From a virus: a stretch of 20,464 nucleotides of DNA. Positions within the stretch are counted from its first letter, which is position 1. The number at the start of each line of letters is the position of its first letter. The position numbers and the translations under genes are program-made. The stretch lies in the UHGV virus genome UHGV-0121713; one strand, written 5' to 3'. Of the stretch, positions 1-20,464 are shown piece by piece. The notes beneath the pieces are model-generated. The model was not told where the DNA came from and made no database searches. It saw only the letters and a program-made list of their open reading frames with translations.

Positions 1-9
1 TTAGCAAGG

Positions 10-29
10 TTGTGTACATTTGTACACAA
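10..29. promoter_or_regulatory. Perfect palindrome TTGTGTACA-tt-TGTACACAA just upstream of rcdA; candidate TetR-family (auto)operator
   Basis: Seen in sequence: 9-bp arms at 10..18 and 21..29 are exact reverse complements, about 20 bp upstream of the rcdA ATG. Operator role is inference from typical TetR autoregulation. Confidence 0.35.
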
Positions 30-49
30 TTGCAGAGAGAGGAAATGAC

Positions 50-586
50 ATGCGTCGCGCTAACGATCCGCAACGGCGAGAAAAAATTATCCAGGCCACG
101 CTGGAGGCGGTGAAACTTTACGGAATACATGCTGTTACGCACCGCAAAATTGCTACCCTTGCCGGGGTACCGTTGGGATCGATGACCTACTATTTTTCAG
201 GAATTGATGAGTTGTTACTGGAGGCGTTCAGCAGTTTTACTGAGATCATGTCCCGGCAATATCAGGCATTTTTTAGCGATGTTAGTGATGCTCCGGGCGC
301 ATGCCAGGCTATCACCGATATGATCTACAGCTCACAGGTTGCAACGCCGGATAACATGGAGCTGATGTACCAGCTCTACGCGCTGGCTAGCCGAAAACCG
401 CTATTAAAAACGGTAATGCAAAACTGGATGCAGCGCAGTCAGCAAACGCTCGAACAATGGTTTGAACCCGGAACCGCCCGCGCGCTTGATGCGTTTATTG
501 AGGGGATGACGCTGCATTTTGTCACCGACCGTAAGCCGCTATCGCGCGAGGAGATTTTGAGGATGGTTGAGAGGGTTGCAGGGTAG
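50..586 (+). CDS. rcdA: TetR-family transcriptional regulator RcdA (YbjK), 178 aa
   Basis: Translation [35 protein letters not shown]... has an N-terminal TetR-type HTH and matches my recollection of E. coli YbjK/RcdA. ATG at 50 follows an AGGAA Shine-Dalgarno; the ORF-track start at 20 is a TTG upstream extension. Confidence 0.85.
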
Positions 587-602
587 TAGATAAGTTTTAG
601 AT

Positions 603-616
603 AACAAAAAACCCAT
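603..616. repeat. Candidate attL core: 14-bp direct repeat AACAAAAAACCCAT, identical copy at 17637..17650
   Basis: Exact 14-mer found at both prophage boundaries (603..616 and 17637..17650), each forming the A-run plus the 5' arm of a terminator hairpin. Confidence 0.45.
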
Positions 617-631
617 TTATGTAAATGGGTT
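603..631 (-). terminator. Intrinsic terminator downstream of int (minus strand), overlapping the attL core
   Basis: Perfect hairpin aacccattta / taaatgggtt at 610..631, preceded on the + strand by an A-run (605..610), i.e. followed by a U-run on the minus strand. Confidence 0.5.
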
Positions 632-690
632 AGTGAAAACAACGACTTGCAAGATAATCAATAAGTTAGGTTGGTGGTCAGTGGTGGTTA

Positions 691-1743
691 TTACGGGGTA
701 ATGCCAACCGCTGCCGCCACTTTGTCGCCACTTGGCAGCGTTGCCAGAGGATTGAAACGGAGCGCCGTTTCCAGATGATCCGGTGCCAGATGTGCGTAAC
801 GCATAGTCATTTTTATATCGTGGTGTCCGAGAATTTTTTGTAAGGCCAGAATGTTTCCACCCGACATCATGAAGTGCGCCGCAAACGTATGGCGCAGAAC
901 GTGTGTGAGTTGACCGCGAGGGAGCACGATAGACGTTTTTTCCATCACGGATAAAAATTGAAAATAGCAGTCTGTGAAGAAATTGAACCCATCAAGCGCC
1001 ATGATCTCTTCGTAAAGCTCTTTACTGATAGGGATGCTTCTGTTTTTCTTCCCCTTCGTTCTTACAAAGGTAATTCGGTATTTGGTCACCTGTGAACGAG
1101 TAAGATTTACGGCTTCTCGCCAGCGTGCGCCTGTGCTTAAGCATATCTTAACTACCAGTGCCAGAATTGGGTCCTGACGTTTGCAATCAGCCAGTAATTC
1201 AACAATCTGCTCATGGGTAAGCCATGCCATCTCTTTTTCTGCGATGGTGAATTTTCGCATGTTCTCCAGTGGGTTCGGATACGACCATTCGCCCAGGCGG
1301 GATAGTTCGCTAAAAACACTACTTAGATAGCTTTGCTCCAGGTTAATGGTGACCGGGCTTGCTCCTTTCTTCCATTTCTCGCTGAAGTAGATCTCACCTG
1401 TCAGGCGTTTATCTCGATAGTGGGCAAACATTTTAGAGGTTAGATCAGTTGCAAGGGGATTGCCCAGAGCGTCAACCATCAGCAGCAATTTGTCATAGAC
1501 ATGCTGCCCAGCAGTCAGTGATTTACCATGTAGTTTGAACCATAGCTCAACCACGTCTTTCAGTGTTCGACGATCCACTGATTCACCTAGCCAGGGCTTT
1601 GCTTCGGTTTCTTCCATCGTGTGACGCTCAAAAGCCAGTGCTTCGCCTTTGGTGGCGAATTGTTTACGCACACGACGCCCACTACGTCCGGCGGGGTAAC
1701 ATTCGCAAAGCCATTTTCCTGTGGTGAGTTTTCGTACAGCCAT
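691..1743 (-). CDS. int: Tyrosine site-specific integrase, P2/186 family, about 350 aa
   Basis: Translation from MAVRKLTTGKWLCECYPAGRSGRRVRKQFATKGEALAFERHT resembles the P2 Int N-terminus. The C-terminal region carries R...HxxR...Y catalytic-type residues (LRHTFAAHF...MRYAHL). The internal ATG at 1743 is preceded by GGAGGG, so the ORF-track start at 1821 is probably an upstream extension. Confidence 0.9.
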   Translation of the reverse strand: MAVRKLTTGKWLCECYPAGRSGRRVRKQFATKGEALAFERHTMEETEAKPWLGESVDRRTLKDVVELWFKLHGKSLTAGQHVYDKLLLMVDALGNPLATDLTSKMFAHYRDKRLTGEIYFSEKWKKGASPVTINLEQSYLSSVFSELSRLGEWSYPNPLENMRKFTIAEKEMAWLTHEQIVELLADCKRQDPILALVVKICLSTGARWREAVNLTRSQVTKYRITFVRTKGKKNRSIPISKELYEEIMALDGFNFFTDCYFQFLSVMEKTSIVLPRGQLTHVLRHTFAAHFMMSGGNILALQKILGHHDIKMTMRYAHLAPDHLETALRFNPLATLPSGDKVAAAVGITP

Positions 1744-1931
1744 AAAAAATGCCCTCCAATAGAGAGCATTTTTACTGTATGTATAACCAGTGTCAATGTA
1801 TGAAATCCTGCGACCATACATCTCACTGAAGCCATAATGAAGTAGGCTATTCTTTTTGCTATGTGATCATGTAACTTTTGCGGTTAACCTGTGGCTCATT
1901 TTTATTTTAGGCGCAGATATAAAAGCAAAAG

Positions 1932-2123
1932 TTATCGTGAGTTTTTAGTACAGATTTTTTTGGATTTACTAATAGTTCCATCATTGCAAACGAATTTGCC
2001 ATCAGAGGTACAGTGAGAAACACCTCCCTTTTTCCCTGAGCAGGGATAATTTCTAGCATAGGTAGCTAGTGGGTTTAATAACAAAGAACATGACAAAACC
2101 ACAAAAAATACCTTACCAAGCAT
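1932..2123 (-). CDS. Small cysteine-rich protein with a predicted signal peptide (63 aa), immediately downstream of cI; candidate lysogenic-conversion (moron) gene
   Basis: [23 protein letters not shown] then a Cys/Lys/Gly-rich mature part with 4 Cys. GGGAG Shine-Dalgarno about 8 nt upstream of the ATG; the start lies 15 bp after the cI stop on the same strand. Confidence 0.5.
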
Positions 2124-2138
2124 AATTTACTCCCGGTA

Positions 2139-2708
2139 CTATTTAACATACTTGACTGTTAAACTTATAATTTTACCAATTATTTCAATGTCTTCTATCT
2201 TACATTCAAAGGCTCTGTTTCCACCCTCGACGAAGATTCTTCCACCGGGTAAACGAGTAATGTCACGGATCGTTATTTCGCCATCAATACTTATTACCCA
2301 TTTACCATCACGTATATCATCAAATTCCTTATCACAAATAAATTCAGAATTATTATCTGTGATTACAAAAAGATTCTTGAATGCCGACGGTAGAAATTCT
2401 CTATCGAAAATATAAAAACCGTCTTCACACAAGGCCCCATCAGATAATACATATTTAGCAACTTCCATAGTATTTGTATTACCTGAAGTTTGCTTTGAAC
2501 CATGCCCGGTTGTGAGCCAATTAAGCGAGGTGCCTGTTTCAAGGGCGCACTGGATTACCCATTCTGCTGGGAATGAGTCACGCATGTAGCGTGTGGCGAG
2601 TGTACTTTTAGAGATTCCTAAATGATCGCACAACGCCTGTCGAGTCTTGAATCCATAAGCTTCTACCATGCGCTCTATGGCGCCTCGTCCGCCTTTCTCC
2701 AAATTCAT
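2139..2708 (-). CDS. cI: Phage 186 CI-like immunity repressor (about 189 aa)
   Basis: N-terminal HTH-like segment (GFKTRQALCDHLGISKSTLATRYMRD), size and position between int and a divergent apl/cII operon as in coliphage 186. ATG at 2708 has a GGAG Shine-Dalgarno; the ORF-track start at 2714 is GTG. Confidence 0.75.
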   Translation of the reverse strand: MNLEKGGRGAIERMVEAYGFKTRQALCDHLGISKSTLATRYMRDSFPAEWVIQCALETGTSLNWLTTGHGSKQTSGNTNTMEVAKYVLSDGALCEDGFYIFDREFLPSAFKNLFVITDNNSEFICDKEFDDIRDGKWVISIDGEITIRDITRLPGGRIFVEGGNRAFECKIEDIEIIGKIISLTVKYVK

Positions 2709-2732
2709 GGTCACTCCAAGTGAACTTTTATC

Positions 2733-2761
2733 TTGACGATTTCACCGTGCGATCGTATGTT
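2733..2761 (+). promoter_or_regulatory. Candidate early lytic promoter (pR-like) in the cI/apl switch region
   Basis: TTGACG (2733..2738), 17-bp spacer, TATGTT (2756..2761), directed toward apl/cII. Flanked by CGATCGTAT (2750..2758) and CGATCCGTAT (2784..2793) direct repeats that could be operator elements. Confidence 0.4.
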
Positions 2762-2833
2762 TATGGTGTTCACAAAATACAAACGATCCGTATTCGTCCT
2801 GATTAATCATCATTAAACGAGGAATGTTGCATC

Positions 2834-3055
2834 ATGAGACCTAACATTTCAATCACTCTTACCACGCCTCATGTGACTATTGAACGCTATAGCGAGCTGA
2901 CAGGGCTATCCATCGATACCATCAATGACATGTTGGCTGATGGACGCCTTATCCGTCACCGTCTGCGCAAAGATAAAAAACGCGAAAAAGTGATGATCAA
3001 CATAGCAGCAATGACCGTTGATGCGCTTTCAGAATGCAATCTAAACCTTAATTAG
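2834..3055 (+). CDS. apl: Apl/Cox-like excisionase and transcriptional regulator (73 aa)
   Basis: Small basic protein, first gene of the rightward operon divergent from cI, GAGG Shine-Dalgarno 9 nt upstream. Assignment is mainly positional, by analogy to 186 apl. Confidence 0.55.
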
Positions 3056-3087
3056 TTCGATTCTGAAATACATCAGAGGCATTGACC

Positions 3088-3597
3088 ATGTTTGATTACC
3101 AAGTTTCCAAACATCCACATTTTGATGAAGCCTGTCGTGCATTTGCACTGCGCCACAATCTGGTGCAACTGGCAGAACGTGCAGGCATGAATGTGCAGAT
3201 TCTGCGGAACAAGCTGAACCCAGCTCAGCCTCATTTATTAACCGCACCAGAAATCTGGCTGCTTACCGATCTGACTGAAGATTCAACGCTGGTAGATGGT
3301 TTTCTGGCACAGATTCATTGTCTGCCATGTGTACCGATTAATGAGGTGGCAAAAGAGAAACTGCCACATTACGTCATGAGTGCAACCGCAGAGATCGGGC
3401 GTGTTGCTGCAGGTGCGGTGTCTGGCGATGTAAAAACCTGTGCCGGTCGTCGTGATGCTATCAGCAGCATTAACTCTGTAACACGACTGATGGCGCTGGC
3501 GGCTGTTTCATTGCAGGCCCGTTTACAGGCTAATCCTGCGATGGCGAGTGCAGTTGATACCGTGACTGGCCTCGGTGCTTCATTTGGTTTGCTGTGA
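3088..3597 (+). CDS. cII: Phage CII-like transcriptional activator (186 CII family), about 169 aa
   Basis: Translation [45 protein letters not shown]... matches my recollection of 186 CII in sequence and size. ATG 3088 has an AGAGG Shine-Dalgarno at 8-nt spacing; the ORF-track start at 3082 is TTG. Confidence 0.75.
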
Positions 3598-3604
3598 GGT
3601 GCTT

Positions 3605-3805
3605 ATGCTGACGAAAGAACCATCATTTGCATCGCTGCTGGTTAAACAAAGCCCGGCAATGCATTACGGTCACGGCTGGATCATGGGGGAGGATGGTAAA
3701 CGCTGGCATCCGTGCCGTTCACAAGATGAATTGCTGGCAGAACTATCTACGAAAAAACGGGGGAACAAATGGCTATTGAAGGCACTGCGGCGACTGTTCC
3801 ATTAA
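3605..3805 (+). CDS. Small early-operon phage protein (66 aa), occupying the position of fil in 186
   Basis: ORF in the early operon directly after cII; start ambiguous (GTG 3575 or ATG 3605). Function not recognisable from sequence. Confidence 0.4.
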   Translation: MLTKEPSFASLLVKQSPAMHYGHGWIMGEDGKRWHPCRSQDELLAELSTKKRGNKWLLKALRRLFH

Positions 3806-4110
3806 GCCCCGGTGAACGCCTGAATGGACTTAATCACATTGCGGAGTTAAGGGCGAAAGTTTTTGGCCTGAATATTGAGTCAGAGCTTGAGCGGTTTATT
3901 AAAGATATGCGTGATTCACGGGATATTAATAGCGAACAAAATAAACGGGCACTGGCTGCCATATTCTTTATGGCAAAAATTCCAGCTGAACGTCATAGCA
4001 TCAGCATTAATGAGCTGACCACTGACGAAAAGCGGGAGTTGATTAAAGCAATGAATCATTTTCGTGCAGTGGTGAGCTTATTTCCCAGACGGCTAACCAT
4101 GCCGAATTAA
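3769..4110 (+). CDS. Hypothetical early-operon phage protein (113 aa)
   Basis: ATG with GGGGGA Shine-Dalgarno 5 nt upstream; overlaps the previous ORF end, suggesting translational coupling. Confidence 0.5.
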   Translation: MAIEGTAATVPLSPGERLNGLNHIAELRAKVFGLNIESELERFIKDMRDSRDINSEQNKRALAAIFFMAKIPAERHSISINELTTDEKRELIKAMNHFRAVVSLFPRRLTMPN

Positions 4111-4177
4111 CCAACTAATGAAATTAATGGCGTAAACCCGCCGGGCATCCCTTTATCTAAATTCAGGAGAATTGATT

Positions 4178-4411
4178 ATGCGTAATATTGAAACCCTCTC
4201 GACCAAAACCGGACCGGATGACGCAGGGCTTAATATTTTACTGACAGAGGCTCGTCTGGAAGAACGCCGGGCAAGGGCTGAAGCAATGGCAGCTCGCCTT
4301 GATAGCTTGGCGTGTCATATCACATCCCGCCAGCTAACCCACGTCGAAGCGGCAGAACTGCTTCGTGTGACTGCTGAAGCAATCCAGAACGAAGCGCAGG
4401 AGATCCACTAA
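4178..4411 (+). CDS. Hypothetical early-operon phage protein (77 aa)
   Basis: ATG 4178 preceded by AGGAGA at 7-nt spacing (ORF-track start 4172 is TTG). Stop overlaps the next start (TAATG). Confidence 0.5.
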   Translation: MRNIETLSTKTGPDDAGLNILLTEARLEERRARAEAMAARLDSLACHITSRQLTHVEAAELLRVTAEAIQNEAQEIH

Positions 4412-4638
4412 TGGCTGATGCAATGGATCTCGTACAGCAGCGCGTTGAAGAAGAACGCCAACGCCATATCCGTGCTGCCCGTGCCAAAACGCCGGGCGTG
4501 TCCCGCGTGCTTTGCATTGAGTGTGAAGCGCCAATTCCGCCAGCACGCCGCCGTGCCATTCCGGGTGTGCAGCTTTGCATTACCTGTCAGGAAATCGCAG
4601 AGCTGAAAGGCAAACATTACAACGGAGGTGCTGTATGA
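4411..4638 (+). CDS. TraR/DksA-family C4 zinc-finger protein (75 aa)
   Basis: CIEC...(17 aa)...CITC four-cysteine motif in a small basic protein; typical phage/conjugative TraR-like protein found before gene A in P2-like phages. Confidence 0.7.
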   Translation: MADAMDLVQQRVEEERQRHIRAARAKTPGVSRVLCIECEAPIPPARRRAIPGVQLCITCQEIAELKGKHYNGGAV

Positions 4639-5492
4639 GCACCATCCTGAAATGGGCGGGAAATAAAACTGCCATAATGTCCGAACTGAAAAAACATCTT
4701 CCTGCTGGCCCGCGACTGGTTGAACCTTTCGCGGGTTCCTGTGCTGTGATGATGGAGACGGATTATCCCAGCTATCTGGTTGCGGATATTAATCCTGATT
4801 TAATCAACCTCTATAAAAAGGTTGCCGCTGATTGTGAATCGTTTATATCTCGCGCCAGAGTTTTATTTGAGATCGCAAACAGGGAGGTGGCTTATTACAA
4901 CATAAGGCAGGAGTTTAATTACTCAACTGAAATTACTGATTTCATGAAAGCGGTATATTTCCTGTATCTCAATCGTCACGGTTACCGTGGTTTATGTCGC
5001 TATAACAAGAGCGGGCATTTCAACATTCCCTACGGTAATTATAAAAATCCGTATTTCCCTGAAAAAGAAATTCGCGCATTTGCAGAAAAGGCCCAGCGAG
5101 CAACGTTTATCTGCGCCAGCTTTGATGAAACGCTGGCGATGTTGAAGGCGGGGGATGTGGTGTATTGCGATCCGCCGTATGACGGTACGTTTTCCGGCTA
5201 TCACACTGACGGCTTCACTGAAGATGACCAGTATCACCTGGCATCTGTTCTTGAACATCGGTCATCAGAAGGACATCCGGTCATTGTTTCTAACAGTGAC
5301 ACATCCCTGATCCGTTCGCTGTATCGCAATTTTACTCACCACTACATCAAGGCAAAACGCAGCATCGGTGTGGCAGCTGGCGAGGGTAAATCAGCAACAG
5401 AAATCATTGCTGTTTCCGGGCCGCGCTGCTGGGTGGGATTTGATTATTCGCGTGGCGTGGATAGTTCTGCCGTGTACGGAGTACGTGCATGA
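4635..5492 (+). CDS. dam: DNA N6-adenine methyltransferase, Dam (D12 class) family, about 285 aa
   Basis: N-terminal LKWAGNK...EPFAGSCAV (SAM-binding motif) and the catalytic DPPY tetrapeptide (CDPPYDGTF). ATG 4635 overlaps the previous stop (ATGA) and its stop overlaps the gene A start. Confidence 0.85.
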
Positions 5493-7903
5493 GTCATGCC
5501 GATATGAACAACTGCTGCGGCTTTAACGAAGCTGCCGCATCGTTCTCATGGAACAGCTCGAAAAAGGCCATTAACCCTTATCTGGACCCGGTGGAAGTTG
5601 CGCCGGTTTCTACGCTTTCAAACCTGATCACTCTGTACGCTGCCGATAACGAGCAGGAACAGCTGCGCCGTGAGGCGCTGAGTGATCAGGTCTGGGAGCG
5701 TTATTTCTTTAATGAATCCCGTGATCCTGTCCAGCGCGAAATGGAACAGGATAAGCTCATTAGTCGGGCAAAGCTGGCGCATGAGCAGCAGCGTTTTAAT
5801 CCGGATATGGTCATTCTGGCGGACGTCAACGCCCAGCCTTCCCATATCAGCAAGCCGCTGATGCAACGTATTGAATACTTCAGCAGCCTGGGCAGGCCAA
5901 AGGCTTATTCCCGCTATTTACGTGAGACGATTAAGCCATGTCTGGAACGACTGGAGCATGTACGCGACAGTCAGCTATCTGCATCTTTTCGCTTTATGGC
6001 AAGCCATGAAGGGCTGGACGGCCTGCTGATCCTGCCTGAAATGAGTCAGGATCAGGTGAAACGCCTGTCCACCCTGGTAGCTGCGCATATGAGTATGTGC
6101 CTTGATGCCGCTTGTGGCGATTTGTATGCCACCGATGACGTTAAGCCAGAAGAAATCCGCAATACATGGGAAAGGGTGGCAGCGGAAACCCTGCGTCTGG
6201 ATGTCATCCCGCCTGCGTTTGAGCAACTCCGTCGGAAAAGAAACCGCCGTAAACCCGTGCCCTATGAACTCATTCCGGGTTCGCTGGCGCGTATGTTGTG
6301 CGCCGACTGGTGGTATCGGAAATTATGGAAGATGCGTTGCGAATGGCGGGAAGAGCAGTTGCGTGCTGTCTGCCTTGTCAGCAAAAAAGCATCTCCCTAT
6401 GTCAGCTATGAAGCCGTGTTGCATAAACGTGAGCAGCGCCGTAAGTCGCTGGAGTTTTTCCGTTCTCATGAACTGGTGAACGAAGACGGCGACACGCTAG
6501 ACATGGAGGATGTGGTAAACGCCAGCAGCAGCAACCCTGCGCATCGCCGCAATGAGATGATGGCCTGTGTTAAAGGTCTGGAGCTTATCGCGGAAATGCG
6601 CGGTGACTGCGCCGTTTTCTACACCATCACCTGTCCGTCACGTTTCCATTCCACGCTAAATAACGGCAGGCCCAACCCGACCTGGACAAATGCGACGGTA
6701 AGACAAAGCAGCGATTATCTGGTCGGTATGTTTGCTGCATTTCGTAAGGCGATGCACAAAGCCGGGTTGCGCTGGTATGGCGTGCGGGTGGCTGAGCCGC
6801 ATCACGACGGCACAGTTCACTGGCACCTGTTGTGTTTCATGCGCAAAAAAGACCGCCGCGCCATTACAGCATTGTTGCGTAAGTTTGCTATCCGTGAAGA
6901 CCGCGAGGAGCTGGGCAATAACACGGGGCCGCGCTTTAAGTCTGAGCTGATTAACCCGCGCAAAGGAACGCCGACAAGCTACATAGCGAAATACATCAGT
7001 AAGAACATTGACGGGCGTGGTCTGACTGGCGAGATCAGCAAGGAAACGGGTAAATCTCTGCGTGATAACGCTGAATACGTGAATGCCTGGGCGTCTTTGC
7101 ATCGTGTTCAGCAATTCCGCTTCTTTGGCATTCCGGGGCGTCAGGCTTACCGTGAACTGCGATTGCTGGCTGGTCAGGCGGCAAGGCAAAAGGGGGACAA
7201 AAAAGCAGGTGCGCCGGTACTGGATAACCCGCGCCTTGATGCCATCCTGGCTGCTGCTGATGCTGGTTGTTTTGCCACCTACATCATGAAGCAGGGCGGC
7301 GTACTGGTTCCCCGTAAATATCACCTCATCAGAACCGCTTATGAAATCAACGAAGAGCCGACCGCCTATGGCGATCACGGCATTCGTATTTATGGCATCT
7401 GGTCACCCATTGCAGAGGGCAAGATCTGCACTCATGCAGTGAAGTGGAAAATGGTTCGTAAAGCCGTTGACGTTCAGGAGGCGGCAGCCGACCAGGGCGC
7501 TTGCGCCCCTTGGACTCGTGGCAATAACTGTCCCCTTGCTGAAAATTTGAACCAACAGGAGAAAGATAAATCAGCTGATGGGGACACCAGAACGGACATT
7601 ACCCGCATGGATGACAAGGAGTTGCACGATTACCTGCACAGTATGAGCAAAAAAGAGCGCCGGGAACTGGCTGCAAGGTTACGCCTGGTGAAACCGAAAC
7701 GGCGTAAAGACTACAAACAGCGAATTACAGACCATCAGCGACTGCAGCTCGTCTATGAGCTGAAGTCCAGAGGATTTGATGGTAGCGAGAAAGAGGTCGA
7801 TTTACTCCTTCGCGGCGGCAGTATTCCGTCAGGAGCAGGCCTGCGTATCTTCTATCGGAACCAGCGTTTGCAGGAAGATGATAAGTGGCGGAACCTGTAT
7901 TAA
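5489..7903 (+). CDS. A: P2 gpA-family replication initiation (rolling-circle nicking) protein, 804 aa
   Basis: Large protein at the end of the early operon with the size and position of P2/186 gene A. Contains a HWHLLCF-type histidine-hydrophobic motif and tyrosine-rich motifs ([10 protein letters not shown]) typical of rolling-circle initiators. Confidence 0.85.
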
Positions 7904-7972
7904 TTACGCGGGTTAACAATTCGTGCTCTTAATAATACCAGGCATATCAGGCTGATGAACGTAAAAAAACGT

Positions 7973-8015
7973 TTTACATCAGTAATATTATTATATACTG
8001 TAAATATAAACAGTA
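7973..8015 (+). promoter_or_regulatory. SOS-regulated promoter: -35 TTTACA (7973..7978), -10 TATACT (7994..7999), overlapping LexA box TACTGTAAATATAAACAGTA (7996..8015)
   Basis: 20-bp site matches the LexA consensus CTGT-N8-ACAG with an AT-rich centre and overlaps the -10, the classic SOS operator arrangement. It lies inside the ORF-track ORF beginning at 7955, which argues against that start. Confidence 0.7.
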
Positions 8016-8056
8016 GTTATCTATACAGTATTGTTTGCGGTGTCATAGGAGGAAAG

Positions 8057-8245
8057 ATGCAGGACTATTTTTTGGAGTCTTTGAAGCTCCAGCGCATTGA
8101 TTTTTTTCTTAAGCTTGTAGCGGCTAGTGAGTGTAGTGATGAAGAGAAGGGGCTGGCTCTGCAGTGGGTTTCTGAACTGACAGATGAACTCATGGCAAAA
8201 ATCAGAACCCACGAATACAACCGCTCAATGGATGTCATCAGCTGA
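8057..8245 (+). CDS. Small protein (62 aa), first gene of the LexA-controlled operon; possibly part of a Tum-like antirepressor module
   Basis: ATG 8057 preceded by AGGAGG; downstream of the LexA box; followed 10 bp later by the DinI-like gene. Confidence 0.45.
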   Translation: MQDYFLESLKLQRIDFFLKLVAASECSDEEKGLALQWVSELTDELMAKIRTHEYNRSMDVIS

Positions 8246-8255
8246 GGTGACTTTT

Positions 8256-8489
8256 ATGCGCATTGAAATAATGATCGATAAAGAGCAGAAGATTAGCCAG
8301 TCTACACTGGACGCCCTTGAATCCGAGCTTTACCGCAATCTGCGCCCTCTGTATCCCAAAACGGTAATCCGTATCCGTAAAGGTAGCTCTAACGGTGTGG
8401 AACTGACCGGACTGCAACCGGACGAAGAAAGAAAACAAGTGATGAAAATTATGCAGAAGGTGTGGGAAGACGACAGCTGGCTGCATTAA
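8256..8489 (+). CDS. DinI-family protein (77 aa), probably SOS-inducible; comparable to the DinI-like part of 186 Tum
   Basis: MRIEIMIDK...LDALESELYRNLRPLYP...VWEDDSWLH resembles E. coli DinI (MRIEVTIAK...) in length and in the acidic tryptophan-containing C-terminus. GAGGTGA Shine-Dalgarno upstream. Confidence 0.7.
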   Translation: MRIEIMIDKEQKISQSTLDALESELYRNLRPLYPKTVIRIRKGSSNGVELTGLQPDEERKQVMKIMQKVWEDDSWLH

Positions 8490-8933
8490 GAAATGTTGCC
8501 CCCAGGAGGATTCATTCTAATGGGGGCTAGTTTGGGCAACGAGTGAAACGAGGCGTAAGGTGGGTAATCATTTTGATAAGTGATCGCCCACTTTGTGCCA
8601 AAAGCGGACATCGCAGATATGACAATATGTTAGTCAACCGCGATTAGATCAGTCAGTTGGAGATGGGGGGAAGTTACAAAAACTTGTCGTCCGCCATCTC
8701 CGACTACGGGTATTCTTAACTGTACATGCTCTTTCAATCGATGATTTTTGAGTAAGTGACTAACCTATTGTTTTGATAGTAATTAAACGTATAAACGTGC
8801 GGAGTTAATTTGAAAGTTATGTGTCTATGTTTGACAAGCAAAATTTTAAAGATTGGTTTTATCCACAGGTAATTTATGCTATTAATAGCCTCAAGCCCTG
8901 TAATTATTTTTATTTAAATGGATAAATTTGAAA

Positions 8934-11054
8934 ATGAGTACATATCATAATGATCAGCCAATACTAGGTGGTCAAAATGACCCCGATTTATTAAACAGGC
9001 TCGATTTTGCAAATCACTTGGCAAATATTCTACTATTAAATCACAATGATGATTGCCTTACTGTATCTATAGAGGCAGAGTGGGGATATGGTAAAACGTC
9101 AGTGATAAATCTTATAAAAGGTGCTTTGAATGAAAAGGAGTTCTTACCAATAATAATAGAATATAATCCATGGCTGGCCGGTCAACCTGAATCCTTGATT
9201 CAGGATTTTTTATTACAGTTCTCTTCACAACTAAATATTAAAGACAATTCAAAAGCTGCTTTGGAAGCTTCAAAAGAATTAATTGCATACTCCAATCTCT
9301 TCAGTGTAGCAAAACTTATTCCAGGGACAGAACCTTGGGCATCTATCATAGAAAAAGTCCTCTCTAATTTTGGGAGTGCTACTAAAAAGATTGCTGAATT
9401 AAAAAAACTGGATCTTTTAGGTAGAAAAAAACAAGTAGAGAAGGCAATAAAAAAAATAAAAAATCCTATTGTGGTAATAATTGATGATATTGATCGATTG
9501 ACTCCTGCAGAAACTTTTCAAGTTTTACGATTGGTTAAAGCAGTTGCAGATTTCTCAGGAACTTCTTTTTTACTTGCATTTGATCCTAATTATTTGATTT
9601 CTGTGCTTGATAAAAATAATATCGTCAATTCTTCGGAGTATCTTAATAAAATTGTTCAACTTCGAGTCCCACTTCCTGTAATCTCAGAAAGGGGTATGAA
9701 TGAACTTGCAAATGCAGAACTGGAAAAGATAGCTAATAAATCTTTAACTGACAGATTCGAAAGTGATCAAGAAAGACTAAGCTGGATTTATCATAATTAT
9801 TTTAAAAAACTAATTAAGAATCCGAGAGAGTTAAAAAGATTTTTTAACCATTTGAGATTCGTTTTAGAGCAAATTGAAGGGCAGGTATGTTTTTCTGATC
9901 TCTTTGCTTTATCTCTGGTCGCCACTAAATCGAGTTTGGTATACGAGCATATTAAAAGCACACCAGAGGCATATATAGGGAAGAGATTCACTAATGATGG
10001 CCTTTTGATGGATAAACCTCAAGATATTGTGGATAGATTTAGTGATGAGCGAAATAAGAAACTGAGTAATTTTTCTGATCAAGAGCGTTCAGTGATGCAG
10101 GAACTCTTAGGAGATATTTTCCCACTTCTACAGTCAAGCGGGTATTCTCATTATGGGGTTTCTGATCCCGATACAGCAGGAAGGGTTTCTGCACCACAAA
10201 GGCTTCATATTGCGTTTCATTATAAAACTCCAGCAGGGTATATTTCTGATCATGATATTATCAGTTTCATTAATGGAGATGTCAAAAGAAACGAATTTCT
10301 AAGAGATGTGCTCTCGCAAAATGCAGAAGAAAGATTTTTTGAAATGATGAATAATTATTCGAGTTATTGTAAGGATAATAGTTTTGAAATATTAACGTGT
10401 ATTTATGATACTTTTCTGTTTTCTCAAGAATTGAAATCCTCATTGGAAAGAAACTATGGTTTTTTGACAAAAGATCTTTATAGAAGGATGAATTGGCTCA
10501 CTAATAAGGTAATATCTGAAAGTGATGATAAATATGGGTTAATAAAGGGGGTTGTAGGTAGGCATGAGAATGCGCCACTTGGTGCAGACGTATTATGCCA
10601 AGCTCGTAAACAGATTCAAAATGGATGGAATGACAAAATATGGGTTAGTATTGAAGAATTGGCTGAACTTGAAGGTATCTTTCAACAGGTGGCTATTAAA
10701 GTTTTAAGTGATAAAATATATTTTGATTATCATCTTGAATCTCATATATTTTTCGAATTAAAGAGAGTTTCATCTCAATTTACATCAGAGTTTATTGCTT
10801 CTGTATTATCAAGTGATGGCCTGATTAGGATGTGTGAGATTATTGGTGAAACAGGTAGTGATTCAACAAATGGCCCTTATTTTAAGTTTGATGAAATTTA
10901 CTTCGGGGAAATACTTGATGTGAATGAACTTCGAAATAAAGCGAAAAATTTAGATTTTTCAATTTATCCCACACGCATTCAAGCTGTACTTAAGAGTATT
11001 CTGGATGGACAAAAATATTATTTGAGAGATGCAACTGTTGGTGAAGATTGGTAA
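8934..11054 (+). CDS. KAP-family P-loop NTPase (PifA-like), about 706 aa; candidate abortive-infection/defence protein
   Basis: Walker A EAEWGYGKTS (about 9072..9101) and KAP-type Walker B IVVIIDDIDRL (about 9465..9500). Gene is visibly AT-rich with several A7-A8 tracts, unlike the flanking phage backbone. ORF-track start 8928 is TTG; the first ATG is 8934. Confidence 0.7.
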   Translation: MSTYHNDQPILGGQNDPDLLNRLDFANHLANILLLNHNDDCLTVSIEAEWGYGKTSVINLIKGALNEKEFLPIIIEYNPWLAGQPESLIQDFLLQFSSQLNIKDNSKAALEASKELIAYSNLFSVAKLIPGTEPWASIIEKVLSNFGSATKKIAELKKLDLLGRKKQVEKAIKKIKNPIVVIIDDIDRLTPAETFQVLRLVKAVADFSGTSFLLAFDPNYLISVLDKNNIVNSSEYLNKIVQLRVPLPVISERGMNELANAELEKIANKSLTDRFESDQERLSWIYHNYFKKLIKNPRELKRFFNHLRFVLEQIEGQVCFSDLFALSLVATKSSLVYEHIKSTPEAYIGKRFTNDGLLMDKPQDIVDRFSDERNKKLSNFSDQERSVMQELLGDIFPLLQSSGYSHYGVSDPDTAGRVSAPQRLHIAFHYKTPAGYISDHDIISFINGDVKRNEFLRDVLSQNAEERFFEMMNNYSSYCKDNSFEILTCIYDTFLFSQELKSSLERNYGFLTKDLYRRMNWLTNKVISESDDKYGLIKGVVGRHENAPLGADVLCQARKQIQNGWNDKIWVSIEELAELEGIFQQVAIKVLSDKIYFDYHLESHIFFELKRVSSQFTSEFIASVLSSDGLIRMCEIIGETGSDSTNGPYFKFDEIYFGEILDVNELRNKAKNLDFSIYPTRIQAVLKSILDGQKYYLRDATVGEDW

Positions 11055-11170
11055 TACTTTTATAGGCATGCTTAGAGATGATGGAGTATCTTTTTCTCCC
11101 TTTTGAGGAAGTGATTTCCAACTGGGCATGGATGCCACATCAAATGGACAGTTGTTGTCACCTGTCAGTT

Positions 11171-11240
11171 AGCTGCTATTTGTTTATAGCAGCTGAAAGC
11201 CCACTACATAGTTACACCAGAAGGAGTAACAATGTAGTGG
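11171..11240. repeat. Two adjacent strong inverted repeats (hairpins) in the intergenic region after the KAP gene
   Basis: IR1: agctgctat (11171..11179) / atagcagct (11186..11194), perfect 9-bp stem. IR2: ccactacatagttac (11201..11215) / gtaacaatgtagtgg (11226..11240), 14 of 15 bp paired with AAGGAG in the loop. The 10-mer CCACTACATA recurs at 11478..11487. Confidence 0.5.
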
Positions 11241-11496
11241 ATAGCTAAATTTGACCACCTTAACAGATATGTTAATTTCCCCCCTCGCTCACAGCGGACT
11301 TTCATCTTTGTAAACCCTTATAATTCGCTTTTCAGCGGTCATTCAGATACGGATTTACGCTTTCCTTGGCAGTGCATGACTATGACGCATGAGATCGCAT
11401 GATCGTTTGAGGATCGTTTTTGCTGAGGCCAGCCAGAACTGGCGTGCTTTTGCTTATGTCATGCAGGTGCATGAAAACCACTACATAAAGTGGGCA

Positions 11497-11515
11497 GGCG
11501 TGGCGGGGATACGAG
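11497..11515. other. Candidate cos (cohesive-end) remnant of the P2/186 family
   Basis: GGCGTGGCGGGGA (11497..11509) matches the first 13 nt of the 19-nt P2/186 cohesive end as I recall it (GGCG[A/T]GGCGGGGAAAGCA[C/T]); the next 6 nt diverge. It sits in a local GC-rich patch inside otherwise AT-rich cargo. Not verified by alignment. Confidence 0.3.
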
Positions 11516-11645
11516 CGCGCGCTAACTCTTGGCTTTGTTTCATAATCAAAAATGTGATCATTGAGATTATTCTTAATTTTATGTTTGTCTATGAAATATC
11601 ATTTCGCTTAACATTGTTTGAGTTAGGACTACATGAGAATAAAGA

Positions 11646-12221
11646 ATGCTTTTACCCGTAAGTGTTACATCGTGTGGCTTGTATCACCCCTACTGGCATT
11701 TGGGAGAGCGCAACCCTCATAGCGATGAACTATCAAGGCAGATGATGGATTTTAAGGATGAAAATAATCGTAATCATCAAAGGGCTATTAACCGTTTTTC
11801 TCGATTAGCTATAGATAAGGTTGGGCGGTTAGTAATCAGAGGTGGCGGTGGGCGTTTTGTTGAGTCTCCTTTTTCGATAGCAGTCGTCCCATCTCACACT
11901 GAAGGCAGAATTTCACCGGCTTTGATTGAGGTCGCCGAGCGAATCGTAAATGTTCACCGTCGGGGCATTGTTGATTGCTGTTTGGAAAGAACACGCACTG
12001 TTCCTAGCGCACATCGTGAAGGAGGAGATCGCTCAATTACTGGTCACATGTCTAGTATCAGAGTTAGGGGTGGTAACCTCATGGGGCGAAATGTGTTACT
12101 ACTAGATGATGTTAAAACAACAGGCGGTAGTTTGTCTGCGTGTTTTTATTTACTGGAGTCTGCAGGAGCTGGAGTTATAATGCCATTAGCTCTGCTAGAA
12201 ACTGCAAACTATGAGGAGTAG
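11646..12221 (+). CDS. Type I phosphoribosyltransferase (PRTase) domain protein, 191 aa; candidate defence effector (ShosT-like / ComF-like)
   Basis: PRPP-binding signature VLLLDDVKTTGGSL (hydrophobic stretch-DD-x-x-TTG). In-frame TAA two codons upstream fixes the 5' limit. Overlaps the next gene by 11 nt. Confidence 0.7.
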   Translation: MLLPVSVTSCGLYHPYWHLGERNPHSDELSRQMMDFKDENNRNHQRAINRFSRLAIDKVGRLVIRGGGGRFVESPFSIAVVPSHTEGRISPALIEVAERIVNVHRRGIVDCCLERTRTVPSAHREGGDRSITGHMSSIRVRGGNLMGRNVLLLDDVKTTGGSLSACFYLLESAGAGVIMPLALLETANYEE

Positions 12222-13185
12222 CAAAGTGCACTCAGAAGAATTAAAAAATACACTTGGATTAGCTATTCAAATCGGGAAGCTAGCATCTGATCAAAGTGTA
12301 TTGAAATTCTTTGAGCTTATTGATTTTGATGTTATTCGTGATATACGCGACTTAACTGAGATGGTTAATAGCCACGGGTTTCTAAAAGATAAAATATCTG
12401 AGACTGATTTTCTAATAGCGAATGCTGAATTGGAGAACCACCATGTTAATGGTGTGGAGCTAATACCATATGGGTCTGAATTCTATCCTCTTAGTTTAGC
12501 GTTTACTCCTAATCCACCATCAATTCTCTACATAAAAGGGGATAAAAGTATACTAAAAGAATTGCCGGGTGTCGCAATTGTAGGATCCCGTGATACTTCC
12601 CCTGCAGGGGAAGAAATAACGAGGCGAATCACTAATCAGATAGTGTCTGCTGGGTATATTGTTGTAAGTGGGTTAGCAATAGGCACTGATGCGAATGCTC
12701 ATAAGGCAACGTTACAAGCAAAAGGAAAAACCATTGCTGTCTTGGCGCATGGTCTTGAGGAGGCTAAGCCGAAGCAAAACAGTCGACTTGCTCAAGAGAT
12801 TCTGGATAAAGGTGGTGCATGGATTTCTGAGTATCCTATGGGGCGACCGGCCCAGAAACAATCATTTGTACAAAGAAATCGGATACAAGTTGGATTATCT
12901 GCAGGTTCAATTTTAATCGAGGCTGCGTTAAATAGCGGAACGATAACTCAAGCTGAGTTTGCAAATAAGGCTAAAAGACCAGTGTTTGCGGTTGTACCTC
13001 ACCTACCTAATAATCCGCTTAATCTTAATTGTGAGGGAACAGTTGATTTAGTTAAGAGCAACATGGCTAGAGCGTTAAAAACAAAACGGGATTATGATGA
13101 TGTGATTATGATCATAAATGAGTCTCGGGAGTATTTGTTAGAGCTAAAATGGCCAGGGAAACAGAGTACATTAGACTTGATTTAA
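12211..13185 (+). CDS. DprA/Smf-like (SLOG-superfamily Rossmann) protein, about 320 aa; candidate defence partner (ShosA-like)
   Basis: DprA core motifs VAIVGSRDTSPAGEE and IVVSGLAIGTDANAHKA, then TIAVLAHGLEE and RNRIQVGLS. Start is ATG 12211 or GTG 12226 (the latter has a GGAG Shine-Dalgarno at 7-nt spacing). Confidence 0.75.
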   Translation: MRSSKVHSEELKNTLGLAIQIGKLASDQSVLKFFELIDFDVIRDIRDLTEMVNSHGFLKDKISETDFLIANAELENHHVNGVELIPYGSEFYPLSLAFTPNPPSILYIKGDKSILKELPGVAIVGSRDTSPAGEEITRRITNQIVSAGYIVVSGLAIGTDANAHKATLQAKGKTIAVLAHGLEEAKPKQNSRLAQEILDKGGAWISEYPMGRPAQKQSFVQRNRIQVGLSAGSILIEAALNSGTITQAEFANKAKRPVFAVVPHLPNNPLNLNCEGTVDLVKSNMARALKTKRDYDDVIMIINESREYLLELKWPGKQSTLDLI

Positions 13186-13209
13186 AGCGCCTCTTTTAGA
13201 GGCACTTTG

Positions 13210-13866
13210 CTAAATTTGATATCTCTCGAATTTTATAATTTCTTCACCGCTCCAATGATTAAATTCTTTCATTCTTTTTTGTAATGGTAATAATTCATTT
13301 TTCACAAATACCTTACTAGCTTTTTCTACATCCCCAAATCCCCCAACATTATTAGGCATTATCCCCATCATCTGTGGCGGAACGCGATGTGCTGCCATCA
13401 TGTCATCCCGGCTCACGTTCTTGATATTTAGAAACTCATCCTTCGCCGCAACTTCTGACAAAGGGATGATCTGAAGGCCGTCCTTTTTGCCGTTAGGCGA
13501 GTACATAAACAGGTTGCGGAAGTTACCCGGACCTTTGGCACTTTTCATTGCATTGCGGAGGTTGTTCACGTCCTCCTGGTTCTGCGCAGCATCGGTCATG
13601 TACATGATGAAGCCTGCATGACTACCGTTAATGTAATACTTGCGGCGGAACAGCGTGGCGGACTCATTGAGCAGGGCGGACGGAATGGCAGAAAGATAGC
13701 TGGGCAGGCCGTAGATCTCCTGGTTAATGTCCGGTTCCATCAGATGAAAAATGCTGCCTTTCGTGAACTGATACGGCTGGGTTGTCATACCGTATTGCAC
13801 AAACCAGTAGGTATCCAGGTCTAACCCGCGTCGGGTGTATTTTGCCAGAGCAGGCTCAAGGGCGAC
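13210..13866 (-). pseudogene. Q: 3' fragment of the portal gene Q (P2 gpQ family), 5'-truncated by deletion
   Basis: Encodes about 218 aa of portal-like C-terminal sequence (...YINGSHAGFIMYMTD...LQIIPLSEVAAKDEF...). The open frame runs upstream into unrelated sequence; the N-terminal third and the adjacent terminase P are absent. Upper boundary is approximate. Confidence 0.65.
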
Positions 13867-14054
13867 AACGACAACACCGGATTGAGGAACTGAAACGTGA
13901 GAACGAGGATTTACGCCGCTGGGCTGATACACCTTTGCCTGCTGACATTATCCGGCTGCGGGAACGCCCCACACTCACCGGAGGTGCAGATTACCGTCAG
14001 TGGTTGTCCGCGAGTGACGCCGTGTCGGCTGGGACAGGCAGCGCCGCGCACTAA
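13866..14054 (+). pseudogene. lysB: 3' fragment of lysB (Rz-like inner-membrane spanin), 5'-truncated
   Basis: Coiled-coil, charged C-terminal peptide ...HRIEELKRENEDLRRWADTPLPADIIRLRERP directly upstream of R, as in P2 (lysA-lysB/lysC-R-S). No holin or endolysin upstream. Boundary approximate. Confidence 0.45.
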
Positions 14055-14187
14055 CGGTGGCCTGAACGCGTTGCTGGATGAAACGGAGGCCGCCTGGGCG
14101 GTCTGTGCAGACAAAGTGGACATGATTATTGCGTGTCAGGAGCGAAACAGTGAACAAACCACAATCCCTGCGCCACGCCCTCAATAA
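13897..14187 (+). CDS. lysC: LysC-like (Rz1-type outer-membrane spanin lipoprotein) embedded ORF; probably non-functional remnant
   Basis: +1-frame ORF inside lysB with lipobox LTLSGC and a proline-rich tail; GTG start; stop overlaps the R start. Confidence 0.35.
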   Translation: MRTRIYAAGLIHLCLLTLSGCGNAPHSPEVQITVSGCPRVTPCRLGQAAPRTNGGLNALLDETEAAWAVCADKVDMIIACQERNSEQTTIPAPRPQ

Positions 14188-14581
14188 AGCGGTGCCTTAT
14201 GTCCGCAATAACCCGGACAAACTGCATCTGTTTGTGGATAACGGTTCGCTGGTTGCCACGGGGGCCAGCTCCATGTCATGGGAGTACCGCTATACCCTGA
14301 ACGTGGTGATAGAGGATTTCAGCGGCGACCAGAATCTGCTGATGGCCCCGGTTTTACTGTGGCTTCGGGATAACCAGCCCGATGCCATCAATAACCCGGC
14401 GTTACGGGAAAAGCTATTCACCTTTGAGGTGGATATTTTGCGCAACGATGTCTGTGATATCAGCCTTAACCTGCAATTGACGGAACGTGTGCTGGTCAGT
14501 ACTGACGGCAGTGTGTCGAGCGTTGAAGCTGTAGCAGAACCCGATGAACCTGAAGAAATGTGGACGGTGAAACGTGGCTGA
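14150..14581 (+). CDS. R: Tail completion protein (P2 gpR family), about 143 aa
   Basis: MNKPQSLRHALNKAVPYVRNNPDKLHLFVDNGS... resembles my recollection of P2 gpR (MLKPDSLRRAL...IFVDNGS). GTG 14150 with AGGAG Shine-Dalgarno at 7 nt; ORF-track start 14129 is TTG. Confidence 0.7.
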   Translation: MNKPQSLRHALNKAVPYVRNNPDKLHLFVDNGSLVATGASSMSWEYRYTLNVVIEDFSGDQNLLMAPVLLWLRDNQPDAINNPALREKLFTFEVDILRNDVCDISLNLQLTERVLVSTDGSVSSVEAVAEPDEPEEMWTVKRG

Positions 14582-15020
14582 ACTGCAGAAGGTGGACGAC
14601 TGGCTGAGTGCCTTGCTGGCGAATCTGGAACCAGCCACGAGAAGCCGCATGATGCGCCAGCTGGCGCAGGAACTGCGCCGGACACAGCAGCAGAATATCA
14701 GGATGCAGCGCAATCCAGATGGCAGCAGTTATGAACCGCGCAGGGTAACAGCACGCAGCAAGAAAGGCCGCATCAAACGTCAGATGTTTGCAAAGTTGCG
14801 CACCACAAAATACCTGAAAACTGCCGCCAGCGCCGACTCTGCCAGCGTACAGTTTGAAGGCAAGGTGCAGCGTATTGCCCGTGTTCACCATTACGGCCTG
14901 CGTGATCGCGTCAGTCGCAAAGGACCGGAGGTCCGTTACGCAGAGCGCCGCCTGCTGGGTGTAAATGATGATGTTGAGGCAATGACCCGCGACATGATTC
15001 TGCAATGGCTGGCGGGGTGA
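14574..15020 (+). CDS. S: Tail completion / virion morphogenesis protein (P2 gpS family), 148 aa
   Basis: Follows R with overlapping GTG start and stop (GTGGCTGA), matching the P2 R-S order and size. Confidence 0.65.
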   Translation: MAELQKVDDWLSALLANLEPATRSRMMRQLAQELRRTQQQNIRMQRNPDGSSYEPRRVTARSKKGRIKRQMFAKLRTTKYLKTAASADSASVQFEGKVQRIARVHHYGLRDRVSRKGPEVRYAERRLLGVNDDVEAMTRDMILQWLAG

Positions 15021-15088
15021 TCTTTGTATCAGCACTGATACAAGTTGCAGCACTGCCGCCTTTCTTCCCCTGATGGCAACCTTTCCCT

Positions 15089-15295
15089 ATGAACGCACAA
15101 TTAACCGAAATCATGCGCCTTATCACCAACCTGATCCGCACTGGTGTAGTCACCGAAGTGGACCGGGAAAACTGGCTTTGCCGGGTGAAAACGAGCGACC
15201 TTGAAACCAACTGGATTAACTGGCTGACGCTGCGCGCGGGTAAACGCGCTGCCGCAGGACAAGCGCCTGTCTGCCATGACTATGTTGTTTGGTAA
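15089..15295 (+). pseudogene. V: 5' fragment of baseplate spike gene V (68 codons), truncated
   Basis: MNAQLTEIMRLITNLIRTGVVTEVDRENWLCRVKTSDLETNWINWLTLRAGK resembles the P2 gpV N-terminus; the frame ends after 68 codons where tape-measure-like sequence begins in another frame. Confidence 0.6.
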
Positions 15296-16082
15296 AGAGT
15301 TTGGCGATGACGCGGCGAAACTGGCAAACAACCTGCCGGAACTGCAGCGTCAGTTAAAACTGACAGCGGGCAATGATGCGCTTGGCTCCATGCAGAAAGA
15401 ATCCGACATTAACAAGGATTCACTTTCTGCGCAGTGGTTGCTGGTCAAAACCGGAGCGCAGAACACCTTCAGCAGCCTGGGCGAAACGCTGCGCCAGCCG
15501 CTGATGGATATTCTGTACACGGTGAAAAGCATCACGGGAGCGTTGCGCCGCTGGGTGGAAGCTAACCCGGAACTGACAGGCACACTGATGAAAGTATCGG
15601 CTGTTGTGGCTGCGGTTACCGTCGGCCTCGGCACCTTAGCGGTGGCGCTGGCTGCAGTGCTGGGGCCGCTGGCAGTGATCCGTCTGGGATTCTCTGTGTT
15701 GGGTATCAAAACGTTATCTTCCGTTACGGCAGCAGTAACTCGAACCAGCAGCGCGTTGTCCTGGCTGGCTGGCGCACCACTGGCACTGCTGCGACGCGGG
15801 CTTGCTTCATCGGGCAACGCCGCAGGTTTACTTACTGCGCCGTTGTCGTCTTTGCGCCGCACGGCATCACTGACGGGAAATGTCCTGAAAACTGTAGCAG
15901 GTGCGCCGGTTGCACTTTTGCGGTCTGGATTATCCGGTTTACGTGCTGTTGCTGTGATGTTTATGAATCCTCTGGCGGTACTGCGCGGTGGACTGGCCGC
16001 CGCAGGCACGGTGCTGCGAGTACTGGCATCTGGTCCACTGAATCATTGTCCGATATGTTCGGTGATCTCAGTGCGCAACTGA
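15276..16082 (+). pseudogene. T: Internal fragment of tail tape-measure gene T
   Basis: Ala/Leu/Gly-rich repetitive hydrophobic segment typical of tape-measure proteins; only about 268 codons, abutting the V fragment. W, J, I, H, G, FI, FII, E and most of T/U are absent. Confidence 0.55.
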
Positions 16083-16149
16083 ATAATCTGCAGGACACGG
16101 CAACGTCTGCCTTAAGCGATATCAGTAAAACGGTGGGAGGGCTGCTGTC

Positions 16150-17250
16150 GTGAATTTCAGCTCTGAACTGCTTAACAAAGGCAACAAAACTCCCGCATTC
16201 AGCATCAGTATTGAGGGCAGGGATATCACCACTGTGCTGGATAACCGCCTGATGAGTCTGACGCTGACGGACAATCGGGGCTTTGAAGCGGACCAGCTTG
16301 ATCTGGAGCTGGACGACGCCGATGGAAAAATAGCGCTGCCGCGCCGTGGTGCGGTCGTTACGCTGGCGCTGGGCTGGAAGGGGCAGCCGCTTTTCCCGAA
16401 AGGGGCATTCACGGTGGACGAGATTGAACACACTGGCGCACCGGACCGCCTGACTATCCGGGCGCGAAGTGCTGATTTTCGGGAAACGCTGAATACCCGC
16501 CGTGAAAAGTCGTGGCACAAGACCACTGTCGGGGAAGTGGTGAAGGAAATAGCTGTGCGGCACAAACTGAAGATGGCACTGGGTAAAGACCTGTCAGATA
16601 AACCCGTGGAACATATAGACCAGACCAATGAGAGTGACGGCAGTTTTCTGATGCGGCTGGCGCGCCAGTACGGTGCTATTGCGTCGGTGAAAAATGGCAA
16701 TCTGTTATTCATCCGGCAGGGACAGGGTAAAAGCGCCAGCGGTAAACCACTACCGGTGATCACTATCACACGTAAGGACGGCGACAGTCACCGCTTTACC
16801 CTGGCAGATCGCGGAGCCTATACGGGCGTAATTGCCAGTTGGTTGCATACCCGCGAACCCGCGAATAAAGAAAGCACCACGGTGAAGCGTAAGCGCAGGA
16901 CTAAGAAGCAGAAGAAAGAGCCGGAAGCGAAGCAGGGCGATTACCTGGTGGGTACGGATGAAAACGTGCTGGTACTTAATCGCACCTATGCCAACCGGAG
17001 CAACGCCGAACGGGCGGCAAAAATGCAGTGGGAACGCCTGCAACGCGGCGTTGCGTCATTCTCGCTACAACTGGCGGAAGGGCGGGCAGATCTCTACACG
17101 GAAATGCCAGTGAAAGTCAGTGGCTTTAAACAGCTGATAGATGATGCGGAATGGACCATTACGACTCTGACACATACCGTCAGCCCGGATAACGGTTTTA
17201 CGACCAGTCTGGAGCTTGAAGTGAGGATTGATGATTTCGAAATGGAATGA
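16150..17250 (+). CDS. D: Tail protein D (P2 gpD / late control D family), 366 aa
   Basis: Position immediately before ogr at the prophage right end, and size, match P2 gpD. GTG start with GGGAGG Shine-Dalgarno at 9 nt, overlapping the stop of a short upstream U-like remnant frame. Confidence 0.75.
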   Translation: MNFSSELLNKGNKTPAFSISIEGRDITTVLDNRLMSLTLTDNRGFEADQLDLELDDADGKIALPRRGAVVTLALGWKGQPLFPKGAFTVDEIEHTGAPDRLTIRARSADFRETLNTRREKSWHKTTVGEVVKEIAVRHKLKMALGKDLSDKPVEHIDQTNESDGSFLMRLARQYGAIASVKNGNLLFIRQGQGKSASGKPLPVITITRKDGDSHRFTLADRGAYTGVIASWLHTREPANKESTTVKRKRRTKKQKKEPEAKQGDYLVGTDENVLVLNRTYANRSNAERAAKMQWERLQRGVASFSLQLAEGRADLYTEMPVKVSGFKQLIDDAEWTITTLTHTVSPDNGFTTSLELEVRIDDFEME

Positions 17251-17340
17251 TTCTTCGCAATGGAGAACTTTTAAGTTTGCAAAATGGAATAATGCGGTAT
17301 CATTATTGTGAATTTAGCAAAAATGGGGAGAACTCGAAAA

Positions 17341-17559
17341 ATGATGATTTGCCCACTGTGTGGAAGTGCCGCCCATACTCGCAGCAGTTTTCAGGTATCT
17401 TCATTGACCAAAGAGCGTTACAACCAGTGCCAGAACATTAACTGCAGCCATACTTTTGTTACCCATGAAACTTTTGTTCGTTCGATTGCAACGCCAAAAG
17501 AGTCAAATCCGGTTCAGCCGCATCCAATGAAATCAGGACAGGTAGCGCTCTCTCTTTGA
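17341..17559 (+). CDS. ogr: Ogr/Delta-family zinc-finger late transcription activator, 72 aa
   Basis: MMICPLCGSAAHTRSS...ERYNQCQNINCSHTF matches the P2 Ogr CxxC...CxxxxC zinc-finger pattern and its 72-aa length. ORF-track start 17308 is an upstream GTG extension. Confidence 0.8.
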   Translation: MMICPLCGSAAHTRSSFQVSSLTKERYNQCQNINCSHTFVTHETFVRSIATPKESNPVQPHPMKSGQVALSL

Positions 17560-17636
17560 CGCTGCCGCCATTTTGTCGCCATCGTTAAAAAACAGTGCTT
17601 CTAACATCATGATCTTAAACAGCTTAAATTTCAGGC

Positions 17637-17650
17637 AACAAAAAACCCAT
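17637..17650. repeat. Candidate attR core: AACAAAAAACCCAT, identical to 603..616
   Basis: Exact 14-bp direct repeat of the left boundary, located between ogr and the ybjL 3' end. Confidence 0.45.
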
Positions 17651-17682
17651 CAACCTTGAACCGAAGTAGCGGGGTTGATGGG
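17637..17682 (-). terminator. Intrinsic terminator of ybjL (minus strand)
   Basis: Stem cccatcaacc (17646..17655) / ggttgatggg (17673..17682), followed on the minus strand by a U-run (the + strand A-run at 17641..17645). Confidence 0.5.
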
Positions 17683-17794
17683 CTCCACAAAATGGGGGCA
17701 TCAAAGAAAAGCAGTGGCACTAATTAAGACTGATGCCCTGCGGAAAAGTTCTGCGGTTGTGCAAAAAAATTTCATTTTCAGGGCAACTTCAGTT

Positions 17795-19480
17795 TTATCC
17801 TAATCCTGGCCATACCATGACGATGATTGTCCCTGCCAGCGTCAGCAGGACGTTGGCGATTGCATAGGTGCCCGCATAGCCCAGCGCCGGGATGTTACTG
17901 CGAGCTGTATCACTGATGATCTCCATTGCCGGCGCGCAGGTACGTGCGCCCATCATTGCGCCGAACAACAGCGCGCGGTTCATTCGCAATACATAAGCAC
18001 CGAACAAGAAACAGATAACCACGGGCACCAGACTGACAATCAATCCGGCAATCAACATCTGACCGCCAATCGCGCCCAGGCCGTTATTAATACCGCTACC
18101 GGCGCTCAGACCAACGCCTGCCATAAACACCATCAAGCCGAACTCTTTCACCATGCTTAATGCACCCTGCGGAATGTAACCGAAGGTCGGGTGGTTAGCA
18201 CGCATAAAGCCCAGCATAATTCCGGCGAATAACAACCCGGCAGCGTTCCCCATGCCGAAACTGAATGTGCTGAACTGGAAGGTGATCATCCCGATCATCA
18301 GCCCAATAACAAAGAAGGCGCAGAATGCCAGCAGGTCAGTGACCTGGCTGTGAATCGAGATAAAGCCGATGCGATCGGCGATGGTTTTTACGCGGCGGGC
18401 ATCGCCGCTGACTTGTAAAACGTCACCTTTGTTAAGCACGACGTTGTCATCTATCGGCATCTCAATCTGGCTACGAATGACGCGGTTAAGGAAGCAACCG
18501 TGATCGGTCAACTTCAGTTGTGCGAGACGTTTACCTACAGCGTTATGGTTTTTAACGACCACTTCTTCAGTGACGATACGCATGTCGAGAAGGTCACGAT
18601 CGAAAACTTCTTTACCGTTACGGAAGCTGGGATCGAGTCGGGCATGGGCGTCGGGATAGCCTACCAACGCTATTTCATCGCCCATTTGTAGCACGGCATC
18701 ACCGTCTGGATTTGCCAGAATCCCGTTACGTCGAATACGTTCAATGTAGCAGCCGGTTTGTCGATAAATACCCAGTTCACGCAGATTTTTGCCGTCGGTC
18801 CAGGCCACCAGTTCCGGGCCGACGCGATAGGCGCGGATCACCGGTAAATAAACCTTACGGTTGGCATCAGTGTCCAGGCCACGTTCGCGGGCGATTTGCT
18901 GGGCGCTGGTCTGTAAGTCCTGATGCTGCAATTTCGGCAAGTAACGCGCACCAACAATCAAACTCACCAGACCGATTAAATAGGTTAAGGCATACCCGAG
19001 GCTCAGATTATCCAGTGCCAGTGAGAGCTGCCTGCTTTCCATGCCGGAATGACGCAGTGTATCGCCAGCACCGACCAGAACCGGTGTCGACGTCATAGAG
19101 CCTGCTAACATACCGGCCGTCAGGCCAATATCCCAGCCAAACAGCTTACCTAACCCTAAGGCGATCACCAGCGCACTGCCAACCATCACCAGTGCTAACA
19201 TTAGGTAATTTTTCCCATCGCGAAAAAAAATGGAAAAAAAGTTCGGTCCGGCTTCGACCCCGACGCAGAAAATAAACAGCATAAAGCCAAGATTAAGCGC
19301 ATCGGTGTTAATGCTGAAATGTTGTTGGCCTAATAACAGCGATACGACTAAAACGCCAATGGAATTACCCAGTTGGATCGAACCAAGTCGTAACTTTCCG
19401 AGACATAGCCCAAGCGCGAGGACCACAAATAATAACAGAATGTAATTCCCATTTAACAATTCGGCGACGTTTATATTCAC
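17795..19480 (-). CDS. ybjL: Putative transporter YbjL (AAE-type membrane protein with central TrkA-C-like regulatory domains), 561 aa
   Basis: Long hydrophobic N- and C-terminal halves flanking a soluble central region; translation begins [21 protein letters not shown], as I recall for E. coli YbjL. GTG start. Confidence 0.85.
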
Positions 19481-19749
19481 GGAGGCTAACTTCTTGTTTA
19501 CTAGTAAGCTGTTGAAAGAAATGGTAATTTACGATAATGTTTTTTACCAGAATTCAGGGCGCAGATTCATTCAGCGCACCTAAACGATAGTAAAGTAACA
19601 ATATATTTTACTAGTGTAATCACATTAGGTATCAACGGCTATATGAATTGCGTTGGCCTATATTAGCATGGAATGCGAAGCGGCTTTATCTTACTGAACG
19701 CCACACTGGCGAAAAATGTGTTCGATAGACGCAGTGTCAGGAGGAACGA

Positions 19750-20127
19750 GTGAAACATAAACAACGTTGGGCGGGGGCAATCTGCTGTTTTGTCCTCTTC
19801 ATTGTGGTGTGCCTTTTTCTGGCGACGCACATGAAAGGCGCTTTTCGGGCTGCCGGGCATCCTGAAATCGGCTTGCTATTTTTCATTCTTCCTGGAGCAG
19901 TCGCCAGCTTCTTTTCACAGCGTAGAGAAGTCCTGAAACCTCTGTTTGGCGCAATGCTGGCGGCACCCTGTTCGATGCTCATTATGCGGCTGTTTTTTTC
20001 ACCGACGCGCTCATTCTGGCAAGAGCTGGCATGGTTACTAAGCGCGGTGTTCTGGTGTGCGCTGGGGGCACTGTGTTTCTTATTTATCAGTAGTTTGTTT
20101 AAACCACAGCACAGAAAAAATCAGTAA
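19750..20127 (+). CDS. ybjM: Inner membrane protein YbjM, 125 aa
   Basis: Four hydrophobic segments; MKHKQRWAGAICCFVLF...; GTG start with AGGAGG Shine-Dalgarno at 5 nt; conserved position between ybjL and grxA. Confidence 0.75.
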   Translation: MKHKQRWAGAICCFVLFIVVCLFLATHMKGAFRAAGHPEIGLLFFILPGAVASFFSQRREVLKPLFGAMLAAPCSMLIMRLFFSPTRSFWQELAWLLSAVFWCALGALCFLFISSLFKPQHRKNQ

Positions 20128-20147
20128 AGCCCTCAACGCGAGGGCTT
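20127..20147. terminator. Hairpin between convergent ybjM and grxA (probable bidirectional terminator)
   Basis: aagccctc (20127..20134) / gagggctt (20140..20147), 8-bp stem with a 5-nt loop. Confidence 0.45.
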
Positions 20148-20156
20148 GTCAGACGA

Positions 20157-20414
20157 TCAGGCGTCCAGATTTTCTTTCACCCATGCAGCAAAATCGGTAT
20201 AGCCGCCGATATGTTGCTGATCGACAAAAATCTGCGGCACGGTTTCTACGGGTTTACCTGCCTTTTGTTGTAGATCTTCTTTAGTGATCCCTTCCGCACG
20301 AATATCTACATACTGATACTGAAAATCATCGCGTTCATTGCTCAATTTCTCAGCCAGATCTTTTGCACGCACACAGTAAGGGCAACCCGAACGACCAAAA
20401 ATAACGGTTTGCAT
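20157..20414 (-). CDS. grxA: Glutaredoxin 1, 85 aa
   Basis: MQTVIFGRSGCPYCVRAKDLAEKL... with the CPYC active site. ATG 20414 preceded by AGGAG at 7 nt; the ORF-track start at 20429 is an upstream extension. Confidence 0.9.
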   Translation of the reverse strand: MQTVIFGRSGCPYCVRAKDLAEKLSNERDDFQYQYVDIRAEGITKEDLQQKAGKPVETVPQIFVDQQHIGGYTDFAAWVKENLDA

Positions 20415-20464
20415 TATTTCTCTCCTCATAGATTTATGCCTGTAATGATCACGCTAAAATGTAT

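What the first reader, a model, noticed from the sequence alone, without database searches (positions are those of the whole stretch)
603..17650. Prophage bounded by 14-bp direct repeats and inserted into the intrinsic terminator between rcdA and ybjL
The exact 14-mer AACAAAAAACCCAT occurs at both boundaries, and each copy forms the A-run plus 5' stem arm of a hairpin terminator. The phage therefore appears to have integrated into the ybjL terminator and rebuilt a terminator at the int end, the protein-gene analogue of tRNA 3'-end integration. This would preserve termination of ybjL and insulate rcdA from int read-through.
Basis: partly seen in the sequence, partly recalled or inferred. Interest (0 to 1): 0.5.

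Follow-up and report, generated by a model that had tools for sequence, protein, structure and literature searches.

The report
Defective P2-like prophage in rybB

Summary
AACAAAAAACCCAT occurs only at 603-616 and 17637-17650. Prophage-free E. coli (K-12 C600, MG1655) carry exactly one copy, joining the window's left and right flanks. About 4,290 of 5,426 complete E. coli genomes have the empty site and 1,109 carry the same rcdA-attL-int junction.

The interpretation needs correcting. The right-hand hairpin is the terminator of the sigma-E-dependent sRNA gene rybB (Rfam RF00110, 97.7 bits, full length, 17637-17715 minus strand). MG1655 annotates rybB there. The 14-mer is the 3' stem arm plus U-tract of RybB. 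This is therefore sRNA-gene 3'-end integration, not a protein-gene analogue of tRNA integration.

Published work already names rybB as the attachment site of P2/Fels-2-like prophages ("Rybb" prophages of E. coli B, W and Crooks; Kpn38RybB; Felsduovirus hotspot #29).

The int-side hairpin is not rebuilt on integration. It pre-exists in attP, which is contiguous in Klebsiella phage KP12.

The element has a 186-type integrase, Cox/Apl, CI and consensus arm sites. It has lost about 17 kb of head, lysis and tail genes through three internal deletions, so it is defective.

In E. coli hosts with a different flank the repeat is 26 bp, not 14. Novelty: already known.

The parts
50..586 (+). rcdA (ybjK), left host flank
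   Evidence: RefSeq annotation of identical sequence in BE311 and K-12
603..616 (.). attL core copy (14-mer); a duplicate of the last 14 nt of rybB
603..631 (-). Phage-borne intrinsic terminator of the int-cI operon. The 5' arm and loop (617-631) are phage DNA. The 3' arm and U-tract (603-616) are the core.
   Evidence: same hairpin in contiguous attP of phage KP12 and in 20 attL sites of other genera
691..1743 (-). Tyrosine integrase, 186/P2 type (350 aa)
   Evidence: Pfam Int_N + Phage_integrase, phrog_1, annotated 'phage integrase' in BE311
712..733 (+). P' arm: two tandem 186-type Int arm-binding repeats, TGCCGCCACTT and TGTCGCCACTT
   Evidence: consensus tgccGCCActt from PMC3448106
2139..2708 (-). 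CI repressor (186 type)
   Evidence: Pfam Phage_CI_repr + Phage_CI_C
2834..3055 (+). Cox/Apl-like excisionase and switch protein
   Evidence: phrog_575, E 6e-31
3088..8489 (+). Early operon: CII, Fil, DUF5347, DUF2732, TraR/DksA, Dam, replication endonuclease A (5489-7903) and a DinI-like (Tum-position) protein (8256-8489)
   Evidence: BE311 annotation at 100% identity; Pfam DinI
8934..11054 (+). Cargo: PifA-like KAP-family P-loop NTPase (candidate abortive-infection gene) in a low-GC moron region
   Evidence: PADLOC PifA 1e-64, Pfam KAP_NTPase; GC 32-36%
11646..13185 (+). Cargo: ShosT (11646-12221) and ShosA (DprA-like, 12211-13185) defence pair
   Evidence: PADLOC ShosT 4e-14, ShosA 3e-70
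13210..13865 (-). Portal gene fragment (C-terminal two thirds only); ends at deletion junction 1 (13865/13866)
   Evidence: phrog_68 positions 121-338 of 344; junction mapped against BE311
13866..15243 (+). lysB fragment, lysC, tail genes R and S, and the start of V; ends at deletion junction 2
   Evidence: 100% identical to BE311 L003 16853-15474; annotation
15244..16040 (+). Internal fragment of the tape-measure gene T; ends at deletion junction 3
   Evidence: phrog_28 partial
16150..17250 (+). Late control/tail gene D (intact)
17341..17559 (+). ogr/Delta zinc-finger late activator
   Evidence: Pfam Ogr_Delta 5e-22
17563..17584 (+). P arm: tandem 186-type arm repeats, TGCCGCCATTT and TGTCGCCATCG
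17637..17650 (.). attR core copy (14-mer); the 3' stem arm plus U-tract of rybB
17637..17718 (-). rybB sRNA gene, intact. It has 3 SNPs relative to K-12: one at nt 21 and two in the terminator loop.
   Evidence: Rfam RF00110 97.7 bits, model 1-79/79; MG1655 annotation b4417
17725..17751 (-). rybB sigma-E promoter: GAACTT (17751-17746), 16-nt spacer, TCTTA (17729-17725); on the host side of the junction
   Evidence: read; consensus GGAACTTTT / GTCAAA in PMC1804206
17795..19480 (-). ybjL, right host flank

Best explanation
The interval 617-17650 is a defective Fels-2/186-like (P2-like, Peduoviridae) prophage. Its 186-type tyrosine integrase inserted it into the 3' end of the sigma-E-dependent small-RNA gene rybB.

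The att core shared by phage and host is the last 14 nt of rybB (AUGGGUUUUUUGUU on the minus strand), that is, the 3' arm of the RybB terminator stem plus its U-tract. In many hosts the identity extends 5-12 bp beyond the gene. Strand exchange takes place inside the 14-mer. As a result:
- attR keeps a complete rybB with its own promoter (shown).
- attL joins the duplicated 14 nt to a phage-supplied 5' arm. Together these form the terminator the phage already uses for its int-cI operon (structure shown; termination activity inferred).
- Int arm sites on both arms, int and cox/apl are intact, so excision is plausible (inferred).
- Three internal deletions totalling 16,982 bp removed terminase, capsid, holin/lysozyme and most tail genes. 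The element cannot make particles or lyse the cell (shown by gene content).
For: Boundaries:
- The 14-mer is unique to the two junctions.
- The empty sites in C600 and MG1655 equal the joined flanks with one copy.
- 4,294 of 5,426 complete E. coli genomes have the uninterrupted site. 1,109 have the same rcdA-attL-int junction, and in empty genomes the match stops exactly at window 616.

rybB:
- Rfam RybB is full length at 97.7 bits against a gathering score of 40.
- MG1655 annotates rybB (b4417) overlapping the 14-mer by 11 nt.
- The sigma-E motifs are intact upstream (PMC1804206).

attP:
- ogr-attP-int is contiguous at 97.5% identity in Klebsiella phage KP12.
- Klebsiella phage 4LV2017 has annotated 19-20-nt attL/attR with the same core beside the same rybB sequence.

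Recombination machinery:
- Int and Cox/Apl are present.
- Arm repeats match the published 186-type consensus tgccGCCActt on both arms.

Crossover position: in type II and type III hosts attL keeps the host flank and attR keeps the phage flank.

Defectiveness: the window is 100% identical to the 34-kb BE311 prophage except for three deletions, and the portal and tape-measure genes are fragments.

Literature:
- rybB is named as the insertion site of P2-like 'Rybb' prophages in E. coli B, W and Crooks (PMC3032704).
- An island lies 'precisely within the gene for RybB' in K. pneumoniae (PMC4048246).
- Felsduovirus prophages integrate in rybB in 109 genomes (PMC10121019).
- The E. coli HS prophage next to rcdA excises and re-lysogenises a rebuilt attB. 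Its right homology arm starts 77 bp downstream of ogr, which is exactly the window's spacing between ogr and the core (bioRxiv 10.1101/2024.06.12.598711).
Against: - No experiment here shows termination at either hairpin, RybB expression in the lysogen, or excision of this remnant.
- The exact cleavage positions within the 14-mer are not determined.
- No complete RefSeq E. coli genome carries the same three deletion junctions. I cannot exclude that some of them are assembly artefacts of the source genome rather than real deletions.
- A cos site was not located.
Confidence: 0.93

Rival explanations
1. One reading: the phage targets the intrinsic terminator of the protein gene ybjL and rebuilds a terminator for int. 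This would be a protein-gene analogue of tRNA 3'-end integration.
For: The hairpin is the first intrinsic terminator downstream of ybjL on the same strand. No other terminator is evident in the 80 nt between the ybjL stop and rybB, so ybjL read-through probably ends there. Both hairpins fold as predicted.
Against: The hairpin lies inside a separately promoted, annotated sRNA gene (PMC1804206). The phage hairpin pre-exists in attP. Published work names the site as rybB.
Confidence: 0.04
2. The shared hairpin geometry reflects what the integrase needs (an inverted repeat as core-binding sites), not RNA-level terminators. On this view the 'terminator' at attL is a by-product.
For: Tyrosine recombinases bind inverted core sites. 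The 3' arm is fixed by the need to match attB.
Against: The complementary arms lie at different distances from the core: a 4-nt loop in attP against about 17 nt in rybB. They therefore cannot both be Int sites at a fixed spacing. Across 22 attL/attP sequences the phage 5' arm changes only A to G or C to T. These changes keep G·U pairs in the int-sense RNA but would give A·C mismatches on the other strand. Serratia and Yersinia relatives recombine at the same site with no phage-side hairpin.
Confidence: 0.03

Closest known systems
'Rybb' P2-like prophages of E. coli B, W and Crooks; PhiECO1 / 'P2' of E. coli HS; NC-MV of NC101; Felsduovirus hotspot #29 (PMC3032704, PMC3448106, PMC12803456, PMC10121019, bioRxiv 10.1101/2024.06.12.598711)
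   Same: Same integration site (rybB, between rcdA and ybjL), same int-to-ogr orientation, and the same Fels-2/186-like regulatory and replication genes. The same junction is present in 1,109 of 5,426 complete E. coli genomes. The moron hotspot between gene A and the portal carries defence genes.
   Different: This copy has lost about half its genome through three internal deletions. Its cargo is a PifA-like NTPase plus ShosTA, rather than, for example, the retron Ec86 of Rybb*B.
Klebsiella phage 4LV2017 (Elveevirus, NC_047818) and island Kpn38RybB (PMC4048246)
   Same: Int about 95% identical at the DNA level over the att-proximal part. Same core, with attL/attR annotated as (G)CAGGCAACAAAAAACCCAT next to the same rybB terminator.
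   Different: Klebsiella host. The att identity is 19-20 bp, against 14 bp here, because the K-12-type E. coli flank differs. These elements are full length and carry different cargo (a retron-type effector).
Coliphage 186 (tRNA-Ile) and Fels-2 / SopEPhi (ssrA tmRNA)
   Same: 186-type integrase with tandem tgccGCCActt arm repeats on both arms; CI / Apl(Cox) / CII switch; integration into the 3' end of a structured RNA gene, with the gene restored by phage-borne sequence.
   Different: The target is an Hfq-dependent sRNA gene. Only its terminator 3' arm and U-tract (11-14 nt) are duplicated, rather than tens of nucleotides of a tRNA or tmRNA.
P2-like prophages at the cyaR sRNA locus (Wphi2, P2*B and the K-12 ogr-D' remnant; table in PMC3032704)
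   Same: Another sRNA gene used as an att site by P2-like phages, and another site where remnants decay to fragments.
   Different: Different integrase specificity and a different sRNA. I did not analyse that site here.

Membership tests
rybB-integrating P2/Fels-2-like prophages ('Rybb', Felsduovirus hotspot #29) | The att core lies in the 3' end of rybB, and rybB remains intact at one junction | tested here: met
   Rfam RybB 1-79/79 ends at 17637, the first base of the 14-mer. MG1655 rybB overlaps the 14-mer by 11 nt.
rybB-integrating P2/Fels-2-like prophages ('Rybb', Felsduovirus hotspot #29) | The empty site has a single core copy and equals the joined flanks | tested here: met
   C600 and MG1655; 4,294 genomes with the uninterrupted site
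rybB-integrating P2/Fels-2-like prophages ('Rybb', Felsduovirus hotspot #29) | A contiguous attP (ogr - core - int) exists in a phage genome | tested here: met
   Klebsiella phage KP12 OM835953, 884 nt at 97.5% identity
186-type site-specific recombination system | Tyrosine integrase with an N-terminal arm-binding domain and a catalytic domain | tested here: met
   Pfam Int_N 3e-32 and Phage_integrase 7e-22
186-type site-specific recombination system | At least two direct arm repeats, consensus tgccGCCActt, on each side of the core | tested here: met
   712-722 and 723-733 are exact. 17563-17573 is exact and 17574-17584 has 2 mismatches. Consensus from PMC3448106.
186-type site-specific recombination system | Cox/Apl recombination directionality factor divergent from cI | tested here: met
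   phrog_575, 6e-31, at 2834-3055 opposite cI at 2139-2708
186-type site-specific recombination system | Int-dependent excision and integration activity of this copy | not testable with these tools
   Shown only for the related E. coli HS prophage
Intact (viable) P2-like prophage | Complete Q-P-O-N-M-L head module, lysis cassette and V-to-U tail module | tested here: not met
   Three deletions remove 16,982 bp. The portal and tape-measure genes are truncated. Terminase, capsid, holin, lysozyme, baseplate, fibres, sheath and tube are absent.
RybB sRNA (RF00110) | Covariance-model score above the gathering threshold, over the full length | tested here: met
   97.7 bits against 40, E 3e-19
RybB sRNA (RF00110) | Sigma-E promoter upstream | tested here: met
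   GAACTT-N16-TCTTA, 6 nt before the G start, compared with the GGAACTTTT / GTCAAA consensus (PMC1804206). This is a sequence match only.
Intrinsic (rho-independent) terminator at attL | GC-containing stem-loop directly followed by a U-tract on the transcribed strand | tested here: met
   9-bp stem, 4-nt loop, UUUUUUGUU; -9.4 kcal/mol, z -2.2
Intrinsic (rho-independent) terminator at attL | Transcripts actually end there | not testable with these tools
   Needs Term-seq or 3' RACE
   The rybB promoter and gene lie between the ybjL stop (17795) and the core

The most novel reading that the evidence does not exclude
The placement may be regulatory rather than neutral. rybB is strongly sigma-E-induced. 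After integration it points at ogr, the late-gene activator, only 78 nt away and convergent, so terminator read-through under envelope stress could make antisense RNA against ogr and D. At the other junction, the int-cI mRNA ends in a copy of RybB's own Hfq-type 3' end (GGGUU plus a U-run), which could tie the prophage's lysogeny transcript to Hfq. Nothing here tests either idea.
Probability: 0.04. Interest if true: 0.5.

Novelty: already known. Interest (0 to 1): 0.15.

Why it matters
The main value is as a corrected annotation. The site is occupied in about one in five complete E. coli genomes, and it has already been described as 'Rybb' prophages and as Felsduovirus hotspot #29.

I did not see three small points spelled out in the papers I read:
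- The core is precisely the terminator 3' arm plus U-tract, and the phage's own int terminator shares it.
- E. coli carries at least three attB flank variants, giving 26-bp or 14-bp identity with attP. All three are lysogenised.
- Copies at this site decay by independent internal deletions.

None of these opens a long-standing question.

Tried and rejected
- tRNA/tmRNA scan of the window found none, so this is not tRNA-type integration.
- A search for the P2 cos sequence as I recall it (GGCGAGGCGGGGAAAGCAC, up to 3 mismatches) found nothing. My recalled sequence may not apply to this lineage, so I draw no conclusion.
- Literature searches pairing ybjL or ybjK with prophage terms gave almost nothing. 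The site is indexed under rybB, which I recognised only after the Rfam hit.
- A search for attB together with 'rho-independent terminator' gave no relevant general treatment.
- Rfam at a permissive E-value around attL shows no partial RybB hit. The 14-nt duplicate is too short to score.
- I tried short 59-61-nt queries to count attB flank types separately. This failed because megablast seeded in the shared right half and extended through the mismatches. I replaced it with a 60-row evenly spaced sample and four fetched examples. The resulting occupancy by flank type is roughly 15-29% in each class. It is only a rough, phylogenetically confounded estimate.
- I considered that the 14-bp match might mean a secondary or poor site. 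I rejected this because lysogens are common in K-12-type hosts, for example BL21.
- I considered a satellite or PICI. I rejected this because the element is 100% identical to a full P2-like prophage apart from the deletions.
- Loci longer than about 20 kb, and loci fetched second or later in a parallel batch, did not appear in the scripting folder. I worked around this with smaller fetches.


Full report
**1. The observation**

AACAAAAAACCCAT occurs exactly twice in the 20,464-base window, at 603-616 and 17637-17650. There are no extra hits at one mismatch, and none of 100 shuffles gave two hits.

On the minus strand each copy supplies the 3' arm and U-tract of a hairpin:
- 631..610 AACCCAUUU-acau-AAAUGGGUU followed by UUUUGUU (-9.4 kcal/mol). 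The terminator scan also picked this one up.
- 17684..17645 GCCCAUCAACCCC...GGUUGAUGGGU followed by UUUUUGUU (-23.2 kcal/mol).

**2. The empty-site test**

I joined the window's flanks with a single 14-mer to make a synthetic empty site. It matches 4,294 of 5,426 complete E. coli genomes end to end. K-12 C600 and MG1655 have one copy of the 14-mer, and their sequence is attL-left plus core plus attR-right, base for base apart from loop SNPs.

The attL-int junction is present in 1,109 genomes. In genomes without the prophage the match stops at window position 616, the last base of the 14-mer. The boundaries are therefore correct.

**3. What the right-hand hairpin is**

Rfam finds one family in the window. 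It is RybB (RF00110), full length (model 1-79 of 79), 97.7 bits against a gathering score of 40, on the minus strand at 17637-17715. The MG1655 record annotates rybB (b4417) at the same place, and the 14-mer covers its last 11 nt plus 3 nt.

Upstream on the host side are GAACTT, a 16-nt spacer, TCTTA, and then a G start 6 nt later. These match the sigma-E motifs described for rybB in the ybjK-ybjL intergenic region (PMC1804206).

The 'ybjL terminator' is therefore the terminator of a separately promoted sRNA gene. I saw no other terminator between the ybjL stop (17795) and rybB, so ybjL read-through probably ends at the same hairpin. That is inference. The window's rybB differs from K-12 at three positions: one after the seed region and two in the terminator loop.

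**4. The phage side**

I reconstructed attP as the ogr end, one core and the int end. It is contiguous at 97.5% identity over 884 nt in Klebsiella phage KP12, including the hairpin AACCCGTTTACATAAATGGGTT. The int-side terminator is therefore a phage feature that exists before integration. Recombination within the shared 3' arm leaves both hairpins unchanged.

Klebsiella phage 4LV2017 has attL and attR annotated as (G)CAGGCAACAAAAAACCCAT next to the same rybB sequence.

I retrieved integrase relatives from one genome per species. Twenty-six loci from Escherichia, Klebsiella, Raoultella, Citrobacter, Enterobacter, Kluyvera, Buttiauxella, Serratia, Yersinia and other genera carry int followed by ATGGGTTTTTTGTTGCCTG and then host-specific sequence. 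The general core is therefore at least 19 nt.

In 22 aligned attL/attP hairpins (the KP12 row is offset because I mis-specified its coordinates), the phage-supplied 5' arm varies only by A to G at stem position 6 (10 of 22) or C to T (1 of 22). These changes give G·U or U·G pairs in the int-sense RNA but would give A·C mismatches in the opposite sense. This is modest support for an RNA-level role on the int strand. True compensatory changes cannot occur, because the 3' arm must match attB.

Serratia and Yersinia relatives (Int 70-74% identical) use the equivalent core TCGGGTTTTTTGTTGCCTG but have no complementary phage arm. The hairpin is therefore not required for recombination.

**5. Recombination machinery**

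The following are present:
- The integrase has Int_N and catalytic domains.
- A Cox/Apl-like protein lies opposite a 186-type CI.
- Tandem repeats TGCCGCCACTT and TGTCGCCACTT (712-733) and TGCCGCCATTT and TGTCGCCATCG (17563-17584) flank the core in the same orientation. They match the 186-type arm-site consensus tgccGCCActt (PMC3448106).

**6. Extent of the core and position of the crossover**

Left of the 14-mer the phage has TAAATTTCAGGC, while the K-12-type host has TAAGTTTTAGAT (8 of 12 identical). E. coli is polymorphic at this position:
- O157:H7 and other strains have an empty site identical to attP over 26 bp.
- A second type has TAAATTTTAGAT.
- K-12 and this window have TAAGTTTTAGAT.

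Lysogens occur on all three backgrounds: WP8-S18-ESBL-07 on the first, A30 on the second, and BL21 and this window on the third. In the second and third types attL keeps the host flank and attR keeps the phage flank. The exchange therefore lies within the 14-mer.

An evenly spaced sample of 60 of the 5,430 matching records gives occupancies of roughly 15-29% in each mismatch class. I see no sign that the four mismatches block integration. The sample is small and is not corrected for phylogeny.

**7. State of the prophage**

The window is 100% identical to the locus in E. coli BE311, F41, K99S and EC24.26, but there the prophage is about 34 kb. Mapping against BE311 shows three internal deletions:
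- After 13865: from the N-terminal part of the portal gene through terminase, scaffold, capsid, small terminase, L, X, holin, lysozyme and part of lysB. About 6.9 kb.
- After 15243: from V through part of T. About 8.7 kb.
- After 16040: the end of T and U. About 1.3 kb.

The junctions show 2-5-nt microhomologies.

What remains is int, cI, cox/apl, the early operon with replication gene A, a DinI-like gene at the Tum position, the cargo region, fragments of the portal and tape-measure genes, R, S, D and ogr. The element can plausibly excise and replicate. It cannot package DNA or lyse the cell.

No complete RefSeq E. coli genome has these junctions. Strain isolateD carries an independent V-to-T deletion at the same site, so decay by deletion recurs here.

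**8. Comparison with what is known**

- Archer et al. list 'rybB ncRNA' as the insertion site of the P2-like prophages Rybb*W, Rybb*B and Rybb*Cr (PMC3032704).
- Hochhauser et al. describe hotspot #29, occupied only by Felsduovirus prophages integrated within rybB, in 109 genomes, carrying defence systems at dedicated positions (PMC10121019).
- Nilsson et al. grouped PhiECO1 (HS), PhiECO2, PhiECO3 (CFT073) and PhiSEN1 as sharing one site, without mentioning the sRNA (PMC3448106).
- The E. coli HS prophage next to rcdA is inducible through Tum and LexA, and it re-lysogenises a strain with a rebuilt attB. The right homology arm used there starts 77 bp downstream of ogr, which is the window's distance from the ogr stop (17559) to the core (17637) (bioRxiv 10.1101/2024.06.12.598711).
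- NC-MV of NC101 lies between ybjL and rcdA (PMC12803456).

**9. Verdict**

The finding is a known integration site, read without recognising the sRNA gene that defines it. Novelty is 'already known' and interest is low.

Noticed in passing
window 13865/13866, 15243/15244, 16040/16041: There are three clean internal deletions (about 6.9, 8.7 and 1.3 kb; 16,982 bp in all) relative to a prophage in BE311, F41, K99S and EC24.26 that is otherwise 100% identical. The junctions have 2-5-nt microhomology. The remnant (17,034 bp) is almost exactly half of the intact 34,016 bp. No complete RefSeq E. coli genome has these junctions.
   Followed up: yes
window 8934-11054: A low-GC (32-36%) cargo gene encodes a 706-aa KAP-family P-loop NTPase. 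Its best PADLOC match is PifA (1e-64), the abortive-infection protein of the F plasmid.
   Followed up: partly
window 11389-13185: A ShosT/ShosA-like defence pair is present: a PRTase-like ShosT at 11646-12221 and a DprA-like ShosA at 12211-13185. RefSeq annotates only the DprA-like gene in BE311. A 90-aa ORF at 11389-11661 overlaps the ShosT start in another frame, so the toxin gene may be frameshifted or mis-started.
   Followed up: partly
window 591-602 and empty sites of E. coli genomes (L087-L091): The 12 nt downstream of rybB are polymorphic in E. coli. The variants are TAAATTTCAGGC (O157:H7 and others, identical to attP), TAAATTTTAGAT, and TAAGTTTTAGAT (K-12 and this window). All differences are transitions clustered within 9 bp. 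Lysogens occur on all three backgrounds.
   Followed up: partly
window 17637-17718 (minus strand): This strain's rybB differs from K-12 at three positions: U to C at nt 21, just after the seed region, and two changes in the terminator loop (CCAUUU to CUACUU). Another lysogen (SWYHX138.33gt) has the K-12 loop, so the changes are not linked to lysogeny.
   Followed up: partly
L012, L021, L022, L053, L067 (downstream of int): In several genera 350-870 bp of unrelated DNA, in some cases with a small ORF, sits between the integrase stop and the attL hairpin. The last 10-14 Int residues are replaced. This looks like a second moron insertion point at the int-att border.
   Followed up: no
L027, L058, L030, L079: Serratia and Yersinia relatives of the integrase (70-74% identity) sit at a core TCGGGTTTTTTGTTGCCTG. 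The sequence downstream of int has no arm complementary to it, so these phages lack the int-side terminator hairpin seen in the Escherichia/Klebsiella lineage.
   Followed up: partly
L011 (JAEWTL010000113.1): A 3-kb contig binned as 'MAG: Bacillota bacterium' carries a 99%-identical integrase, the attL and the E. coli rcdA 3' end. It is almost certainly an Escherichia contig mis-binned into the MAG.
   Followed up: no
L004 (OM835953.1, Klebsiella phage KP12 clone KP12_3): This GenBank record is classified under Vequintavirinae, but it is a 34.8-kb P2-like genome with contiguous ogr-attP-int. The taxonomy label looks wrong, or the clone is an induced prophage co-purified with the named phage.
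   Followed up: no
L009 (E. coli isolateD, NZ_CP135488.1): The rybB-site prophage of this strain has its own internal deletion, from after V to the middle of the tape-measure gene, which is annotated as a pseudogene. Deletion decay therefore happens repeatedly at this site.
   Followed up: partly
window 632-680: Between the attL hairpin and the int stop there are degenerate direct repeats of the form ACTTATTG(A/T)TT. They are clearer in the Klebsiella phages, as CTAACTTATTGTTTT twice. These are candidate Cox/Apl or IHF sites in the P' arm. Not tested.
   Followed up: no

Follow-up and report, generated by a model that had tools for sequence, protein, structure and literature searches.

A YdcA-family gene between cI and int of a 186-like Escherichia coli prophage encodes a predicted periplasmic mini-protein with a putative role at the cell envelope of the lysogen

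The lysogeny region of a 186-like prophage of E. coli, integrated beside rcdA, carries directly behind its cI repressor gene a small gene of the YdcA family. This gene belongs to the variable cargo found between cI and int in these phages, and it probably aids the lysogen at the cell envelope, a putative role proposed because the same slot holds anti-phage genes in related phages. The DNA analysed, referred to here as the window, is the 20,464-nucleotide virus genome UHGV-0121713. The peptide is not a new family, and the cI-int hotspot has also been described previously; the hypothesis considered here is that the gene serves in lysogenic conversion.

According to the ORF list and its translation, the ydcA-family ORF occupies minus-strand positions 1932..2123, has a product of 63 aa and ends with the stop codon at 1932-1934. 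The preceding gene on this strand is that of the 186-type cI repressor (2139..2708 in the PGAP coordinates, minus strand; Pfam Phage_CI_repr, E 3e-33, and Phage_CI_C, E 3e-27), for which the ORF list also holds a longer form with a GTG start at 2714. The TAG stop codon of cI (2139-2141) is followed by a spacer of 15 nt (TACCGGGAGTAAATT; 2124..2138, minus strand) and then by the ATG of the ORF. Reading of this spacer reveals a Shine-Dalgarno sequence, GGGAG, at 2130-2134, 6 nt ahead of the start, which is kept in the BL21 and O25b alleles (GGGAGG). The original prediction of a 63-aa ORF located 15 bp behind cI, on the same strand and with a strong Shine-Dalgarno, can be read in the sequence in all its elements.

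A homology search, proposed with that prediction, led to the YdcA family. The protein matches the NCBIfam model NF007463 with 114.6 bits (cut-off 93, E 1.3e-33), residues 5-63 being aligned to positions 1-58 of the 58 of the model, and the 63-aa peptide matches PHROG 6000 with an E of 3e-34. In addition, PF27300 is the precomputed assignment of a cluster identical to the window protein, and the PGAP name for the identical sequence is "YdcA family protein". The novelty implied at the outset was overstated, as the annotations of hundreds of E. coli genomes, BL21(DE3) included, already list the ORF under the name "YdcA family protein" or as a "hypothetical protein", and its families are present in NCBIfam, Pfam and PHROG.

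This ORF is a genuine gene and a member of the YdcA family. Between the window and the BL21(DE3) allele there are 11 synonymous and two non-synonymous differences (dN/dS 0.04; binomial P 4e-6 under equal rates and 6e-4 with the synonymous opportunity doubled), and the gene has been kept intact and under purifying selection inside a defective prophage remnant. The family HMM scores and the dN/dS value place the ORF above chance. A spurious or non-functional ORF in an AT-rich spacer might be suspected from its short length and the GC content of the region (~35%), but this reading has a negligible probability and is effectively refuted by the conservation data: the low dN/dS, the curated HMM score above its cut-off, a family of 469 representatives at 50% identity, 493 relatives in IMG/VR (the best 80 of the 493 being near-identical E. 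coli copies only), and a position conserved across genera. Conservation at the protein level among related prophages, on which the original prediction had been staked, was found.

The description of the product as a small, secreted, Lys/Gly-rich peptide with four cysteines is upheld by the family HMMs, hydropathy and composition. The N-terminus contains Lys4, a hydrophobic core in residues 5-16 (Kyte-Doolittle 9-mer means of 2.2-2.7) and the residues T-Y-A at positions -3 to -1. Ala23, at position -1, is invariant in 32 homologues (alignment A1), while the remainder of the signal peptide varies freely. Hydropathy and alignment predict a Sec signal peptide of residues 1-23, encoded at 2055..2123 (minus strand), with a putative cleavage site after Ala23. 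The residues LSC within it might recall a lipoprotein signal; the PROSITE PS00013 lipobox rule demands a Cys at positions 15-35 and six uncharged positions before the box. This possibility was discarded, given that the Cys of VLSC is residue 12, that Lys4 falls within the excluded stretch, and that this Cys is unconserved whereas Ala23 is invariant.

The mature domain (residues 24-63; 1935..2054, minus strand) is the basic four-Cys domain shared by YdcA and the Dis2 lobes. It comprises 40 aa (4.3 kDa), among them 4 Cys, 7 Lys, 2 Arg and 5 Gly, and has a pI of 9.7 and a net charge of +7. The cysteines are arranged as C-x9-C-x7-C-x11-C (C28, C38, C46 and C58), a pattern nearly invariant among homologues, and would be expected to form two disulfides in the periplasm. 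The family motif, PCSGxKGG[VI]xxC...F[VI]CxDG[ST]xSxSKxxC, is almost invariant while the signal peptides diverge. The AF2 model of the peptide has a pLDDT of 84. Weak Pfam matches to GULLO2-like_3rd, EGF_BRNP and LDL-receptor class A domains (E 0.005-0.2) were judged to be noise from the cysteine pattern, and a resemblance of the motif to DUF3761/YHYH-type domains was dropped after zero matches at E<=1.

The family includes YdcA of E. coli K-12 (57 aa) and is represented by the PRK10040 models NF007462, NF007463 and NF007464, by PF27300 and by PHROG 6000. Like its members, the window peptide combines a signal peptide with the motif domain and has four Cys and a basic charge; it also presents both features that define them, a whole-protein HMM score above the curated cut-off (NF007463) and a basic four-Cys domain right after an N-terminal signal peptide. 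It belongs to the prophage subfamily NF007463 and not to the K-12 model, with NF007462 scoring 68.5 against a cut-off of 118; moreover, the window gene lies inside a prophage lysogeny operon, while K-12 ydcA is located beside cybB/rydC. Of 225 family domains, 215 contain four Cys and 90% begin no later than residue 45 (median, residue 24); their net charge averages +4.2. No function has been established for the family (PMC7642389; bioRxiv 10.1101/2024.02.12.579971). Deletion of ydcA renders E. coli W sensitive to 300 mM 3-hydroxypropionate, ydcA has been reported to be acid-induced, and beyond this sensitivity there is no known phenotype for K-12 ydcA or the window gene (PMC7642389).

Of 5426 complete E. 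coli genomes, 595 (~11%), BL21(DE3) among them, have the gene adjoining cI. The order cI-ydcA-int is found in Escherichia, Buttiauxella, Yersinia and Pasteurellaceae, the peduoviruses of the last two having a ydcA-like ORF in the corresponding place; in the Haemophilus phages HP2 and S2 this ORF is unannotated and overlaps the cI stop. A locus survey in which ORF calling was seeded with the ydcA ORF identified the CI repressor as the commonest neighbour family (69 species-level loci). Most family members lie outside prophages, beside cybB in K-12-type loci, beside prc or htpX-type M48 peptidase genes, or on plasmids. Megablast of cI plus the ORF against sequenced phages gave zero matches; tblastn gave matches concentrated in phages of Haemophilus, Moraxella and Acinetobacter, which are naturally transformable hosts, and nothing further when rerun at E 10. 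In HP2 and likewise in Acinetobacter plasmids, the ydcA-like ORF is followed by a partner gene; these partners share no homology with one another, and Pfam found nothing informative in them except for tRNA_anti-like in HP2 orf1(S), the gene adjacent to the ydcA-like ORF, which encodes a secreted OB-fold protein.

Downstream of the ORF lies the tyrosine integrase gene int (691..1743, minus strand; Pfam Int_N and Phage_integrase; "phage integrase" in PGAP). The statement that P2 and 186 have no gene between C/cI and int proved correct, since 186 has the int start directly against the cI stop and in P2 a gap of 115 bp separates C from int. In the prophage studied here, this space holds an exchangeable cargo module whose approximate limits (1804..2138, minus strand) were set from the ends of megablast matches and from alignment A6. 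In genomes with other cargo, the int-side matches end at query positions 352-358, which correspond to 1801-1807 of the window, and in alignment A6 homology picks up again at ~1800. Sister prophages at rcdA, with the same int and early genes, carry other genes replacing the ORF. In the PADLOC-DB classification, these include PD-Lambda-1/SNIPE (E 4e-120) and the KAP NTPase PDC-S20 (E 2e-171); one sister prophage contains a ydcA-like gene and KAP together, and two further occupants lack any annotation in defence. SNIPE cuts the DNA of phages while it is being injected (PMC13190303), and the cI-int junction of P2-related phages was already known as an accessory and defence hotspot (PMC9122126, PMC13586616).

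It is therefore well supported that the ORF is an accessory gene of the moron type in the variable cI-int slot. As in other morons, it is present in some collinear relatives and missing from others, its slot is exchangeable, and the phage core can do without it; its own promoter and terminator were not detected by the scans, so the classical signals of an autonomous moron are lacking. The association of the gene with defence through its slot is weak, because such slots also carry non-defence morons. SNIPE/PD-lambda-1 and KAP-NTPase PDC-S20 share with the ORF the identical cI-int slot in rcdA-integrated sisters; however, both are sizeable enzymes of the cytoplasm or inner membrane, with a role in defence that is validated or candidate, while the YdcA-like peptide has neither an enzymatic domain nor a PADLOC model (0 families of PADLOC-DB 2.0 at E<=0.01 for the window peptide or the STIN_95 allele).

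With regard to expression, it is a sound inference that the ORF is expressed from the repressor transcript, because scans of the cI-ORF spacer detected neither terminator-like nor minus-strand promoter-like sites, because the cI stop and the ORF start overlap in HP2 as well as in H. parainfluenzae and other Pasteurellaceae prophages, and because the annotations of the homologous lysogenic operons (those of 186, K139 and HP2) have these operons driven by pL in the lysogen. Directly before the ATG of int there is a 13-bp hairpin followed by a U-run (1745..1773, minus strand; dG -17.5 kcal/mol, z -5.8), which spans the int Shine-Dalgarno (GGAGG) and looks like a putative terminator or translational attenuator. 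It is kept, with compensatory changes, in prophages with other cargo (alignment A6). A second stem-loop, with a 10-bp outer stem in the MFE and centroid folds, starts at the ORF stop codon and is part of the cargo module (1872..1934, minus strand). The fold of 1735-1935 has a z of -4.5 for the whole ORF-int spacer. A search of the region with Rfam returned zero known RNAs.

The best and only meaningful PDB match of the peptide, by both sequence profile and predicted fold, is Dis2 (Lpg0823) from Legionella. The AF2 model matches 7muc_AN with a TM of 0.66 and an rmsd of 1.6 A over 35 columns; 35 of the 37 mature residues compared superpose on a Dis2 lobe with 43% identity, and the profile match calculated without the signal peptide has an E of 0.0019. 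The domain matches each of the Dis2 lobes, both proteins hold the motif CSxxGG[VI]xxC...VCN[DN]G, and both would be exported, disulfide-pinned proteins of the periplasm next to the outer membrane, this being a prediction in the case of the window peptide. Nevertheless, Dis2 has two lobes and five disulfides and is a 13-copy subunit of the T4SS cap, whereas the window protein consists of a single lobe with no Dot/Icm-type T4SS nearby, T4SS genes being absent from the window and the annotated locus. For these reasons, the protein has been filed as sharing a domain with Dis2, and not as Dis2 or as a T4BSS outer-membrane-cap subunit. Dis2 itself is a stoichiometric structural subunit (PMC8486379, PMC12716638) on the outer-membrane-facing surface of the T4SS cap, where it binds DotC, DotD and DotK; it is dispensable, has no known function and is treated as Legionellales-specific (PMC12716638).

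A further functional lead, besides the match to Dis2, comes from larger proteins. Among the 35 long family members, seven are fusions to secreted nucleases of the Pfam families Endonuclease_NS (three), SNase (two), PLDc_2 (one) and Endonuclea_NS_2 (one), with the YdcA domain N-terminal to the nuclease. An SNase is fused or encoded within 124 bp at 6 of 79 species-level loci.

Several exclusion proteins encoded in lysogeny modules resemble the window peptide in position and destination. The lactococcal Sie2009 is a small, envelope-targeted, prophage-expressed protein that blocks DNA injection, and its gene and that of Ltp are presumably placed between integrase and repressor genes. Ltp, from S. 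thermophilus TP-J34, is another small, envelope-targeted protein of the lysogeny module that blocks DNA injection (PMC3952083). The window peptide is similar to both in being small, predicted to be envelope-targeted, encoded within the lysogeny module and presumably expressed in the prophage state. Contrary to these proteins, which are lipoproteins or membrane-anchored, unrelated in sequence and found in Gram-positive siphophages, it is an apparently soluble, predicted periplasmic peptide without a lipobox. A closer parallel in position is Glo from the Vibrio cholerae phage K139 (Peduoviridae), a protein annotated as periplasmic and as taking part in phage exclusion (PMC3952083). The order in K139 is cI-orf2-glo-int, and both Glo and the window peptide are signal-peptide proteins encoded between cI and int in a P2-related phage, in a pL lysogenic operon that for the window gene is a prediction. 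Even so, Glo has 137 aa, is not Cys-knotted and bears no sequence relationship to the window peptide, so that the analogy is functional only. Homology between the two was rejected (hhalign probability 0.06), and tblastn of the window peptide gave no match in Vibrio phages.

Taking these data together, we tentatively favour, as one possibility among several, a lysogen-expressed periplasmic mini-protein that binds polyanions or an envelope component and acts in superinfection exclusion. A transcript from pL (and pE) would cover both cI and the ORF, whose translation would start from a strong Shine-Dalgarno of its own, and the hairpin and U-run before int would probably limit read-through or int translation, which would make cI and the ORF a lysogen-expressed unit. 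The peptide would be exported by Sec and cut after Ala23, yielding a periplasmic mature form of 40 aa with two disulfides and a charge of +7. This domain may serve as a small module that binds a polyanion or an envelope partner outside the cytoplasm; DNA and constituents of the outer membrane's inner face are candidates. In the lysogen, the lone domain could hinder an envelope-level step in the entry of incoming DNA or phage, in analogy with Glo, the periplasmic protein that K139 encodes in the corresponding position. The DNA that a phage injects usually passes through a shielding conduit, and simple periplasmic DNA binding may thus not suffice to block entry. A phage-resistance phenotype has been reported for no member of the YdcA family, and the location of most members outside prophages argues for a general envelope role and not a phage-specific one. 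It also speaks against the exclusion model that K-12 ydcA has been connected only with tolerance of acid and 3-hydroxypropionate (PMC7642389) and that Dis2 is dispensable (PMC12716638).

A general envelope role is the basis of another possible, if rather unlikely, explanation, in which the peptide would be a host-fitness factor of lysogenic conversion that alters envelope physiology to the benefit of the lysogen independently of other phages, as lambda Bor and Lom do. Acid or organic-acid tolerance, envelope stress, and resistance to serum or host factors would be within its scope. The 3-hydroxypropionate sensitivity of the E. coli W mutant and the acid induction of the chromosomal paralogue ydcA (PMC7642389) agree with this explanation, as do the many chromosomal, non-phage members beside prc, htpX-type M48 peptidase genes and cybB and the purifying selection acting on an intact gene in a defective remnant. 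Nevertheless, the ydcA phenotype comes from a single study, the characterised occupants of the recurrent slot are anti-phage, and a stress-tolerance role leaves the nuclease fusions unexplained. These fusions, in four Pfam nuclease families, and the tight adjacency to SNase genes suggest instead that the free domain recruits, tethers or regulates an extracytoplasmic nuclease such as EndA, which would degrade foreign DNA in the periplasm, or that it conversely protects DNA. SNIPE, an alternative occupant of the slot, is a nuclease acting at DNA entry (PMC13190303), and the concentration of phage matches in the transformable hosts Haemophilus, Moraxella and Acinetobacter fits as well, although this host pattern may reflect database sampling. 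We consider a nuclease partner improbable, since the ORF has no nuclease gene as a companion in the window and an N-terminal domain in the fusions is what would be expected of a binding or anchoring module, not of a regulator.

The relationship to Dis2 opens a different route, in which the peptide would be an adaptor or accessory subunit of an outer-membrane-associated machine that docks on envelope lipoproteins or OmpA-like proteins rather than on polyanions and modulates a host or phage apparatus, be it a secretin, a pilus, a T4SS, the spanin/lysis machinery or a receptor. The only solved relative is indeed a 13-copy subunit touching DotC, DotD and DotK, some members are named "conjugal transfer protein" in UniRef, and one adjoins traD/mob genes on a 4-kb Acinetobacter plasmid. 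We regard both the adaptor and this set of targets as quite unlikely, because neither the window nor most loci have T4SS or secretin genes around the gene, Dis2 has two lobes where this protein has one, and the nuclease fusions suggest a generic binding module. This proposal overlaps the exclusion reading, since masking of a receptor or a pilus would itself yield exclusion. The small size, the +7 charge and the two presumed disulfides also resemble those of defensin-like peptides, but a role in competition, as a secreted cationic antimicrobial or bacteriocin-like peptide, is highly improbable: in E. coli a Sec signal peptide alone reaches only the periplasm, adjacent genes for immunity, export and processing are absent, and the domain is also found at the N-terminus of larger enzymes and in the role of a structural subunit.

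A broader proposal, which we think unlikely to hold in full, would unite the lone peptide, the nuclease fusions and Dis2 through one domain. According to it, the domain would be a widespread, previously unrecognised extracytoplasmic mini-domain for DNA binding or envelope docking, acting as a lone, minimal 40-aa periplasmic factor of superinfection exclusion or DNA-entry blocking, produced from the repressor transcript, in peduoviruses of Enterobacterales and Pasteurellaceae, as a tether in nucleases, and as the "species-specific" Dis2 subunit of the Legionella T4SS.

The gene stands beside a prophage repressor in about 11% of complete E. coli genomes, and the arrangement recurs in Yersinia and in Haemophilus phages. 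If it proves only a minor envelope-fitness gene, it would count as an ordinary moron of a hotspot already known. Binding of DNA or of an envelope component is the biochemical activity that the nuclease fusions suggest, and through the link to Dis2 Legionella research would gain relatives outside Legionella of a supposedly lineage-specific T4SS subunit. Should the peptide be an exclusion factor, it would be among the smallest known and would give the YdcA family a function.

The ydcA-like ORF lies at 1932..2123 (-) in a 186-like prophage, between int (691..1743, -) and cI (2139..2708, -), with the host gene rcdA (50..586) at the start of the window and the rightward early genes beyond cI (apl/cox-like, cII, fil, DUF5347, DUF2732, a TraR/DksA-like gene, dam, and a replication endonuclease). 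As read from the sequence, the cI stop is followed by a 15-nt spacer, TACCGGGAGTAAATT, and then by the ATG of the ORF, with the Shine-Dalgarno GGGAG located 6 nt upstream of this codon. The N-terminus of the 63-aa protein holds Lys4, a hydrophobic core, and T-Y-A at -3..-1, and the predicted mature product comprises 40 aa (4.3 kDa, pI 9.7, net charge +7, four Cys). Since the spacer, the GGGAG, the N-terminal features, and the predicted mature peptide are all present there, the original prediction of a four-Cys ORF with a signal peptide and a Shine-Dalgarno, 15 bp after cI, is borne out in every element, including its coordinates.

On sequence grounds, this ORF is a real gene. Its product scores 114.6 bits against NF007463 (PRK10040.1-2; NCBIfam search, curated cut-off 93) and matches PHROG 6000 (E 3e-34), and no Rfam families were found in the ORF region. 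When the window allele is compared with the BL21(DE3)/Combat2C1 allele, 11 of the 13 nucleotide differences are synonymous (the probability of at least 11 out of 13 being 4e-6 at equal rates and 6e-4 with the synonymous opportunity doubled), and the other two are the conservative changes A20T, in the signal peptide, and R24K. The resulting dN/dS is 0.04 overall and 0.02 for the mature part. The prediction had been made to depend on protein-level conservation among related prophages, and this is evident both in that ratio and in the nearly invariant mature segment of 32 homologues, the signal peptides of which are almost unalignable except for an invariant Ala at -1. A spurious ORF is effectively excluded.

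Regarding expression, scans of the stretch that separates cI from the ORF revealed no terminator-like or minus-strand promoter-like sites. On the other side of the ORF, the 188-nt spacer before int folds far better than shuffled controls (z -4.5), with a stem-loop that begins at the ORF stop codon and a 13-bp hairpin directly before the int ATG (1745-1773, -; AAAAAUGCUCUCU-AUU-GGAGGGCAUUUUU; dG -17.5, z -5.8). The latter covers the int Shine-Dalgarno, is followed by a U-run, and belongs to an int-proximal conserved block, being kept through compensatory changes (GCTCTC/GAGGGC versus AGCCCTC/GAGGGCT) in E. coli prophages with other cargo (L009-L013). The consensus terminator scan gave no call at this hairpin; in the lysogen, the hairpin and its U-run may act on int as a terminator or by attenuating translation. 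In the simplest reading, the pL (and pE) transcripts would carry cI and the cargo gene, int expression would be attenuated in the lysogen, and the peptide would be produced whenever the repressor is produced.

The slot between cI and int has been described before as a hotspot in two papers (PMC9122126, PMC13586616). The original statement that P2 and 186 have no gene in this position is correct, as the int start abuts the cI stop in 186, and C and int are separated in P2 by a 115-bp gap with no gene. A cI-ORF-int(5') query matched 1109 E. coli genomes, with the whole segment in 589, and several hundred other genomes match on the int side only, the homology ending at about window position 1803. 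Among prophages with the same int side, the slot is occupied by a 558-aa DUF4041 protein matching PADLOC PD-Lambda-1 (L010, E 4e-120), by KAP NTPases matching PADLOC PDC-S20 (L012 and L013, E 1e-77 and 2e-171, in L013 together with a ydcA-like ORF), or by proteins of 323 and 314 aa without a PADLOC defence model (L009 and L011). PD-lambda-1, now named SNIPE, is a nuclease that is bound to the membrane and cuts phage DNA during injection (PMC13190303). The slot holds a 1677-bp gene in the sequenced phage vB_EcoM-813R9 and four small ORFs in HP1. In K139, the PL operon has the order cI-orf2-glo-int, and Glo, whose annotation reads 'periplasmic protein; involved in phage exclusion', has been described as a soluble periplasmic Sie protein (PMC3952083).

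A tblastn search of sequenced phages returned no E. coli phages; the matches were Haemophilus HP2 and S2, 20 Moraxella catarrhalis phages, three Acinetobacter phages, and one Pseudomonas phage. The HP2 match, a 60-aa ORF whose ATG overlaps the cI stop, falls where the phage record has no annotation, between cI and orf1(S). The product of the next gene, orf1(S) (3136-3900, +, in the HP2 locus L002), is 254 aa long and combines a signal peptide with a tRNA_anti-like OB fold (PF12869, E 3e-13), so that two exported proteins are encoded in the HP2 slot. Among the 80 loci returned by a species-level scan of GTDB genomes, the order cI-ydcA-int was found in Escherichia (L014, L015), Buttiauxella (L016), Yersinia alsatica, Y. 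aldovae, and Y. nurmii (L017, L018, L035), as well as in Pasteurellaceae, namely Haemophilus parainfluenzae and one other genome of that family (L067, L071, L073); in these last loci, the start of the ORF overlaps the stop of cI. Nearest-neighbour families in 69 non-redundant loci are headed by the phage CI repressor (5 by Pfam, 7 by PHROG 4), with integrase next (4). This recurrence at the cI stop across Enterobacterales and Pasteurellaceae, including the unannotated HP2/S2 ORF, appears to go beyond the descriptions found.

Other settings of ydcA-like genes are chromosomal, near cybB, prc, and M48 peptidases, or plasmid-borne, in Acinetobacter and Rhizobium. In the Acinetobacter plasmids pGFJ6 (L181, 640-1609) and pAL_065-4 (L182, 642-1574), the gene is followed by a ~243-aa gene of unknown function, which looks like a recurring two-gene module; one of these plasmids is only 4 kb, and in pGFJ6 the pair adjoins traD and mobA. 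In siphophages such as Moraxella Mcat17 (L003, 2935-3114) and Acinetobacter Ab11510-phi (L004, 3001-3099), the gene lies outside the lysogeny module, in the structural region, amid head or tail genes and upstream of a long tail (tape-measure-like) gene, and it is unannotated in several records.

By its gene content, the window prophage is a defective remnant. It retains a truncated portal gene (13210..13932, -; 240 aa, TIGR01540 positions 86-317), an S-like morphogenesis gene (14574..15020), the C-terminal piece of a tape-measure gene (15276..16082), and a gpD-like gene (16150..17250), beyond which lie the host RybB sRNA (17637..17715, -; 97.7 bits) and ybjL (17795..19480, -). An intact cI-ydcA-int module has thus been kept in a decayed prophage. 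In full-length relatives, such as that of strain BE311, the P2-type structural genes are all present. Three genes fill the known P2 hotspot that separates the replication gene from the portal gene: one for a 708-aa KAP-family NTPase with a weak QatA-like N-terminus (8928..11054), an ORF of 191 aa whose match to phosphoribosyltransferases is weak (11646..12221), and one that is DprA-like (12211..13185). As a set (8928-13185), they have the look of candidate cargo for defence or DNA processing.

Of 5426 complete E. coli genomes, 595 contain the 241-bp segment 1900-2140, BL21(DE3) and E. coli HS being among them. In the matches listed, it always covers 'phage repressor protein CI' and a small CDS, whose label is 'hypothetical protein' or, where PGAP was run more recently, 'YdcA family protein'. 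The 90%-identity cluster of the window protein has 355 members and is assigned to Pfam PF27300, an entry that postdates the Pfam copy searched here and is taken from the precomputed cluster annotation. Relatives in IMG/VR number 493, and a profile search of 1.84 billion representatives yielded 469 family representatives (261 at E<=1e-10). The K-12 YdcA (57 aa) has been described as an uncharacterised protein with a predicted periplasmic location (bioRxiv 10.1101/2024.02.12.579971), and ydcA deletion made E. coli W sensitive to 3-hydroxypropionate (PMC7642389). The gene, the family, and the hotspot were all previously in databases or the literature; the window gene is therefore classed under the known accessory cargo of peduovirus lysogeny operons, in which it is uncharacterised.

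AlphaFold2 models, with pLDDT 77 over the full protein and 84 over the mature domain, show the latter as a short helical turn and a beta-hairpin. Its best PDB match is chain AN of PDB 7MUC/7MUD, which is Dis2 (Lpg0823) of the Legionella Dot/Icm T4SS. Dis2 contacts DotC, DotD, and DotK, is dispensable for assembly and intracellular growth, and has been treated as a Legionellales-specific T4SS subunit without structural neighbours, not generally conserved beyond that order (PMC12716638). Family members with two repeats, among them P0080 and P0081 (PCSGKMGGI...FLCNNG), span the sequence gap to Dis2, and with moderate confidence the YdcA domain can be equated with the Dis2 lobe, a homology that appears to surpass the descriptions found. 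Dis2 looks like a tandem of two YdcA-family domains, the family being spread over Proteobacteria, prophages, and plasmids. In contrast to this two-lobed T4SS subunit, the window protein has one lobe and no T4SS nearby, and it was therefore rejected as a Dis2 orthologue.

In 35 family representatives longer than ~120 aa, the signal peptide is followed directly by the YdcA domain and then by a low-complexity linker. The domain is N-terminal to secreted nucleases (e.g., P0123, P0173), namely Endonuclease_NS (3/35), SNase (2/35), PLD-like (Nuc-type; 1/35), and Endonuclea_NS_2 (1/35); a PBCV basic adaptor domain (2/35) and VasL (1/35) were also found. An SNase domain is fused to, overlaps, or lies <=124 bp from the ydcA-like ORF in 6 of 79 species-level loci (L058, L068, L070, L087, L089, L090). 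Four Cys are present in 215 of 225 domain copies, whose mean net charge is +4.2, with only 7 neutral or negative. The nuclease fusions, the SNase adjacency, this Cys/charge pattern, and the HP2 OB-fold neighbour suggest, from architecture, an extracytoplasmic binding or tethering module, with a polyanion (DNA, for example) or an envelope surface as its possible ligand. The repeated fusions likewise appear to extend past existing descriptions.

The best model, put forward tentatively, is a lysogen-expressed periplasmic mini-protein that would counter phage or DNA at the envelope as it comes in. As a putative minimal analogue of K139 Glo, the peptide would bind either DNA or some envelope component related to entry. 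The chief rival, a phage-independent role in envelope fitness, has in its favour the K-12 ydcA phenotype and the many non-phage settings of the family, and is itself possible, if doubtful. It is unlikely that the protein acts, as Dis2 does, as an adaptor for an outer-membrane machine, and still less likely that it is a partner of periplasmic nucleases; that it is a secreted antimicrobial peptide is highly improbable. While the positional recurrence, the Dis2 homology, and the nuclease fusions do not establish the function of the protein, they make it directly testable.

Follow-up and report, generated by a model that had tools for sequence, protein, structure and literature searches.

A probable SOS induction operon (tumA-tumB) of the 186/Fels-2/DuoHS type in a deleted P2-like prophage of Escherichia coli

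The SOS operon p95-tum of phage 186 has been described by Lamont 1989, Brumby 1996 and Shearwin 1998, as these are cited in PMC7708051 and as the operon is annotated in NC_001317. In the view of Lemire et al. 2011 (PMC3121763), antirepressor and DinI sequences appear to have been fused in the 186 Tum protein, and phages Fels-2 and PSP3 carry tum split into two genes according to the same paper. The upstream gene of PSP3 is given there as an antirepressor on the basis of a personal communication, cited by way of Bunny et al. 2002. The antirepressors of the Gifsy and Fels-1 prophages bind the repressor and do not cleave it (PMC3121763). In E. coli HS, which carries the prophage DuoHS, the gene 'tum' (ECHS_RS04495) was deleted by Ortiz de Ora and colleagues (Nat Microbiol 2025, PMC12055606; preprint PMC11195241), and mitomycin C-induced lysis and viral foci were lost with this deletion as well as with lexA(Ind-) (PMC12055606). 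Dependence of induction on LexA and Tum has been shown by others both for DuoHS, which is near-identical to the prophage investigated here, and for 186.

The stretch of DNA analysed here, called the window (UHGV virus genome UHGV-0121713; 20,464 nt), is a piece of E. coli chromosome reaching from rcdA to past ybjL, and it contains a P2-like (Peduoviridae) prophage. The prophage genes are arranged in the order int, a 63-aa ORF, cI, an apl/cox-like gene, cII, fil, three small genes, dam and A, followed by two tum ORFs, a cargo block, remnants of structural genes, D and ogr. Comparison with the intact prophage of E. coli BE311 revealed 6 mismatches over ~20,460 positions and the loss of three internal blocks (L001 14870-21793, 23174-31891 and 32694-34020), with 2-6 nt of microhomology at the deletion junctions. 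The missing blocks carry most of the portal gene, both terminase subunits, scaffold, capsid, holin and lysozyme, and also baseplate, tail fibres, sheath, tube and most of the tape measure. An earlier interpretation made from the letters of the DNA (the sequence-only reading) had taken the prophage to be dead and unable to make virions; since terminase, capsid, lysis and most tail genes are gone relative to BE311, this premise is correct. The genes int, cI, apl-like, cII, fil, dam and A are intact. The first deletion junction was found in none of 5,426 complete E. coli genomes, indicating that the deletions either are confined to the source strain or arose as an artefact of assembly.

Gene A (Pfam Phage_GPA, 2e-127) ends at position 7903, and the operon begins 70 nt further on, which is the start of the gpA-gpQ variable region. 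LexA sites were scored with a heterology-index (HI) matrix of the Berg-von Hippel type, trained on the 18 E. coli LexA boxes in Table 4 of PMC3009722. The features of the locus are:

7973-7978, plus strand: -35 hexamer TTTACA of the tum promoter, the counterpart of 186 p95, assigned from sequence and conservation
7994-8001, plus strand: -10 region, either TATACT at 7994-7999 (15-nt spacer) or TACTGT at 7996-8001 (17-nt spacer), both overlapping box 1
7996-8015, no strand assigned: LexA (SOS) box 1, TACTGTAAATATAAACAGTA, with both arms of CTGT-N8-ACAG intact
8011-8030, no strand assigned: second LexA box, degraded and overlapping box 1, CAGTAGTTATCTATACAGTA, HI 11.8-12.8
8057-8245, plus strand: tumA-type gene for a 62-aa antirepressor candidate, with the Shine-Dalgarno sequence AGGAGG at 8047-8052, 4 nt before the ATG
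8256-8489, plus strand: tumB-type gene for a 77-aa DinI-family protein, with its own Shine-Dalgarno sequence
8498-8527, plus strand: G+C-rich hairpin just after tumB, with no T-run (MFE -19.5 kcal/mol, z -1.87)

With a probability of about 0.9, this locus is the SOS induction operon (tumA-tumB) of a P2-like prophage of the 186/Fels-2/DuoHS type. No terminator was called after tumB in a terminator scan, and the hairpin at 8498-8527 is at most a weak or partial terminator. The one Rfam match was the host sRNA RybB. Similarity to HS and Fels-2 does not extend past the tumB stop codon. The cargo that follows tumB comprises a PifA-like KAP NTPase and a ShosT/ShosA-like pair; this is where Rousset et al. 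2022 (PMC9122126) located the gpA-gpQ defence hotspot.

The 62-aa ORF showed no match in Pfam, NCBIfam, PADLOC or PDB sequence searches, and pairwise BLASTP against 186 Tum yielded no alignment at E <= 100. Among the PHROG profiles it fell into phrog_698 (E 3.6e-38) and also matched phrog_8554, a Yersinia 'tum protein' family (E 2.4e-8), and phrog_1993, the family of PSP3 TumA and the 186 Tum N-terminus (E 2.2e-3). In the reverse direction, residues 7-44 of 186 Tum matched phrog_698 at 2.4e-5, and the Yersinia 'tum protein' links all three families. A motif of roughly ERI..h..+h.A...C...+..AL.hh.E was common to the 62-aa ORF, the Tum N-terminus and TumA in a multiple alignment. Because pairwise similarity was not detected by BLASTP, the homology of TumA and Tum is a matter of profiles, with E values from 2e-3 to 2e-8. 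The window TumA differs from ECHS_RS04495 of E. coli HS at 1 of 62 residues, and a dN/dS of 0.05-0.12 indicates purifying selection on the protein. The 62-aa 'hypothetical protein' can be named a TumA-type antirepressor, which in the window has the standing of a candidate.

The 77-aa protein (TumB) matched Pfam PF06183 over residues 14-76 (E 1e-22; 80.7 bits, the curated threshold being 24.2), and shares 41% identity with residues 71-145, in the C-terminal half, of 186 Tum (E 2e-24). It could be aligned end to end (residues 1-75) with E. coli DinI (PDB 1GHH, E 2.5e-6), with which it has a C-terminal W-E-x-D-x-W motif in common. Against the NCBIfam DinI equivalog NF007893, however, it scored 42.7 bits, below the cut-off of 111, indicating that TumB is a phage paralogue and not the host DinI. 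TumB is likewise under purifying selection (dN/dS 0.03-0.13); in the window it shows a lineage-specific L54P change, and 1 of its 77 residues differs from HS. In the Fels-2 record, the DinI gene is likened to PSP3 TumB. Members of the DinI family act on RecA, and TumB, as one of them, probably binds RecA filaments and tunes the SOS signal. The sequence-only reading had made itself dependent on a similarity of the ORFs to Tum or DinI, and such similarity was found (41% identity to Tum, the Pfam DinI family and the PHROG links). The alignment of both ORFs to 186 Tum, which it had proposed as a check, succeeded for the DinI-like ORF and failed for the 62-aa ORF in pairwise comparison; for the latter, a relationship emerged at the level of profiles.

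It is very improbable that TumB is the real or a jointly required antirepressor and that the 62-aa ORF has no role beyond that of a leader, or of an ORF to which tumB translation is coupled. In 186, antirepressor and DinI-like part form one polypeptide, and a weak hairpin at 8234-8251 spans the tumA stop codon and the tumB Shine-Dalgarno sequence, so that removal of tumA could alter the translation of tumB. This hairpin was, however, not significant (z -0.85), and an attenuation or translational-coupling model of the operon was dropped for this reason. In E. coli HS, the primers NHR24 and NHR28 (PMC12055606) define a deletion that joins the ATG to the TGA of exactly the 62-aa ORF and spares the DinI gene and its ribosome-binding site, primer NHR28 leaving both the Shine-Dalgarno sequence and the ATG of tumB in place; formally, this deletion could still act through tumB translation. 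Furthermore, conservation of TumA is at the level of the protein, and its homology is to the non-DinI half of Tum. A LexA box and a tumA-like gene with no adjacent DinI gene annotated were seen in ESSI-2, ev040 and YenM_06.16-2, and in Gifsy non-polar deletions of dinI had no effect on induction (PMC3121763). An operon with TumA as the antirepressor candidate is the preferred reading.

Hardly likely, too, is an operon captured by the host, which would be retained in the dead prophage for a host SOS function, modulation of RecA by the DinI paralogue, and would no longer be a prophage switch. What is known of the DinI family, namely its action on RecA, agrees with such a function. BTP5, a P2-like Salmonella prophage with no detectable phage, in which tum is the most expressed, stress-responsive transcript (PMC7067206), also speaks for it. 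The deletions in the window nevertheless look recent, as judged from the 6 differing positions of ~20,460 and the absence of the first junction from 5,426 genomes, which leaves no time for selection on the remnant as such, and CI and the early operon are still intact targets. The prophage switch is the reading followed below.

Both ORFs of the pair claimed by the sequence-only reading are real, with a Shine-Dalgarno sequence at the 62-aa ORF and a Pfam DinI match of 1e-22 for the second ORF. Whether they were a split Tum gene or a true two-gene module had been left undecided, and the answer is that tumA-tumB is a true two-gene module and not a split tum: both genes are named in PSP3, the pair is described in PMC3121763, and purifying selection acts on each gene separately. 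The same two-ORF arrangement was observed in phages or prophages of Escherichia, Salmonella, Klebsiella, Yersinia and Citrobacter and in an Erwiniaceae genome, and among 5,426 complete E. coli genomes, 1,125 (~21%) were found to have the module. A 186-type tum broken by a stop or frameshift, with the ORFs decaying in a dead prophage, might be suspected from the two ORFs lying in different frames and 10 nt apart, from their lengths of 62 and 77 aa, which approximate the 146 aa of 186 Tum, and from the defective state of the prophage. This interpretation is in practice refuted, and we give it almost no weight: the two-ORF layout also occurs in intact phages and prophages of several genera, each ORF has a dN/dS of about 0.03-0.13 at dS up to 1.4 and a separate Shine-Dalgarno sequence, the PSP3 record names two genes, and loss of the upstream ORF alone ends induction in E. 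coli HS.

Box 1, with an HI of 2.4, was the top-ranked site when both strands of the window were scanned. It outscored 13 of the 18 training boxes, which span HI 0.6-12.8 in a leave-one-out comparison, and the lowest HI obtained in 200 shuffled windows was 5.71 (median 12.2). The sequence TACTGTAAATATAAACAGTA is present in a single copy in the window and was matched in none of 100 dinucleotide-preserving shuffles. These shuffle and training scores indicate that box 1 is real and far beyond chance. The near-consensus LexA box that had been claimed over the promoter was confirmed in this way, as a single-copy site of HI 2.4 covering the -10 in either hexamer arrangement, and matrix scoring, the check proposed for it, placed it first in the window and ahead of 13 of 18 real boxes. 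The exact 20-mer matched no paper in a full-text literature search.

A strong LexA box (HI 0.7-4.6) likewise precedes the tumA-like gene at a short distance in each of the nine related phages examined, where it has been kept although the flanking intergenic DNA is divergent or unalignable; its position in the window matches that in 186, PSP3, Fels-2 and six other phages. Scanning of species-representative genomes for the box gave only 4 loci, three of which are the same module. The fourth, in a Levyibacteriota MAG, is without tum genes and is probably a chance match. The SOS control claimed for the operon, and with it the LexA repression predicted in the window prophage, is supported by the strong box on the promoter core, by the equivalents in 9/9 phages and, indirectly, by the block of induction that lexA(Ind-) imposes at the 98%-identical DuoHS locus. 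That the palindrome arose by chance in A+T-rich sequence or is the operator of another protein, the operon not being LexA-regulated, is extremely improbable, for although the neighbouring DNA is A+T-rich and the promoter is no strong consensus match, the HI of 2.4 stands against a shuffle minimum of 5.71, both CTGT-N8-ACAG arms are intact, the box position is kept across nine phages with differing flanks, and the near-identical prophage was not induced in lexA(Ind-).

TTTACA is the only good -35 hexamer for either -10 candidate. It is kept as TTTACA or TTCACA in Fels-2, SopEPhi, MLG42, ev040 and 186, and the spacer diverges. In the 186 record, p95 is annotated with the -35 TTCACA, an 18-nt spacer and the -10 TACTGT, the LexA box starting from the first base of the -10. 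A generic sigma-70 scan called neither of the two -35/-10 arrangements of the tum promoter, the hexamers being weak by consensus, so the promoter was assigned by analogy and conservation. TATACT, which had been proposed as the -10 element under the box, does overlap it, sharing 4 nt with box 1, but its spacing as a -10 is only 15 nt, whereas TACTGT at 17 nt is the hexamer annotated for p95. LexA bound at box 1 would cover the -10 whichever hexamer is used.

In HS, Fels-2, SopEPhi and MLG42, box 1 ends in CAGTG and is overlapped by an intact second box, CAGTGG...ACAGTA, with HI 6.2-8.6. We take this double box to resemble the double SOS boxes of colicin promoters. A double box of the colicin type was not found in the window, where the second box is degraded. 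The difference lies at position 8015, which is A in the window and in BE311 and G elsewhere. The A turns box 1 into a perfect palindrome (HI 2.4; HS and Fels-2 have 4.3-4.5), and with it the CTG core of box 2 is lost (HI 11.8). It is a minority allele, found in 7 IMG/VR contigs as against at least 120 with G and the double box. The 8015-A allele may alter basal repression or the timing of induction, and LexA control should not be abolished by it. Either the degraded box 2 or the L54P change in TumB could change regulation or function.

Two further features lie on the int side of the prophage:

1773-1792, minus strand: second LexA box of the prophage (HI 4.4), lying exactly on the 17-nt spacer of a promoter (TTGACA-N17-AAAAAT), 30 nt ahead of the int start codon
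2139-2708, minus strand: cI, the 186-type immunity repressor and presumed target of TumA, with the Pfam domains Phage_CI_repr and Phage_CI_C

The window CI is 33% identical to 186 CI and scored 16.3 bits with Peptidase_S24, below the cut-off of 23.3; by its domains it appears to be a 186-type repressor without a self-cleavage domain. CI of BE311 and CI of E. coli HS have the same protein accession. To our knowledge, biochemistry of CI binding and operator release has been published only for 186 Tum. We infer the following course of events as regards CI binding by TumA, the function of TumB and what happens in the deleted prophage. In the undamaged cell, a LexA dimer on 7996-8015 would block the -10 of the promoter directly downstream of gene A. 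Upon DNA damage, RecA would become active, LexA would cleave itself, and a bicistronic tumA-tumB transcript would be made. TumA (62 aa) would then bind the 186-type CI and keep it from its operators, and the early lytic promoter would open because CI no longer binds there. TumB, the DinI paralogue, would probably adjust the strength or duration of the SOS response on RecA filaments. In the deleted copy, the early genes (apl-like, cII, fil, dam and A) would be switched on, followed by replication and possibly excision, with no lysis and no particles. BTP5, whose tum is strongly expressed although no phage is detected (PMC7067206), is a partial precedent. Derepression of the early operon by SOS should still be possible, since the immunity and early regions are intact, and a particle-less prophage should in this way still answer DNA damage with early genes, replication and possibly excision. 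Such a remnant could make a difference to fitness under genotoxic stress and could also cross-talk with further P2-like prophages. Derepression of the remaining early operon and a possible action on RecA, both expected by the sequence-only reading, are plausible.

The LexA box at the int promoter lies outside the tum operon. It was also found in HS and BE311 and is absent from the int-cI regions of 186 and PSP3. Its context is kept in 113 of the 120 IMG/VR contigs with the 20-mer, these contigs being close relatives. A literature search for LexA-regulated int in P2-like phages gave no relevant match.

Phages with 100% identical TumA, among them 813R9, Kp4860-7 and Cartapus, were found to have CI proteins that are 37-58% identical to one another. 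The N-terminal HTH domains of these repressors are 59-81% identical to each other, as against 36-48% to 186 or PSP3, and their C-terminal domains, at 25-58% identity, resemble each other no more than they resemble 186. Identical TumA with divergent CI would fit the hypothesis that TumA recognises the N-terminal domain of CI and works across immunity types. Were TumA to act in this way, heteroimmune P2-like prophages that share a cell with a dead prophage could be induced by it in trans. We regard it as rather unlikely that the remnant is actively wired into the SOS response to the extent that its TumA trans-induces heteroimmune P2-like prophages and that the int box puts excision under CI-independent SOS control. 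For annotation, the name TumA-type antirepressor can be given to the 62-aa ORF beside the 'DinI-like family protein' in about one fifth of complete E. coli genomes, and the promoter of this ORF can be placed in the SOS regulon.

Among the known systems, DuoHS of E. coli HS is in the same rcdA / ogr-ybjL attachment site as the window prophage. Its CI, apl-like, CII and Fil accessions are shared with the BE311 prophage, itself near-identical to the window, and its tum region, with the genes ECHS_RS04495 (tum) and ECHS_RS04500 (DinI-like), is 98% identical to that of the window. DuoHS differs in being intact and lytic, in a box 1 that ends in CAGTG and is accompanied by an intact second box, and in carrying other cargo after tumB. 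PSP3 and Fels-2 (STM2728/STM2726.1) have, as does the window, two genes behind a LexA box after A, a small antirepressor gene followed by a DinI homologue. The Fels-2 TumA is 98% identical to the window TumA, and in the Fels-2 record the 62-aa ORF is annotated as similar to EcHS_A0919 of E. coli HS. The PSP3 record has the entry 'similar to 5' end 186 tum; UV induction of prophage' for tumA, and for tumB it gives 'similar to dinI and 3' end of 186 tum'. PSP3 differs from the window in its TumA, which belongs to phrog_1993 and has 12% identity with the window TumA in the alignment, and in its CI of 286 aa with a duplicated N-terminal domain.

The p95-tum operon of 186 agrees with the window in its site after A, the LexA box starting from the -10, the TT(T/C)ACA -35, the combination of an antirepressor with a DinI-like part and the 186-type CI. 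In 186, however, the two parts are fused in one Tum protein of 146 aa, internal starts of which yield a free DinI-like form, a single LexA box is present, orf97 comes next in the same operon, and the likeness to the window in the N-terminal part is at profile level only. The Gifsy and Fels-1 prophages (GfoA, GftA; PMC3121763) also have a LexA-repressed operon of a small antirepressor and a DinI homologue, but there dinI comes first, the phages are lambdoid, and repressors and antirepressors are unrelated. The tumA-tumB SOS operon is, accordingly, already known and ordinary, and the understanding of 186-type induction is unchanged by its presence in the window. Relative to these systems, only three points are new, and mildly so: the allele of box 2, the presence of a LexA box at int, and a TumA that does not diverge along with CI.

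A second LexA box, also strong, was found at the integrase promoter of the defective prophage.

1773-1792, within the minus-strand promoter at about 1767-1800: second LexA box, CACTGGTTATACATACAGTA, heterology index 4.4 (18-box E. coli LexA matrix)

The box occupies the 17-nt spacer that separates a perfect TTGACA from AAAAAT, and the start codon of the integrase (int ATG at 1743) lies 30 nt downstream of this promoter. The box was kept in the E. coli HS prophage DuoHS and in the intact, near-identical prophage of E. coli BE311, and its context was conserved in 113 of the 120 IMG/VR contigs bearing its 20-mer. It was absent from the int-cI regions of both phages compared, 186 and PSP3. The placement of the box suggests that int is under direct SOS control; a literature search on LexA regulation of int in P2-like phages found no paper describing this box.

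At the tum promoter, base 8015 is A in the window and in BE311, where others have G. The A makes LexA box 1 (7996-8015) perfect and destroys the overlapping second box (8011-8030), which is present in HS, Fels-2, SopEPhi and MLG42. This allele was found in seven IMG/VR contigs, compared with at least 120 carrying the double box. The window and BE311 also share a proline at codon 54 of TumB (8415-8417; GLQPDEE), immediately ahead of the C-terminal acidic helix; the residue is leucine in HS, Fels-2, SopEPhi, MLG42 and two genomic loci. The 21-nt LexA-box pattern also recurs exactly in a Candidatus Levyibacteriota MAG contig (L011, 5679-5699), probably by chance; neither tumA, tumB nor gpA was found near it.

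Among phages with 100% identical TumA, the CI repressors were just 37-58% identical (window cI, 2139-2708, against comparison loci L015-L019). In this set, identity was 59-81% across the N-terminal helix-turn-helix domains and 25-58% across the C-terminal ones, which are as diverged from each other as from 186. An additional small ORF lies between cI and int.

1932-2123, minus strand: 63-aa ORF with a hydrophobic N-terminus and several cysteines

No family match was obtained for it in the domain and family search, and it is labelled hypothetical in the BE311 and HS annotations. It possibly encodes a secreted moron product; in PSP3, an unrelated DUF2511 gene occupies its position.

Three internal deletions were evident against the intact BE311 prophage, each junction with 2-6 nt of microhomology.

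13864-13869: deletion junction 1
15239-15243: deletion junction 2
16039-16040: deletion junction 3
17637-17715, minus strand: rybB, host sRNA gene (Rfam, 97.7 bits)

Because junction 1 was found in none of 5,426 complete E. coli genomes, the deletions are either private to this strain or an artefact of assembly. At its ogr end the prophage directly adjoins rybB. Of the six positions at which the window and BE311 differ, three (17666, 17668 and 17698) lie in this gene, a hint that the attachment site overlaps it.

Directly after the tumB stop codon begins a defence cargo (8928-13185), at what in P2-like phages is the gpA-gpQ hotspot. Read-through from the LexA-controlled tum promoter might extend into this cargo, in the way that transcription takes in orf97 in phage 186.

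8928-11054: PifA-like KAP P-loop NTPase (PADLOC, 1e-64)
within 8928-13185, listed between the NTPase and the ShosT-like gene: 90-aa ORF
11646-12221: ShosT-like phosphoribosyltransferase
12211-13185: ShosA/DprA-like protein

Follow-up and report, generated by a model that had tools for sequence, protein, structure and literature searches.

Cargo on both sides of cos in a 186/P2-like prophage hotspot: a candidate Shosta-type pair and a PifA-like KAP NTPase

Why does a prophage stripped of most of its virion genes carry three AT-rich genes between its replication gene A and what is left of its portal gene, and do these genes belong together? We addressed this question in a stretch of 20,464 nucleotides of UHGV virus genome UHGV-0121713 (the window; features in Table 1). 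The initial annotation had proposed one defence island, retained by selection for its benefit to the host. Our analysis indicates that the locus is probably the gpA-gpQ hotspot holding two cargo modules that flank cos, one being a Shosta-type abortive-infection pair and the other a lone PifA-like KAP NTPase.

The prophage and its hotspot

The host element is a half-deleted 186/P2-like prophage, recognisable by gene A, CI/CII, a tum/DinI-like gene with its LexA box, and cos. The LexA box occupies the position of the phage 186 p95 LexA site (TACTGTATGTTTATACAGTA) and lies upstream of an operon made up of a small orf and the DinI/tum-like gene (Pfam DinI 2e-22; the identical BE311 locus is annotated by PGAP), which precedes the first cargo slot. 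The backbone common to the window and E2348/69 extends to position 8605.

Table 1. Features of the gene A to portal interval (window positions)
Feature	Position	Strand	Basis or remark
Gene A (replication endonuclease gpA)	5489-7903		Pfam Phage_GPA 2e-127
LexA box CTGT-N8-ACAG, full site TACTGTAAATATAAACAGTA	7998-8013	+	sole perfect match within the window
Backbone genes at the left edge of the hotspot	8057-8489	+	62-aa orf 8057-8245; DinI/tum-like gene 8256-8489
Cargo slot 1 (KAP module and AT-rich flanks)	8606-11285	+	GC 0.34; A side of cos
KAP-family P-loop NTPase, 706 aa, soluble	8934-11054 (start 8928/8934)	+	Pfam KAP_NTPase 2e-46
Conserved phage cos region	11371-11525	+	GC 0.52
Cohesive-end sequence, 19 nt, GGCGTGGCGGGGATACGAG	11497-11515	+	aligned to phage 186 cos
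Cargo slot 2 (PRTase and DprA-like module)	11526-13209	+	GC 0.41; Q side of cos
Short ShosT-like PRTase, 191 aa, putative toxin	11646-12221	+	PADLOC ShosT 3.6e-14; AF2 model
ShosA-like DprA-family protein, 324 aa, putative antitoxin	12211-13185	+	Pfam DNA_processg_A 1.4e-60; PADLOC ShosA 2.8e-70
Portal (gpQ/W) remnant, C-terminal 220 codons	13210-13869	-	Pfam Phage_portal 5.7e-12; alignment to intact BE311 portal

Compared to the intact prophage of E. coli BE311 (34.0 kb), to which it otherwise corresponds, the window has undergone three internal deletions (6930, 8723 and 1329 bp). Lost with them are the portal N-terminus, most of the tape-measure gene and the genes for terminase, capsid, lysis, baseplate, fibre, sheath and tube, which confirms the loss of virion genes described at the outset. 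The first deletion junction is located at 13864-13869; the ORF of the portal remnant runs from 13210 to 13932, with portal homology stopping at 13869. Up to that position the left arm differs by 2 mismatches from the intact BE311 prophage, which is 99.99 % identical. This implies that the deletions arose very recently, and that too little time has passed for them to show selection. What was kept, moreover, is the left arm in its entirety (int, cI, A etc.), not the cargo specifically. The proposal that selection preserved the cargo while virion genes were being lost is thus not supported.

Between the stop codon of the DinI-like gene at 8489 and the portal remnant, the + strand holds three intact ORFs encoding the KAP NTPase, the PRTase and the DprA-like protein. 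These are the three genes initially placed between gene A and the portal, although the two small backbone genes of Table 1 lie there as well. The PRTase and DprA-like genes overlap as had been noted, by 11 nt (ATG at 12211, TAG at 12219-12221). Computed GC content is 0.334 for KAP, 0.453 for the PRTase and 0.398 for the DprA-like gene compared to 0.532 for gene A and 0.548 for the late-gene remnants, and GC3 is 0.24, 0.35 and 0.31 respectively compared to 0.58, so that the AT-richness first judged by eye is real. The dN/dS ratios of 0.18 (KAP), 0.07 (PRTase) and 0.06 (DprA-like) show that purifying selection acts on all three genes, and each of the proteins matches a PADLOC defence model (PifA, ShosT and ShosA).

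The interval between gene A and the portal gene is a published defence hotspot of P2-like phages (Rousset et al. 2022, PMC9122126; Moura de Sousa et al. 2026 preprint), as the initial annotation had stated. We compared this interval across related E. coli prophages and found that its gene content differs among E2348/69, D7, E. coli B, AMA1167 and AR_0019 with the flanks conserved; cargo thus varies between otherwise homologous prophages. Our locus resembles the published hotspot in its location between replication endonuclease and portal gene, in adjoining cos and in its cassette-like turnover. The arrangement itself is already described and not new: the exact combination WP_000109153 + WP_001324531 is present in the supplementary hotspot table of Rousset et al. 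(PMC9122126). The PRTase gene is missing from the PGAP annotation of BE311, E2348/69 and NCTC9041. Because it is absent from RefSeq annotation, the pair shows as a lone DprA in published hotspot data.

A cos site between two independently mobile modules

While the published studies take the interval as one hotspot, here cos maps inside it with cargo on both sides. Positions 11458-11522 of the window align across the junction that forms when the right end of phage 186 is joined to its left end, and the annotated 186 cos is identical at 15 of the 19 cohesive-end positions. At 80-95 % identity, the cos block is found in 1242 of 5426 E. coli genomes and also in P2-like phages of Klebsiella, Salmonella and Yersinia. 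In virion DNA, slot 1 is at the right end and slot 2 at the left end.

The position of cos between KAP and the pair means that the supposed single three-gene island is in fact two cargo slots that swap independently. Among the 5426 E. coli genomes, KAP is present in 18 (query window 8650-11280, at least 99 % identity), the PRTase/DprA-like pair in 23 and both in 5, the islands of these five being at least 99.8 % identical. E2348/69-type prophages have the pair in slot 2 and no KAP; in E2348/69 an unrelated 581-bp segment takes the place of the KAP segment in slot 1. Conversely, D7-type prophages have KAP without the pair and carry a PDC-S06 ATPase in slot 2. Retron Ec86, another KAP or an HsdR-N-domain protein occupy the same slots in other prophages. 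We conclude that KAP and the pair are separate, independently mobile, horizontally acquired modules flanking cos.

It is conceivable that all three proteins nevertheless form one cooperating system, for example with KAP as a sensor that feeds or synergises with a Shosta effector. In favour of this, the genes lie next to one another in the same orientation. Synergy with other defence systems is known for the KAP NTPase tmn, and tmn is found together with PsyrTA, a DprA/PRTase relative (preprint 10.1101/2022.08.21.504612). The KAP studied here gave no match to the PADLOC tmn model, however, and its module is separated from the pair by cos, 592 bp of non-coding DNA and a shift in GC. The modules occur apart far more often than together, and orthologues in other genera lack such a partner. 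We consider joint action of the three genes very improbable and treat the two modules separately.

A solitary PifA-like KAP NTPase

The Walker A (AEWGYGKTS, aa 46-54) and Walker B (VVIIDD, aa 180-185) motifs of KAP are invariant in 37 homologues. The PADLOC PifA model matches KAP with an E-value of 6.7e-65 and 218 bits over model positions 2-456 of 720, compared to 963 bits for PifA of the F plasmid. Aligned directly with F PifA by hhalign, KAP gives a probability of 99 % over aa 21-339, with 32 % identity over 295 columns, and both BLASTP and hhalign confine the alignment to aa 21-360. Full-length homology to PifA was not found, the C-terminal halves being not detectably related. The two proteins are alike as soluble, mobile-element-borne KAP-family NTPases of about 700-740 aa with homologous NTPase halves; the KAP described here differs in having no pifC partner and in being located on a prophage and not on a plasmid. 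F-plasmid PifA excludes T7, and exclusion is triggered by gp1.2 and gp10.

The closest solved structure to KAP is RdrA of RADAR, and in HMM searches QatA and PDC-S20 match it weakly (1e-12 to 1e-21); RADAR and Qat differ from this locus, which has neither the RdrB adenosine deaminase nor the Qat partner genes. Further KAP/STAND defence ATPases are EF_KAP, Reve and tmn. We found no transmembrane segment in KAP (highest 19-residue Kyte-Doolittle mean of 1.48), whereas tmn and EF_KAP have transmembrane helices. In an account reportedly given by Aravind and co-workers in 2004, prokaryotic membrane-type KAP NTPases such as tmn carry these helices in or before the NTPase domain.

The C-terminal domain of KAP (about aa 440-706) is all-alpha and confidently folded in the structure model, the N-terminal half of which is of low confidence. 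Pfam searches and structure comparison of this C-terminal part revealed no recognised effector domain and no detectable relatives. KAP NTPases of Enterococcus fused to uncharacterised C-terminal regions provide Walker-B-dependent defence (PMC12632615). At 68 % identity or more, KAP is found as a lone gene in Vibrio, Aeromonas, Shewanella and Enterobacterales, and its neighbours vary in Vibrio, Enterobacter and another P2-like prophage. Two of the 20 E. coli alleles are disrupted (IS1 or split), indicating that KAP is dispensable.

We hypothesize that the soluble, PifA-like KAP NTPase of module 1 acts alone. The protein would most likely be an NTP-driven switch, its helical C-terminal domain recognising a phage product and the response being growth arrest or exclusion, by which it may protect the host. 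Alternatively KAP may be a moron with a role other than defence, for example in regulating a host process or in the superinfection control of its own phage. It is found among housekeeping genes in Vibrio and Enterobacter, it is downstream of the LexA-controlled operon and no effector domain is recognised in it. Furthermore, it stands in place of 186 orf97, which from a plasmid blocks 186 infection. For PifA too, there is a view that its primary role is other than T7 exclusion, a parallel for this interpretation. Yet the best HMM and structural relatives of KAP are the defence proteins PifA, PDC-S20, QatA and RdrA, most tested cargo of the hotspot is defensive, and the Vibrio KAP islets also contain Imm49-type variable genes. 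A purely non-defensive role is on this evidence unlikely.

A minimal relative of ShosTA

On the Q side of cos, homology and structure modelling identify the PRTase/DprA-like pair as a minimal relative of Shosta (ShosTA). The PRTase family is conserved with a length of 189-193 aa, and the PADLOC ShosT model matches all 22 of its members, while a second ShosT model (PDLC03012) matches just one of the 22. The PRPP loop (LLLDDVKTTGGS, aa 151-162) contains an acidic dyad in which D155 is invariant and D154 is present in at least 90 % of the 22 homologues. The equivalent residues of ShosT, D331/D332, are essential for toxicity (PMC11961720). Sequence likeness to the solved ShosT is confined to the PRPP loop (19 bits). 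The AF2 model of the PRTase (pLDDT 90.4) extends this likeness to the fold: its best PDB matches by Foldseek are the ShosT structures 8zvc, 8zvd and 8zvb followed by ComFC 7p0h, with an E-value of 3e-5 and TMq of 0.51-0.54 for 8zvc/8zvd. The DprA-like protein matches the solved ShosA structures 8zva (1.6e-29) and 9vzo (1.7e-29) over the Rossmann core only (query aa 68-260), and also the PADLOC PsyrA model (1e-30). PsyrTA and RqlHI share a DprA-like antitoxin with this pair and differ from it in the large RecQ-like helicase domain of PsyrT (profile length 689), which is absent here.

ShosTA of E. coli APEC O1 (8zva-8zvd, 9vzo, 9w2p), the long form and the only experimentally tested Shosta that we could trace to its source, is likewise P2-hotspot cargo. 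It shares with our locus a co-oriented operon of toxin then antitoxin, a PRTase with the PRPP-loop DD and a DprA-like Rossmann protein. The two loci differ in position, with the APEC O1 system on the A side of cos, and in the toxin, ShosT having 424 aa with an N-terminal HAD/pyrophosphatase domain (residues 1-164). No such HAD-like domain was found in the 191-aa PRTase or its family, and the DNA upstream of the gene is cos and non-coding sequence.

The order PRTase then DprA and the spacing are kept in homologues as low as 40 % identity. Shewanella, Pectobacterium and Hafnia also have tightly spaced pairs of this kind, carried by Mu-like, P2-like and P4-like elements, and the pair is found in a non-phage island as well.

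One explanation for such a pair would be phage DNA metabolism, for example the handling of ssDNA or cos ends with RecA, and not a toxin-antitoxin function. The pair directly adjoins cos, ComFC comes next after ShosT among the structural matches and TIGR00201 comF aligns to aa 28-183 of the PRTase. DprA and ComFC reportedly act together in natural transformation (PMC9005727). Of about 1250 genomes carrying this cos, however, only 34 have the pair; its absence from most P2-like phages indicates that it is not a core function, and it occurs in unrelated elements and outside phages. In addition the PRTase, being only 191 aa, lacks the zinc-finger N-terminus of ComF. We regard a role in DNA metabolism as extremely unlikely.

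By analogy with characterised ShosTA (PMC11961720, PMC12961424), module 2 would instead be a minimal Shosta-type toxin-antitoxin or abortive-infection pair. The putative toxin would consume PRPP, thereby disturbing DNA replication and the metabolism of nucleotides. Its DprA-like partner, to which it is translationally coupled, would act as a type IV antitoxin that binds ssDNA and RecA, but not the toxin, and compensates for the damage. Phage infection may release the toxin by shutting off host synthesis, upon which a labile antitoxin decays, or phage replication intermediates may occupy the antitoxin.

A toxin-antitoxin pair could also be an addiction module only, stabilising its carrier through post-segregational killing and playing no part in defence against other phages. 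In favour of this, ShosTA is a genuine toxin-antitoxin pair, and the present pair is carried by several kinds of mobile element and was kept in a prophage losing other genes. Addiction and defence are nevertheless compatible with each other, validated defence systems are over-represented in the hotspot, and long-form ShosTA from the same hotspot protects 10^6-fold against T7 (Rousset, PMC9122126). That the pair serves addiction alone is in our view quite improbable.

Taken together, these results are consistent with a hotspot in which a Shosta-type abortive-infection pair and a PifA-like KAP NTPase flank cos. We propose tentatively, at somewhat less than even chances, that soluble KAP proteins of about 707 aa are an uncharacterised single-gene anti-phage family and that the 191-aa PRTase with its DprA-like partner is a functional minimal Shosta. 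If the short pair does function in this way, the pyrophosphatase domain of ShosT would be dispensable.

Three genes in a partly deleted 186-type prophage

Between the DinI-like gene, which stops at 8489, and a portal fragment on the minus strand lie three plus-strand ORFs (table below). ORF calls and Pfam matches confirm the three genes that the initial annotation had placed between gene A and the portal remnant, and its impression that they are more AT-rich than the phage backbone is borne out by the computed composition. The ATG of the DprA-like gene overlaps the TAG of the preceding PRTase gene by 11 nt. In comparisons with diverged copies from elsewhere in the species, the KAP NTPase (KAP) has a dN/dS of 0.18, the PRTase 0.07 and the DprA-like gene 0.06. 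These ratios indicate purifying selection on all three ORFs, which argues that they are real, functional genes. The Rfam scan returned no RNA family within the island, its sole match, RybB, being outside, and a scan for promoters and terminators gave counts near the shuffled expectation.

Features of the window, with base composition and supporting evidence
Feature	Position	Strand	GC	GC3	Remarks
attL, attR	603-616; 17637-17650				14-bp direct repeat AACAAAAAACCCAT
integrase-cI gap	1822-2138		0.36		AT-rich; 63-aa ORF at 1932-2123
LexA box	7998-8013				perfect; TACTGTAAATATAAACAGTA
GC-rich hairpin	8498-8527				dG -19.5
KAP NTPase	8928/8934-11054	+	0.334	0.24	ORF call; PGAP start ATG 8934, 706 aa; Pfam KAP_NTPase 2e-46
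conserved block	11371-11525		0.52		about 155 bp
90-aa ORF	11389-11661				weak Amidohydro_2 match
186 end junction	11458-11522				span in window
cos counterpart	11497-11515				GGCGTGGCGGGGATACGAG
PRTase ORF, 191 aa	11646-12221	+	0.453	0.35	Pfam: sub-threshold Pribosyltran match, PRPP loop only
DprA-like ORF, 324 aa	12211-13185	+	0.398	0.31	Pfam DNA_processg_A 1.4e-60
deletion junctions	13864-13869; 15239-15243; 16039-16040				microhomologies GAYAAC; GGTAA; TG
fusion ORF	15276-16082				joins tape-measure and gpU fragments
RybB	17637-17715	-			Rfam 97.7 bits
gene A			0.532	0.58	
late-gene remnants			0.548		

The window is flanked by rcdA on one side and ybjL/ybjM/grxA on the other. Four blocks of it match three other genomes and E. 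coli BE311, where the P2-like prophage is intact at 34.0 kb. Against BE311, mismatches number 2 in the left block (13,869 bp) and 4 in the right one; identity is 100 % over blocks 2 and 3. Relative to BE311, three deletions of 6930, 8723 and 1329 bp, with 2-6 bp of microhomology at the junctions, have removed the portal N-terminus, terminase, scaffold, capsid and part of the lysis cassette, together with the baseplate, fibre, sheath and tube genes and most of the tape-measure gene; the description of the element as a decayed prophage is thus correct. Its sequence features (CI/CII/Fil, a tum/DinI-like gene after the LexA box and a 186-like cos) mark it as a prophage of the 186 type. The initial annotation had further taken the survival of the cargo as a sign of selection. 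The left arm was kept in its entirety, not the cargo alone, and is nearly identical to the intact copy, so that cargo retention is uninformative on selection.

The attR repeat falls on the 3' end of the rybB sRNA gene, which places the integration at the rybB terminator. Of the four SNPs that separate the right-hand block from BE311, three (17666, 17668 and 17698) are within rybB. From attL to attR (603-17650) the remnant measures 17,034 bp, half (50.1 %) the length of the intact prophage (34,016 bp), and keeps int, cI, gene A/ori, cos and ogr. It is conceivable that a head-to-tail dimer of the remnant, equal to one P2-type genome length, is packaged by a helper phage. The half-length fit may be a coincidence, since NCTC9041 holds a different 19.2-kb remnant. 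The integrase-cI gap is the second, minor P2 hotspot; at the same place E2348/69 carries an additional CI-like gene and a KAP NTPase of PDC-S20 type.

Two cargo slots separated by cos

The 592-bp gap between the KAP and PRTase genes contains a block that 1242 of 5426 complete E. coli genomes share at 80-95 % identity, approximately the number with P2-like flanks; P2-like phages from Klebsiella, Salmonella and Yersinia have it too. We aligned the window to the linear phage 186 record with its right and left ends joined, and positions 11458-11522 span the junction. The counterpart of the annotated 19-nt 186 cos, GGCGTGGCGGGGAAAGCAT, matches it at 15 of 19 positions. Because cos lies between KAP and the PRTase/DprA pair, KAP occupies an A-to-cos slot at the right end of virion DNA; the pair occupies a cos-to-Q slot at the left end. 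We conclude that the gpA-gpQ hotspot consists of two slots split by cos, with cargo at both termini of the packaged genome. P2 has tin/old at the A-to-cos place, where the window has KAP. In E. coli B the stretch from cos to the portal gene holds retron Ec86. D7 carries the same KAP as the window, cos, then a PDC-S06 ATPase, AMA1167 an HsdR-N-domain protein, cos, then a different KAP, and E2348/69 a small hypothetical gene, cos, then the same pair as the window. The 90-aa ORF overlying cos is almost certainly spurious; its equivalent in AR_0019 is a pseudogene with an internal stop.

Among the 5426 genomes, the KAP segment (8650-11280) is present in 18 at 99 % identity or more and in 2 at 79 %, and the pair segment (11560-13190) in 23 at 95 % or more and in 11 at 76 %. 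Both modules (8400-13300) occur together in only 5 genomes, all at least 99.8 % identical over the island. One of the two 79 % KAP copies is a lone gene in a further P2-like prophage, flanked by gpD and ogr, and one sampled 76 % pair copy (strain RM10410) is in a non-P2 island. In Vibrio parahaemolyticus and Enterobacter cloacae the KAP orthologue stands by itself in a small variable islet; a short PRTase followed by DprA occurs in a Mu-like prophage of Shewanella algae, in the same P2 hotspot of Pectobacterium and in a P4-like element of Hafnia. KAP and the pair are two autonomous cargo modules. On this distribution and the position of cos we reject one system of KAP, PRTase and DprA-like protein, and the single three-gene island proposed initially has to be abandoned, the interval being bisected by cos. 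KAP is broken by IS1A or split into two ORFs in E. coli SCU-176 and C21, and is therefore dispensable and sometimes lost.

Identity of the two modules

The best PADLOC match of KAP is PifA (6.7e-65), over profile positions 2-456 of 720 only, whereas F-plasmid PifA matches the same profile at full length with 963 bits. Homology between the two proteins is confined to aa 21-360, at 26-32 % identity (BLASTP, hhalign). A tblastn search of plasmids found at most 28 % identity, in the NTPase region alone except in one record, and a sequence search of solved structures gave no match. The KAP family is uniform (about 707 aa, at least 68 % identity across Vibrio, Aeromonas, Shewanella, Serratia, Yersinia and Klebsiella) with invariant Walker A and Walker B motifs, and no transmembrane helix was found. 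Single-gene KAP NTPases with uncharacterised C-terminal regions are known to defend in a Walker-B-dependent manner (PMC12632615). A defence role is likely for KAP, which is probably a new member of the KAP defence ATPases.

The LexA box, upstream of a small orf and the DinI/tum-like gene, is placed as at the 186 SOS promoter p95. KAP sits where 186 has orf97, so it might be expressed by SOS read-through from the LexA-box promoter. The hairpin 3' of the DinI-like gene lies where 186 has the partial terminator t95a.

For the pair, PADLOC assigned ShosA (2.8e-70) to the DprA-like protein and ShosT (3.6e-14) to the PRTase, and the same ShosT model was matched by 22 of 22 aligned PRTase family members. 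This family is tight (189-193 aa); all members keep D155 of the PRPP loop LLLDDVKTTGGS and a GDRS motif, and at least 90 % keep D154. Searching solved structures with the single PRTase sequence gave no match, and a profile search found ShosT at the generic PRPP-loop level only (19 bits). As sequence searches reached only this loop, kinship with ShosT needed structure comparison: the best PDB matches of the AF2 model (pLDDT 90.4) are ShosT 8zvc, 8zvd and 8zvb, then H. pylori ComFC. For the DprA-like protein, the matches to solved ShosA (8zva, 9vzo), at about 1.7e-29, are as good as those to true DprA.

In E. coli APEC O1, the characterised ShosT has 424 aa and combines a PRTase domain with a pyrophosphatase domain at the N-terminus (residues 1-164). 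Its D331/D332 are essential for toxicity, and the pyrophosphatase mutant R56A lowers toxicity only slightly (PMC11961720). This system is Rousset's clone pFR105, whose insert places it on the A side of cos, the slot opposite to that of the window pair. Compared with this two-domain protein the window PRTase, without the pyrophosphatase domain, is a minimal, PRTase-only relative. Alternatively, it could derive from a long ShosT by truncation or a frameshift, the N-terminus then lying in the 90-aa ORF. We reject this reading: every homologue down to 40 % identity has 189-193 aa, dN/dS is 0.07 and that ORF overlies cos. The pair is likely a minimal variant of Shosta with a putative defence role. 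By analogy (PMC11961720, PMC12961424), the toxin would depend on PRPP and disturb nucleotide metabolism and replication; the antitoxin, of type IV, would bind ssDNA and RecA; and host shut-off or phage replication intermediates would release the toxin.

An annotation gap in a known hotspot

The PRTase gene is unannotated by PGAP/RefSeq in BE311, E2348/69 and NCTC9041, where locus-tag numbers skip; the 76 %-identical copy is annotated in other strains with a shortened start. The pair consequently resembles an orphan DprA, and protein-based tools (DefenseFinder, PADLOC) applied to RefSeq proteomes would report it as such and overlook a complete Shosta-like pair. The gpA-gpQ hotspot was described in 2022, with 1650 arrangements among 18,150 occurrences of the locus (PMC9122126), and re-analysed in a 2026 preprint. 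Rousset's list already contains exactly this island's proteins, KAP and DprA-like, without the PRTase, which is missing because of the PGAP gap.

The placing of defence-type cargo in the known hotspot therefore holds from the initial annotation, without the single island and the argument from selection. A locus of an already known kind was correctly recognised, and the conceptual gain is little because hotspot, turnover and gene arrangement were already published. The locus supplies two inexpensive, well-defined cloning candidates, the minimal Shosta and the KAP NTPase, which is PifA-like and widespread. The two-slot layout bears on cassette swapping and possibly on which genes enter the cell first or last.

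Follow-up and report, generated by a model that had tools for sequence, protein, structure and literature searches.

The window analysed here, a 20,464-nucleotide stretch recorded as UHGV virus genome UHGV-0121713, contains a gene for a KAP-family P-loop NTPase, and the question which this locus raises is whether that gene acts on its own as a PifA-like determinant of phage defence, as put forward in the original prediction. We examined its genomic setting, its domains, its relation to PifA of the F plasmid and the other systems with which it might be confused. Coordinates are compiled in Table 1.

Table 1. Coordinates of the KAP gene, its encoded domains and neighbouring elements in the window
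Feature	Position	Strand	Evidence
Low-GC cargo insertion with KAP gene, 2.87 kb	8500..11370	.	homology to Peduoviridae phages lost, then regained
KAP-family NTPase gene, 706 aa, ~80.8 kDa, pI 5.4; remote homologue of PifA over whole length	8934..11054	+	translation, Pfam, PADLOC, RefSeq, hhalign
KAP P-loop NTPase domain, residues 25-309	9006..9860	+	PF07693; hhalign vs PifA 10-329, E 6e-49
Walker A / P-loop EAEWGYGKTS, residues 47-56	9072..9101	+	translation; family conservation
Walker B IVVIIDDIDRL, residues 179-189	9468..9500	+	translation; family conservation
NPRELKRFFN motif ending the KAP domain, residues 296-305	9819..9848	+	aligns with PifA TPREIHQAIN
Helical middle region, residues 311-465	9864..10328	+	family profile; PADLOC PifA model to residue 447; hhalign
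C-terminal alpha-solenoid domain, fastest-evolving, residues 466-706; presumed recognition domain	10329..11051	+	
Conserved non-coding cos-like element containing GGCGTGGCGGGGA	11371..11527	.	93-94% identity in 77 P2-like phage records
ShosTA / DprA-like + PRTase defence pair, independent of KAP unit	11646..13185	+	PADLOC, Pfam
ShosT	11646-12221	+	PADLOC ShosT 3.6e-14
ShosA	12211-13185	+	PADLOC ShosA 2.8e-70; Pfam DNA_processg_A 1.4e-60

Genomic context of the KAP gene

The window represents Escherichia coli chromosome with a P2/186-like prophage adjoining rcdA. The genes in this part of the prophage follow the order gpA, hypothetical gene, DinI-like gene, KAP gene, cos-like element, ShosTA and portal gene, and the KAP gene occupies the gpA-gpQ defence hotspot, a variable cargo site by cos that is flanked by replication gene A and by the portal gene Q. 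This hotspot of P2-like prophages was reported by Rousset et al. (2022) and experimentally validated for defence, but is also known to carry non-defence cargo such as partition systems and toxins (PMC9122126). The exact window protein, WP_000109153, is already contained in Table S5 of that study as "KAP_NTPase", outside the set of P2-hotspot systems assayed there (PMC9122126).

Backbone identity to phage vB_EcoM-813R9 and Yersinia phage MLG42 stops at position 8499 and restarts at 11371. The GC content of the insertion thus delimited is 33%, as compared to about 47-55% in the flanking phage backbone. The gene was expected to have an upstream region of its own, and a non-coding stretch of 444 bp (8490-8933) indeed precedes it; a promoter search of this stretch did not yield a convincing sigma-70 promoter, and Rfam did not indicate any RNA element near the gene. 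A tblastn search with the KAP protein against 50,697 phage records returned no match, and the gene is cargo of prophages which are unrepresented among deposited phage genomes. The prophage itself appears to be decaying while the cargo is retained; its three deletion junctions may mark genuine decay or stem from the assembly.

The element predicted to separate the KAP gene from the downstream gene pair is present between the two. It is non-coding in the H73 record, and a hypothetical ORF of 144 nt has been called over it in one record, H86. The exact sequence of the P2-type cos, GGCGAGGCGGGGAAAGCAC, is absent, and judged by its sequence the element looks like the 186 type rather than that of P2. 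The element containing GGCGTGGCGGGGA is a putative cos, likened to the cohesive end of phage 186.

The two genes downstream of this element raise the possibility that the KAP gene and ShosTA form one composite three-gene system. The KAP gene and the pair share a strand and are spaced by about 600 bp, and both Table S5 entries found for WP_000109153 pair it with the DprA-like protein WP_001324531 (PMC9122126). However, the KAP and ShosTA cassettes are separate insertions flanking the conserved cos-like element, and their location on its opposite sides would put them at opposite ends of the packaged linear DNA. Moreover, a DprA plus PRTase pair from the P2 hotspot defends on its own, having been validated against T7 and lambda (PMC9122126), and KAP homologues occur without ShosTA in six other contexts. 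A composite system is therefore highly improbable.

Homologues which share 68-89% identity with the window protein occur alone at other P2 loci, in chromosomal islets and in a plasmid-like context. In another P2-like prophage, a 74%-identical homologue is flanked by gpD and ogr, and a Serratia homologue is placed in the gpA-gpQ hotspot; those of Vibrio, Enterobacter and Shewanella are solitary in small islets or lie beside ParAB/RelE. Nucleotide homology between contexts comprises the ORF and does not reach beyond about 90 bp upstream and about 240 bp downstream of it, and no conserved neighbour gene was found among the homologues in the six other contexts. The solitary occurrence of the homologues indicates that the KAP gene is a stand-alone gene, in agreement with the original prediction and with its separate insertion from the downstream pair. 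Searching with the family profile at E<=1e-3 retrieved 16,235 cluster representatives, and at the stricter limit of E<=1e-30 the number was 1,854, the weaker matches probably including other KAP proteins.

Domain organization of the KAP protein

Translation yields an intact, uninterrupted ORF of 706 codons plus stop. The program-made ORF list places its start two codons further upstream, at TTG 8928; ATG 8934 is the start annotated by RefSeq in strain BE311, where the protein (WP_000109153.1) is termed 'KAP family P-loop NTPase fold protein'. The proposed family membership is borne out by the Pfam search, PF07693 (KAP_NTPase) matching residues 25-309 over model positions 4-288 of 293 with 159 bits (E 2.1e-46; curated gathering cut-off, 20 bits), and by the Walker motifs. 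Both KAP-type signatures (xxWGxGKT/S and hhhhDDxDR) are represented, by AEWGYGKTS at residues 48-56 and VVIIDDIDRL at residues 180-189. Among 122 family representatives (50% clustering), K54 of the Walker A motif is conserved in 120 and the two glycines of that motif, G51 and G53, in 121; of the Walker B residues, D184 is invariant (122/122), and D185 and R188 are retained in 120 and 121 representatives, respectively. In the NPRELKRFFN motif, R298 (121/122) and R302 (115/122) are similarly conserved.

A C-terminal region without familiar motifs had been noted previously. It does exist, but comprises about 400 residues past the Pfam domain, rather than about 500. Its first part, the helical middle region, is matched by 100 of the 122 full-length family representatives. 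The remainder, which diverges fastest within the protein, is confidently modelled as an alpha-solenoid without an enzyme fold; the N-terminal half of the predicted structure is of low confidence. Comparison of the full-length model with a fold library (Foldseek) gave nothing below E 0.001, the weak top matches being RdrA of RADAR (best, E 5e-3, TM ~0.2), a STAND protein and ORC/Cdc6, and a sequence search of solved structures did not reveal a relative. Two motifs of the C-terminal domain, HLESH and GSDSxNGPY, are invariant in the close family, but the wider family keeps just G647 and an aromatic residue at position 649; this pattern does not support an enzymatic active site in the domain.

The C-terminal region had been suggested as a possible sensor or effector domain. 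A sensor function fits the solenoid fold and the fast divergence, whereas an effector domain is not recognizable: in Pfam scans of the window protein and ten divergent or extended family members, KAP was the only domain, and a hidden effector domain was rejected on this basis. A transmembrane insertion in the window protein was likewise rejected on hydropathy. The highest Kyte-Doolittle mean over 19 residues is 1.48, at residue 318 within a helix bearing Asp and Lys residues, so that there is no convincing transmembrane segment, and no hydrophobic insert is present between Walker A and Walker B. Hydropathy means of >=1.6 were observed in 51 relatives; the most frequent site of the peak, in 29 of them, is a single helix near residue 318 which is charged and conserved. 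Many KAP members have transmembrane helices, but PifA is without them (PMC13001434); since PifA also lacks such helices, their absence from the window protein does not speak against KAP membership.

Relation to PifA of the F plasmid

By pairwise comparison, the likeness to PifA is confined to the NTPase domain; BLASTP aligned residues 43-360 with 26% identity. The PADLOC PifA model matches residues 3-447 (217 bits, E 1e-64), covering model positions 4-456 of 720 or 63% of its length, as compared to 963 bits and positions 2-718 for F-plasmid PifA. Aligning the profiles of the two families by hhalign extended the similarity to 672 columns (query 1-692 versus PifA 8-740; probability 100%, E 1.3e-61). 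Deeper profiles are needed to see more than the KAP domain, which was found alone when a shallow alignment of 26 sequences was compared with the single PifA sequence. The C-terminal domain by itself aligns with PifA 517-731 at E 1.9e-14 (reversed control, E 0.19), whereas the middle region, compared separately, shows a marginal likeness (E 1.5e-4, probability 51%). The profile data show a distant homology that spans the whole protein, and the designation as "PifA-like" has held up on the PADLOC match, the whole-length profile alignment and the C-terminal domain taken alone. A close orthologue of PifA was rejected, given the 26% identity restricted to the NTPase domain, the difference between 217 and 963 bits, and the lack of pifC and of an F plasmid. 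PifC is absent upstream, where the neighbours are gpA, the hypothetical gene and the DinI-like gene of the prophage.

Proposed function and mechanism

Judged from sequence and context, the KAP gene very probably has a single-gene role in phage defence. The reading that we favour, and consider reasonably probable, is that the gene is carried as a mobile one-gene cassette in the gpA-cos-gpQ hotspot of a P2/186-like prophage and encodes an anti-phage protein which is cytoplasmic, consists of a single polypeptide and belongs to the PifA-like KAP branch. Single-gene KAP proteins are known to confer defence in Enterococcus faecalis (PMC13552941), and 'Reve', a single-gene KAP system of the P4 hotspot, defends E. 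coli (PMC13586616).

An accessory, non-defence function of the cargo, for instance in regulating a membrane or signalling complex, in anti-plasmid or anti-conjugation activity, or as a selfish element that lowers fitness, would agree with the occurrence of non-defence genes in the same hotspot (PMC9122126) and with the view of one source that phage exclusion is perhaps not the primary role of PifA (PMC13552941). The gene copies of strains SCU-176 and C21, the latter represented by two records, are one base short and annotated as two fragments, and in SCU-176 an IS1 is also present within the 3-kb region searched; these observations are compatible with cost or dispensability. However, the position in a defence hotspot, the mobility of a single low-GC cassette across genera, the joining of a variable C-terminal domain to a conserved NTPase, and the matches to three PADLOC defence-protein models (PifA, PDC-S20 and QatA) argue for a role in genetic conflict, and we regard a non-defence function as improbable.

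For the anti-phage protein that we favour, a mechanism may be inferred by analogy. The C-terminal solenoid would bind a protein of the infecting phage, and binding would free or stimulate the NTPase switch, and the KAP protein would probably oligomerise; in its activated state it would then halt the infection. PifA is described as mediating abortive exclusion of T7 and T3, triggered by gp1.2 or gp10 and accompanied by membrane lesions and leakage (PMC13001434). Exclusion by PifA is relieved when the host gene fxsA is overexpressed. By analogy, the default guess for the output would be abortive infection, in which the membrane is depolarised and nucleotides leak out by way of a host partner; alternatively, the NTPase itself might exhaust ATP. 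The proposed trigger and output, like the abortive mode, are extrapolations from such analogies.

Defence might instead proceed without abortive infection: the activated NTPase would directly block a phage process, e.g., through sequestration or remodelling of a phage protein or complex that is essential, and the cell would survive. EF_KAP of E. faecalis, the one KAP protein examined for its mode, was reported to be non-abortive; its protection was the same whether the MOI was low or high, and depended on the Walker B motif as well as on the C-terminal region (PMC13552941). The window protein and its ten divergent relatives also are devoid of detectable toxin-like or pore-like domains. EF_KAP, however, contains transmembrane helices and its C-terminal region is unrelated, whereas PifA, the homologue over the whole length, is described as abortive with membrane lesions (PMC13001434), and a non-abortive mode seems unlikely to us.

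Returning to the PifA-like reading, one may speculate further that the PifA-like KAP proteins of about 700-720 residues, most of which lack transmembrane segments, constitute a very large family of effector-less bacterial pattern-recognition NTPases. Their hypervariable C-terminal solenoid would read phage proteins, and the output would be brought about by the NTPase (ATP exhaustion) or by a hijacked host membrane partner rather than by a fused toxin. We consider this generalization possible, though doubtful. If true, it would describe an immune architecture distinct from that of STAND/Avs proteins, and the prophage copy would provide a tractable entry, in E. coli, to how PifA kills. PifA, a soluble KAP NTPase that stops T7 without having an effector domain, has been known for decades. 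The window gene is a compact, naturally mobile E. coli relative that belongs to a widespread family and, by profile comparison, is homologous to PifA over its whole length; with its conserved NTPase and divergent C-terminal domain, it makes PifA-like specificity and output testable. It also exemplifies a probable defence gene to which the curated naming models now in use give no more than the generic name 'KAP family P-loop NTPase fold protein'.

Comparison with known defence systems

QatA of QatABCD is likewise a KAP-type ATPase of a defence system, and matches to its models are weak. Identity with QatA was rejected, as the NCBIfam QatA model scored 38 bits against a cut-off of 600; QatB, QatC and QatD were not found among the neighbours of the KAP gene. 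The STAND/Avs (NLR-like) proteins resemble the window protein in logic only, combining a conserved NTPase switch with a rapidly diversifying helical-repeat C-terminal domain; the window protein, however, is a KAP rather than a STAND NTPase, and lacks an N-terminal or other effector (nuclease, protease, TIR).

EF_KAP and its metagenomic relatives (PMC13552941), Reve (PMC13586616) and the PADLOC candidate PDC-S20 share with the window gene a single-gene organization, the KAP NTPase being succeeded by an uncharacterised region, and the examples listed reside on mobile elements, adjacent to them or at defence hotspots. EF_KAP differs in having two transmembrane helices and an unrelated tail of 322 residues (PMC13552941), and Reve is likened to the window protein by its description (PMC13586616). 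The PADLOC PDC-S20 model matches the KAP domain with E 2.6e-21; the PDC-S20 models, of 446-464 positions, match the NTPase part only.

PifA itself has in common with the window protein the Walker A, DDxDR Walker B and PRExxxxxN motifs of the KAP NTPase core. Both are single polypeptides of similar size (706 aa for the window protein, 741 aa for PifA) without a transmembrane segment or a recognizable effector domain, and their middle and C-terminal domains are colinear by profile-profile comparison. They differ in their genetic setting: the F gene is part of a pifC-pifA operon on an IncF plasmid and is subject to the PifC repressor, whereas the window gene is prophage-borne, without pifC or a pif operon. 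On sequence grounds, the window gene is best regarded as a further, putative and previously listed member of the PifA-like KAP kind of defence gene.

The KAP gene and its product

The uninterrupted reading frame of the KAP gene bears out the original prediction of a 706-aa KAP-family protein with both Walker motifs; in the translated product, the Walker A motif EAEWGYGKTS occupies residues 47–56 and the Walker B motif IVVIIDDIDRL residues 179–189. The HMM search proposed as a check likewise assigned the P-loop to this family, Pfam KAP_NTPase (PF07693; curated cut-off, 20 bits) matching residues 25–309 with 159 bits (E 2.1e-46); AAA_22 and AAA_16 gave weaker, overlapping matches, as expected of a P-loop domain. 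About 400 residues lie beyond the Pfam domain, rather than the roughly 500 first estimated to follow the NTPase core. A mechanical ORF list starts the gene at a TTG codon, two codons upstream of 8934. The 444 bp upstream of the gene contain no credible ORF, and a search of this stretch for a sigma-70 promoter yielded nothing convincing, the top candidate being TTAATA-17-TATTTT at 8882–8910. The best promoter-like match of the region, TTGACA-17-GATAAT (11/12), lies antisense within the KAP ORF at 10257–10285 (−); it is probably due to chance, because the gene has a GC content of 33% and 20 sites were found as against 16.6 expected.

At E ≤1e-3, a search with the profile of this protein's own family retrieved 16,235 cluster representatives, of which 1,854 reached E ≤1e-30; the weaker matches likely include KAP proteins outside the PifA-like group. 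Among the best 150 representatives, 122 are 660–800 aa long; within these, the KAP part was matched in 122/122, the middle region (residues 311–465) in 100/122 and the C-terminal profile (residues 466–706) in only 33/122, with mean pairwise identity declining from 35% (KAP) over 23% (middle) to 16% (C-terminus). Residues K54, D184, R188 and R298 are kept in 120–122 of the 122. The NTPase is intact and strongly constrained; the C-terminal domain is fast-evolving and repeat-like. Ten divergent or extended family members contained no Pfam domain besides KAP. The window protein and PifA alike lack a credible transmembrane segment; among relatives, the most hydrophobic stretch most commonly falls on a conserved helix near residue 318 which contains Asp and Lys.

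The full-length AF2 model was poor in its N-terminal half (mean pLDDT 65, shallow alignment) and confident from about residue 435. Residues 430–706, modelled alone (pLDDT 90.5, pTM 0.87), form a predicted all-alpha solenoid with a small terminal beta element. Foldseek searches with the full model matched RdrA of RADAR, ORC/Cdc6 and a STAND protein only weakly, no E value falling below 1e-3, and no relative of solved structure was found by sequence.

Relation to PifA

A series of PADLOC, BLASTP and hhalign comparisons shows that the KAP protein is a distant relative, not an orthologue, of PifA, the phage T7 exclusion protein of the F plasmid, and that the relationship extends along its whole length, making it more than just another KAP protein. 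The PADLOC PifA model matched residues 3–447 only (E 1e-64, 217 bits), as against 963 bits over the whole length of F PifA. BLASTP against F PifA aligned residues 43–360 (26% identity) and nothing beyond, and hhalign with a shallow alignment against one PifA sequence aligned the KAP domain alone. With deep profiles of this protein's family (n = 142; the window protein, homologues and full-length cluster representatives from an exhaustive search) and the PifA family (n = 119 sequences), hhalign aligned residues 1–692 with PifA 8–740 over 672 columns (probability 100%, E 1.3e-61). Taken by themselves, the KAP domain matched the PifA family with E 6e-49, the middle region with a marginal E 1.5e-4, and the C-terminal domain with E 1.9e-14 against the colinear PifA 517–731; the reversed C-terminal profile, used as control, gave E 0.19. 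The term “PifA-like” thus stands as far as whole-length homology is concerned and fails as a statement of orthology, which we rejected on the bit scores and on the 26% identity over residues 43–360.

Two insertions around the cos-like element

Cassette boundaries (see the table) were derived by comparing the window with the Peduoviridae genomes of Escherichia phage vB_EcoM-813R9 and Yersinia phage MLG42. Backbone homology ends at 8499, ten bases past the stop codon of the DinI-like gene, resumes over the cos-like element, and is then lost once more up to about 13271, within the portal gene. Since homology returns between both cassettes, the gpA–gpQ hotspot of this P2/186-like prophage contains two independent insertions, one on each side of the cos-like element, in agreement with the earlier proposal that this element separates the KAP gene from the downstream pair. 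The flanking phage backbone has a GC content of roughly 47–55%, versus 33% in the KAP cassette. The conserved island is non-coding in most of the 77 P2-like records, a small hypothetical ORF covering it in one, and contains GGCGTGGCGGGGA, which, judging by resemblance, we take to be where the cohesive end of phage 186 begins; the cos sequence of P2 itself is absent.

Coordinates of features in the window and of junctions relative to the E. coli BE311 prophage
Feature	Position	Strand	Description
KAP cassette	8500–11370		Insertion, GC 33%; homology breaks versus two phages
KAP gene ORF	8934–11054	+	706 codons plus stop, no interruption (translation)
cos-like element	11371–11527		157 bp; conserved non-coding island, 93–94% identical in 77 P2-like phage records
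ShosTA cassette	11528–13270		Insertion between cos-like element and portal gene, on the portal side of cos; homology breaks
ShosT	11646–12221	+	PRTase-like; PADLOC 3.6e-14
ShosA	12211–13185	+	DprA-like; PADLOC 2.8e-70; Pfam DNA_processg_A
Missing block 1	junction 13864–13869		About 6.9 kb, inside portal gene Q to lysB
Missing block 2	junction 15239–15243		About 8.7 kb, gpV to within tape-measure gene
Missing block 3	junction 16039–16040		About 1.3 kb, up to gpD

The ShosT and ShosA reading frames overlap by 11 nt. ShosA stops at 13185 and the portal gene at 13210, and the 25 bp in between are too few for the usual Q-proximal spacer. Rousset et al. 2022 (PMC9122126) identified the gpA–gpQ, cos-proximal locus as a hotspot for anti-phage systems; the ShosTA pair is the DprA plus PRTase system from this P2 hotspot whose defence against T7 and lambda they validated. 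A KAP system is found neither among the untested-or-negative entries of Table S2 that were examined nor among the validated P2 systems in the text of that study. The KAP gene and ShosTA, which share the hotspot, might form one composite system; the insertion architecture, with separate cassettes, argues against this, as do the contexts of the KAP homologues.

Homologues spanning the full length (about 707 aa; 68–89% identity) are present in Yersinia, Klebsiella, Enterobacter, Salmonella, Serratia, Vibrio, Shewanella, Aeromonas and further taxa. In E. coli/Salmonella, a paralogous allele with 74% identity (P0045; loci L003–L006, 8001–10103; 145 member sequences) is located in another P2-like prophage between tail gene D and ogr, with a hok-like gene adjacent. 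Because gpD–ogr is a different variable site, P2-like phages have taken up this gene family at two separate cargo positions. The Serratia allele resides inside the gpA–gpQ hotspot, abutting the portal gene, and those of Vibrio, Enterobacter and Shewanella stand by themselves, in small islets flanked by core genes or adjoining ParAB and RelE. No conserved neighbour was found across the contexts compared, and nucleotide similarity between them extends past the ORF by no more than 90 bp upstream and 240 bp downstream. The KAP gene is stand-alone and mobile, and these differing contexts favour the original suggestion that it may act alone.

Source prophage and strain distribution

The region is 100% identical in the E. 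coli BE311 chromosome and three other complete genomes; of 5,426 complete E. coli genomes, 18 carry it with an identity of at least 99.6%. In these genomes, RefSeq annotates the KAP gene as WP_000109153.1, “KAP family P-loop NTPase fold protein”, in a P2/186-like prophage inserted beside rcdA. The gene order is integrase, CI, CII, Fil, Dam methylase, gpA (replication endonuclease), a hypothetical gene and the DinI-like gene, followed by the KAP gene, the DprA-like gene, portal, terminase and other structural genes. The RybB sRNA gene (17637–17715, −; Rfam RF00110, 97.7 bits) adjoins the right end of the prophage, with ybjL next; the prophage thus fills the rcdA–rybB interval of the chromosome.

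Compared with the BE311 prophage, the window lacks three blocks, the remainder being 99.9–100% identical, with overlaps of 2–6 bp at each junction. The losses include the capsid and terminase genes and most of those for the tail; integrase, CI, replication genes and both defence cassettes are kept. None of the complete E. coli genomes of RefSeq contains the first junction. Either the prophage is decaying and has retained its cargo of defence genes, or the missing blocks are artefacts of assembly. A 268-aa ORF at 15276–16082 (+), which crosses junctions 2 and 3 and has no Pfam match, was rejected as a real gene; it represents fused or fragmentary tape-measure sequence.

Some copies of the KAP gene look like pseudogenes. 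In E. coli SCU-176 (NZ_CP054345) and C21 (NZ_CP184155, NZ_CM184317), 2120 nt matched the 2121-nt query, and these one-base-short copies are annotated as two fragments (“x2”). The 3-kb region searched around the gene contains IS1A in SCU-176 and, outside the KAP ORF, IS903B in CT29. The fragmented copies, together with the IS1 of SCU-176, hint at cost or dispensability and would suit the rival reading of a role other than defence.

Proposed function and comparison with known systems

The KAP gene has neither an effector domain nor a partner gene and is low-GC mobile cargo in a validated defence hotspot; we consider it reasonably probable that its product acts as a single-gene anti-phage NTPase. 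By analogy, KAP precedents also make a defence role likely, and leave the mode of action unfixed: single-gene KAP proteins protect E. faecalis (PMC13552941), and “Reve” is a single-gene KAP system of the P4 hotspot (PMC13586616). In a possible sequence of events, which we regard as considerably less probable than the defence role as such, the C-terminal solenoid would recognise a phage protein and the NTPase switch would then halt infection abortively. The default analogy for the output would be PifA, whose action depolarises the membrane and makes nucleotides leak out (summary in PMC13001434). One rival to this abortive chain is direct, non-abortive interference with infection; EF_KAP, the sole KAP protein tested in the E. 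faecalis study for dependence on Walker B and the C-terminal region, was reported not to act by abortive infection (PMC13552941).

PifA has the pifC repressor and an IncF context, both of which are absent at the KAP gene. The system is of an already known kind, given PifA, KAP defence proteins and P2-hotspot cargo, and WP_000109153 is itself listed as a hotspot occupant (PMC9122126). Added to this are the PifA homology along the whole length of the KAP protein, the exact boundaries of the KAP and ShosTA cassettes flanking the cos-like element, and a family-wide pattern of a conserved NTPase combined with a hypervariable predicted solenoid.

Follow-up and report, generated by a model that had tools for sequence, protein, structure and literature searches.

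The DNA between a KAP NTPase gene and a phosphoribosyltransferase (PRTase)/DprA gene pair in this P2-like prophage raises two questions: what its short GC-rich patch is, and whether that patch, or the pair of hairpins upstream of it, separates two sets of cargo genes with histories of their own. The window, as the term is used below, is the whole stretch that was analysed (20,464 nt). The flagged sequence is very probably (roughly 0.9) the cos site of a Fels-2/186-type P2-family (Peduoviridae) prophage, intact in sequence and situated between two cargo slots that are swapped independently. The cos site and both cargo slots are already in the literature, and the core finding is correct but known.

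Identification of the cos site

Two features describe the site:

11371..11522, + strand: cos core of Fels-2/186-type P2-family phages (homology to phage records, genome counts)
11497..11515, + strand: predicted 19-nt 5' cohesive end GGCGTGGCGGGGATACGAG (19/19 with the SEN8 cos, annotated cos of P2 and 186, record termini)

The 13-mer GGCGTGGCGGGGA at 11497-11509, which has no other exact copy in the window, opens the 19-nt cohesive-end sequence. A preliminary description had recognized this 13-mer as the start of a P2/186-type cohesive end, and alignment to P2, 186 and the Fels-2 group bears this out. The 19-mer is identical at 19/19 positions in SEN8, Fels-2, Cartapus, MLG42 and 813R9, at 15/19 in the 186 cos and at 14/19 in P2, and the CGCGCGC that follows it is also identical in Fels-2, SEN8, Cartapus and MLG42. 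Matches to the P2 and 186 cos regions continue beyond the 13-mer. The window shares an identical run of 25 nt with phage 186, and over a 62-bp core it matches 186 at 50/62 and P2 at 46/62 positions, compared with 56–61/62 for the Fels-2 group (Cartapus, whose record begins inside the core, gives 56/62). Across 11371-11522 there are 135–143 of 152 matches to Fels-2, SEN8, MLG42 and 813R9, 95/152 to 186 and 87/152 to P2. Identity to 77 phage records over the same interval is 89–94%, and the core was found in 1241/5426 complete E. coli genomes. Conservation around the top-strand cut extends 126 bp leftward and 26 bp rightward. Judged by alignment to many phages, the similarity is beyond chance; the P4 cos is alignable in the core alone and contributes nothing further.

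The ends of related phage records fall at the same place. The last base of the SEN8 record corresponds to 11496 and the first base of the SEN5 and Smp131 records to 11497; the P2 and 186 records have their termini between 11496 and 11497, with cos annotated at the aligned position. Positions 1-19 of SEN8, annotated 'putative cos site', align to 11497-11515; the cos of SEN8 is given as ggcgtggcggggatacgag, a site assigned during annotation and not by end mapping (PMC5427200).

The cos sites of P2 and 186 have 19-nt 5' cohesive ends and a 55-bp core (Ziermann & Calendar 1990, as cited in PMC5694545). Like them, the site in the window occupies the same position on the genome map, has the GGCG(A/T)GGCGGGGA start and the ..GTGCAT.AAAACC..AAAG.GGGC. 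lead-in, and continues beyond the end with CGCGCGC/TGCGCGC. It differs from them in the last 6 nt of the 19-mer (TACGAG versus AAGCAT/AAGCAC) and in having only 57–63% identity across 152 bp. Three features that mark a P2-family (Peduoviridae) cos are found: a 19-nt cohesive end of the GGCG(A/T)GGCGGGG type, a conserved core of ~55 bp with recognition mostly on the right-end side, and a location between the right-end accessory region (past gene A) and portal Q. The closest likeness is to Fels-2, SEN8, Cartapus and MLG42 (Felsduovirus, Elveevirus), from which the window differs in flanking cargo and in a few substitutions within the core. Two of these are adjacent unpaired positions that weaken the GCCCGCCAG/CTGGCGGGC stem, which is perfect in the relatives, and one, beside the predicted cut, is the base found in 186.

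The patch also stands out in composition, as had been noted before. GC content is 53.3% over 11371-11522 and 59.7% over 11461-11522, against 34.0% in the left cargo and 26.8% in the intergenic stretch right of cos. Overall the flanks have 34% and 27–41% GC and the core ~53%, like the phage backbone. The ~125 bp left of the cut hold repeated GTGCATG/TGCAT motifs. By homology to P2 and 186, this region would be the binding site of terminase (gpM and gpP, its small and large subunits), which would make nicks 19 nt apart, on the top strand probably between 11496 and 11497 and on the bottom strand between 11515 and 11516. Virion DNA would then begin at its left end with GGCGTGGCGGGGATACGAG, followed on the linear map by PRTase-DprA and portal Q, and would carry the KAP NTPase gene ~440 bp from its right end. 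A 90-aa open reading frame across cos (11389-11661) had no family match and was treated as spurious.

State of the prophage around cos

The prophage is integrated between rcdA and ybjL, with the gene order A - DinI - KAP - cos - PRTase/DprA - Q, which matches that of a P2 prophage. Terminase, scaffold, capsid and most tail genes have been lost, and the portal gene is truncated:

13210..13869, - strand: 3' part of portal gene Q (Pfam Phage_portal; comparison with the intact BE311 prophage)

Relative to strain BE311, Q is cut short by a 6.9-kb deletion with its junction at 13864-13869. Because this deletion removes terminase and head genes, the resident prophage cannot use its own cos.

The earlier description had called the site a candidate cos remnant. 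The heavy deletion is consistent with a dead remnant, a scar with chance or partial similarity that no terminase could use. So are the two unpaired positions in the core stem, and genuinely decayed cos copies do exist, such as that of strain IBS28 with three changes in the 19-mer. However, window positions 1-13869 are 99.99% identical, and 11371-11522 100% identical, to the apparently complete prophage of BE311; the 19-mer and the CGCGCGC are those of isolated, plaque-forming phages; and the core has the 135–143 matches to the Fels-2 group given above. A dead remnant is very unlikely on this evidence. As far as the comparison of genomes can tell, the decayed part is the prophage around cos and not the cos sequence, which by its identity to the BE311 prophage would be expected to be fully active.

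Two cargo slots on either side of cos

The left slot of the window (8609-11270) carries a KAP/PifA-like NTPase gene and the right slot (11523-13227) a PRTase and DprA pair corresponding to ShosTA/DprA-PRTase defence:

8934..11054, + strand: KAP-family P-loop NTPase (PifA-like), left-slot cargo at the virion right end, tin/old position (profiles, BE311 RefSeq)
11523..11645, + strand: AT-rich start of the right slot, 27% GC, presumed promoter region of PRTase-DprA (homology breakpoints, GC content; promoter predicted)
11646..12221, + strand: phosphoribosyltransferase-like (ShosT-like), first gene of the right cargo (PADLOC ShosT, 3.6e-14)
12211..13185, + strand: DprA-like (ShosA-like), second gene of the right cargo (Pfam DNA_processg_A, 1e-60; PADLOC ShosA, 2.8e-70)

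The product of the KAP gene (33% GC) has the KAP P-loop domain (Pfam KAP_NTPase PF07693, 2e-46) and fits the PADLOC PifA profile over residues 3-449 (6.7e-65), in keeping with a PifA-like gene with a putative role in defence; RefSeq annotation of the identical BE311 locus supports the KAP assignment. The product of 11646..12221 has no Pfam match at 1e-3, and RefSeq leaves the gene unannotated in BE311. The PRTase-like and DprA-like open reading frames overlap by 11 nt, and as adjacent genes fitting the respective profiles they correspond to a ShosTA/DprA-PRTase system, the window allele of which has putative anti-phage activity.

The order of genes agrees with a right-end location of KAP, in the place of tin/old (186 orf97) as in a P2 prophage, and a left-end location of PRTase/DprA between cos and portal Q. 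On the phage map, the slot at the right end begins at the DinI/tum terminator and reaches cos (the P2 tin-old/186 orf97 position), here with the KAP/PifA-like cassette, and that at the left end extends from cos to Q, here with the ShosTA pair.

The further claim, that the two modules are independent acquisitions, is supported by their distribution. The KAP module occurs in 18 complete E. coli genomes and the ShosTA module, at ≥95% identity, in 23, and only 5 have both. The right cargo in the 18 genomes with the KAP flank is DprA (5), an AAA ATPase (9), RES (2), PIN (1) or HIRAN (1). The breakpoints fall at cos. Homology that includes KAP and cos stops at 11521-11524 where the right cargo is AAA-ATPase, RES or PIN, and homology that includes ShosTA and cos starts at 11271/11287 where the left cargo differs; on the far side, P2-like prophages carrying different left cargo lose homology to the window at 8598-8609. 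Acquisition of KAP, cos and ShosTA together as a single block would account for the identical block in five complete genomes. It does not fit the other right cargo in 13/18 KAP carriers, the other left cargo in 18/23 ShosTA carriers or breakpoints that hug the cos core on both sides, and we regard it as most improbable. The two linkages also differ in depth: in IBS28 a decayed cos remains attached to a ShosTA variant of 75% identity, while variation in the KAP flank is ≤1%. Since cos and that variant have stayed together, the ShosTA-cos linkage is much older than the KAP linkage. As these comparisons read, cos is a conserved island between two slots that swap their contents independently.

Both slots have counterparts. 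Like the P2 tin-old (TO)/186 orf97 region, the KAP locus is a variable accessory slot running from the terminator on the DinI/tum side to cos. However, P2 old-tin is transcribed away from cos and KAP towards it, and the cargo also differs. According to the title of Dodd & Egan 1996 (cited in PMC5694545), in 186-like prophages retrons Ec67 and Ec86 replace the segment that separates cos from a terminator. The cos-to-Q interval is an insertion hot spot of P2-like phages, with ctx in phiCTX and ORF1-4 in phiRSY1 (PMC5694545), and the gpA-gpQ defence hotspot, from which DprA+PRTase has been validated as anti-phage defence, adjoins cos (Rousset 2022, PMC9122126). The window resembles these in having PRTase and DprA between cos and Q. 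Published analyses treat gpA-gpQ as one locus, whereas here the two sides of cos reassort separately, and the hotspot proves to be two slots, one per virion arm, with separate histories. This is of use for delimiting defence systems and for predicting the content of packaged-DNA ends. The arrangement is an ordinary one, and the cos finding as such matters little.

Hairpins downstream of the KAP gene

Two hairpins lie in the 3' flank of the KAP cassette:

11169..11196, + strand: hairpin 1, 11-bp stem and 6-nt loop, without a U-tract (folding)
11201..11240, + strand: hairpin 2, 18-nt arms with 16 pairs and a 4-nt loop, without a U-tract (folding)

The arms of hairpin 1 (11171-11179 and 11186-11194) are complementary at 9/9 positions and can be extended to 11 pairs; as RNA its minimum free energy is -15.7 kcal/mol (z -4.1). 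Those of hairpin 2 (11201-11218 and 11223-11240) fold at -21.6 kcal/mol (z -7.3), and 0/200 shuffles folded as well as either hairpin. Both structures, present where the preliminary description had placed them, are unusually strong for chance. Small open reading frames through the hairpins had no family match and were treated as spurious.

The hairpins had also been credited with splitting the cargo into modules, or alternatively with acting as a terminator or regulatory RNA. The first does not hold, since they lie ~30–100 nt inside the KAP cassette and diverged flanks do not preserve them. A search for terminal inverted or direct repeats pairing them with the left margin of that module found none.

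A functional KAP terminator, or a regulatory RNA insulating cos from read-through, would suit the strength of the structures, their position 115 nt 3' of a gene transcribed towards cos, and the presence of terminator t95b in the equivalent place in phage 186. However, the tails on the + strand (GAAAGCCC and AUAGCUAAAU) lack the U-tract of an intrinsic (Rho-independent) terminator, the - strand is no better, and a terminator/promoter scan called neither hairpin. An Rfam search of 10900-11800 in E-value mode gave two sub-threshold chance matches and nothing more. In orthologous flanks from three diverged lineages, hairpin 1 is paired at 9/11 and 7/11 positions with no compensatory change, and hairpin 2 keeps the sequence of its 3' arm alone, the 5' arm being unrelated. 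Changes on both sides occur in 0/27 pairs, and the orthologous stretches are no more stable than shuffles (z -0.95 and +0.09). These lineages thus give neither the compensatory changes nor the better-than-shuffle folding expected of a conserved structured RNA. Other KAP homologues, of 72–78% identity in GTDB genomes, have unrelated downstream DNA, and at 11285-11307, beyond the hairpins, there is a terminator-like relic. We consider a terminator or regulatory role unlikely.

The hairpins were found only with the KAP module at ≥99% identity, and exact-stem scans of IMG/VR with either one returned near-identical E. coli P2-like contigs only. They are palindromes specific to this lineage, located in the KAP cassette 3' of the gene, neither part of cos nor a module boundary, and at most may slow read-through or protect the 3' end of KAP mRNA.

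The repeated 10-mer

The 10-mer CCACTACATA occurs at 11201, in the 5' arm of hairpin 2, and at 11478, and has no third copy in the window, as had been noted. The weight given to this recurrence was not sustained. When the 216-nt KAP 3' flank and the 260-nt cos region are compared, 6.9% of dinucleotide shuffles give a shared word of ≥10 nt (1.6% under a post hoc restriction to hairpins and core), and the recurrence is compatible with chance. At 11478 the 10-mer simply belongs to the conserved cos sequence.

If the repeat had arisen by partial duplication of cos, or as a recombination scar from insertion of the KAP cassette, this would account for the GAAA that precedes both copies and for the tenth base (A), which fits cos and not the partner arm of the hairpin. 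Such an origin is highly unlikely given the shuffle statistics, the lack of any more cos-like sequence around 11201, and the 3' arm of hairpin 2 (..TGTAGTGG), which is ancestral in KAP cassettes without a nearby cos. Duplication of cos was rejected on the shuffle statistics and the ancestry of that arm. Because the 3' arm is ancestral, the simplest account of the copy in the 5' arm is that it is the inverted complement of the 3' arm.

Sites bounding the left slot

The edges of the left slot coincide with two short sites of related sequence:

8586..8609, + strand: T2-type 24-bp site GCCCACTTTGTGCCAAAAGCGGAC, left edge of the left slot (consensus GTCCGCT-NNGTGCCARR-AGCGGAC; homology breakpoints)
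11276..11299, + strand: decayed T1-type site TTTCCCCCCTCGCTCACAGCGGAC, right edge of the left slot (consensus GTCCGCT-YTTCGCTCAT-AGCGGAC; homology breakpoints)

T1 and T2 are related inverted-arm sites of 24 bp with identical arms and different centres. The T2 site is present at this position in 4/4 backbones compared, which then diverge. At the other edge, the 11271/11287 start of homology to prophages with other left cargo falls at the decayed T1, homologous KAP cassettes in non-P2 contexts cease to match at 11280-11295, and an intact T1 occupies the same backbone position in L260. From these comparisons, the left slot is really bounded by T2 at 8586-8609 and the decayed T1 at 11276-11299.

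Short conserved sites of this kind occur at every cassette junction, and cassettes occur in arrays. In hundreds of prophage contigs, T1 and T2 lie exactly at backbone/cargo breakpoints and carry crossover signatures inside their cores; at variable positions within the sites, those on the backbone side follow the backbone and those on the cargo side follow the cargo. Near many of the arrays is a gene for a 200-aa tyrosine recombinase consisting of the catalytic domain only. Around the right (cos-Q) slot, and at the diverged IBS28 ShosTA locus, there are no T1/T2 sites at ≤5 mismatches, and the right slot accordingly makes no use of them. Rfam searches of motif-bearing loci gave nothing at the T1/T2 motifs. 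The sites were also considered as intrinsic terminators and rejected, U-tracts being absent.

Comparable arrangements are integron attC sites, the heterospecific lox sites used for recombinase-mediated cassette exchange, and the shuffling cassettes of T4 PeSL. T1/T2 resemble these in being short junction sites, in their cassette arrays and in having the same arms with different centres. An attC site is an imperfect palindrome, 57–141 nt long, that has RYYYAAC and GTTRRRY cores at its ends and is recombined by IntI. A 66-nt T1-18-T2 unit likewise has palindromic architecture, folding as one imperfect hairpin (-16 kcal/mol, z -5.0). However, its arms are GTCCGCT/AGCGGAC, with no RYYYAAC/GTTRRRY cores, and the neighbouring recombinase, at 200 aa, is not IntI-like in length; no IntI is present.

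We tentatively propose, at somewhat less than even odds, that one pair of sites, T2 on the left and T1 on the right, delimits the left slot, the P2-like Z/fun slot and at least two lambdoid slots. They would serve as dedicated junctions through which unrelated mobile elements swap defence cassettes, a natural counterpart of the use of heterospecific sites in recombinase-mediated cassette exchange. The 200-aa tyrosine recombinase is a candidate that may catalyse such exchange in trans. A description of T1/T2 was not found in a limited literature collection searched by motif sequence, small recombinase accession and topic, so novelty is not proven. Because the sites lie at breakpoints and their variants track backbone versus cargo, cassette exchange at defined sites is directly testable. 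The mechanism by which defence cassettes are exchanged among P2-like phages, satellites and unrelated elements has been stated to be unknown (PMC9122126, PMC13586616), and exchange at T1/T2, if it occurs, would supply the one left open by the P2/P4 hotspot papers. With the same pair at breakpoints in several unrelated backbones, T1/T2 could matter more than cos.

In the relative L018, a canonical terminator is derived from the same T1/T2 sequence.

The prophage and its cos site

The window holds a P2-family prophage between rcdA and ybjL of E. coli. Over window positions 1-13869 it matches, at 99.99% identity, a prophage of strain BE311 that appears complete. The features run in the following order:

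Start of prophage: integrase, CI, CII, Dam
5489-7903: replication endonuclease A, followed by a DinI-like gene
8586-8609: T2 site, exactly where backbone homology ends
8934-11054: KAP NTPase gene
11160-11530: region containing the candidate cos
11276-11299: decayed T1 site, where backbone homology restarts
11646-12221: PRTase-like ORF
12211-13185: DprA
From 13210, minus strand: portal gene Q
Past a second break at about 15243: tail-gene fragments
16150-17250: gene D, followed by ybjL

After 13869 the sequence jumps 6.9 kb relative to the BE311 prophage (junction 13864-13869, with a 6-bp overlap), with loss of most of Q, terminase P, scaffold, capsid, small terminase, head completion and lysis genes. 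The second break lies in baseplate gene V. Because of these two breaks and the tail-gene fragments that are left, the prophage is classed as decayed. The remnant of ~17 kb retains integrase, replication gene A, cos, D, both defence modules and probably ogr. No match to this deletion pattern was found among the complete E. coli genomes in the collection.

The 13-mer, paired hairpins, repeated 10-mer (11201 and 11478) and GC-rich patch of the preliminary description are all present where first reported. The GC content of 11371-11522 is 53%, equal to that of the phage backbone, with 34% in the left cargo and 27% in the right intergenic stretch. By its sequence the site is a P2-family cos, as had been proposed, and alignment with P2, 186 and Fels-2-type phages bears this out. 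For P2 and 186, the right end of each record was joined to the left end before alignment with the window. All three share the architecture ..GTGCAT(G/T)AAAACC, a short inverted repeat, GGCG(T/A)GGCGGGGA.. and (C/T)GCGCGC, and 186 and the window have one identical run of 25 nt. The 19 nt at 11497-11515 (GGCGTGGCGGGGATACGAG), together with the CGCGCGC that follows, are identical in Fels-2, SEN8, Cartapus, MLG42 and 813R9. The cos reported in the SEN8 genome paper is exactly GGCGTGGCGGGGATACGAG (PMC5427200), and the 19-nt cos annotated at position 1 of SEN8 aligns to 11497-11515. The suggested look at the termini of related phage genomes was positive at the level of database records, which end or begin at this point: the last base of SEN8 is equivalent to 11496, and the first base of SEN5 and of Smp131 to 11497. 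In the Cartapus record the first 59 bases are annotated as a putative cos homologous to P2. The universally conserved core, 11371-11522, shows 89-94% identity in 77 phage records, and 1241 of the 5426 complete E. coli genomes contain it.

The exact nick positions are placed by inference from P2 and 186, and on the same basis terminase would bind the left-hand 125 bp, which carry repeated GTGCATG/TGCAT motifs. The word remnant, used for this cos in the preliminary description, does not fit: the sequence is intact, and the site is orphaned only because this prophage copy lost its terminase. A stem within cos at 11428-11446 (GCCCGCCAG/CTGGCGGGC, with TTTTG next to it on the 3' side) pairs perfectly in Fels-2, MLG42 and 813R9, and carries two adjacent non-compensated changes in the window and BE311.

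A true cos remnant is found in E. coli IBS28 (L159 3865-5657), where a degraded island adjoining an integrase fragment carries a PRTase-DprA pair, 75% identical, still joined to a decayed cos (GGCGTGTCAGGGATAAGAG). The attachment of so diverged a pair to cos indicates that the junction between cos and this defence pair (ShosTA) is old.

Two cargo slots

The cargo consists of a PifA-like KAP NTPase gene and a ShosTA-type pair, and the proposal that these are two modules on opposite phage arms holds. In packaged DNA they would lie at opposite ends, and the breakpoints are sharp. In genomes that keep KAP and carry AAA ATPase, RES or PIN genes opposite, the match to the window ends at 11521-11524 and restarts at 13219-13229. 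In those that keep PRTase-DprA with other genes on the KAP side, it ends at 8598-8609 and restarts at 11271/11287. Only 11371-11527 is common to the window and Fels-2, MLG42 and 813R9. The KAP 3' flank is present in 18 complete genomes, which on the right carry AAA ATPase (nine genomes), DprA (five), RES (two), PIN (one) or HIRAN (one). PRTase-DprA occurs at ≥95% identity in 23 complete genomes, only five of which have KAP; these are the same five that carry DprA beside the KAP flank.

The two-module arrangement agrees with established P2 biology and is not new, since both positions have been recognised as hot spots before. Rousset et al. (PMC9122126) described gpA-gpQ, next to cos, as a hotspot and validated from it the DprA+PRTase system, to which the ShosTA-type pair here corresponds. 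PMC5694545 cites a cos-to-Q hot spot and, for 186-like prophages, replacement of DNA between cos and a terminator. As a refinement, what was published as a single hotspot acts as two. The PRTase-like (ShosT-like) ORF is intact, and its end shares 11 nt with the start of DprA. It was detected only by the PADLOC ShosT profile, with no Pfam match at 1e-3, and is unannotated in RefSeq records of the identical locus.

The KAP cassette also occurs, at 83-89% protein identity, in four other kinds of element (L028/L029, L030, L031/L032, L033). One is a P2-like prophage of Klebsiella oxytoca, where the cassette again lies in the gpA-portal gene interval. The others are a Yersinia island that also has a DUF3987 primase-like gene, a metagenomic contig of lambdoid type and a chromosomal site in Enterobacter.

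Hairpins downstream of KAP

The hairpins and the 10-mer, first thought to take part in the split at cos, are incidental to it. Hairpin 1 (11169-11196; -15.7 kcal/mol, z -4.1 against shuffles) and hairpin 2 (11201-11240; -21.6 kcal/mol, z -7.3) lie 115-186 nt past the KAP stop. As this is at least 30 nt ahead of where backbone homology restarts, they belong to the KAP cassette. There is no U-tract on either strand, the terminator scan called neither hairpin, and Rfam gave no match. Searches of complete E. coli genomes and IMG/VR found the hairpins nowhere but beside this KAP module, at ≥99% identity. Two of the 83-89% KAP homologues keep an alignable 3' flank (80% and 73% identity), in which hairpin 1 is broken and hairpin 2 is reduced to the sequence of its 3' arm. 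These two flanks show no compensatory changes and fold as shuffled sequence does (z -0.95 and +0.09). The lack of stem conservation and of compensatory change, with the shuffle-like folding, indicates that these palindromes are young and lineage-specific; they may be quasi-palindromes that became perfect. At most they might hold back read-through or stabilise a 3' end. The 10-mer common to hairpin and cos is within chance (P = 0.069), and the simplest reading of its hairpin copy is that it complements an ancestral 3' arm.

Paired 24-bp sites at cargo boundaries

The cos and two-module finding is itself ordinary; the part worth follow-up is the T2/T1 junction sites, two of which are in the window. 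These related 24-bp motifs came to light when the KAP cassette was followed to its end. Their inverted arms are the same (GTCCGCT/AGCGGAC), and their conserved 10-nt centres differ:

T1: GTCCGCT-YTTCGCTCAT-AGCGGAC
T2: GTCCGCT-NNGTGCCARR-AGCGGAC

T2 at 8586-8609 and the decayed T1 at 11276-11299 are the actual boundaries of the left slot, on the KAP side of cos; another contig has an intact T1 at the same backbone position. The KAP cassette is flanked by T2...T1 in its Enterobacter and Yersinia contexts too. T1 and T2 stand exactly at backbone/cargo breakpoints in the P2-like right-end slot, the P2-like Z/fun slot and lambdoid prophage slots (other loci: L088 5300-8504, L069 9562-12666, L031 3263-5862, L028 1424-4723, L160-L273). 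They are not used at the right-hand cos-Q slot. Within arrays, neighbouring cassettes are joined as T1 - 18 nt - T2, with start-to-start spacing fixed at 40-42 nt. One such array, T2 [gene] T1-T2 [DUF3800] T1, fills the Z/fun slot in a P2-like prophage, with the tail-fibre assembly gene on one side and the tail sheath gene on the other. The cargo of other arrays includes SIR2, AbiJ-like, HEPN, NB-ARC/TPR and ASCH genes. Of 47 motif copies, 45 fall between genes, and the motifs lack a U-tract. On its own, the T2 pattern matches >120 IMG/VR contigs. Of 5426 E. coli genomes, 1012 contain the T1-T2 composite, at one to four places each and always unannotated. T2 approximates the reverse complement of T1 (19/24), and the 66-nt composite forms one imperfect hairpin (-16 kcal/mol, z -5.0). 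This palindromic architecture resembles that of integron attC, but the integron core motifs are absent. No description of the motifs was found in the literature searched, the coverage of which was limited.

The window also contains two direct repeats of ~21 nt in 11285-11345 (TCGCT..CAGCGG.C.TTCA, at 11285 and 11325). The copy at 11285 is the decayed T1. The copy at 11325 may represent a deleted T2, in which case the pair would form a decayed T1-T2 composite. Relative L018 has a canonical terminator at this position, GTCCGCTTTG-CTCA-AAGCGGAC followed by TTTGTGCTTT.

Crossover signature and a candidate recombinase

At each variable position of 108 T2 instances (40 upstream and 88 downstream clusters) and 119 T1 instances, agreement with the upstream or downstream flank was scored.

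Agreement of variable positions with flanking sequence
T2 positions 8-9: upstream (backbone) 67/81; downstream (cargo) 24/31
T2 positions 16, 17, 24: upstream (backbone) 37/81; downstream (cargo) 30/31
T1 positions 1, 8, 9: upstream 39/45; downstream 34/74
T1 positions 17, 21, 23: upstream 32/45; downstream 62/74

In T2 the left-hand positions track the backbone and the right-hand positions the cargo, and T1 is the mirror image. Since variable positions on either side follow backbone or cargo, the exchange point is placed inside the invariant cores. A single backbone can receive many cargoes: 17 instances of the P2 Z/fun backbone include 16 cargo clusters. The same signature would arise if a conserved 24-bp linker recombined through short homology, and it thus does not establish a dedicated recombinase.

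A candidate for such an enzyme is a tyrosine recombinase of 200 aa that comprises just the catalytic domain (Pfam Phage_integrase, 5e-19; weak XerC/XerA/invertase matches). It is encoded inside or beside T2...T1 arrays in three loci (L090 4339-4941, L089 9047-9649, L069 14212-end; homologues in L091-L158). Its gene is absent from the P2-like T1/T2 loci, so if active on these sites it would act there in trans. T1/T2 motifs occur within 8 kb in 23 of 68 IMG/VR loci encoding a homologue, many of them related, versus none in shuffled controls.

Follow-up and report, generated by a model that had tools for sequence, protein, structure and literature searches.

What does a pair of genes coding for a small phosphoribosyltransferase (PRTase) and a DprA-like protein do inside a decayed prophage? 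The window considered here, i.e. the whole stretch of 20,464 nucleotides of virus genome UHGV-0121713, carries a decayed P2-like prophage of E. coli in which such a pair, adjacent and co-oriented on the + strand, occupies a variable cargo slot. Approximately 17 kb of structural genes have been lost from this prophage, while the cassette is intact, and a search of the window for the P2 cos sequence was negative. An earlier note on this DNA had placed two open reading frames, of 191 and 324 aa, at 11646-12221 and 12211-13185; both are found there, and they are separated by a gap of 4 nt or overlap by 11 nt, depending on the start chosen. The pair is located at the gpA-portal hotspot of P2, in which numerous validated defence systems are exchanged and in which the validated ShosTA system of E. 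coli APEC O1 also resides. The latter system is the prototype of its family (Rousset 2022, pFR105; Pu 2025, PDB 8zva-8zvd; Yang 2026, PDB 9vzo and 9w2p). The pair is probably a two-gene module of toxin-antitoxin and abortive-infection type, borne by a prophage and belonging to the ShosTA family in a minimal form with a short toxin. The family is already known, and the pair is a short-toxin variant of ShosTA rather than a new kind of system. Both genes are under purifying selection, as a comparison of the two with those of E. coli E2348/69 gives 18 synonymous changes and 1 non-synonymous change. The features of the cassette are collected in Table 1.

Table 1. Coordinates of the short ShosTA-like cassette and its flanking elements in the window.
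Feature	Position	Strand	Basis and remarks
Upstream leader of the cassette, presumed promoter region	11286..11645	+	E2348/69 homology from 11286; promoter role presumed
Short ShosT-like toxin gene	11646..12221	+	ORF, 191 aa; PADLOC ShosT, 23-protein family alignment, AF2, Foldseek, HHalign
GAGGAG, putative Shine-Dalgarno for the antitoxin	12213..12218	+	Last two Glu codons of the toxin (YEE, then stop); sequence reading
ShosA-like antitoxin gene, DprA fold	12211..13185	+	ORF, 324 aa from ATG 12211; PADLOC ShosA, Pfam, AF2, Foldseek
Small hairpin GCCTCT-TTT-AGAGGC	13189..13203		Sequence reading; low confidence

The putative short PRTase toxin

The toxin is a single-domain type I phosphoribosyltransferase of 191 aa. 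Its PRPP motif reads LLLDDVKTTGGS and its PRPP loop (residues 149-162) reads NVLLLDDVKTTGGS. In an alignment of 23 homologues, D155, T158, G160 and S162 do not vary and D154 hardly does, which bears out the PRPP-binding motif of type I PRTases that had earlier been noticed in this protein. The motifs VPSH (81-84) and GDRS (127-130) are also invariant in the family alignment, and the C-terminal YEE is conserved across the family. These homologues, drawn from at least eight genera, keep both the start Met and the length, which ranges from 189 to 193 aa from E. coli to Shewanella. A broader set of relatives comprises 1041 cluster representatives at E <= 1e-10, and among the matches listed most are standalone proteins of 175-200 aa. 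The long-form relatives (n=111) measure about 400-427 aa if a few partial sequences are set aside, and form a clade separate from the short form. The Shine-Dalgarno sequence (SD) of the toxin gene is weak.

Assignment of this protein to ShosT depends on the type of comparison used. The broad PADLOC ShosT model PDLC03962 matches the toxin with E 3.6e-14 and 51 bits over profile positions 62-211 of 237, and the PADLOC profile search with the narrow prototype model PDLC03012 gave no match. The Pfam Pribosyltran score is sub-threshold (18.6 bits, cut-off 26.3). The toxin has only about 18% identity to prototype ShosT, and BLASTP detects similarity solely in a stretch of 44 aa at the PRPP loop. With pairwise phmmer the toxin gave no match among PDB sequences, and the toxin family profile matched only a 40-aa PRPP loop in PDB sequences, with ShosT scoring no better than housekeeping PRTases. 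It took profile-profile and fold comparison to bring out the relationship to ShosT. The AlphaFold2 model of the toxin is confident (pLDDT 90.6), and its best PDB folds by Foldseek are the ShosT structures 8zvc, 8zvd and 8zvb, followed in fourth place by ComFC of H. pylori (7p0h). HHalign of the short PRTase family against 26 long ShosT proteins gave a probability of 97.7% (E 1.4e-12, 168 columns) and aligned toxin residues 14-188 with residues 166-364 of prototype ShosT, i.e. the whole PRTase domain. The match opens at prototype residue 166, beside the published boundary at residue 165 between the HAD/pyrophosphatase and PRTase domains of that protein (PMC11961720).

The two PRTase domains are thus homologous and share the DD residues of the PRPP site: D154/D155 of the toxin correspond to D331/D332 of the prototype, whose mutation abolishes toxicity (PMC11961720). 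H84 and R115 correspond to H240 and R274, and T158 and G160 are kept, while the PRPP-contacting K280 and R285 of the prototype have no aligned equivalent in the toxin by HHalign.

The putative antitoxin and its translational start

The DprA/Smf Rossmann core that had been recognized in the 324-aa protein is confirmed by a Pfam DNA_processg_A score of 204.5 bits and by a model with the DprA fold. The PADLOC ShosA model PDLC03961 matches the antitoxin with E 2.8e-70 and 235 bits; this value and that of ShosT are single profile-HMM matches, not PADLOC system calls. The AlphaFold2 model is again confident (pLDDT 92.1) and consists of a helical SAM-like N-domain (4-79), the Rossmann core (82-289), a C-terminal helix (292-310) and a disordered tail (311-324). 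This modelled layout resembles that of prototype ShosA, which has a SAM domain, a DprA core, an extra helix alpha14 and a disordered C-tail (PMC12961424). Foldseek places the model equally close to bona fide DprA (3maj) and to ShosA (8zva), at about E 1e-20 each, the latter over 311 columns. In sequence, the antitoxin is 36% identical to APEC O1 ShosA in the core only. Prototype ShosA requires R139 and R234 for ssDNA binding and antitoxin activity, and both are kept as R127 and R222, which show no variation among 33 homologues; R261, which is not essential, is E249 in the antitoxin. The dimer-interface residues of the prototype are not conserved, as L181/F182 are replaced by Q169/A170, and dimer contacts of the antitoxin, if any, therefore differ from those of the prototype.

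The 3' end of the toxin gene reads TAT GAG GAG TAG, so that the codons of its conserved C-terminus contain a GAGGAG motif, an exemplary Shine-Dalgarno sequence, which precedes an in-frame GTG at 12226 by 7 nt. The antitoxin homologues of Pectobacterium, Aeromonas and Klebsiella (319-320 aa) have starts aligned to this GTG, and TATGAGGAGTA[GA] followed by GTG or TTG is also seen in Dickeya and Pectobacterium. Since GAGGAG precedes GTG 12226 and homologues start there, the antitoxin probably begins at this codon, 4 nt past the toxin stop, and is probably 319 aa long. The earlier note had proposed co-translation on the basis of an 11-nt overlap; the overlap is present between the longest frames and is probably an artefact of choosing them, with GTG 12226 being the likelier true start. 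Tight translational coupling of toxin and antitoxin is plausible from the sequence under either start.

Flanking sequence, distribution and annotation

Homology between the window and E. coli E2348/69, in which the KAP gene discussed below is missing, opens at 11286. The leader from this point to the toxin gene travels with the cassette and presumably contains the promoter; it includes a P2-like backbone segment (11371-11527) with about 93% identity to many P2-like phages. A sigma-70 consensus scan of the + strand upstream of the pair gave no match, and the promoter role of the leader therefore remains presumptive. The terminator scan likewise had no useful + strand hit in that region. Downstream, antitoxin and portal genes converge on a 24-bp spacer, in which the small hairpin of Table 1 may, with low confidence, act as a bidirectional terminator. 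The terminator scan did not flag this hairpin because it has no T-run. A gene for a PifA-like KAP NTPase adjoins the cassette and is followed by a strong hairpin (11201-11240). This NTPase was considered as a third component and rejected, as E2348/69 has the pair without it, homology opens only at 11286 and the hairpin lies between.

The pair is present in 33 of the 5426 complete E. coli genomes, while the flanking backbone is found in more than 1200. The order of toxin then antitoxin is kept in six other genera: the pair lies in P2-like prophages in Dickeya and Pectobacterium, in Mu-like ones in Shewanella and Aeromonas, and in genomic islands in Vibrio and Alteromonas. The PADLOC ShosT and ShosA models also match the homologous pairs of Pectobacterium and Shewanella. 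Each of the nine loci examined belongs to a P2-like prophage, a Mu-like prophage or an island, and none lies beside com genes; in the P2-like and Mu-like phages the pair occupies variable 'moron' positions outside the replication modules.

The names given to these proteins in databases conceal the pair. It had been anticipated that automated annotation would call them ComF and DprA; the second label is indeed used, as RefSeq names the antitoxin 'DNA-processing protein DprA', but the first is not used in E. coli. There, the toxin gene is missing from the two RefSeq records checked, those of E. coli BE311 and of the EPEC reference E2348/69, and elsewhere the product is a 'hypothetical protein'. 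One homologue, in Kluyvera, is named 'ComF family protein'.

Comparison with known systems

The resemblance to prototype ShosTA lies in the two-gene composition, with a PRTase toxin and a DprA-like antitoxin, and in the shared hotspot. Together with the PADLOC matches, the HHalign result and the top-ranking ShosT folds, the APEC O1 location upholds the ShosTA-like module proposed in the earlier note. Its caution about shorter or differently arranged proteins was also justified. The toxin has 191 aa against 424 aa in prototype ShosT, and is without the N-terminal HAD/pyrophosphatase domain. In APEC O1 the portal gene is followed by ShosA (1659-2642) and then by ShosT (2644-3918), whereas in the window the toxin precedes the antitoxin, and the cassette has the opposite orientation in the hotspot. 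Checks by tblastn and HMM found no remnant of a HAD domain upstream of the toxin. A 'split ShosT' was considered for Alteromonas, in which a HAD_2 hydrolase gene precedes the short PRTase by 94 bp; this was rejected, as that gene scores 73 bits with Pfam HAD_2 against 16 bits with the long-ShosT profile, and the locus is the sole one with such a gene.

A DprA-like antitoxin paired with a PRTase-domain toxin is also found in PsyrTA/RqlHI. The PsyrT model matches the toxin at positions 577-686 of 689, its C-terminal PRTase part (E 4.9e-6, 23 bits), and the PsyrA model gives 105 bits with the antitoxin. Both scores are well below those of ShosT and ShosA, and PsyrT has a large N-terminal RecQ-like helicase that the toxin does not have. 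Cluster 98 of the variable-locus gene-cluster catalogue of Rousset 2022 is a candidate SLOG (LDcluster4) and PRTase pair carried as cargo in mobile-element hotspots. It resembles the pair in having a short standalone PRTase (about 193 aa), which matches the same broad ShosT model, and a partner of the SLOG/DprA superfamily. This partner, however, is about 185 aa long and has the SLOG domain only, whereas the antitoxin of the window is a full SAM and DprA protein.

The same two folds are combined in ComFC and DprA of natural transformation, and ComFC is the next-best fold of the toxin after ShosT. In competent bacteria ComFC and DprA jointly handle incoming ssDNA. Their genes are found in com operons, whereas the pair of the window lies in a prophage hotspot. 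The curated competence models score the two proteins below their cut-offs: NCBIfam TIGR00732 dprA gives 186.4 with the antitoxin (cut-off 191.15), PRK10736, for E. coli-type DprA, gives 168.6 (cut-off 495), and TIGR00201 comF gives 25.5 with the toxin (cut-off 233.55; aligned residues 28-183). The N-terminal region of the toxin has one conserved Cys in the 23-protein alignment, and a ComFC-type 4-Cys zinc finger is therefore absent.

Proposed mechanism

By analogy with APEC O1, the PRTase toxin would bind PRPP and disturb purine or nucleotide metabolism, and this disturbance would lead to replication stress, filamentation and death. The DprA-like antitoxin would not bind the toxin; instead, it might offset the effects of the latter through ssDNA binding and RecA, as in a type IV toxin-antitoxin system. 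Phage ssDNA or replication intermediates could tip the balance between toxin and antitoxin; a different trigger could be host shut-off acting together with an unstable antitoxin tail. Once the balance was tipped, the infected lysogen would abort the infection. Lacking the pyrophosphatase domain, the short toxin must act without the step of PPi removal. In the prototype, the PPase-dead ShosT R56A retains most toxicity, and PPi removal boosts toxicity only modestly (PMC11961720); a PRTase-only toxin is thus plausible.

Alternative explanations

A principal role in addiction, in which the pair would stabilize the prophage or its remnant by post-segregational killing and have no meaningful anti-phage role, is unlikely, even though ShosTA was first described as a toxin-antitoxin pair with well-documented toxin and antitoxin behaviour, and the survival of an intact cassette amid lost structural genes is the pattern expected from an addictive module. 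The hotspot that swaps defence systems and the adjoining PifA-like KAP NTPase speak for defence, and against T7 the prototype gives protection of six orders of magnitude (PMC11961720). Addiction and defence roles of such a pair can coexist. It is very unlikely that the pair serves phage DNA metabolism, with the DprA-like protein loading RecA on phage ssDNA, the PRTase salvaging or modifying nucleotides, and no toxin-antitoxin function. Such a role would accord with a DprA fold equally close to real DprA and to ShosA, with the conserved ssDNA-binding arginines, with the restriction of the pair to temperate phages and islands among the related loci examined, and with the fourth-best toxin fold, that of ComFC, which works with DprA in transformation. 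However, ShosTA gives the best HMM and fold matches, the 'moron' positions in two unrelated phage types are not replication modules, and in E. coli the pair is far rarer than the backbone that carries it.

Decay of the locus was also weighed. If the 191-aa frame were a remnant of a long ShosT, the locus would be non-functional; the degraded prophage, the weak SD and the fact that RefSeq PGAP leaves the frame uncalled in BE311 and E2348/69 point in this direction. This reading is largely refuted, and highly improbable, in view of the length and start kept from E. coli to Shewanella, the mostly standalone relatives listed, the purifying selection, the confident fold, the missing upstream HAD remnant and the separate clade of the long form. 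As for genuine competence genes (ComFC and DprA/Smf) lying in a prophage by chance, the RefSeq and Kluyvera names and the alignment of the comF model over most of the toxin are what suggests them. This reading, which the earlier note had set against its own, is effectively refuted and keeps a negligible probability: the dprA, E. coli-type DprA and comF scores are all below curated cut-offs, the toxin has no 4-Cys zinc finger, and every context is a prophage or an island, with no com genes nearby.

Significance

A further proposal is made tentatively, as the chances for and against it are nearly balanced and lean slightly against. Minimal ShosTA may form a distinct clade, in which a PRTase-only toxin is followed by the antitoxin and coupled to it by an SD within the YEE-stop end of the toxin gene. 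It would be carried as cargo by P2-like and Mu-like temperate phages across Gammaproteobacteria, would work without a pyrophosphatase domain, possibly with another acceptor or trigger than the prototype, and would be undercounted in protein-based RefSeq defence surveys, as the toxin gene often goes uncalled and the antitoxin bears the DprA name. The annotation gap is concrete in the BE311 and E2348/69 RefSeq records, in which the toxin is uncalled and the antitoxin carries a competence name; surveys of annotated proteins, the published P2-hotspot catalogue among them, therefore show a lone 'DprA' at this locus. The pair also indicates that the conserved core of ShosT-type toxins is the PRTase domain by itself, with no pyrophosphatase fused to it, and the 191-aa protein would therefore offer a minimal enzyme for finding the acceptor substrate. 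In other respects the pair adds a further member to an already known defence family, in a hotspot that is likewise known.

Gene boundaries and annotation

The PRTase and DprA-like open reading frames (ORFs), hereafter toxin and antitoxin, lie exactly where the earlier note placed them. Conserved relatives, predominantly synonymous changes and confident structural models establish both as genuine genes. The toxin carries the attributed PRPP loop of type I PRTases (NVLLLDDVKTTGGS) and scores below threshold against Pfam Pribosyltran (18.6 vs 26.3 bits); the DprA fold proposed for the antitoxin is borne out by a Pfam DNA_processg_A match of 204.5 bits. In a database of 5.8 billion proteins the toxin has 42 relatives, nearly all of 189–193 aa, from Citrobacter, Enterobacter, Dickeya, Yersinia, Hafnia, Pectobacterium, Kluyvera and Shewanella; in the family alignment the start methionine is aligned and VPSH, GDRS, H134 and DD...T.G.S are invariant. 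The copy in Escherichia coli E2348/69 has 97% DNA identity, with 18 synonymous changes and one non-synonymous change across both genes, and AlphaFold2 gives pLDDT values of 90.6 (toxin) and 92.1 (antitoxin).

Features of the pair and of the neighbouring cargo (window coordinates)
Feature	Position	Strand	Details
Toxin ORF	11646..12221	+	191 aa
Antitoxin ORF	12211..13185	+	324 aa from longest ORF
GAGGAG Shine-Dalgarno	12213-12218		canonical; 7 nt upstream of in-frame GTG 12226
KAP NTPase gene	8928-11054	+	708 aa; KAP-family P-loop NTPase; Pfam KAP_NTPase 159 bits
KAP cassette	~8606-11285		missing in E2348/69
Hairpin after KAP gene	11201-11240		18-nt arms; strong

The 11-nt overlap described earlier holds if the longest ORF is taken, but is probably an artefact, the likely spacing being 4 nt, because a Shine-Dalgarno sequence precedes GTG 12226, homologues are called from the aligned position (TTG in Pectobacterium, GTG in Aeromonas, also Klebsiella and others; 319–320 aa) and the TATGAGGAGTA motif is seen again in Dickeya and Pectobacterium. 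The toxin gene ends TAT GAG GAG TAG, so that within 12210-12228 the conserved toxin terminus YEE-stop (TATGAGGAGTAG) also forms the GAGGAG ribosome-binding site of the likely GTG start, an arrangement shared with Dickeya and Pectobacterium. Given this dual use, the suggested translational coupling is still a reasonable inference.

The expectation that annotation would present the pair as competence genes was right for one partner only. In E. coli BE311 and E2348/69, the antitoxin is 'DNA-processing protein DprA' in RefSeq PGAP and the toxin is uncalled (L001 11756-12911 and L002 5818-6910 of the compared records), as is the PRTase ORF of one Vibrio parahaemolyticus assembly (L012 4142-5000). 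The exact 191-aa protein occurs in at least 1000 GenBank and IMG contigs as 'hypothetical protein' or 'predicted amidophosphoribosyltransferase', with starts giving 182 to 226 aa. To surveys that start from annotated proteins the locus therefore appears as a single 'DprA'. The hotspot catalogue of Rousset et al., drawn from annotated proteins, lists the locus as 'KAP_NTPase + DNA_processg_A' or DNA_processg_A alone (WP_001324531) (PMC9122126), the pair thus being unrecognized there.

Relationship to ShosTA

PADLOC matches the toxin to ShosT (PDLC03962, E 3.6e-14) and the antitoxin to ShosA (PDLC03961, E 2.8e-70). Its models are two-tiered: the narrow ones fit the proteins of the prototype, ShosTA of E. 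coli APEC O1 (PDLC03012, 973 bits; PDLC02997, 765 bits), and the broad ones also fit the present pair and its relatives; the toxin had no match to the narrow ShosT model. By the definitions used in current HMM-based tools, the pair is of the ShosTA kind. These matches, PRTase-domain homology and a P2 hotspot shared with APEC O1 uphold the ShosTA-like call, and the accompanying warning of shorter or rearranged proteins was apt: toxin architecture, gene order and sequence all differ from the only characterized prototype. No description of a short-toxin form was found in the literature searched.

Pairwise, BLASTP aligned only 44 aa of the toxin with prototype ShosT, around the PRPP loop, and with a short-PRTase family profile ShosT scored no higher than housekeeping PRTases in the PDB. 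When 23 short PRTases were compared profile to profile with 26 long ShosT proteins, the probability was 97.7% (E 1.4e-12, 168 columns), toxin residues 14–188 aligning to prototype residues 166–364, the entire PRTase domain; the published domain boundary, residue 165, adjoins this region (PMC11961720). The best PDB fold matches of the toxin model are three solved ShosT entries (E 2.8e-6, TM ~0.55, 16–19% identity), followed by Helicobacter pylori ComFC. H84, R115, S121, D154/D155, T158 and G160 correspond to prototype H240, R274, S281, D331/D332, T335 and G337, while K280 and R285 have no aligned counterpart in the profile–profile alignment. From this span, the fold matches and the residue equivalences, the toxin is the PRTase domain of ShosT, lacking the HAD-like pyrophosphatase domain at the N terminus. 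The 111 long-form relatives found, a few partial sequences excepted, all have ~400–427 aa and a HAD-like domain, so the short and long forms constitute separate clades.

The antitoxin is 36% identical to prototype ShosA across the Rossmann core and, by sequence and fold, equidistant from bona fide DprA and ShosA (3maj, E 9e-21; 8zva, E 2e-20). In ShosA a helical N-terminal domain is followed by the DprA core, one additional long helix at the C terminus and a disordered tail (Yang et al., PMC12961424), a layout repeated in the antitoxin model (helix 292–310, tail 311–324). ShosA R139 and R234, essential to ssDNA binding and antitoxin activity, correspond to R127 and R222, invariant in 33 homologues; conservation does not extend to the dimer-interface L181/F182 or to the non-essential R261.

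Prophage setting and distribution

The window is an E. coli prophage of P2-like type, matching BE311 and three other strains at 100% identity and ordered integrase/CI, Dam methylase, replication endonuclease gpA, DinI-like, KAP NTPase, PRTase, DprA-like and, converging on the pair, portal. The gpA–portal interval is a P2 hotspot for interchangeable anti-phage systems, from which 'DprA + PRTase' (pFR105, source APEC O1) was validated against T7 and lambda (Rousset et al., PMC9122126). ShosTA of APEC O1 occupies the same interval, as portal, ShosA (327 aa), ShosT (424 aa), gpA. The cassette is present in 33 of 5426 complete E. coli genomes, its flanks in more than 1200.

Judging from E2348/69, where the pair occurs without the KAP gene and homology resumes at 11286, and from the strong hairpin after that gene, the KAP NTPase is a separate, second independent defence-type cargo of the hotspot. 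It resembles PifA (PADLOC, E 6.7e-65), the protein by which the F plasmid excludes T7. Non-coding 11371-11527 is ~93% identical to many P2-like phages (Klebsiella, Yersinia, Salmonella, E. coli), beside their DinI-like gene, and is a conserved piece of the backbone at the edge of the variable slot, possibly a recombination anchor in cassette exchange.

The prophage is defective, with its defence cargo intact. Against the intact BE311 prophage, elsewhere 99.9–100% identical, three deletions have junctions at 13864-13869 (~6.9 kb, portal N-terminus through lysis genes), 15239-15243 (~8.7 kb, from baseplate V to the middle of the tape measure) and 16039-16040 (~1.3 kb, tape measure/gpU), each sharing 2–6 bp. 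The P2 cohesive-end sequence GGCGAGGCGGGGAAAGCAC, found between portal and ShosA in APEC O1, had no match in window 1-20464 with up to three mismatches allowed; only 24 bp separate the antitoxin and portal stops.

Every related locus examined lies in a mobile element. Dickeya and Pectobacterium carry toxin then antitoxin in the same slot of P2-like prophages. In Mu-like transposable prophages the pair lies between Mor and lysis genes (Shewanella algae, L006/L007 6001-7535) or between virion-morphogenesis and protease genes (Aeromonas, L009/L010 4405-5960); its carriage by Mu-like prophages, at two different insertion points, indicates that the module moves between unrelated temperate phage families. 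Resolvases adjoin it in V. parahaemolyticus and an AAA_15/AAA_21 gene pair in Alteromonas. At all these loci the upstream gene is a short-PRTase family member (E 1e-46 to 1e-96). The family numbers 1041 representatives of 50%-identity clusters (E <= 1e-10); among the matches listed, most are standalone proteins of 175–200 aa and some are C-terminal fusions within proteins reaching ~700 aa, and all those sampled matched the broad ShosT model. In Alteromonas a HAD_2 hydrolase gene, recalling the long-ShosT domain, lies 94 bp upstream of the pair (L013 3823-4341, L014 1-474); it scored 16 bits with the long-ShosT profile vs 73 with Pfam HAD_2, was seen at no other locus examined, and is probably a flanking gene.

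Proposed function and alternatives

Homologous domains, conserved PRPP- and ssDNA-binding residues, a position in the hotspot and purifying selection are shown for the pair, which is probably a short-toxin member of the ShosTA family acting as a toxin–antitoxin and abortive-infection module. By analogy with the prototype, the PRTase would bind PRPP and upset purine metabolism, leading to replication stress and death; its DprA-like partner would offset this not by binding the toxin but by way of ssDNA and RecA (type IV); and phage replication intermediates, or host shut-off with an unstable antitoxin, would free the toxin and abort infection. A PRTase-only toxin is plausible, since the pyrophosphatase-dead R56A prototype loses little toxicity and D331A/D332A abolishes it (PMC11961720).

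Selfish maintenance as a pure addiction module is unlikely, and a role in phage DNA metabolism rather more so; that two genes under purifying selection are a decayed remnant is improbable. The reading as true competence genes, the least probable, was rejected: the antitoxin falls slightly below the NCBIfam dprA cut-off (186.4; 191.15) and far below that of the E. coli-type DprA model (168.6 vs 495), the toxin scores 25.5 against comF (cut-off 233.55) and, with a single conserved Cys in its N-terminal region, lacks a ComFC-type zinc finger, and every related locus examined is a mobile element, with the pair never beside com genes.

For the specialist, a module of the probable ShosTA family in this hotspot holds no surprise; the locus is a lesson in annotation, and its short toxin may be useful as a minimal toxin in the search for the acceptor substrate.

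Follow-up and report, generated by a model that had tools for sequence, protein, structure and literature searches.

Phages 186 (NC_001317, Eganvirus) and P2 (NC_001895, Peduovirus) have the same gene order as the element described here and encode homologous proteins, and the interval between gpA and gpQ is a known cargo hotspot of P2-like phages (PMC9122126). The literature on "grounded" or domesticated prophages describes elements that lost their lytic and structural functions through deletions and kept immunity and accessory genes (PMC6379469). The window, by which we mean the whole 20,464-bp stretch of DNA that was analysed, very probably contains, at positions 617-17650, what is left of a P2-like (Peduoviridae) prophage that had a 186-type lysogeny switch and measured 34,016 bp; the defective remnant is 17,034 bp long. 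The remnant represents ordinary prophage decay in the E. coli chromosome, in which the parent full-length phage lost half of its length. It does not differ qualitatively from cryptic prophages generally; it is young, it can be dated precisely, and its intact parent is known. As textbook prophage decay it carries little scientific weight; what it offers is a clean, datable example in which parent and product are both known to the base.

Relationship to 186, P2 and the BE311 prophage

Homologues of P2-type genes occur in the window in P2 order (int, repressor, A, cos, Q ... lysBC, R, S, V ... T, U, D, ogr), as judged by tblastn, Pfam and collinearity with the prophage of E. coli BE311. Identities to the 186 or P2 proteins are 56% for Int, 69% for CII, 82% for Fil, 60% for Q, 55% for D and 51-54% for Ogr/B. 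The window shares a cos core and a LexA-controlled tum-like operon with 186, and a cargo hotspot between A and Q with both phages. In contrast to them, half of its late region is deleted and its cargo consists of PifA-like and ShosTA-like systems rather than old/tin or orf97; the attachment site is rybB, compared to ileY for 186. The phage is not P2 itself but a P2-like peduovirus whose cI/apl/cII/fil/tum control region is of the 186 type. The DNA of P2 and 186 is only 68-73% identical to the window, in few patches, which is too divergent for the breakpoint mapping that a first-pass annotation of this DNA had proposed to do with these two genomes; a near-identical full-length relative was needed.

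The prophage of BE311 (NZ_CP097213, 3,055,387-3,089,237) has the same integration site, cargo and gene order as the window, is 34,016 bp long, and is annotated with a complete P2-like gene set and no pseudogenes. We used this intact prophage region as the reference (L001) and aligned the window to it by blastn; of the 20,464 bp of the window, only 6 are mismatched to the rcdA-ybjL region of BE311. BE311, F41, K99S and EC24.26 all have the full-length version at this chromosomal site, so that related strains do carry it, a point that the first-pass annotation had raised for checking.

The integration site of the prophage is the 3' end of rybB, an sRNA gene, in the interval from rcdA to ybjL. 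The attL core (AACAAAAAACCCAT, 603-616) marks the left prophage boundary and forms a 14-bp direct repeat with the attR core (17637-17650), which is the 3' end of rybB (17637-17715, - strand; Rfam RF00110, 97.7 bits), and the empty site of K-12 has a single copy of the core, inside rybB. The genes for the integrase (691-1743, - strand; matched over residues 1-329 of 186 Int by tblastn) and the 186-type CI repressor (2139-2708, - strand; Pfam Phage_CI_repr and Phage_CI_C) are intact, in agreement with the BE311 annotation. The early operon (2834-7903, + strand) is also intact and comprises apl-like, cII, fil, DUF5347, DUF2732, TraR-like, Dam methylase and replication endonuclease A genes; A is 35% identical to its 186 counterpart and has one nonsynonymous difference from BE311 (S766N). 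A tum-like/DinI-like SOS operon follows (7996-8489, + strand; Pfam DinI), with a LexA box at 7996-8015 (TACTGTAAATATAAACAGTA, vs. TACTGTATGTTTATACAGTA in 186 p95) and a tum-like product that is 41% identical to residues 71-145 of 186 Tum. The CI, apl, cII and fil homologues and the LexA-boxed operon together point to a 186-type lysogeny/SOS switch, and the remnant would be expected still to confer 186-type immunity. It may also excise and replicate upon SOS induction.

The first cargo gene (8934-11054, + strand) encodes a PifA-like KAP-family P-loop NTPase (Pfam KAP_NTPase, 2e-46; PADLOC PifA, 6.7e-65, a match that spans only profile positions 2-456 of 720). Between this cargo, on the side of A, and Q lies a retained 186-type cos site (11484-11515, + strand), in which positions 11484-11509 are identical to the joined 186 cos ends at 26 of 26 bases and GGCGTGGCGGGGA matches the 186 cohesive end. 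Next to cos, in the gpA-gpQ hotspot, is an adjacent pair of genes of the ShosTA-like/PRTase-DprA kind (11646-13185, + strand), one ShosT-like (11646-12221; PADLOC, 3.6e-14) and one ShosA/DprA-like (12211-13185; PADLOC ShosA, 2.8e-70; Pfam DNA_processg_A). The remnant probably confers anti-phage defence through the PifA-like and ShosTA-like systems. The lysogeny module and the cargo are intact and collinear with BE311; that they were spared had been read from the letters at first.

Three junctions in the late region

The blastn alignment to BE311 falls into four collinear blocks: window 1-13869 corresponds to L001 501-14369, 13864-15243 to 21294-22673, 15239-16040 to 31392-32193, and 16039-20464 to 33521-37946. 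Three blocks are missing relative to this near-identical prophage, amounting to 6,930 + 8,723 + 1,329 = 16,982 bp, and the earlier description of a defective prophage with multiple in-situ deletion junctions holds. BE311 has in addition the portal N-terminus, P, O, N, M, L, X, Y, K, LysA and the LysB N-terminus, as well as most of V, W, J, I, H, G, an invertase, FI, FII, E/E' and the greater part of both T and U. When P2 and 186 proteins served as tblastn queries, the window gave no match to P, O, N, M, L, X, Y, K, LysA, W, J, I, H, G, FI, FII or E.

Junction 1 (13864-13869) joins the portal gene Q to the middle of lysB, with 6,930 bp deleted (L001 about 14370-21299), and the first-pass annotation had placed this fusion of a 5'-truncated portal gene to a lysB 3' fragment correctly, near 13866. 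The portal 3' fragment (13210-13865, - strand) retains residues 125-341 of 341, and its ORF extends through the junction to 13932. On the other side, comparison with BE311 and tblastn identified a lysB 3' fragment (13866-14054, + strand) that runs from about residue 80 to residue 142 of 142. Three intact genes follow on the + strand, each 100% identical to BE311: lysC (13939-14187; Pfam LysC, 2e-14) and the tail completion genes R (14150-14581; Pfam P2_Phage_GpR) and S (14574-15020; Pfam Phage_tail_S). Because the P-O intergenic region lies inside the first deletion, R and S are cut off from their PO promoter.

A putative Ogr-dependent PV activator site (TGT-N12-ACA) lies at 15025-15042 on the + strand, 47 bp upstream of the V start; the motif occurs only 4 times in the window, and the pV activator site of P2 occupies the corresponding position. 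Junction 2 (15239-15243) joins codon 51 of V to residue 439 of the tape-measure protein T, with 8,723 bp deleted (L001 about 22674-31396). The fusion of V to an internal T fragment had been recognized earlier, but had been placed at 15260-15280, about 20-40 bp to the right of its actual position, and V had been credited with about 60 codons, whereas alignment to BE311 leaves it 51 (15089-15243, + strand). These are followed by 17 out-of-frame codons to 15295, which makes a 68-aa ORF (15089-15295). The T fragment (15244-16038, + strand; BE311 comparison) covers residues 439-706 of 1025; an ORF at 15276-16082 starts at the internal Met452 of T and ends with 13 out-of-frame residues. The Pfam PhageMin_Tail domain of T (residues 246-457) is almost wholly deleted.

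Junction 3 (16039-16040) joins residue 706 of T to residue 125 of U, with 1,329 bp deleted (L001 about 32194-33522). A third junction had been implied before, without a position. The U fragment (16041-16153, + strand; BE311 comparison, Pfam) consists of residues 125-161 of 161, outside the GpU domain, and corresponds to the short U-like frame that the earlier reading had ending at the D start; its end at 16153 overlaps the start of D at 16150. The D gene (late control/tail hub; 16150-17250, + strand; Pfam Phage_GPD) is intact, with 54-55% identity to P2 and 186 D and one N239K difference from BE311, as is the late transactivator gene ogr/B (17341-17559, + strand; Pfam Ogr_Delta). R, S, D and ogr are intact as first described, but they are not the only intact genes near the junctions, since lysC is too.

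The fragments are true truncations rather than full-length divergent genes. The missing parts of these essential genes are present in the near-identical intact relative at the same site, the Pfam domains that are partial or absent in the window are present in the full-length BE311 proteins, and tblastn against P2/186 proteins covers only Q 123-339 of 344, LysB 84-134 of 141 and V 5-54 of 211. The virion and lysis gene set is incomplete, with Q, LysB, V, T and U truncated and the other late genes missing; not one head, terminase, holin/endolysin, baseplate, fibre, sheath or tube gene remains. Intact are int, cI, apl, cII, A, the tum operon with its LexA box, cos, lysC, R, S, D, ogr and both cargo systems. 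The remnant would be unable to form virions or lyse the cell, and no particles or infectivity are expected because capsid, terminase and most tail genes are gone.

The two retained internal pieces have 0 mismatches relative to BE311. The deletion event is therefore young, and for the same reason the intactness of R, S, D and ogr is uninformative on selection.

Microhomology was found at each junction, in the form of GA (perfect) or GAYAAC (5 of 6 matching) at junction 1, GGTAA at junction 2 and the 2-bp TG at junction 3. It is clearly above chance only at junction 2 (about 0.005 for at least 5 bp; p about 0.16 for the 2 bp at junction 3). The parental ends share only such short identity, and neither long repeats nor IS ends occur at the junctions. 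Microhomologies of 2-6 bp fit illegitimate, RecA-independent deletion.

Distribution of the junctions and the course of the deletions

About 17-24 independent public assemblies carry all three junctions at once. The junction-specific fusion ORFs have matches in 17, 18 and 24 public contigs, which come from different runs and metagenomes; IMG/VR contains none of the junctions. Every carrier contig of sufficient length has the 50-mers of all three junctions, and the 50-mer of junction 1 is shared by 18 carrier loci. All carriers have the remnant at the same chromosomal site with near-identical flanks. They are 0-7 SNPs apart and comprise several haplotypes, and the remnant is therefore stably inherited. 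The recurrence of the triple junction in many independent assemblies likewise indicates a real lineage rather than an assembly artefact.

We propose that a BE311-like full-length prophage lost three late-gene blocks (6.9, 8.7 and 1.3 kb) while in the chromosome, by replication slippage, template switching or microhomology-mediated end joining. With the killing functions gone and immunity and defence kept, the lineage would then have retained the remnant. At least three independent deletions had been claimed at first; the three junctions stand, but their independence is not demonstrated, as all three co-occur in every long carrier contig. A single complex event is a possible but rather unlikely alternative, in which serial microhomology-mediated template switching (FoSTeS/MMBIR-type) would have produced all three junctions in one fork-collapse episode, e.g. 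during abortive in-situ prophage replication. The junctions always co-occur though the carrier clade has since split into several SNP haplotypes, and they lie collinearly within one 19.2-kb span, with short retained pieces between them (1,380 and 802 bp) and microhomologies of 2-6 bp, all of which would suit one event. However, the junctions lack templated insertions and inversions, and single deletions are frequent in relatives, which makes three sequential hits plausible. A search of 5,426 complete E. coli genomes, IMG/VR, JGI metagenomes and GTDB representatives yielded no unambiguous intermediate with one or two junctions, but these databases are sampled sparsely for this lineage and the absence is weak evidence. 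The only candidate intermediate is a metagenomic contig (L029) that may carry junction 2 only; it looks like a strain-mixing chimera. The remnant could serve as a case study of whether multi-junction prophage decay proceeds stepwise or in one replication-based event.

Relatives of the same kind show how often such deletions arise. NCTC9041, in the same prophage family, has a 14.8-kb deletion from O to T; C21 has deletions from P to J and from H to U, plus an IS5 insertion; 2017.04.02CC has a deletion from J to T; and Z0117EC0133, with its prophage at ssrA, has one from V to T. As in the window, these deletions are internal to the late region, both prophage ends are spared, D and ogr are retained, and the right end points are often in T or U. 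All of their junctions, however, differ from the three in the window, and they are therefore independent decay events.

The spared modules and alternative readings

Lethal and structural functions were removed from the remnant, and immunity, SOS control, replication, cos and two hotspot defence systems survived. When three deletions of these sizes were placed at random in a simulation, the int-to-cargo block was spared in 1.7% of the non-overlapping placements. Selection for the spared modules is indistinguishable from clustering by a single event.

A very improbable reading is that the remnant is a functional, helper-dependent, satellite-like "hitcher" that excises, replicates, transactivates a co-resident P2-like helper, is packaged as a dimer into helper capsids and so spreads its two defence systems. 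The retained cos at 11484-11515 and the intact integrase, lysogeny, replication and SOS modules would serve such a life, as would ogr, which encodes an Ogr/Delta-type transactivator; the remnant has 50.1% of the parent's length, so that a dimer would make one headful, and defence hotspots beside cos occur both in P2-like phages and in P4 satellites (PMC9122126). That the length is half the parent's may be a coincidence, however, and satellite-specific genes (a capsid-size determinant such as Sid/Psu, a helper derepressor) are absent, every gene being collinear with the full-length phage. The one chromosomal site and near-identical flanks in all carriers fit vertical descent only, and the useless fragments of Q, lysB, V, T and U point to accident, not design. 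Exceedingly doubtful is the related idea of a nascent phage satellite, which would have lost every gene that it can borrow and kept int, the cI/apl/tum switch, the A replicase, cos and ogr, and which SOS induction would set on the same course of excision, replication and dimer packaging by a helper; if true, it would be a snapshot of P4-type satellites perhaps originating from their own helpers. The mobilisation of cos-bearing, replication-competent remnants by related helpers is a second possible case study.

Finally, an assembly artefact (collapse or chimera) or a set of full-length divergent genes is rejected as practically impossible: beyond the general possibility and the one contig that does look chimeric, the junctions are identical in about 17-24 independent contigs, their 2-6 bp microhomologies are too short for assembler collapse, and each fragment shows 100% identity to part of a full-length BE311 gene, with alignments that cover only part of the P2/186 proteins.

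Ordinary decay of a BE311-like prophage remains our preferred reading, and annotations should mark Q', lysB', V', T' and U' as pseudogenes. Public gene catalogues now carry these fragments as "proteins" of 240, 68 and 268 aa.

Full-length relative and missing blocks

We compared the whole window by megablast with 5,426 complete E. coli genomes. Essentially all of them have the chromosomal flanks, with rcdA to the left and ybjL, ybjM and grxA to the right, and 100% of the window is covered in four strains, BE311, F41, K99S and EC24.26, where it matches in four pieces across 37.4 kb versus 20.5 kb in the window. These four supply the full-length version that the first-pass annotation had suggested seeking in related strains. 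The annotation of the BE311 locus shows a complete P2-like prophage free of pseudogenes. Its genes run in the order integrase, CI, CII, Fil, replication endonuclease, DinI-like protein, KAP NTPase and DprA-like protein; then portal, terminase, scaffold, capsid, small terminase, head completion and X; then holin, lysozyme, LysA, LysB, LysC, R, S, V, W, J and I; and finally fibre, fibre assembly, invertase, sheath, tube, E, E', tape measure (T), U, D and ogr.

By blastn, the window aligns to the BE311 locus in four collinear blocks: window positions 1-13869 correspond to locus positions 501-14369 (2 mismatches), 13864-15243 to 21294-22673 (0 mismatches), 15239-16040 to 31392-32193 (0 mismatches) and 16039-20464 to 33521-37946 (4 mismatches). 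The window therefore lacks 6,930, 8,723 and 1,329 bp, or 16,982 bp in all, and retains a remnant of 17,034 bp (617-17650) from a parent of 34,016 bp. Insertions in BE311, instead of losses from the window, were ruled out as the source of the difference; the polarity is that of deletion, since genes found at full length in BE311, P2 and 186 are present in the window only as partial copies. Pairwise DNA alignment to P2 and 186, originally proposed as the means of fixing the exact breakpoints, failed and was dropped, as it gave 68-73% identity in four short patches only. Breakpoints were mapped instead with the near-identical BE311 prophage and by protein-level mapping to P2 and 186.

Junctions, truncated genes and deletion mechanism

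Junction 1 (13864-13869) joins the minus-strand portal gene (Q) to the middle of the plus-strand lysB, which bears out the earlier reading of a 5'-truncated portal gene meeting a lysB 3' fragment near 13866. Portal residues 125-341 of 341 are retained, and lysB from residue ~80. Junction 2 (15239-15243) joins codon 51 of V out of frame to tape-measure residue 439, producing a 68-aa V' ORF (15089-15295). The first-pass annotation was right that V is fused to an internal tape-measure fragment, but it placed the fusion at 15260-15280, 20-40 bp too far to the right, and allowed V about 60 codons where 51 are native. At junction 3 (16039-16040) T residue 706 meets U residue 125, and the 268-aa ORF at 15276-16082 is made of T residues 452-706 followed by 13 out-of-frame residues. 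The U frame is reduced to its last 37 codons, with a stop at 16153 that overlaps the D start at 16150; this is the short U-like frame previously seen to end at the start of D.

Protein queries from P2 and 186 gave partial matches for Q (residues 123-339 of 344), LysB (84-134 of 141) and V (5-54 of 211), and complete ones for LysC, R, S, D and Ogr. R, S, D and ogr had been described as the only intact genes of this region; they are intact, but so is lysC. Queries with the P2 and 186 proteins P, O, N, M, L, X, Y, K, LysA, W, J, I, H, G, FI, FII and E found no match in the window. According to Pfam, the T fragment is without the PhageMin_Tail domain (residues 246-457 of the full BE311 protein), the U remnant falls outside the GpU domain (residues 6-125) and V' holds only part of the OB domain. 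The original observation is confirmed and its interpretation supported.

Capsid, packaging, lysis and tail assembly should all be impossible for the remnant. The genes lysC, R and S would have no late promoter, because the PO/PP promoter region falls in deletion 1. A TGT-N12-ACA site at 15025-15042 suggests that the PV promoter has survived, and given Ogr it would drive V'-T'U'-D. The T'U' fusion ORF (15276-16082), which lies downstream of this putative Ogr-dependent site, contains a long hydrophobic stretch rich in Ala, Leu and Val from the middle of the tape-measure protein, and it has been entered in public gene catalogues as a 268-aa protein. If expressed, the product would be aberrant and membrane-prone.

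Microhomology, which the junctions had been expected to repay inspection for, is present at each of them: GA (or GAYAAC, 5/6) at junction 1, GGTAA at junction 2 and TG at junction 3. Among random joins, at least 5 bp of microhomology is expected in ~0.5% and at least 2 bp in ~16%. No long repeats, IS ends or insertions were found at the three junctions. Short microhomology without long repeats or IS ends is a signature of illegitimate, RecA-independent deletion, and the blocks may have been lost by replication slippage or template switching, or by microhomology-mediated end joining.

Distribution of the remnant and number of events

Exact-sequence matching of the three junction-specific ORFs to public assemblies placed the T'U' ORF on 17 contigs, the Q' fusion on 18 and the V' fusion on 24, from differing isolate sequencing runs and human-gut metagenomes. 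Every contig of sufficient length carries all three junction 50-mers, and carriers, which form several haplotypes, are 0-7 SNPs away from the window over 8-17 kb. Because the junctions recur in independent runs and metagenomes, co-occur, and are carried in several haplotypes, the triple-junction remnant is no artefact of assembly but a natural lineage passed on by vertical descent. The window's junctions were present in 0 of the 5,426 complete E. coli genomes, among which only different deletion derivatives came to light. Three scans of IMG/VR, two of JGI metagenomes and two of GTDB representative genomes gave no match to the exact junction patterns.

Among these derivatives of the same prophage family, a single 14.8-kb deletion runs from O to T in NCTC9041, C21 has lost P to J and H to U and carries an IS5 insertion as well, J to T is deleted in 2017.04.02CC, and V to T in Z0117EC0133, whose prophage is at ssrA. 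Members of this family decay repeatedly and in differing ways across strains. Prophage decay by deletion, with immunity and accessory genes kept, is well described (PMC6379469). The remnant is a previously undescribed but entirely ordinary decayed P2-like prophage. In BE311-locus coordinates, the NCTC9041 deletion has its right end in T at 32234, versus 32194 for the left end of the window's deletion 3, and a C21 deletion has its right end in U at 33475, versus 33521 for the right end of deletion 3. These end points (loci L002 and L033) thus lie within ~40-46 bp of those in the window, which could reflect a local deletion hotspot or chance, the cases being too few.

That one multi-switch event made all three deletions, instead of three sequential ones, we consider possible but unlikely. 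All three junctions are found in all carriers despite later diversification of the clade. When three deletions of these sizes were placed at random without overlap, the whole int-to-cargo block was spared in 1.7% of simulated placements, a figure that mildly favours selection or, alternatively, one clustered event. Two things make selection plausible: with the replication and fil genes still present, loss of cI would be lethal, and the defence cargo is useful. The zero substitutions relative to BE311 in the retained late pieces indicate that the event is young, so the intactness of R, S, D and ogr is uninformative on selection.

A 3.1-kb metagenomic contig, L029 (ERZ28656387 scaffold_19400), carries junction 2 downstream of an intact X-Y-K-LysA-LysB, followed by R-S-V', without junction 1. 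It has 58 mismatches to BE311 across 3,067 bp; against the window it has 8 in 1,430 shared bp, all in the first 933 bp and none in the last 497 bp. We did not accept it as an intermediate with junction 2 only, given this stepwise fall in divergence and the end of the contig 50 bp beyond the junction; a chimera of metagenomic strains, or a recombinant, is the likeliest explanation. In L012, a k141 contig, SNPs lie 75-100 bp away from junction 2, which means that a slightly diverged variant truly carries junctions 2 and 3. L012 and another short metagenomic contig, L013, share junctions 2 and 3, and each shows a cluster of 13-20 SNPs in D (16500-17019), suggesting that the remnant's D recombined with other P2-like prophages, or that strains were mixed.

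Retained modules, attachment site and rybB

The control region is of the 186 type, with a CI that has Phage_CI_repr and Phage_CI_C domains, a CII and a Fil that are 69% and 82% identical to the 186 proteins, and a LexA box (7996-8015) preceding the tum/DinI-like operon. The remnant may have kept working immunity, SOS derepression, excision and A-dependent replication. The 186-type cos core is retained (11484-11515), with cargo on both sides of it (8934-13185) that can be recognised as two anti-phage systems: a PifA-like KAP NTPase on the A side and a ShosT-like/ShosA(DprA)-like pair between cos and Q. The gpA-gpQ interval is a known defence hotspot of P2-like phages, for which a PRTase-DprA system has been discussed (PMC9122126). 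The 191-aa ShosT-like ORF (11646-12221) is unannotated in the RefSeq records of BE311 and NCTC9041. A 90-aa ORF overlapping cos (11389-11661) had no family match and is probably spurious. The remnant is 50.1% of the length of its parent (17,034/34,016 bp), so that a dimer would equal one parental headful; this match is probably a coincidence, and it is very improbable, the argument being one of gene content, that cos, a replication-competent gene set and about half the parental length make the remnant a helper-mobilisable, satellite-like element.

The 14-bp sequence AACAAAAAACCCAT is directly repeated, at 603-616 and 17637-17650. The K-12 empty site has a single copy, the 3' end of the sRNA gene rybB, and Rfam places a full-length RybB on the minus strand at 17637-17715. 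The attachment core is thus the last 14 nt of rybB, which is still complete at attR after integration. Of the six SNPs between the window and BE311, three (17666, 17668 and 17698) cluster in a 33-bp stretch inside this 79-nt gene; in the RNA sense the changes are GAUGUCCCC to GAUGCCCCC and CGCCAUUUC to CGCUACUUC. They alter unpaired positions that are conserved in the Rfam model, and the score falls from 105.3 to 97.7 bits. The window's allele occurs in 0 of the 5,419 complete E. coli genomes matching the segment, the best identity being 97% over 101 bp. Among deletion carriers the three variant bases are always found together, in one sub-lineage only (the window, ERR1790592 and ERZ28577082). 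The allele could stem from recombination over a short tract, from a multi-nucleotide mutation or from selection; import from Klebsiella via the related phage 4LV2017 was rejected, as only one of the three variant bases matches Klebsiella rybB. The window's T'-U'-D-ogr-attR segment (15239-17697) is 96-97% identical to peduoviruses of Klebsiella pneumoniae (4LV2017, KP12 and the Kp48xx series), whose records also have this rybB-type attR at their end, and on account of this identity the tail-end and att module is shared nearly unchanged between genera.
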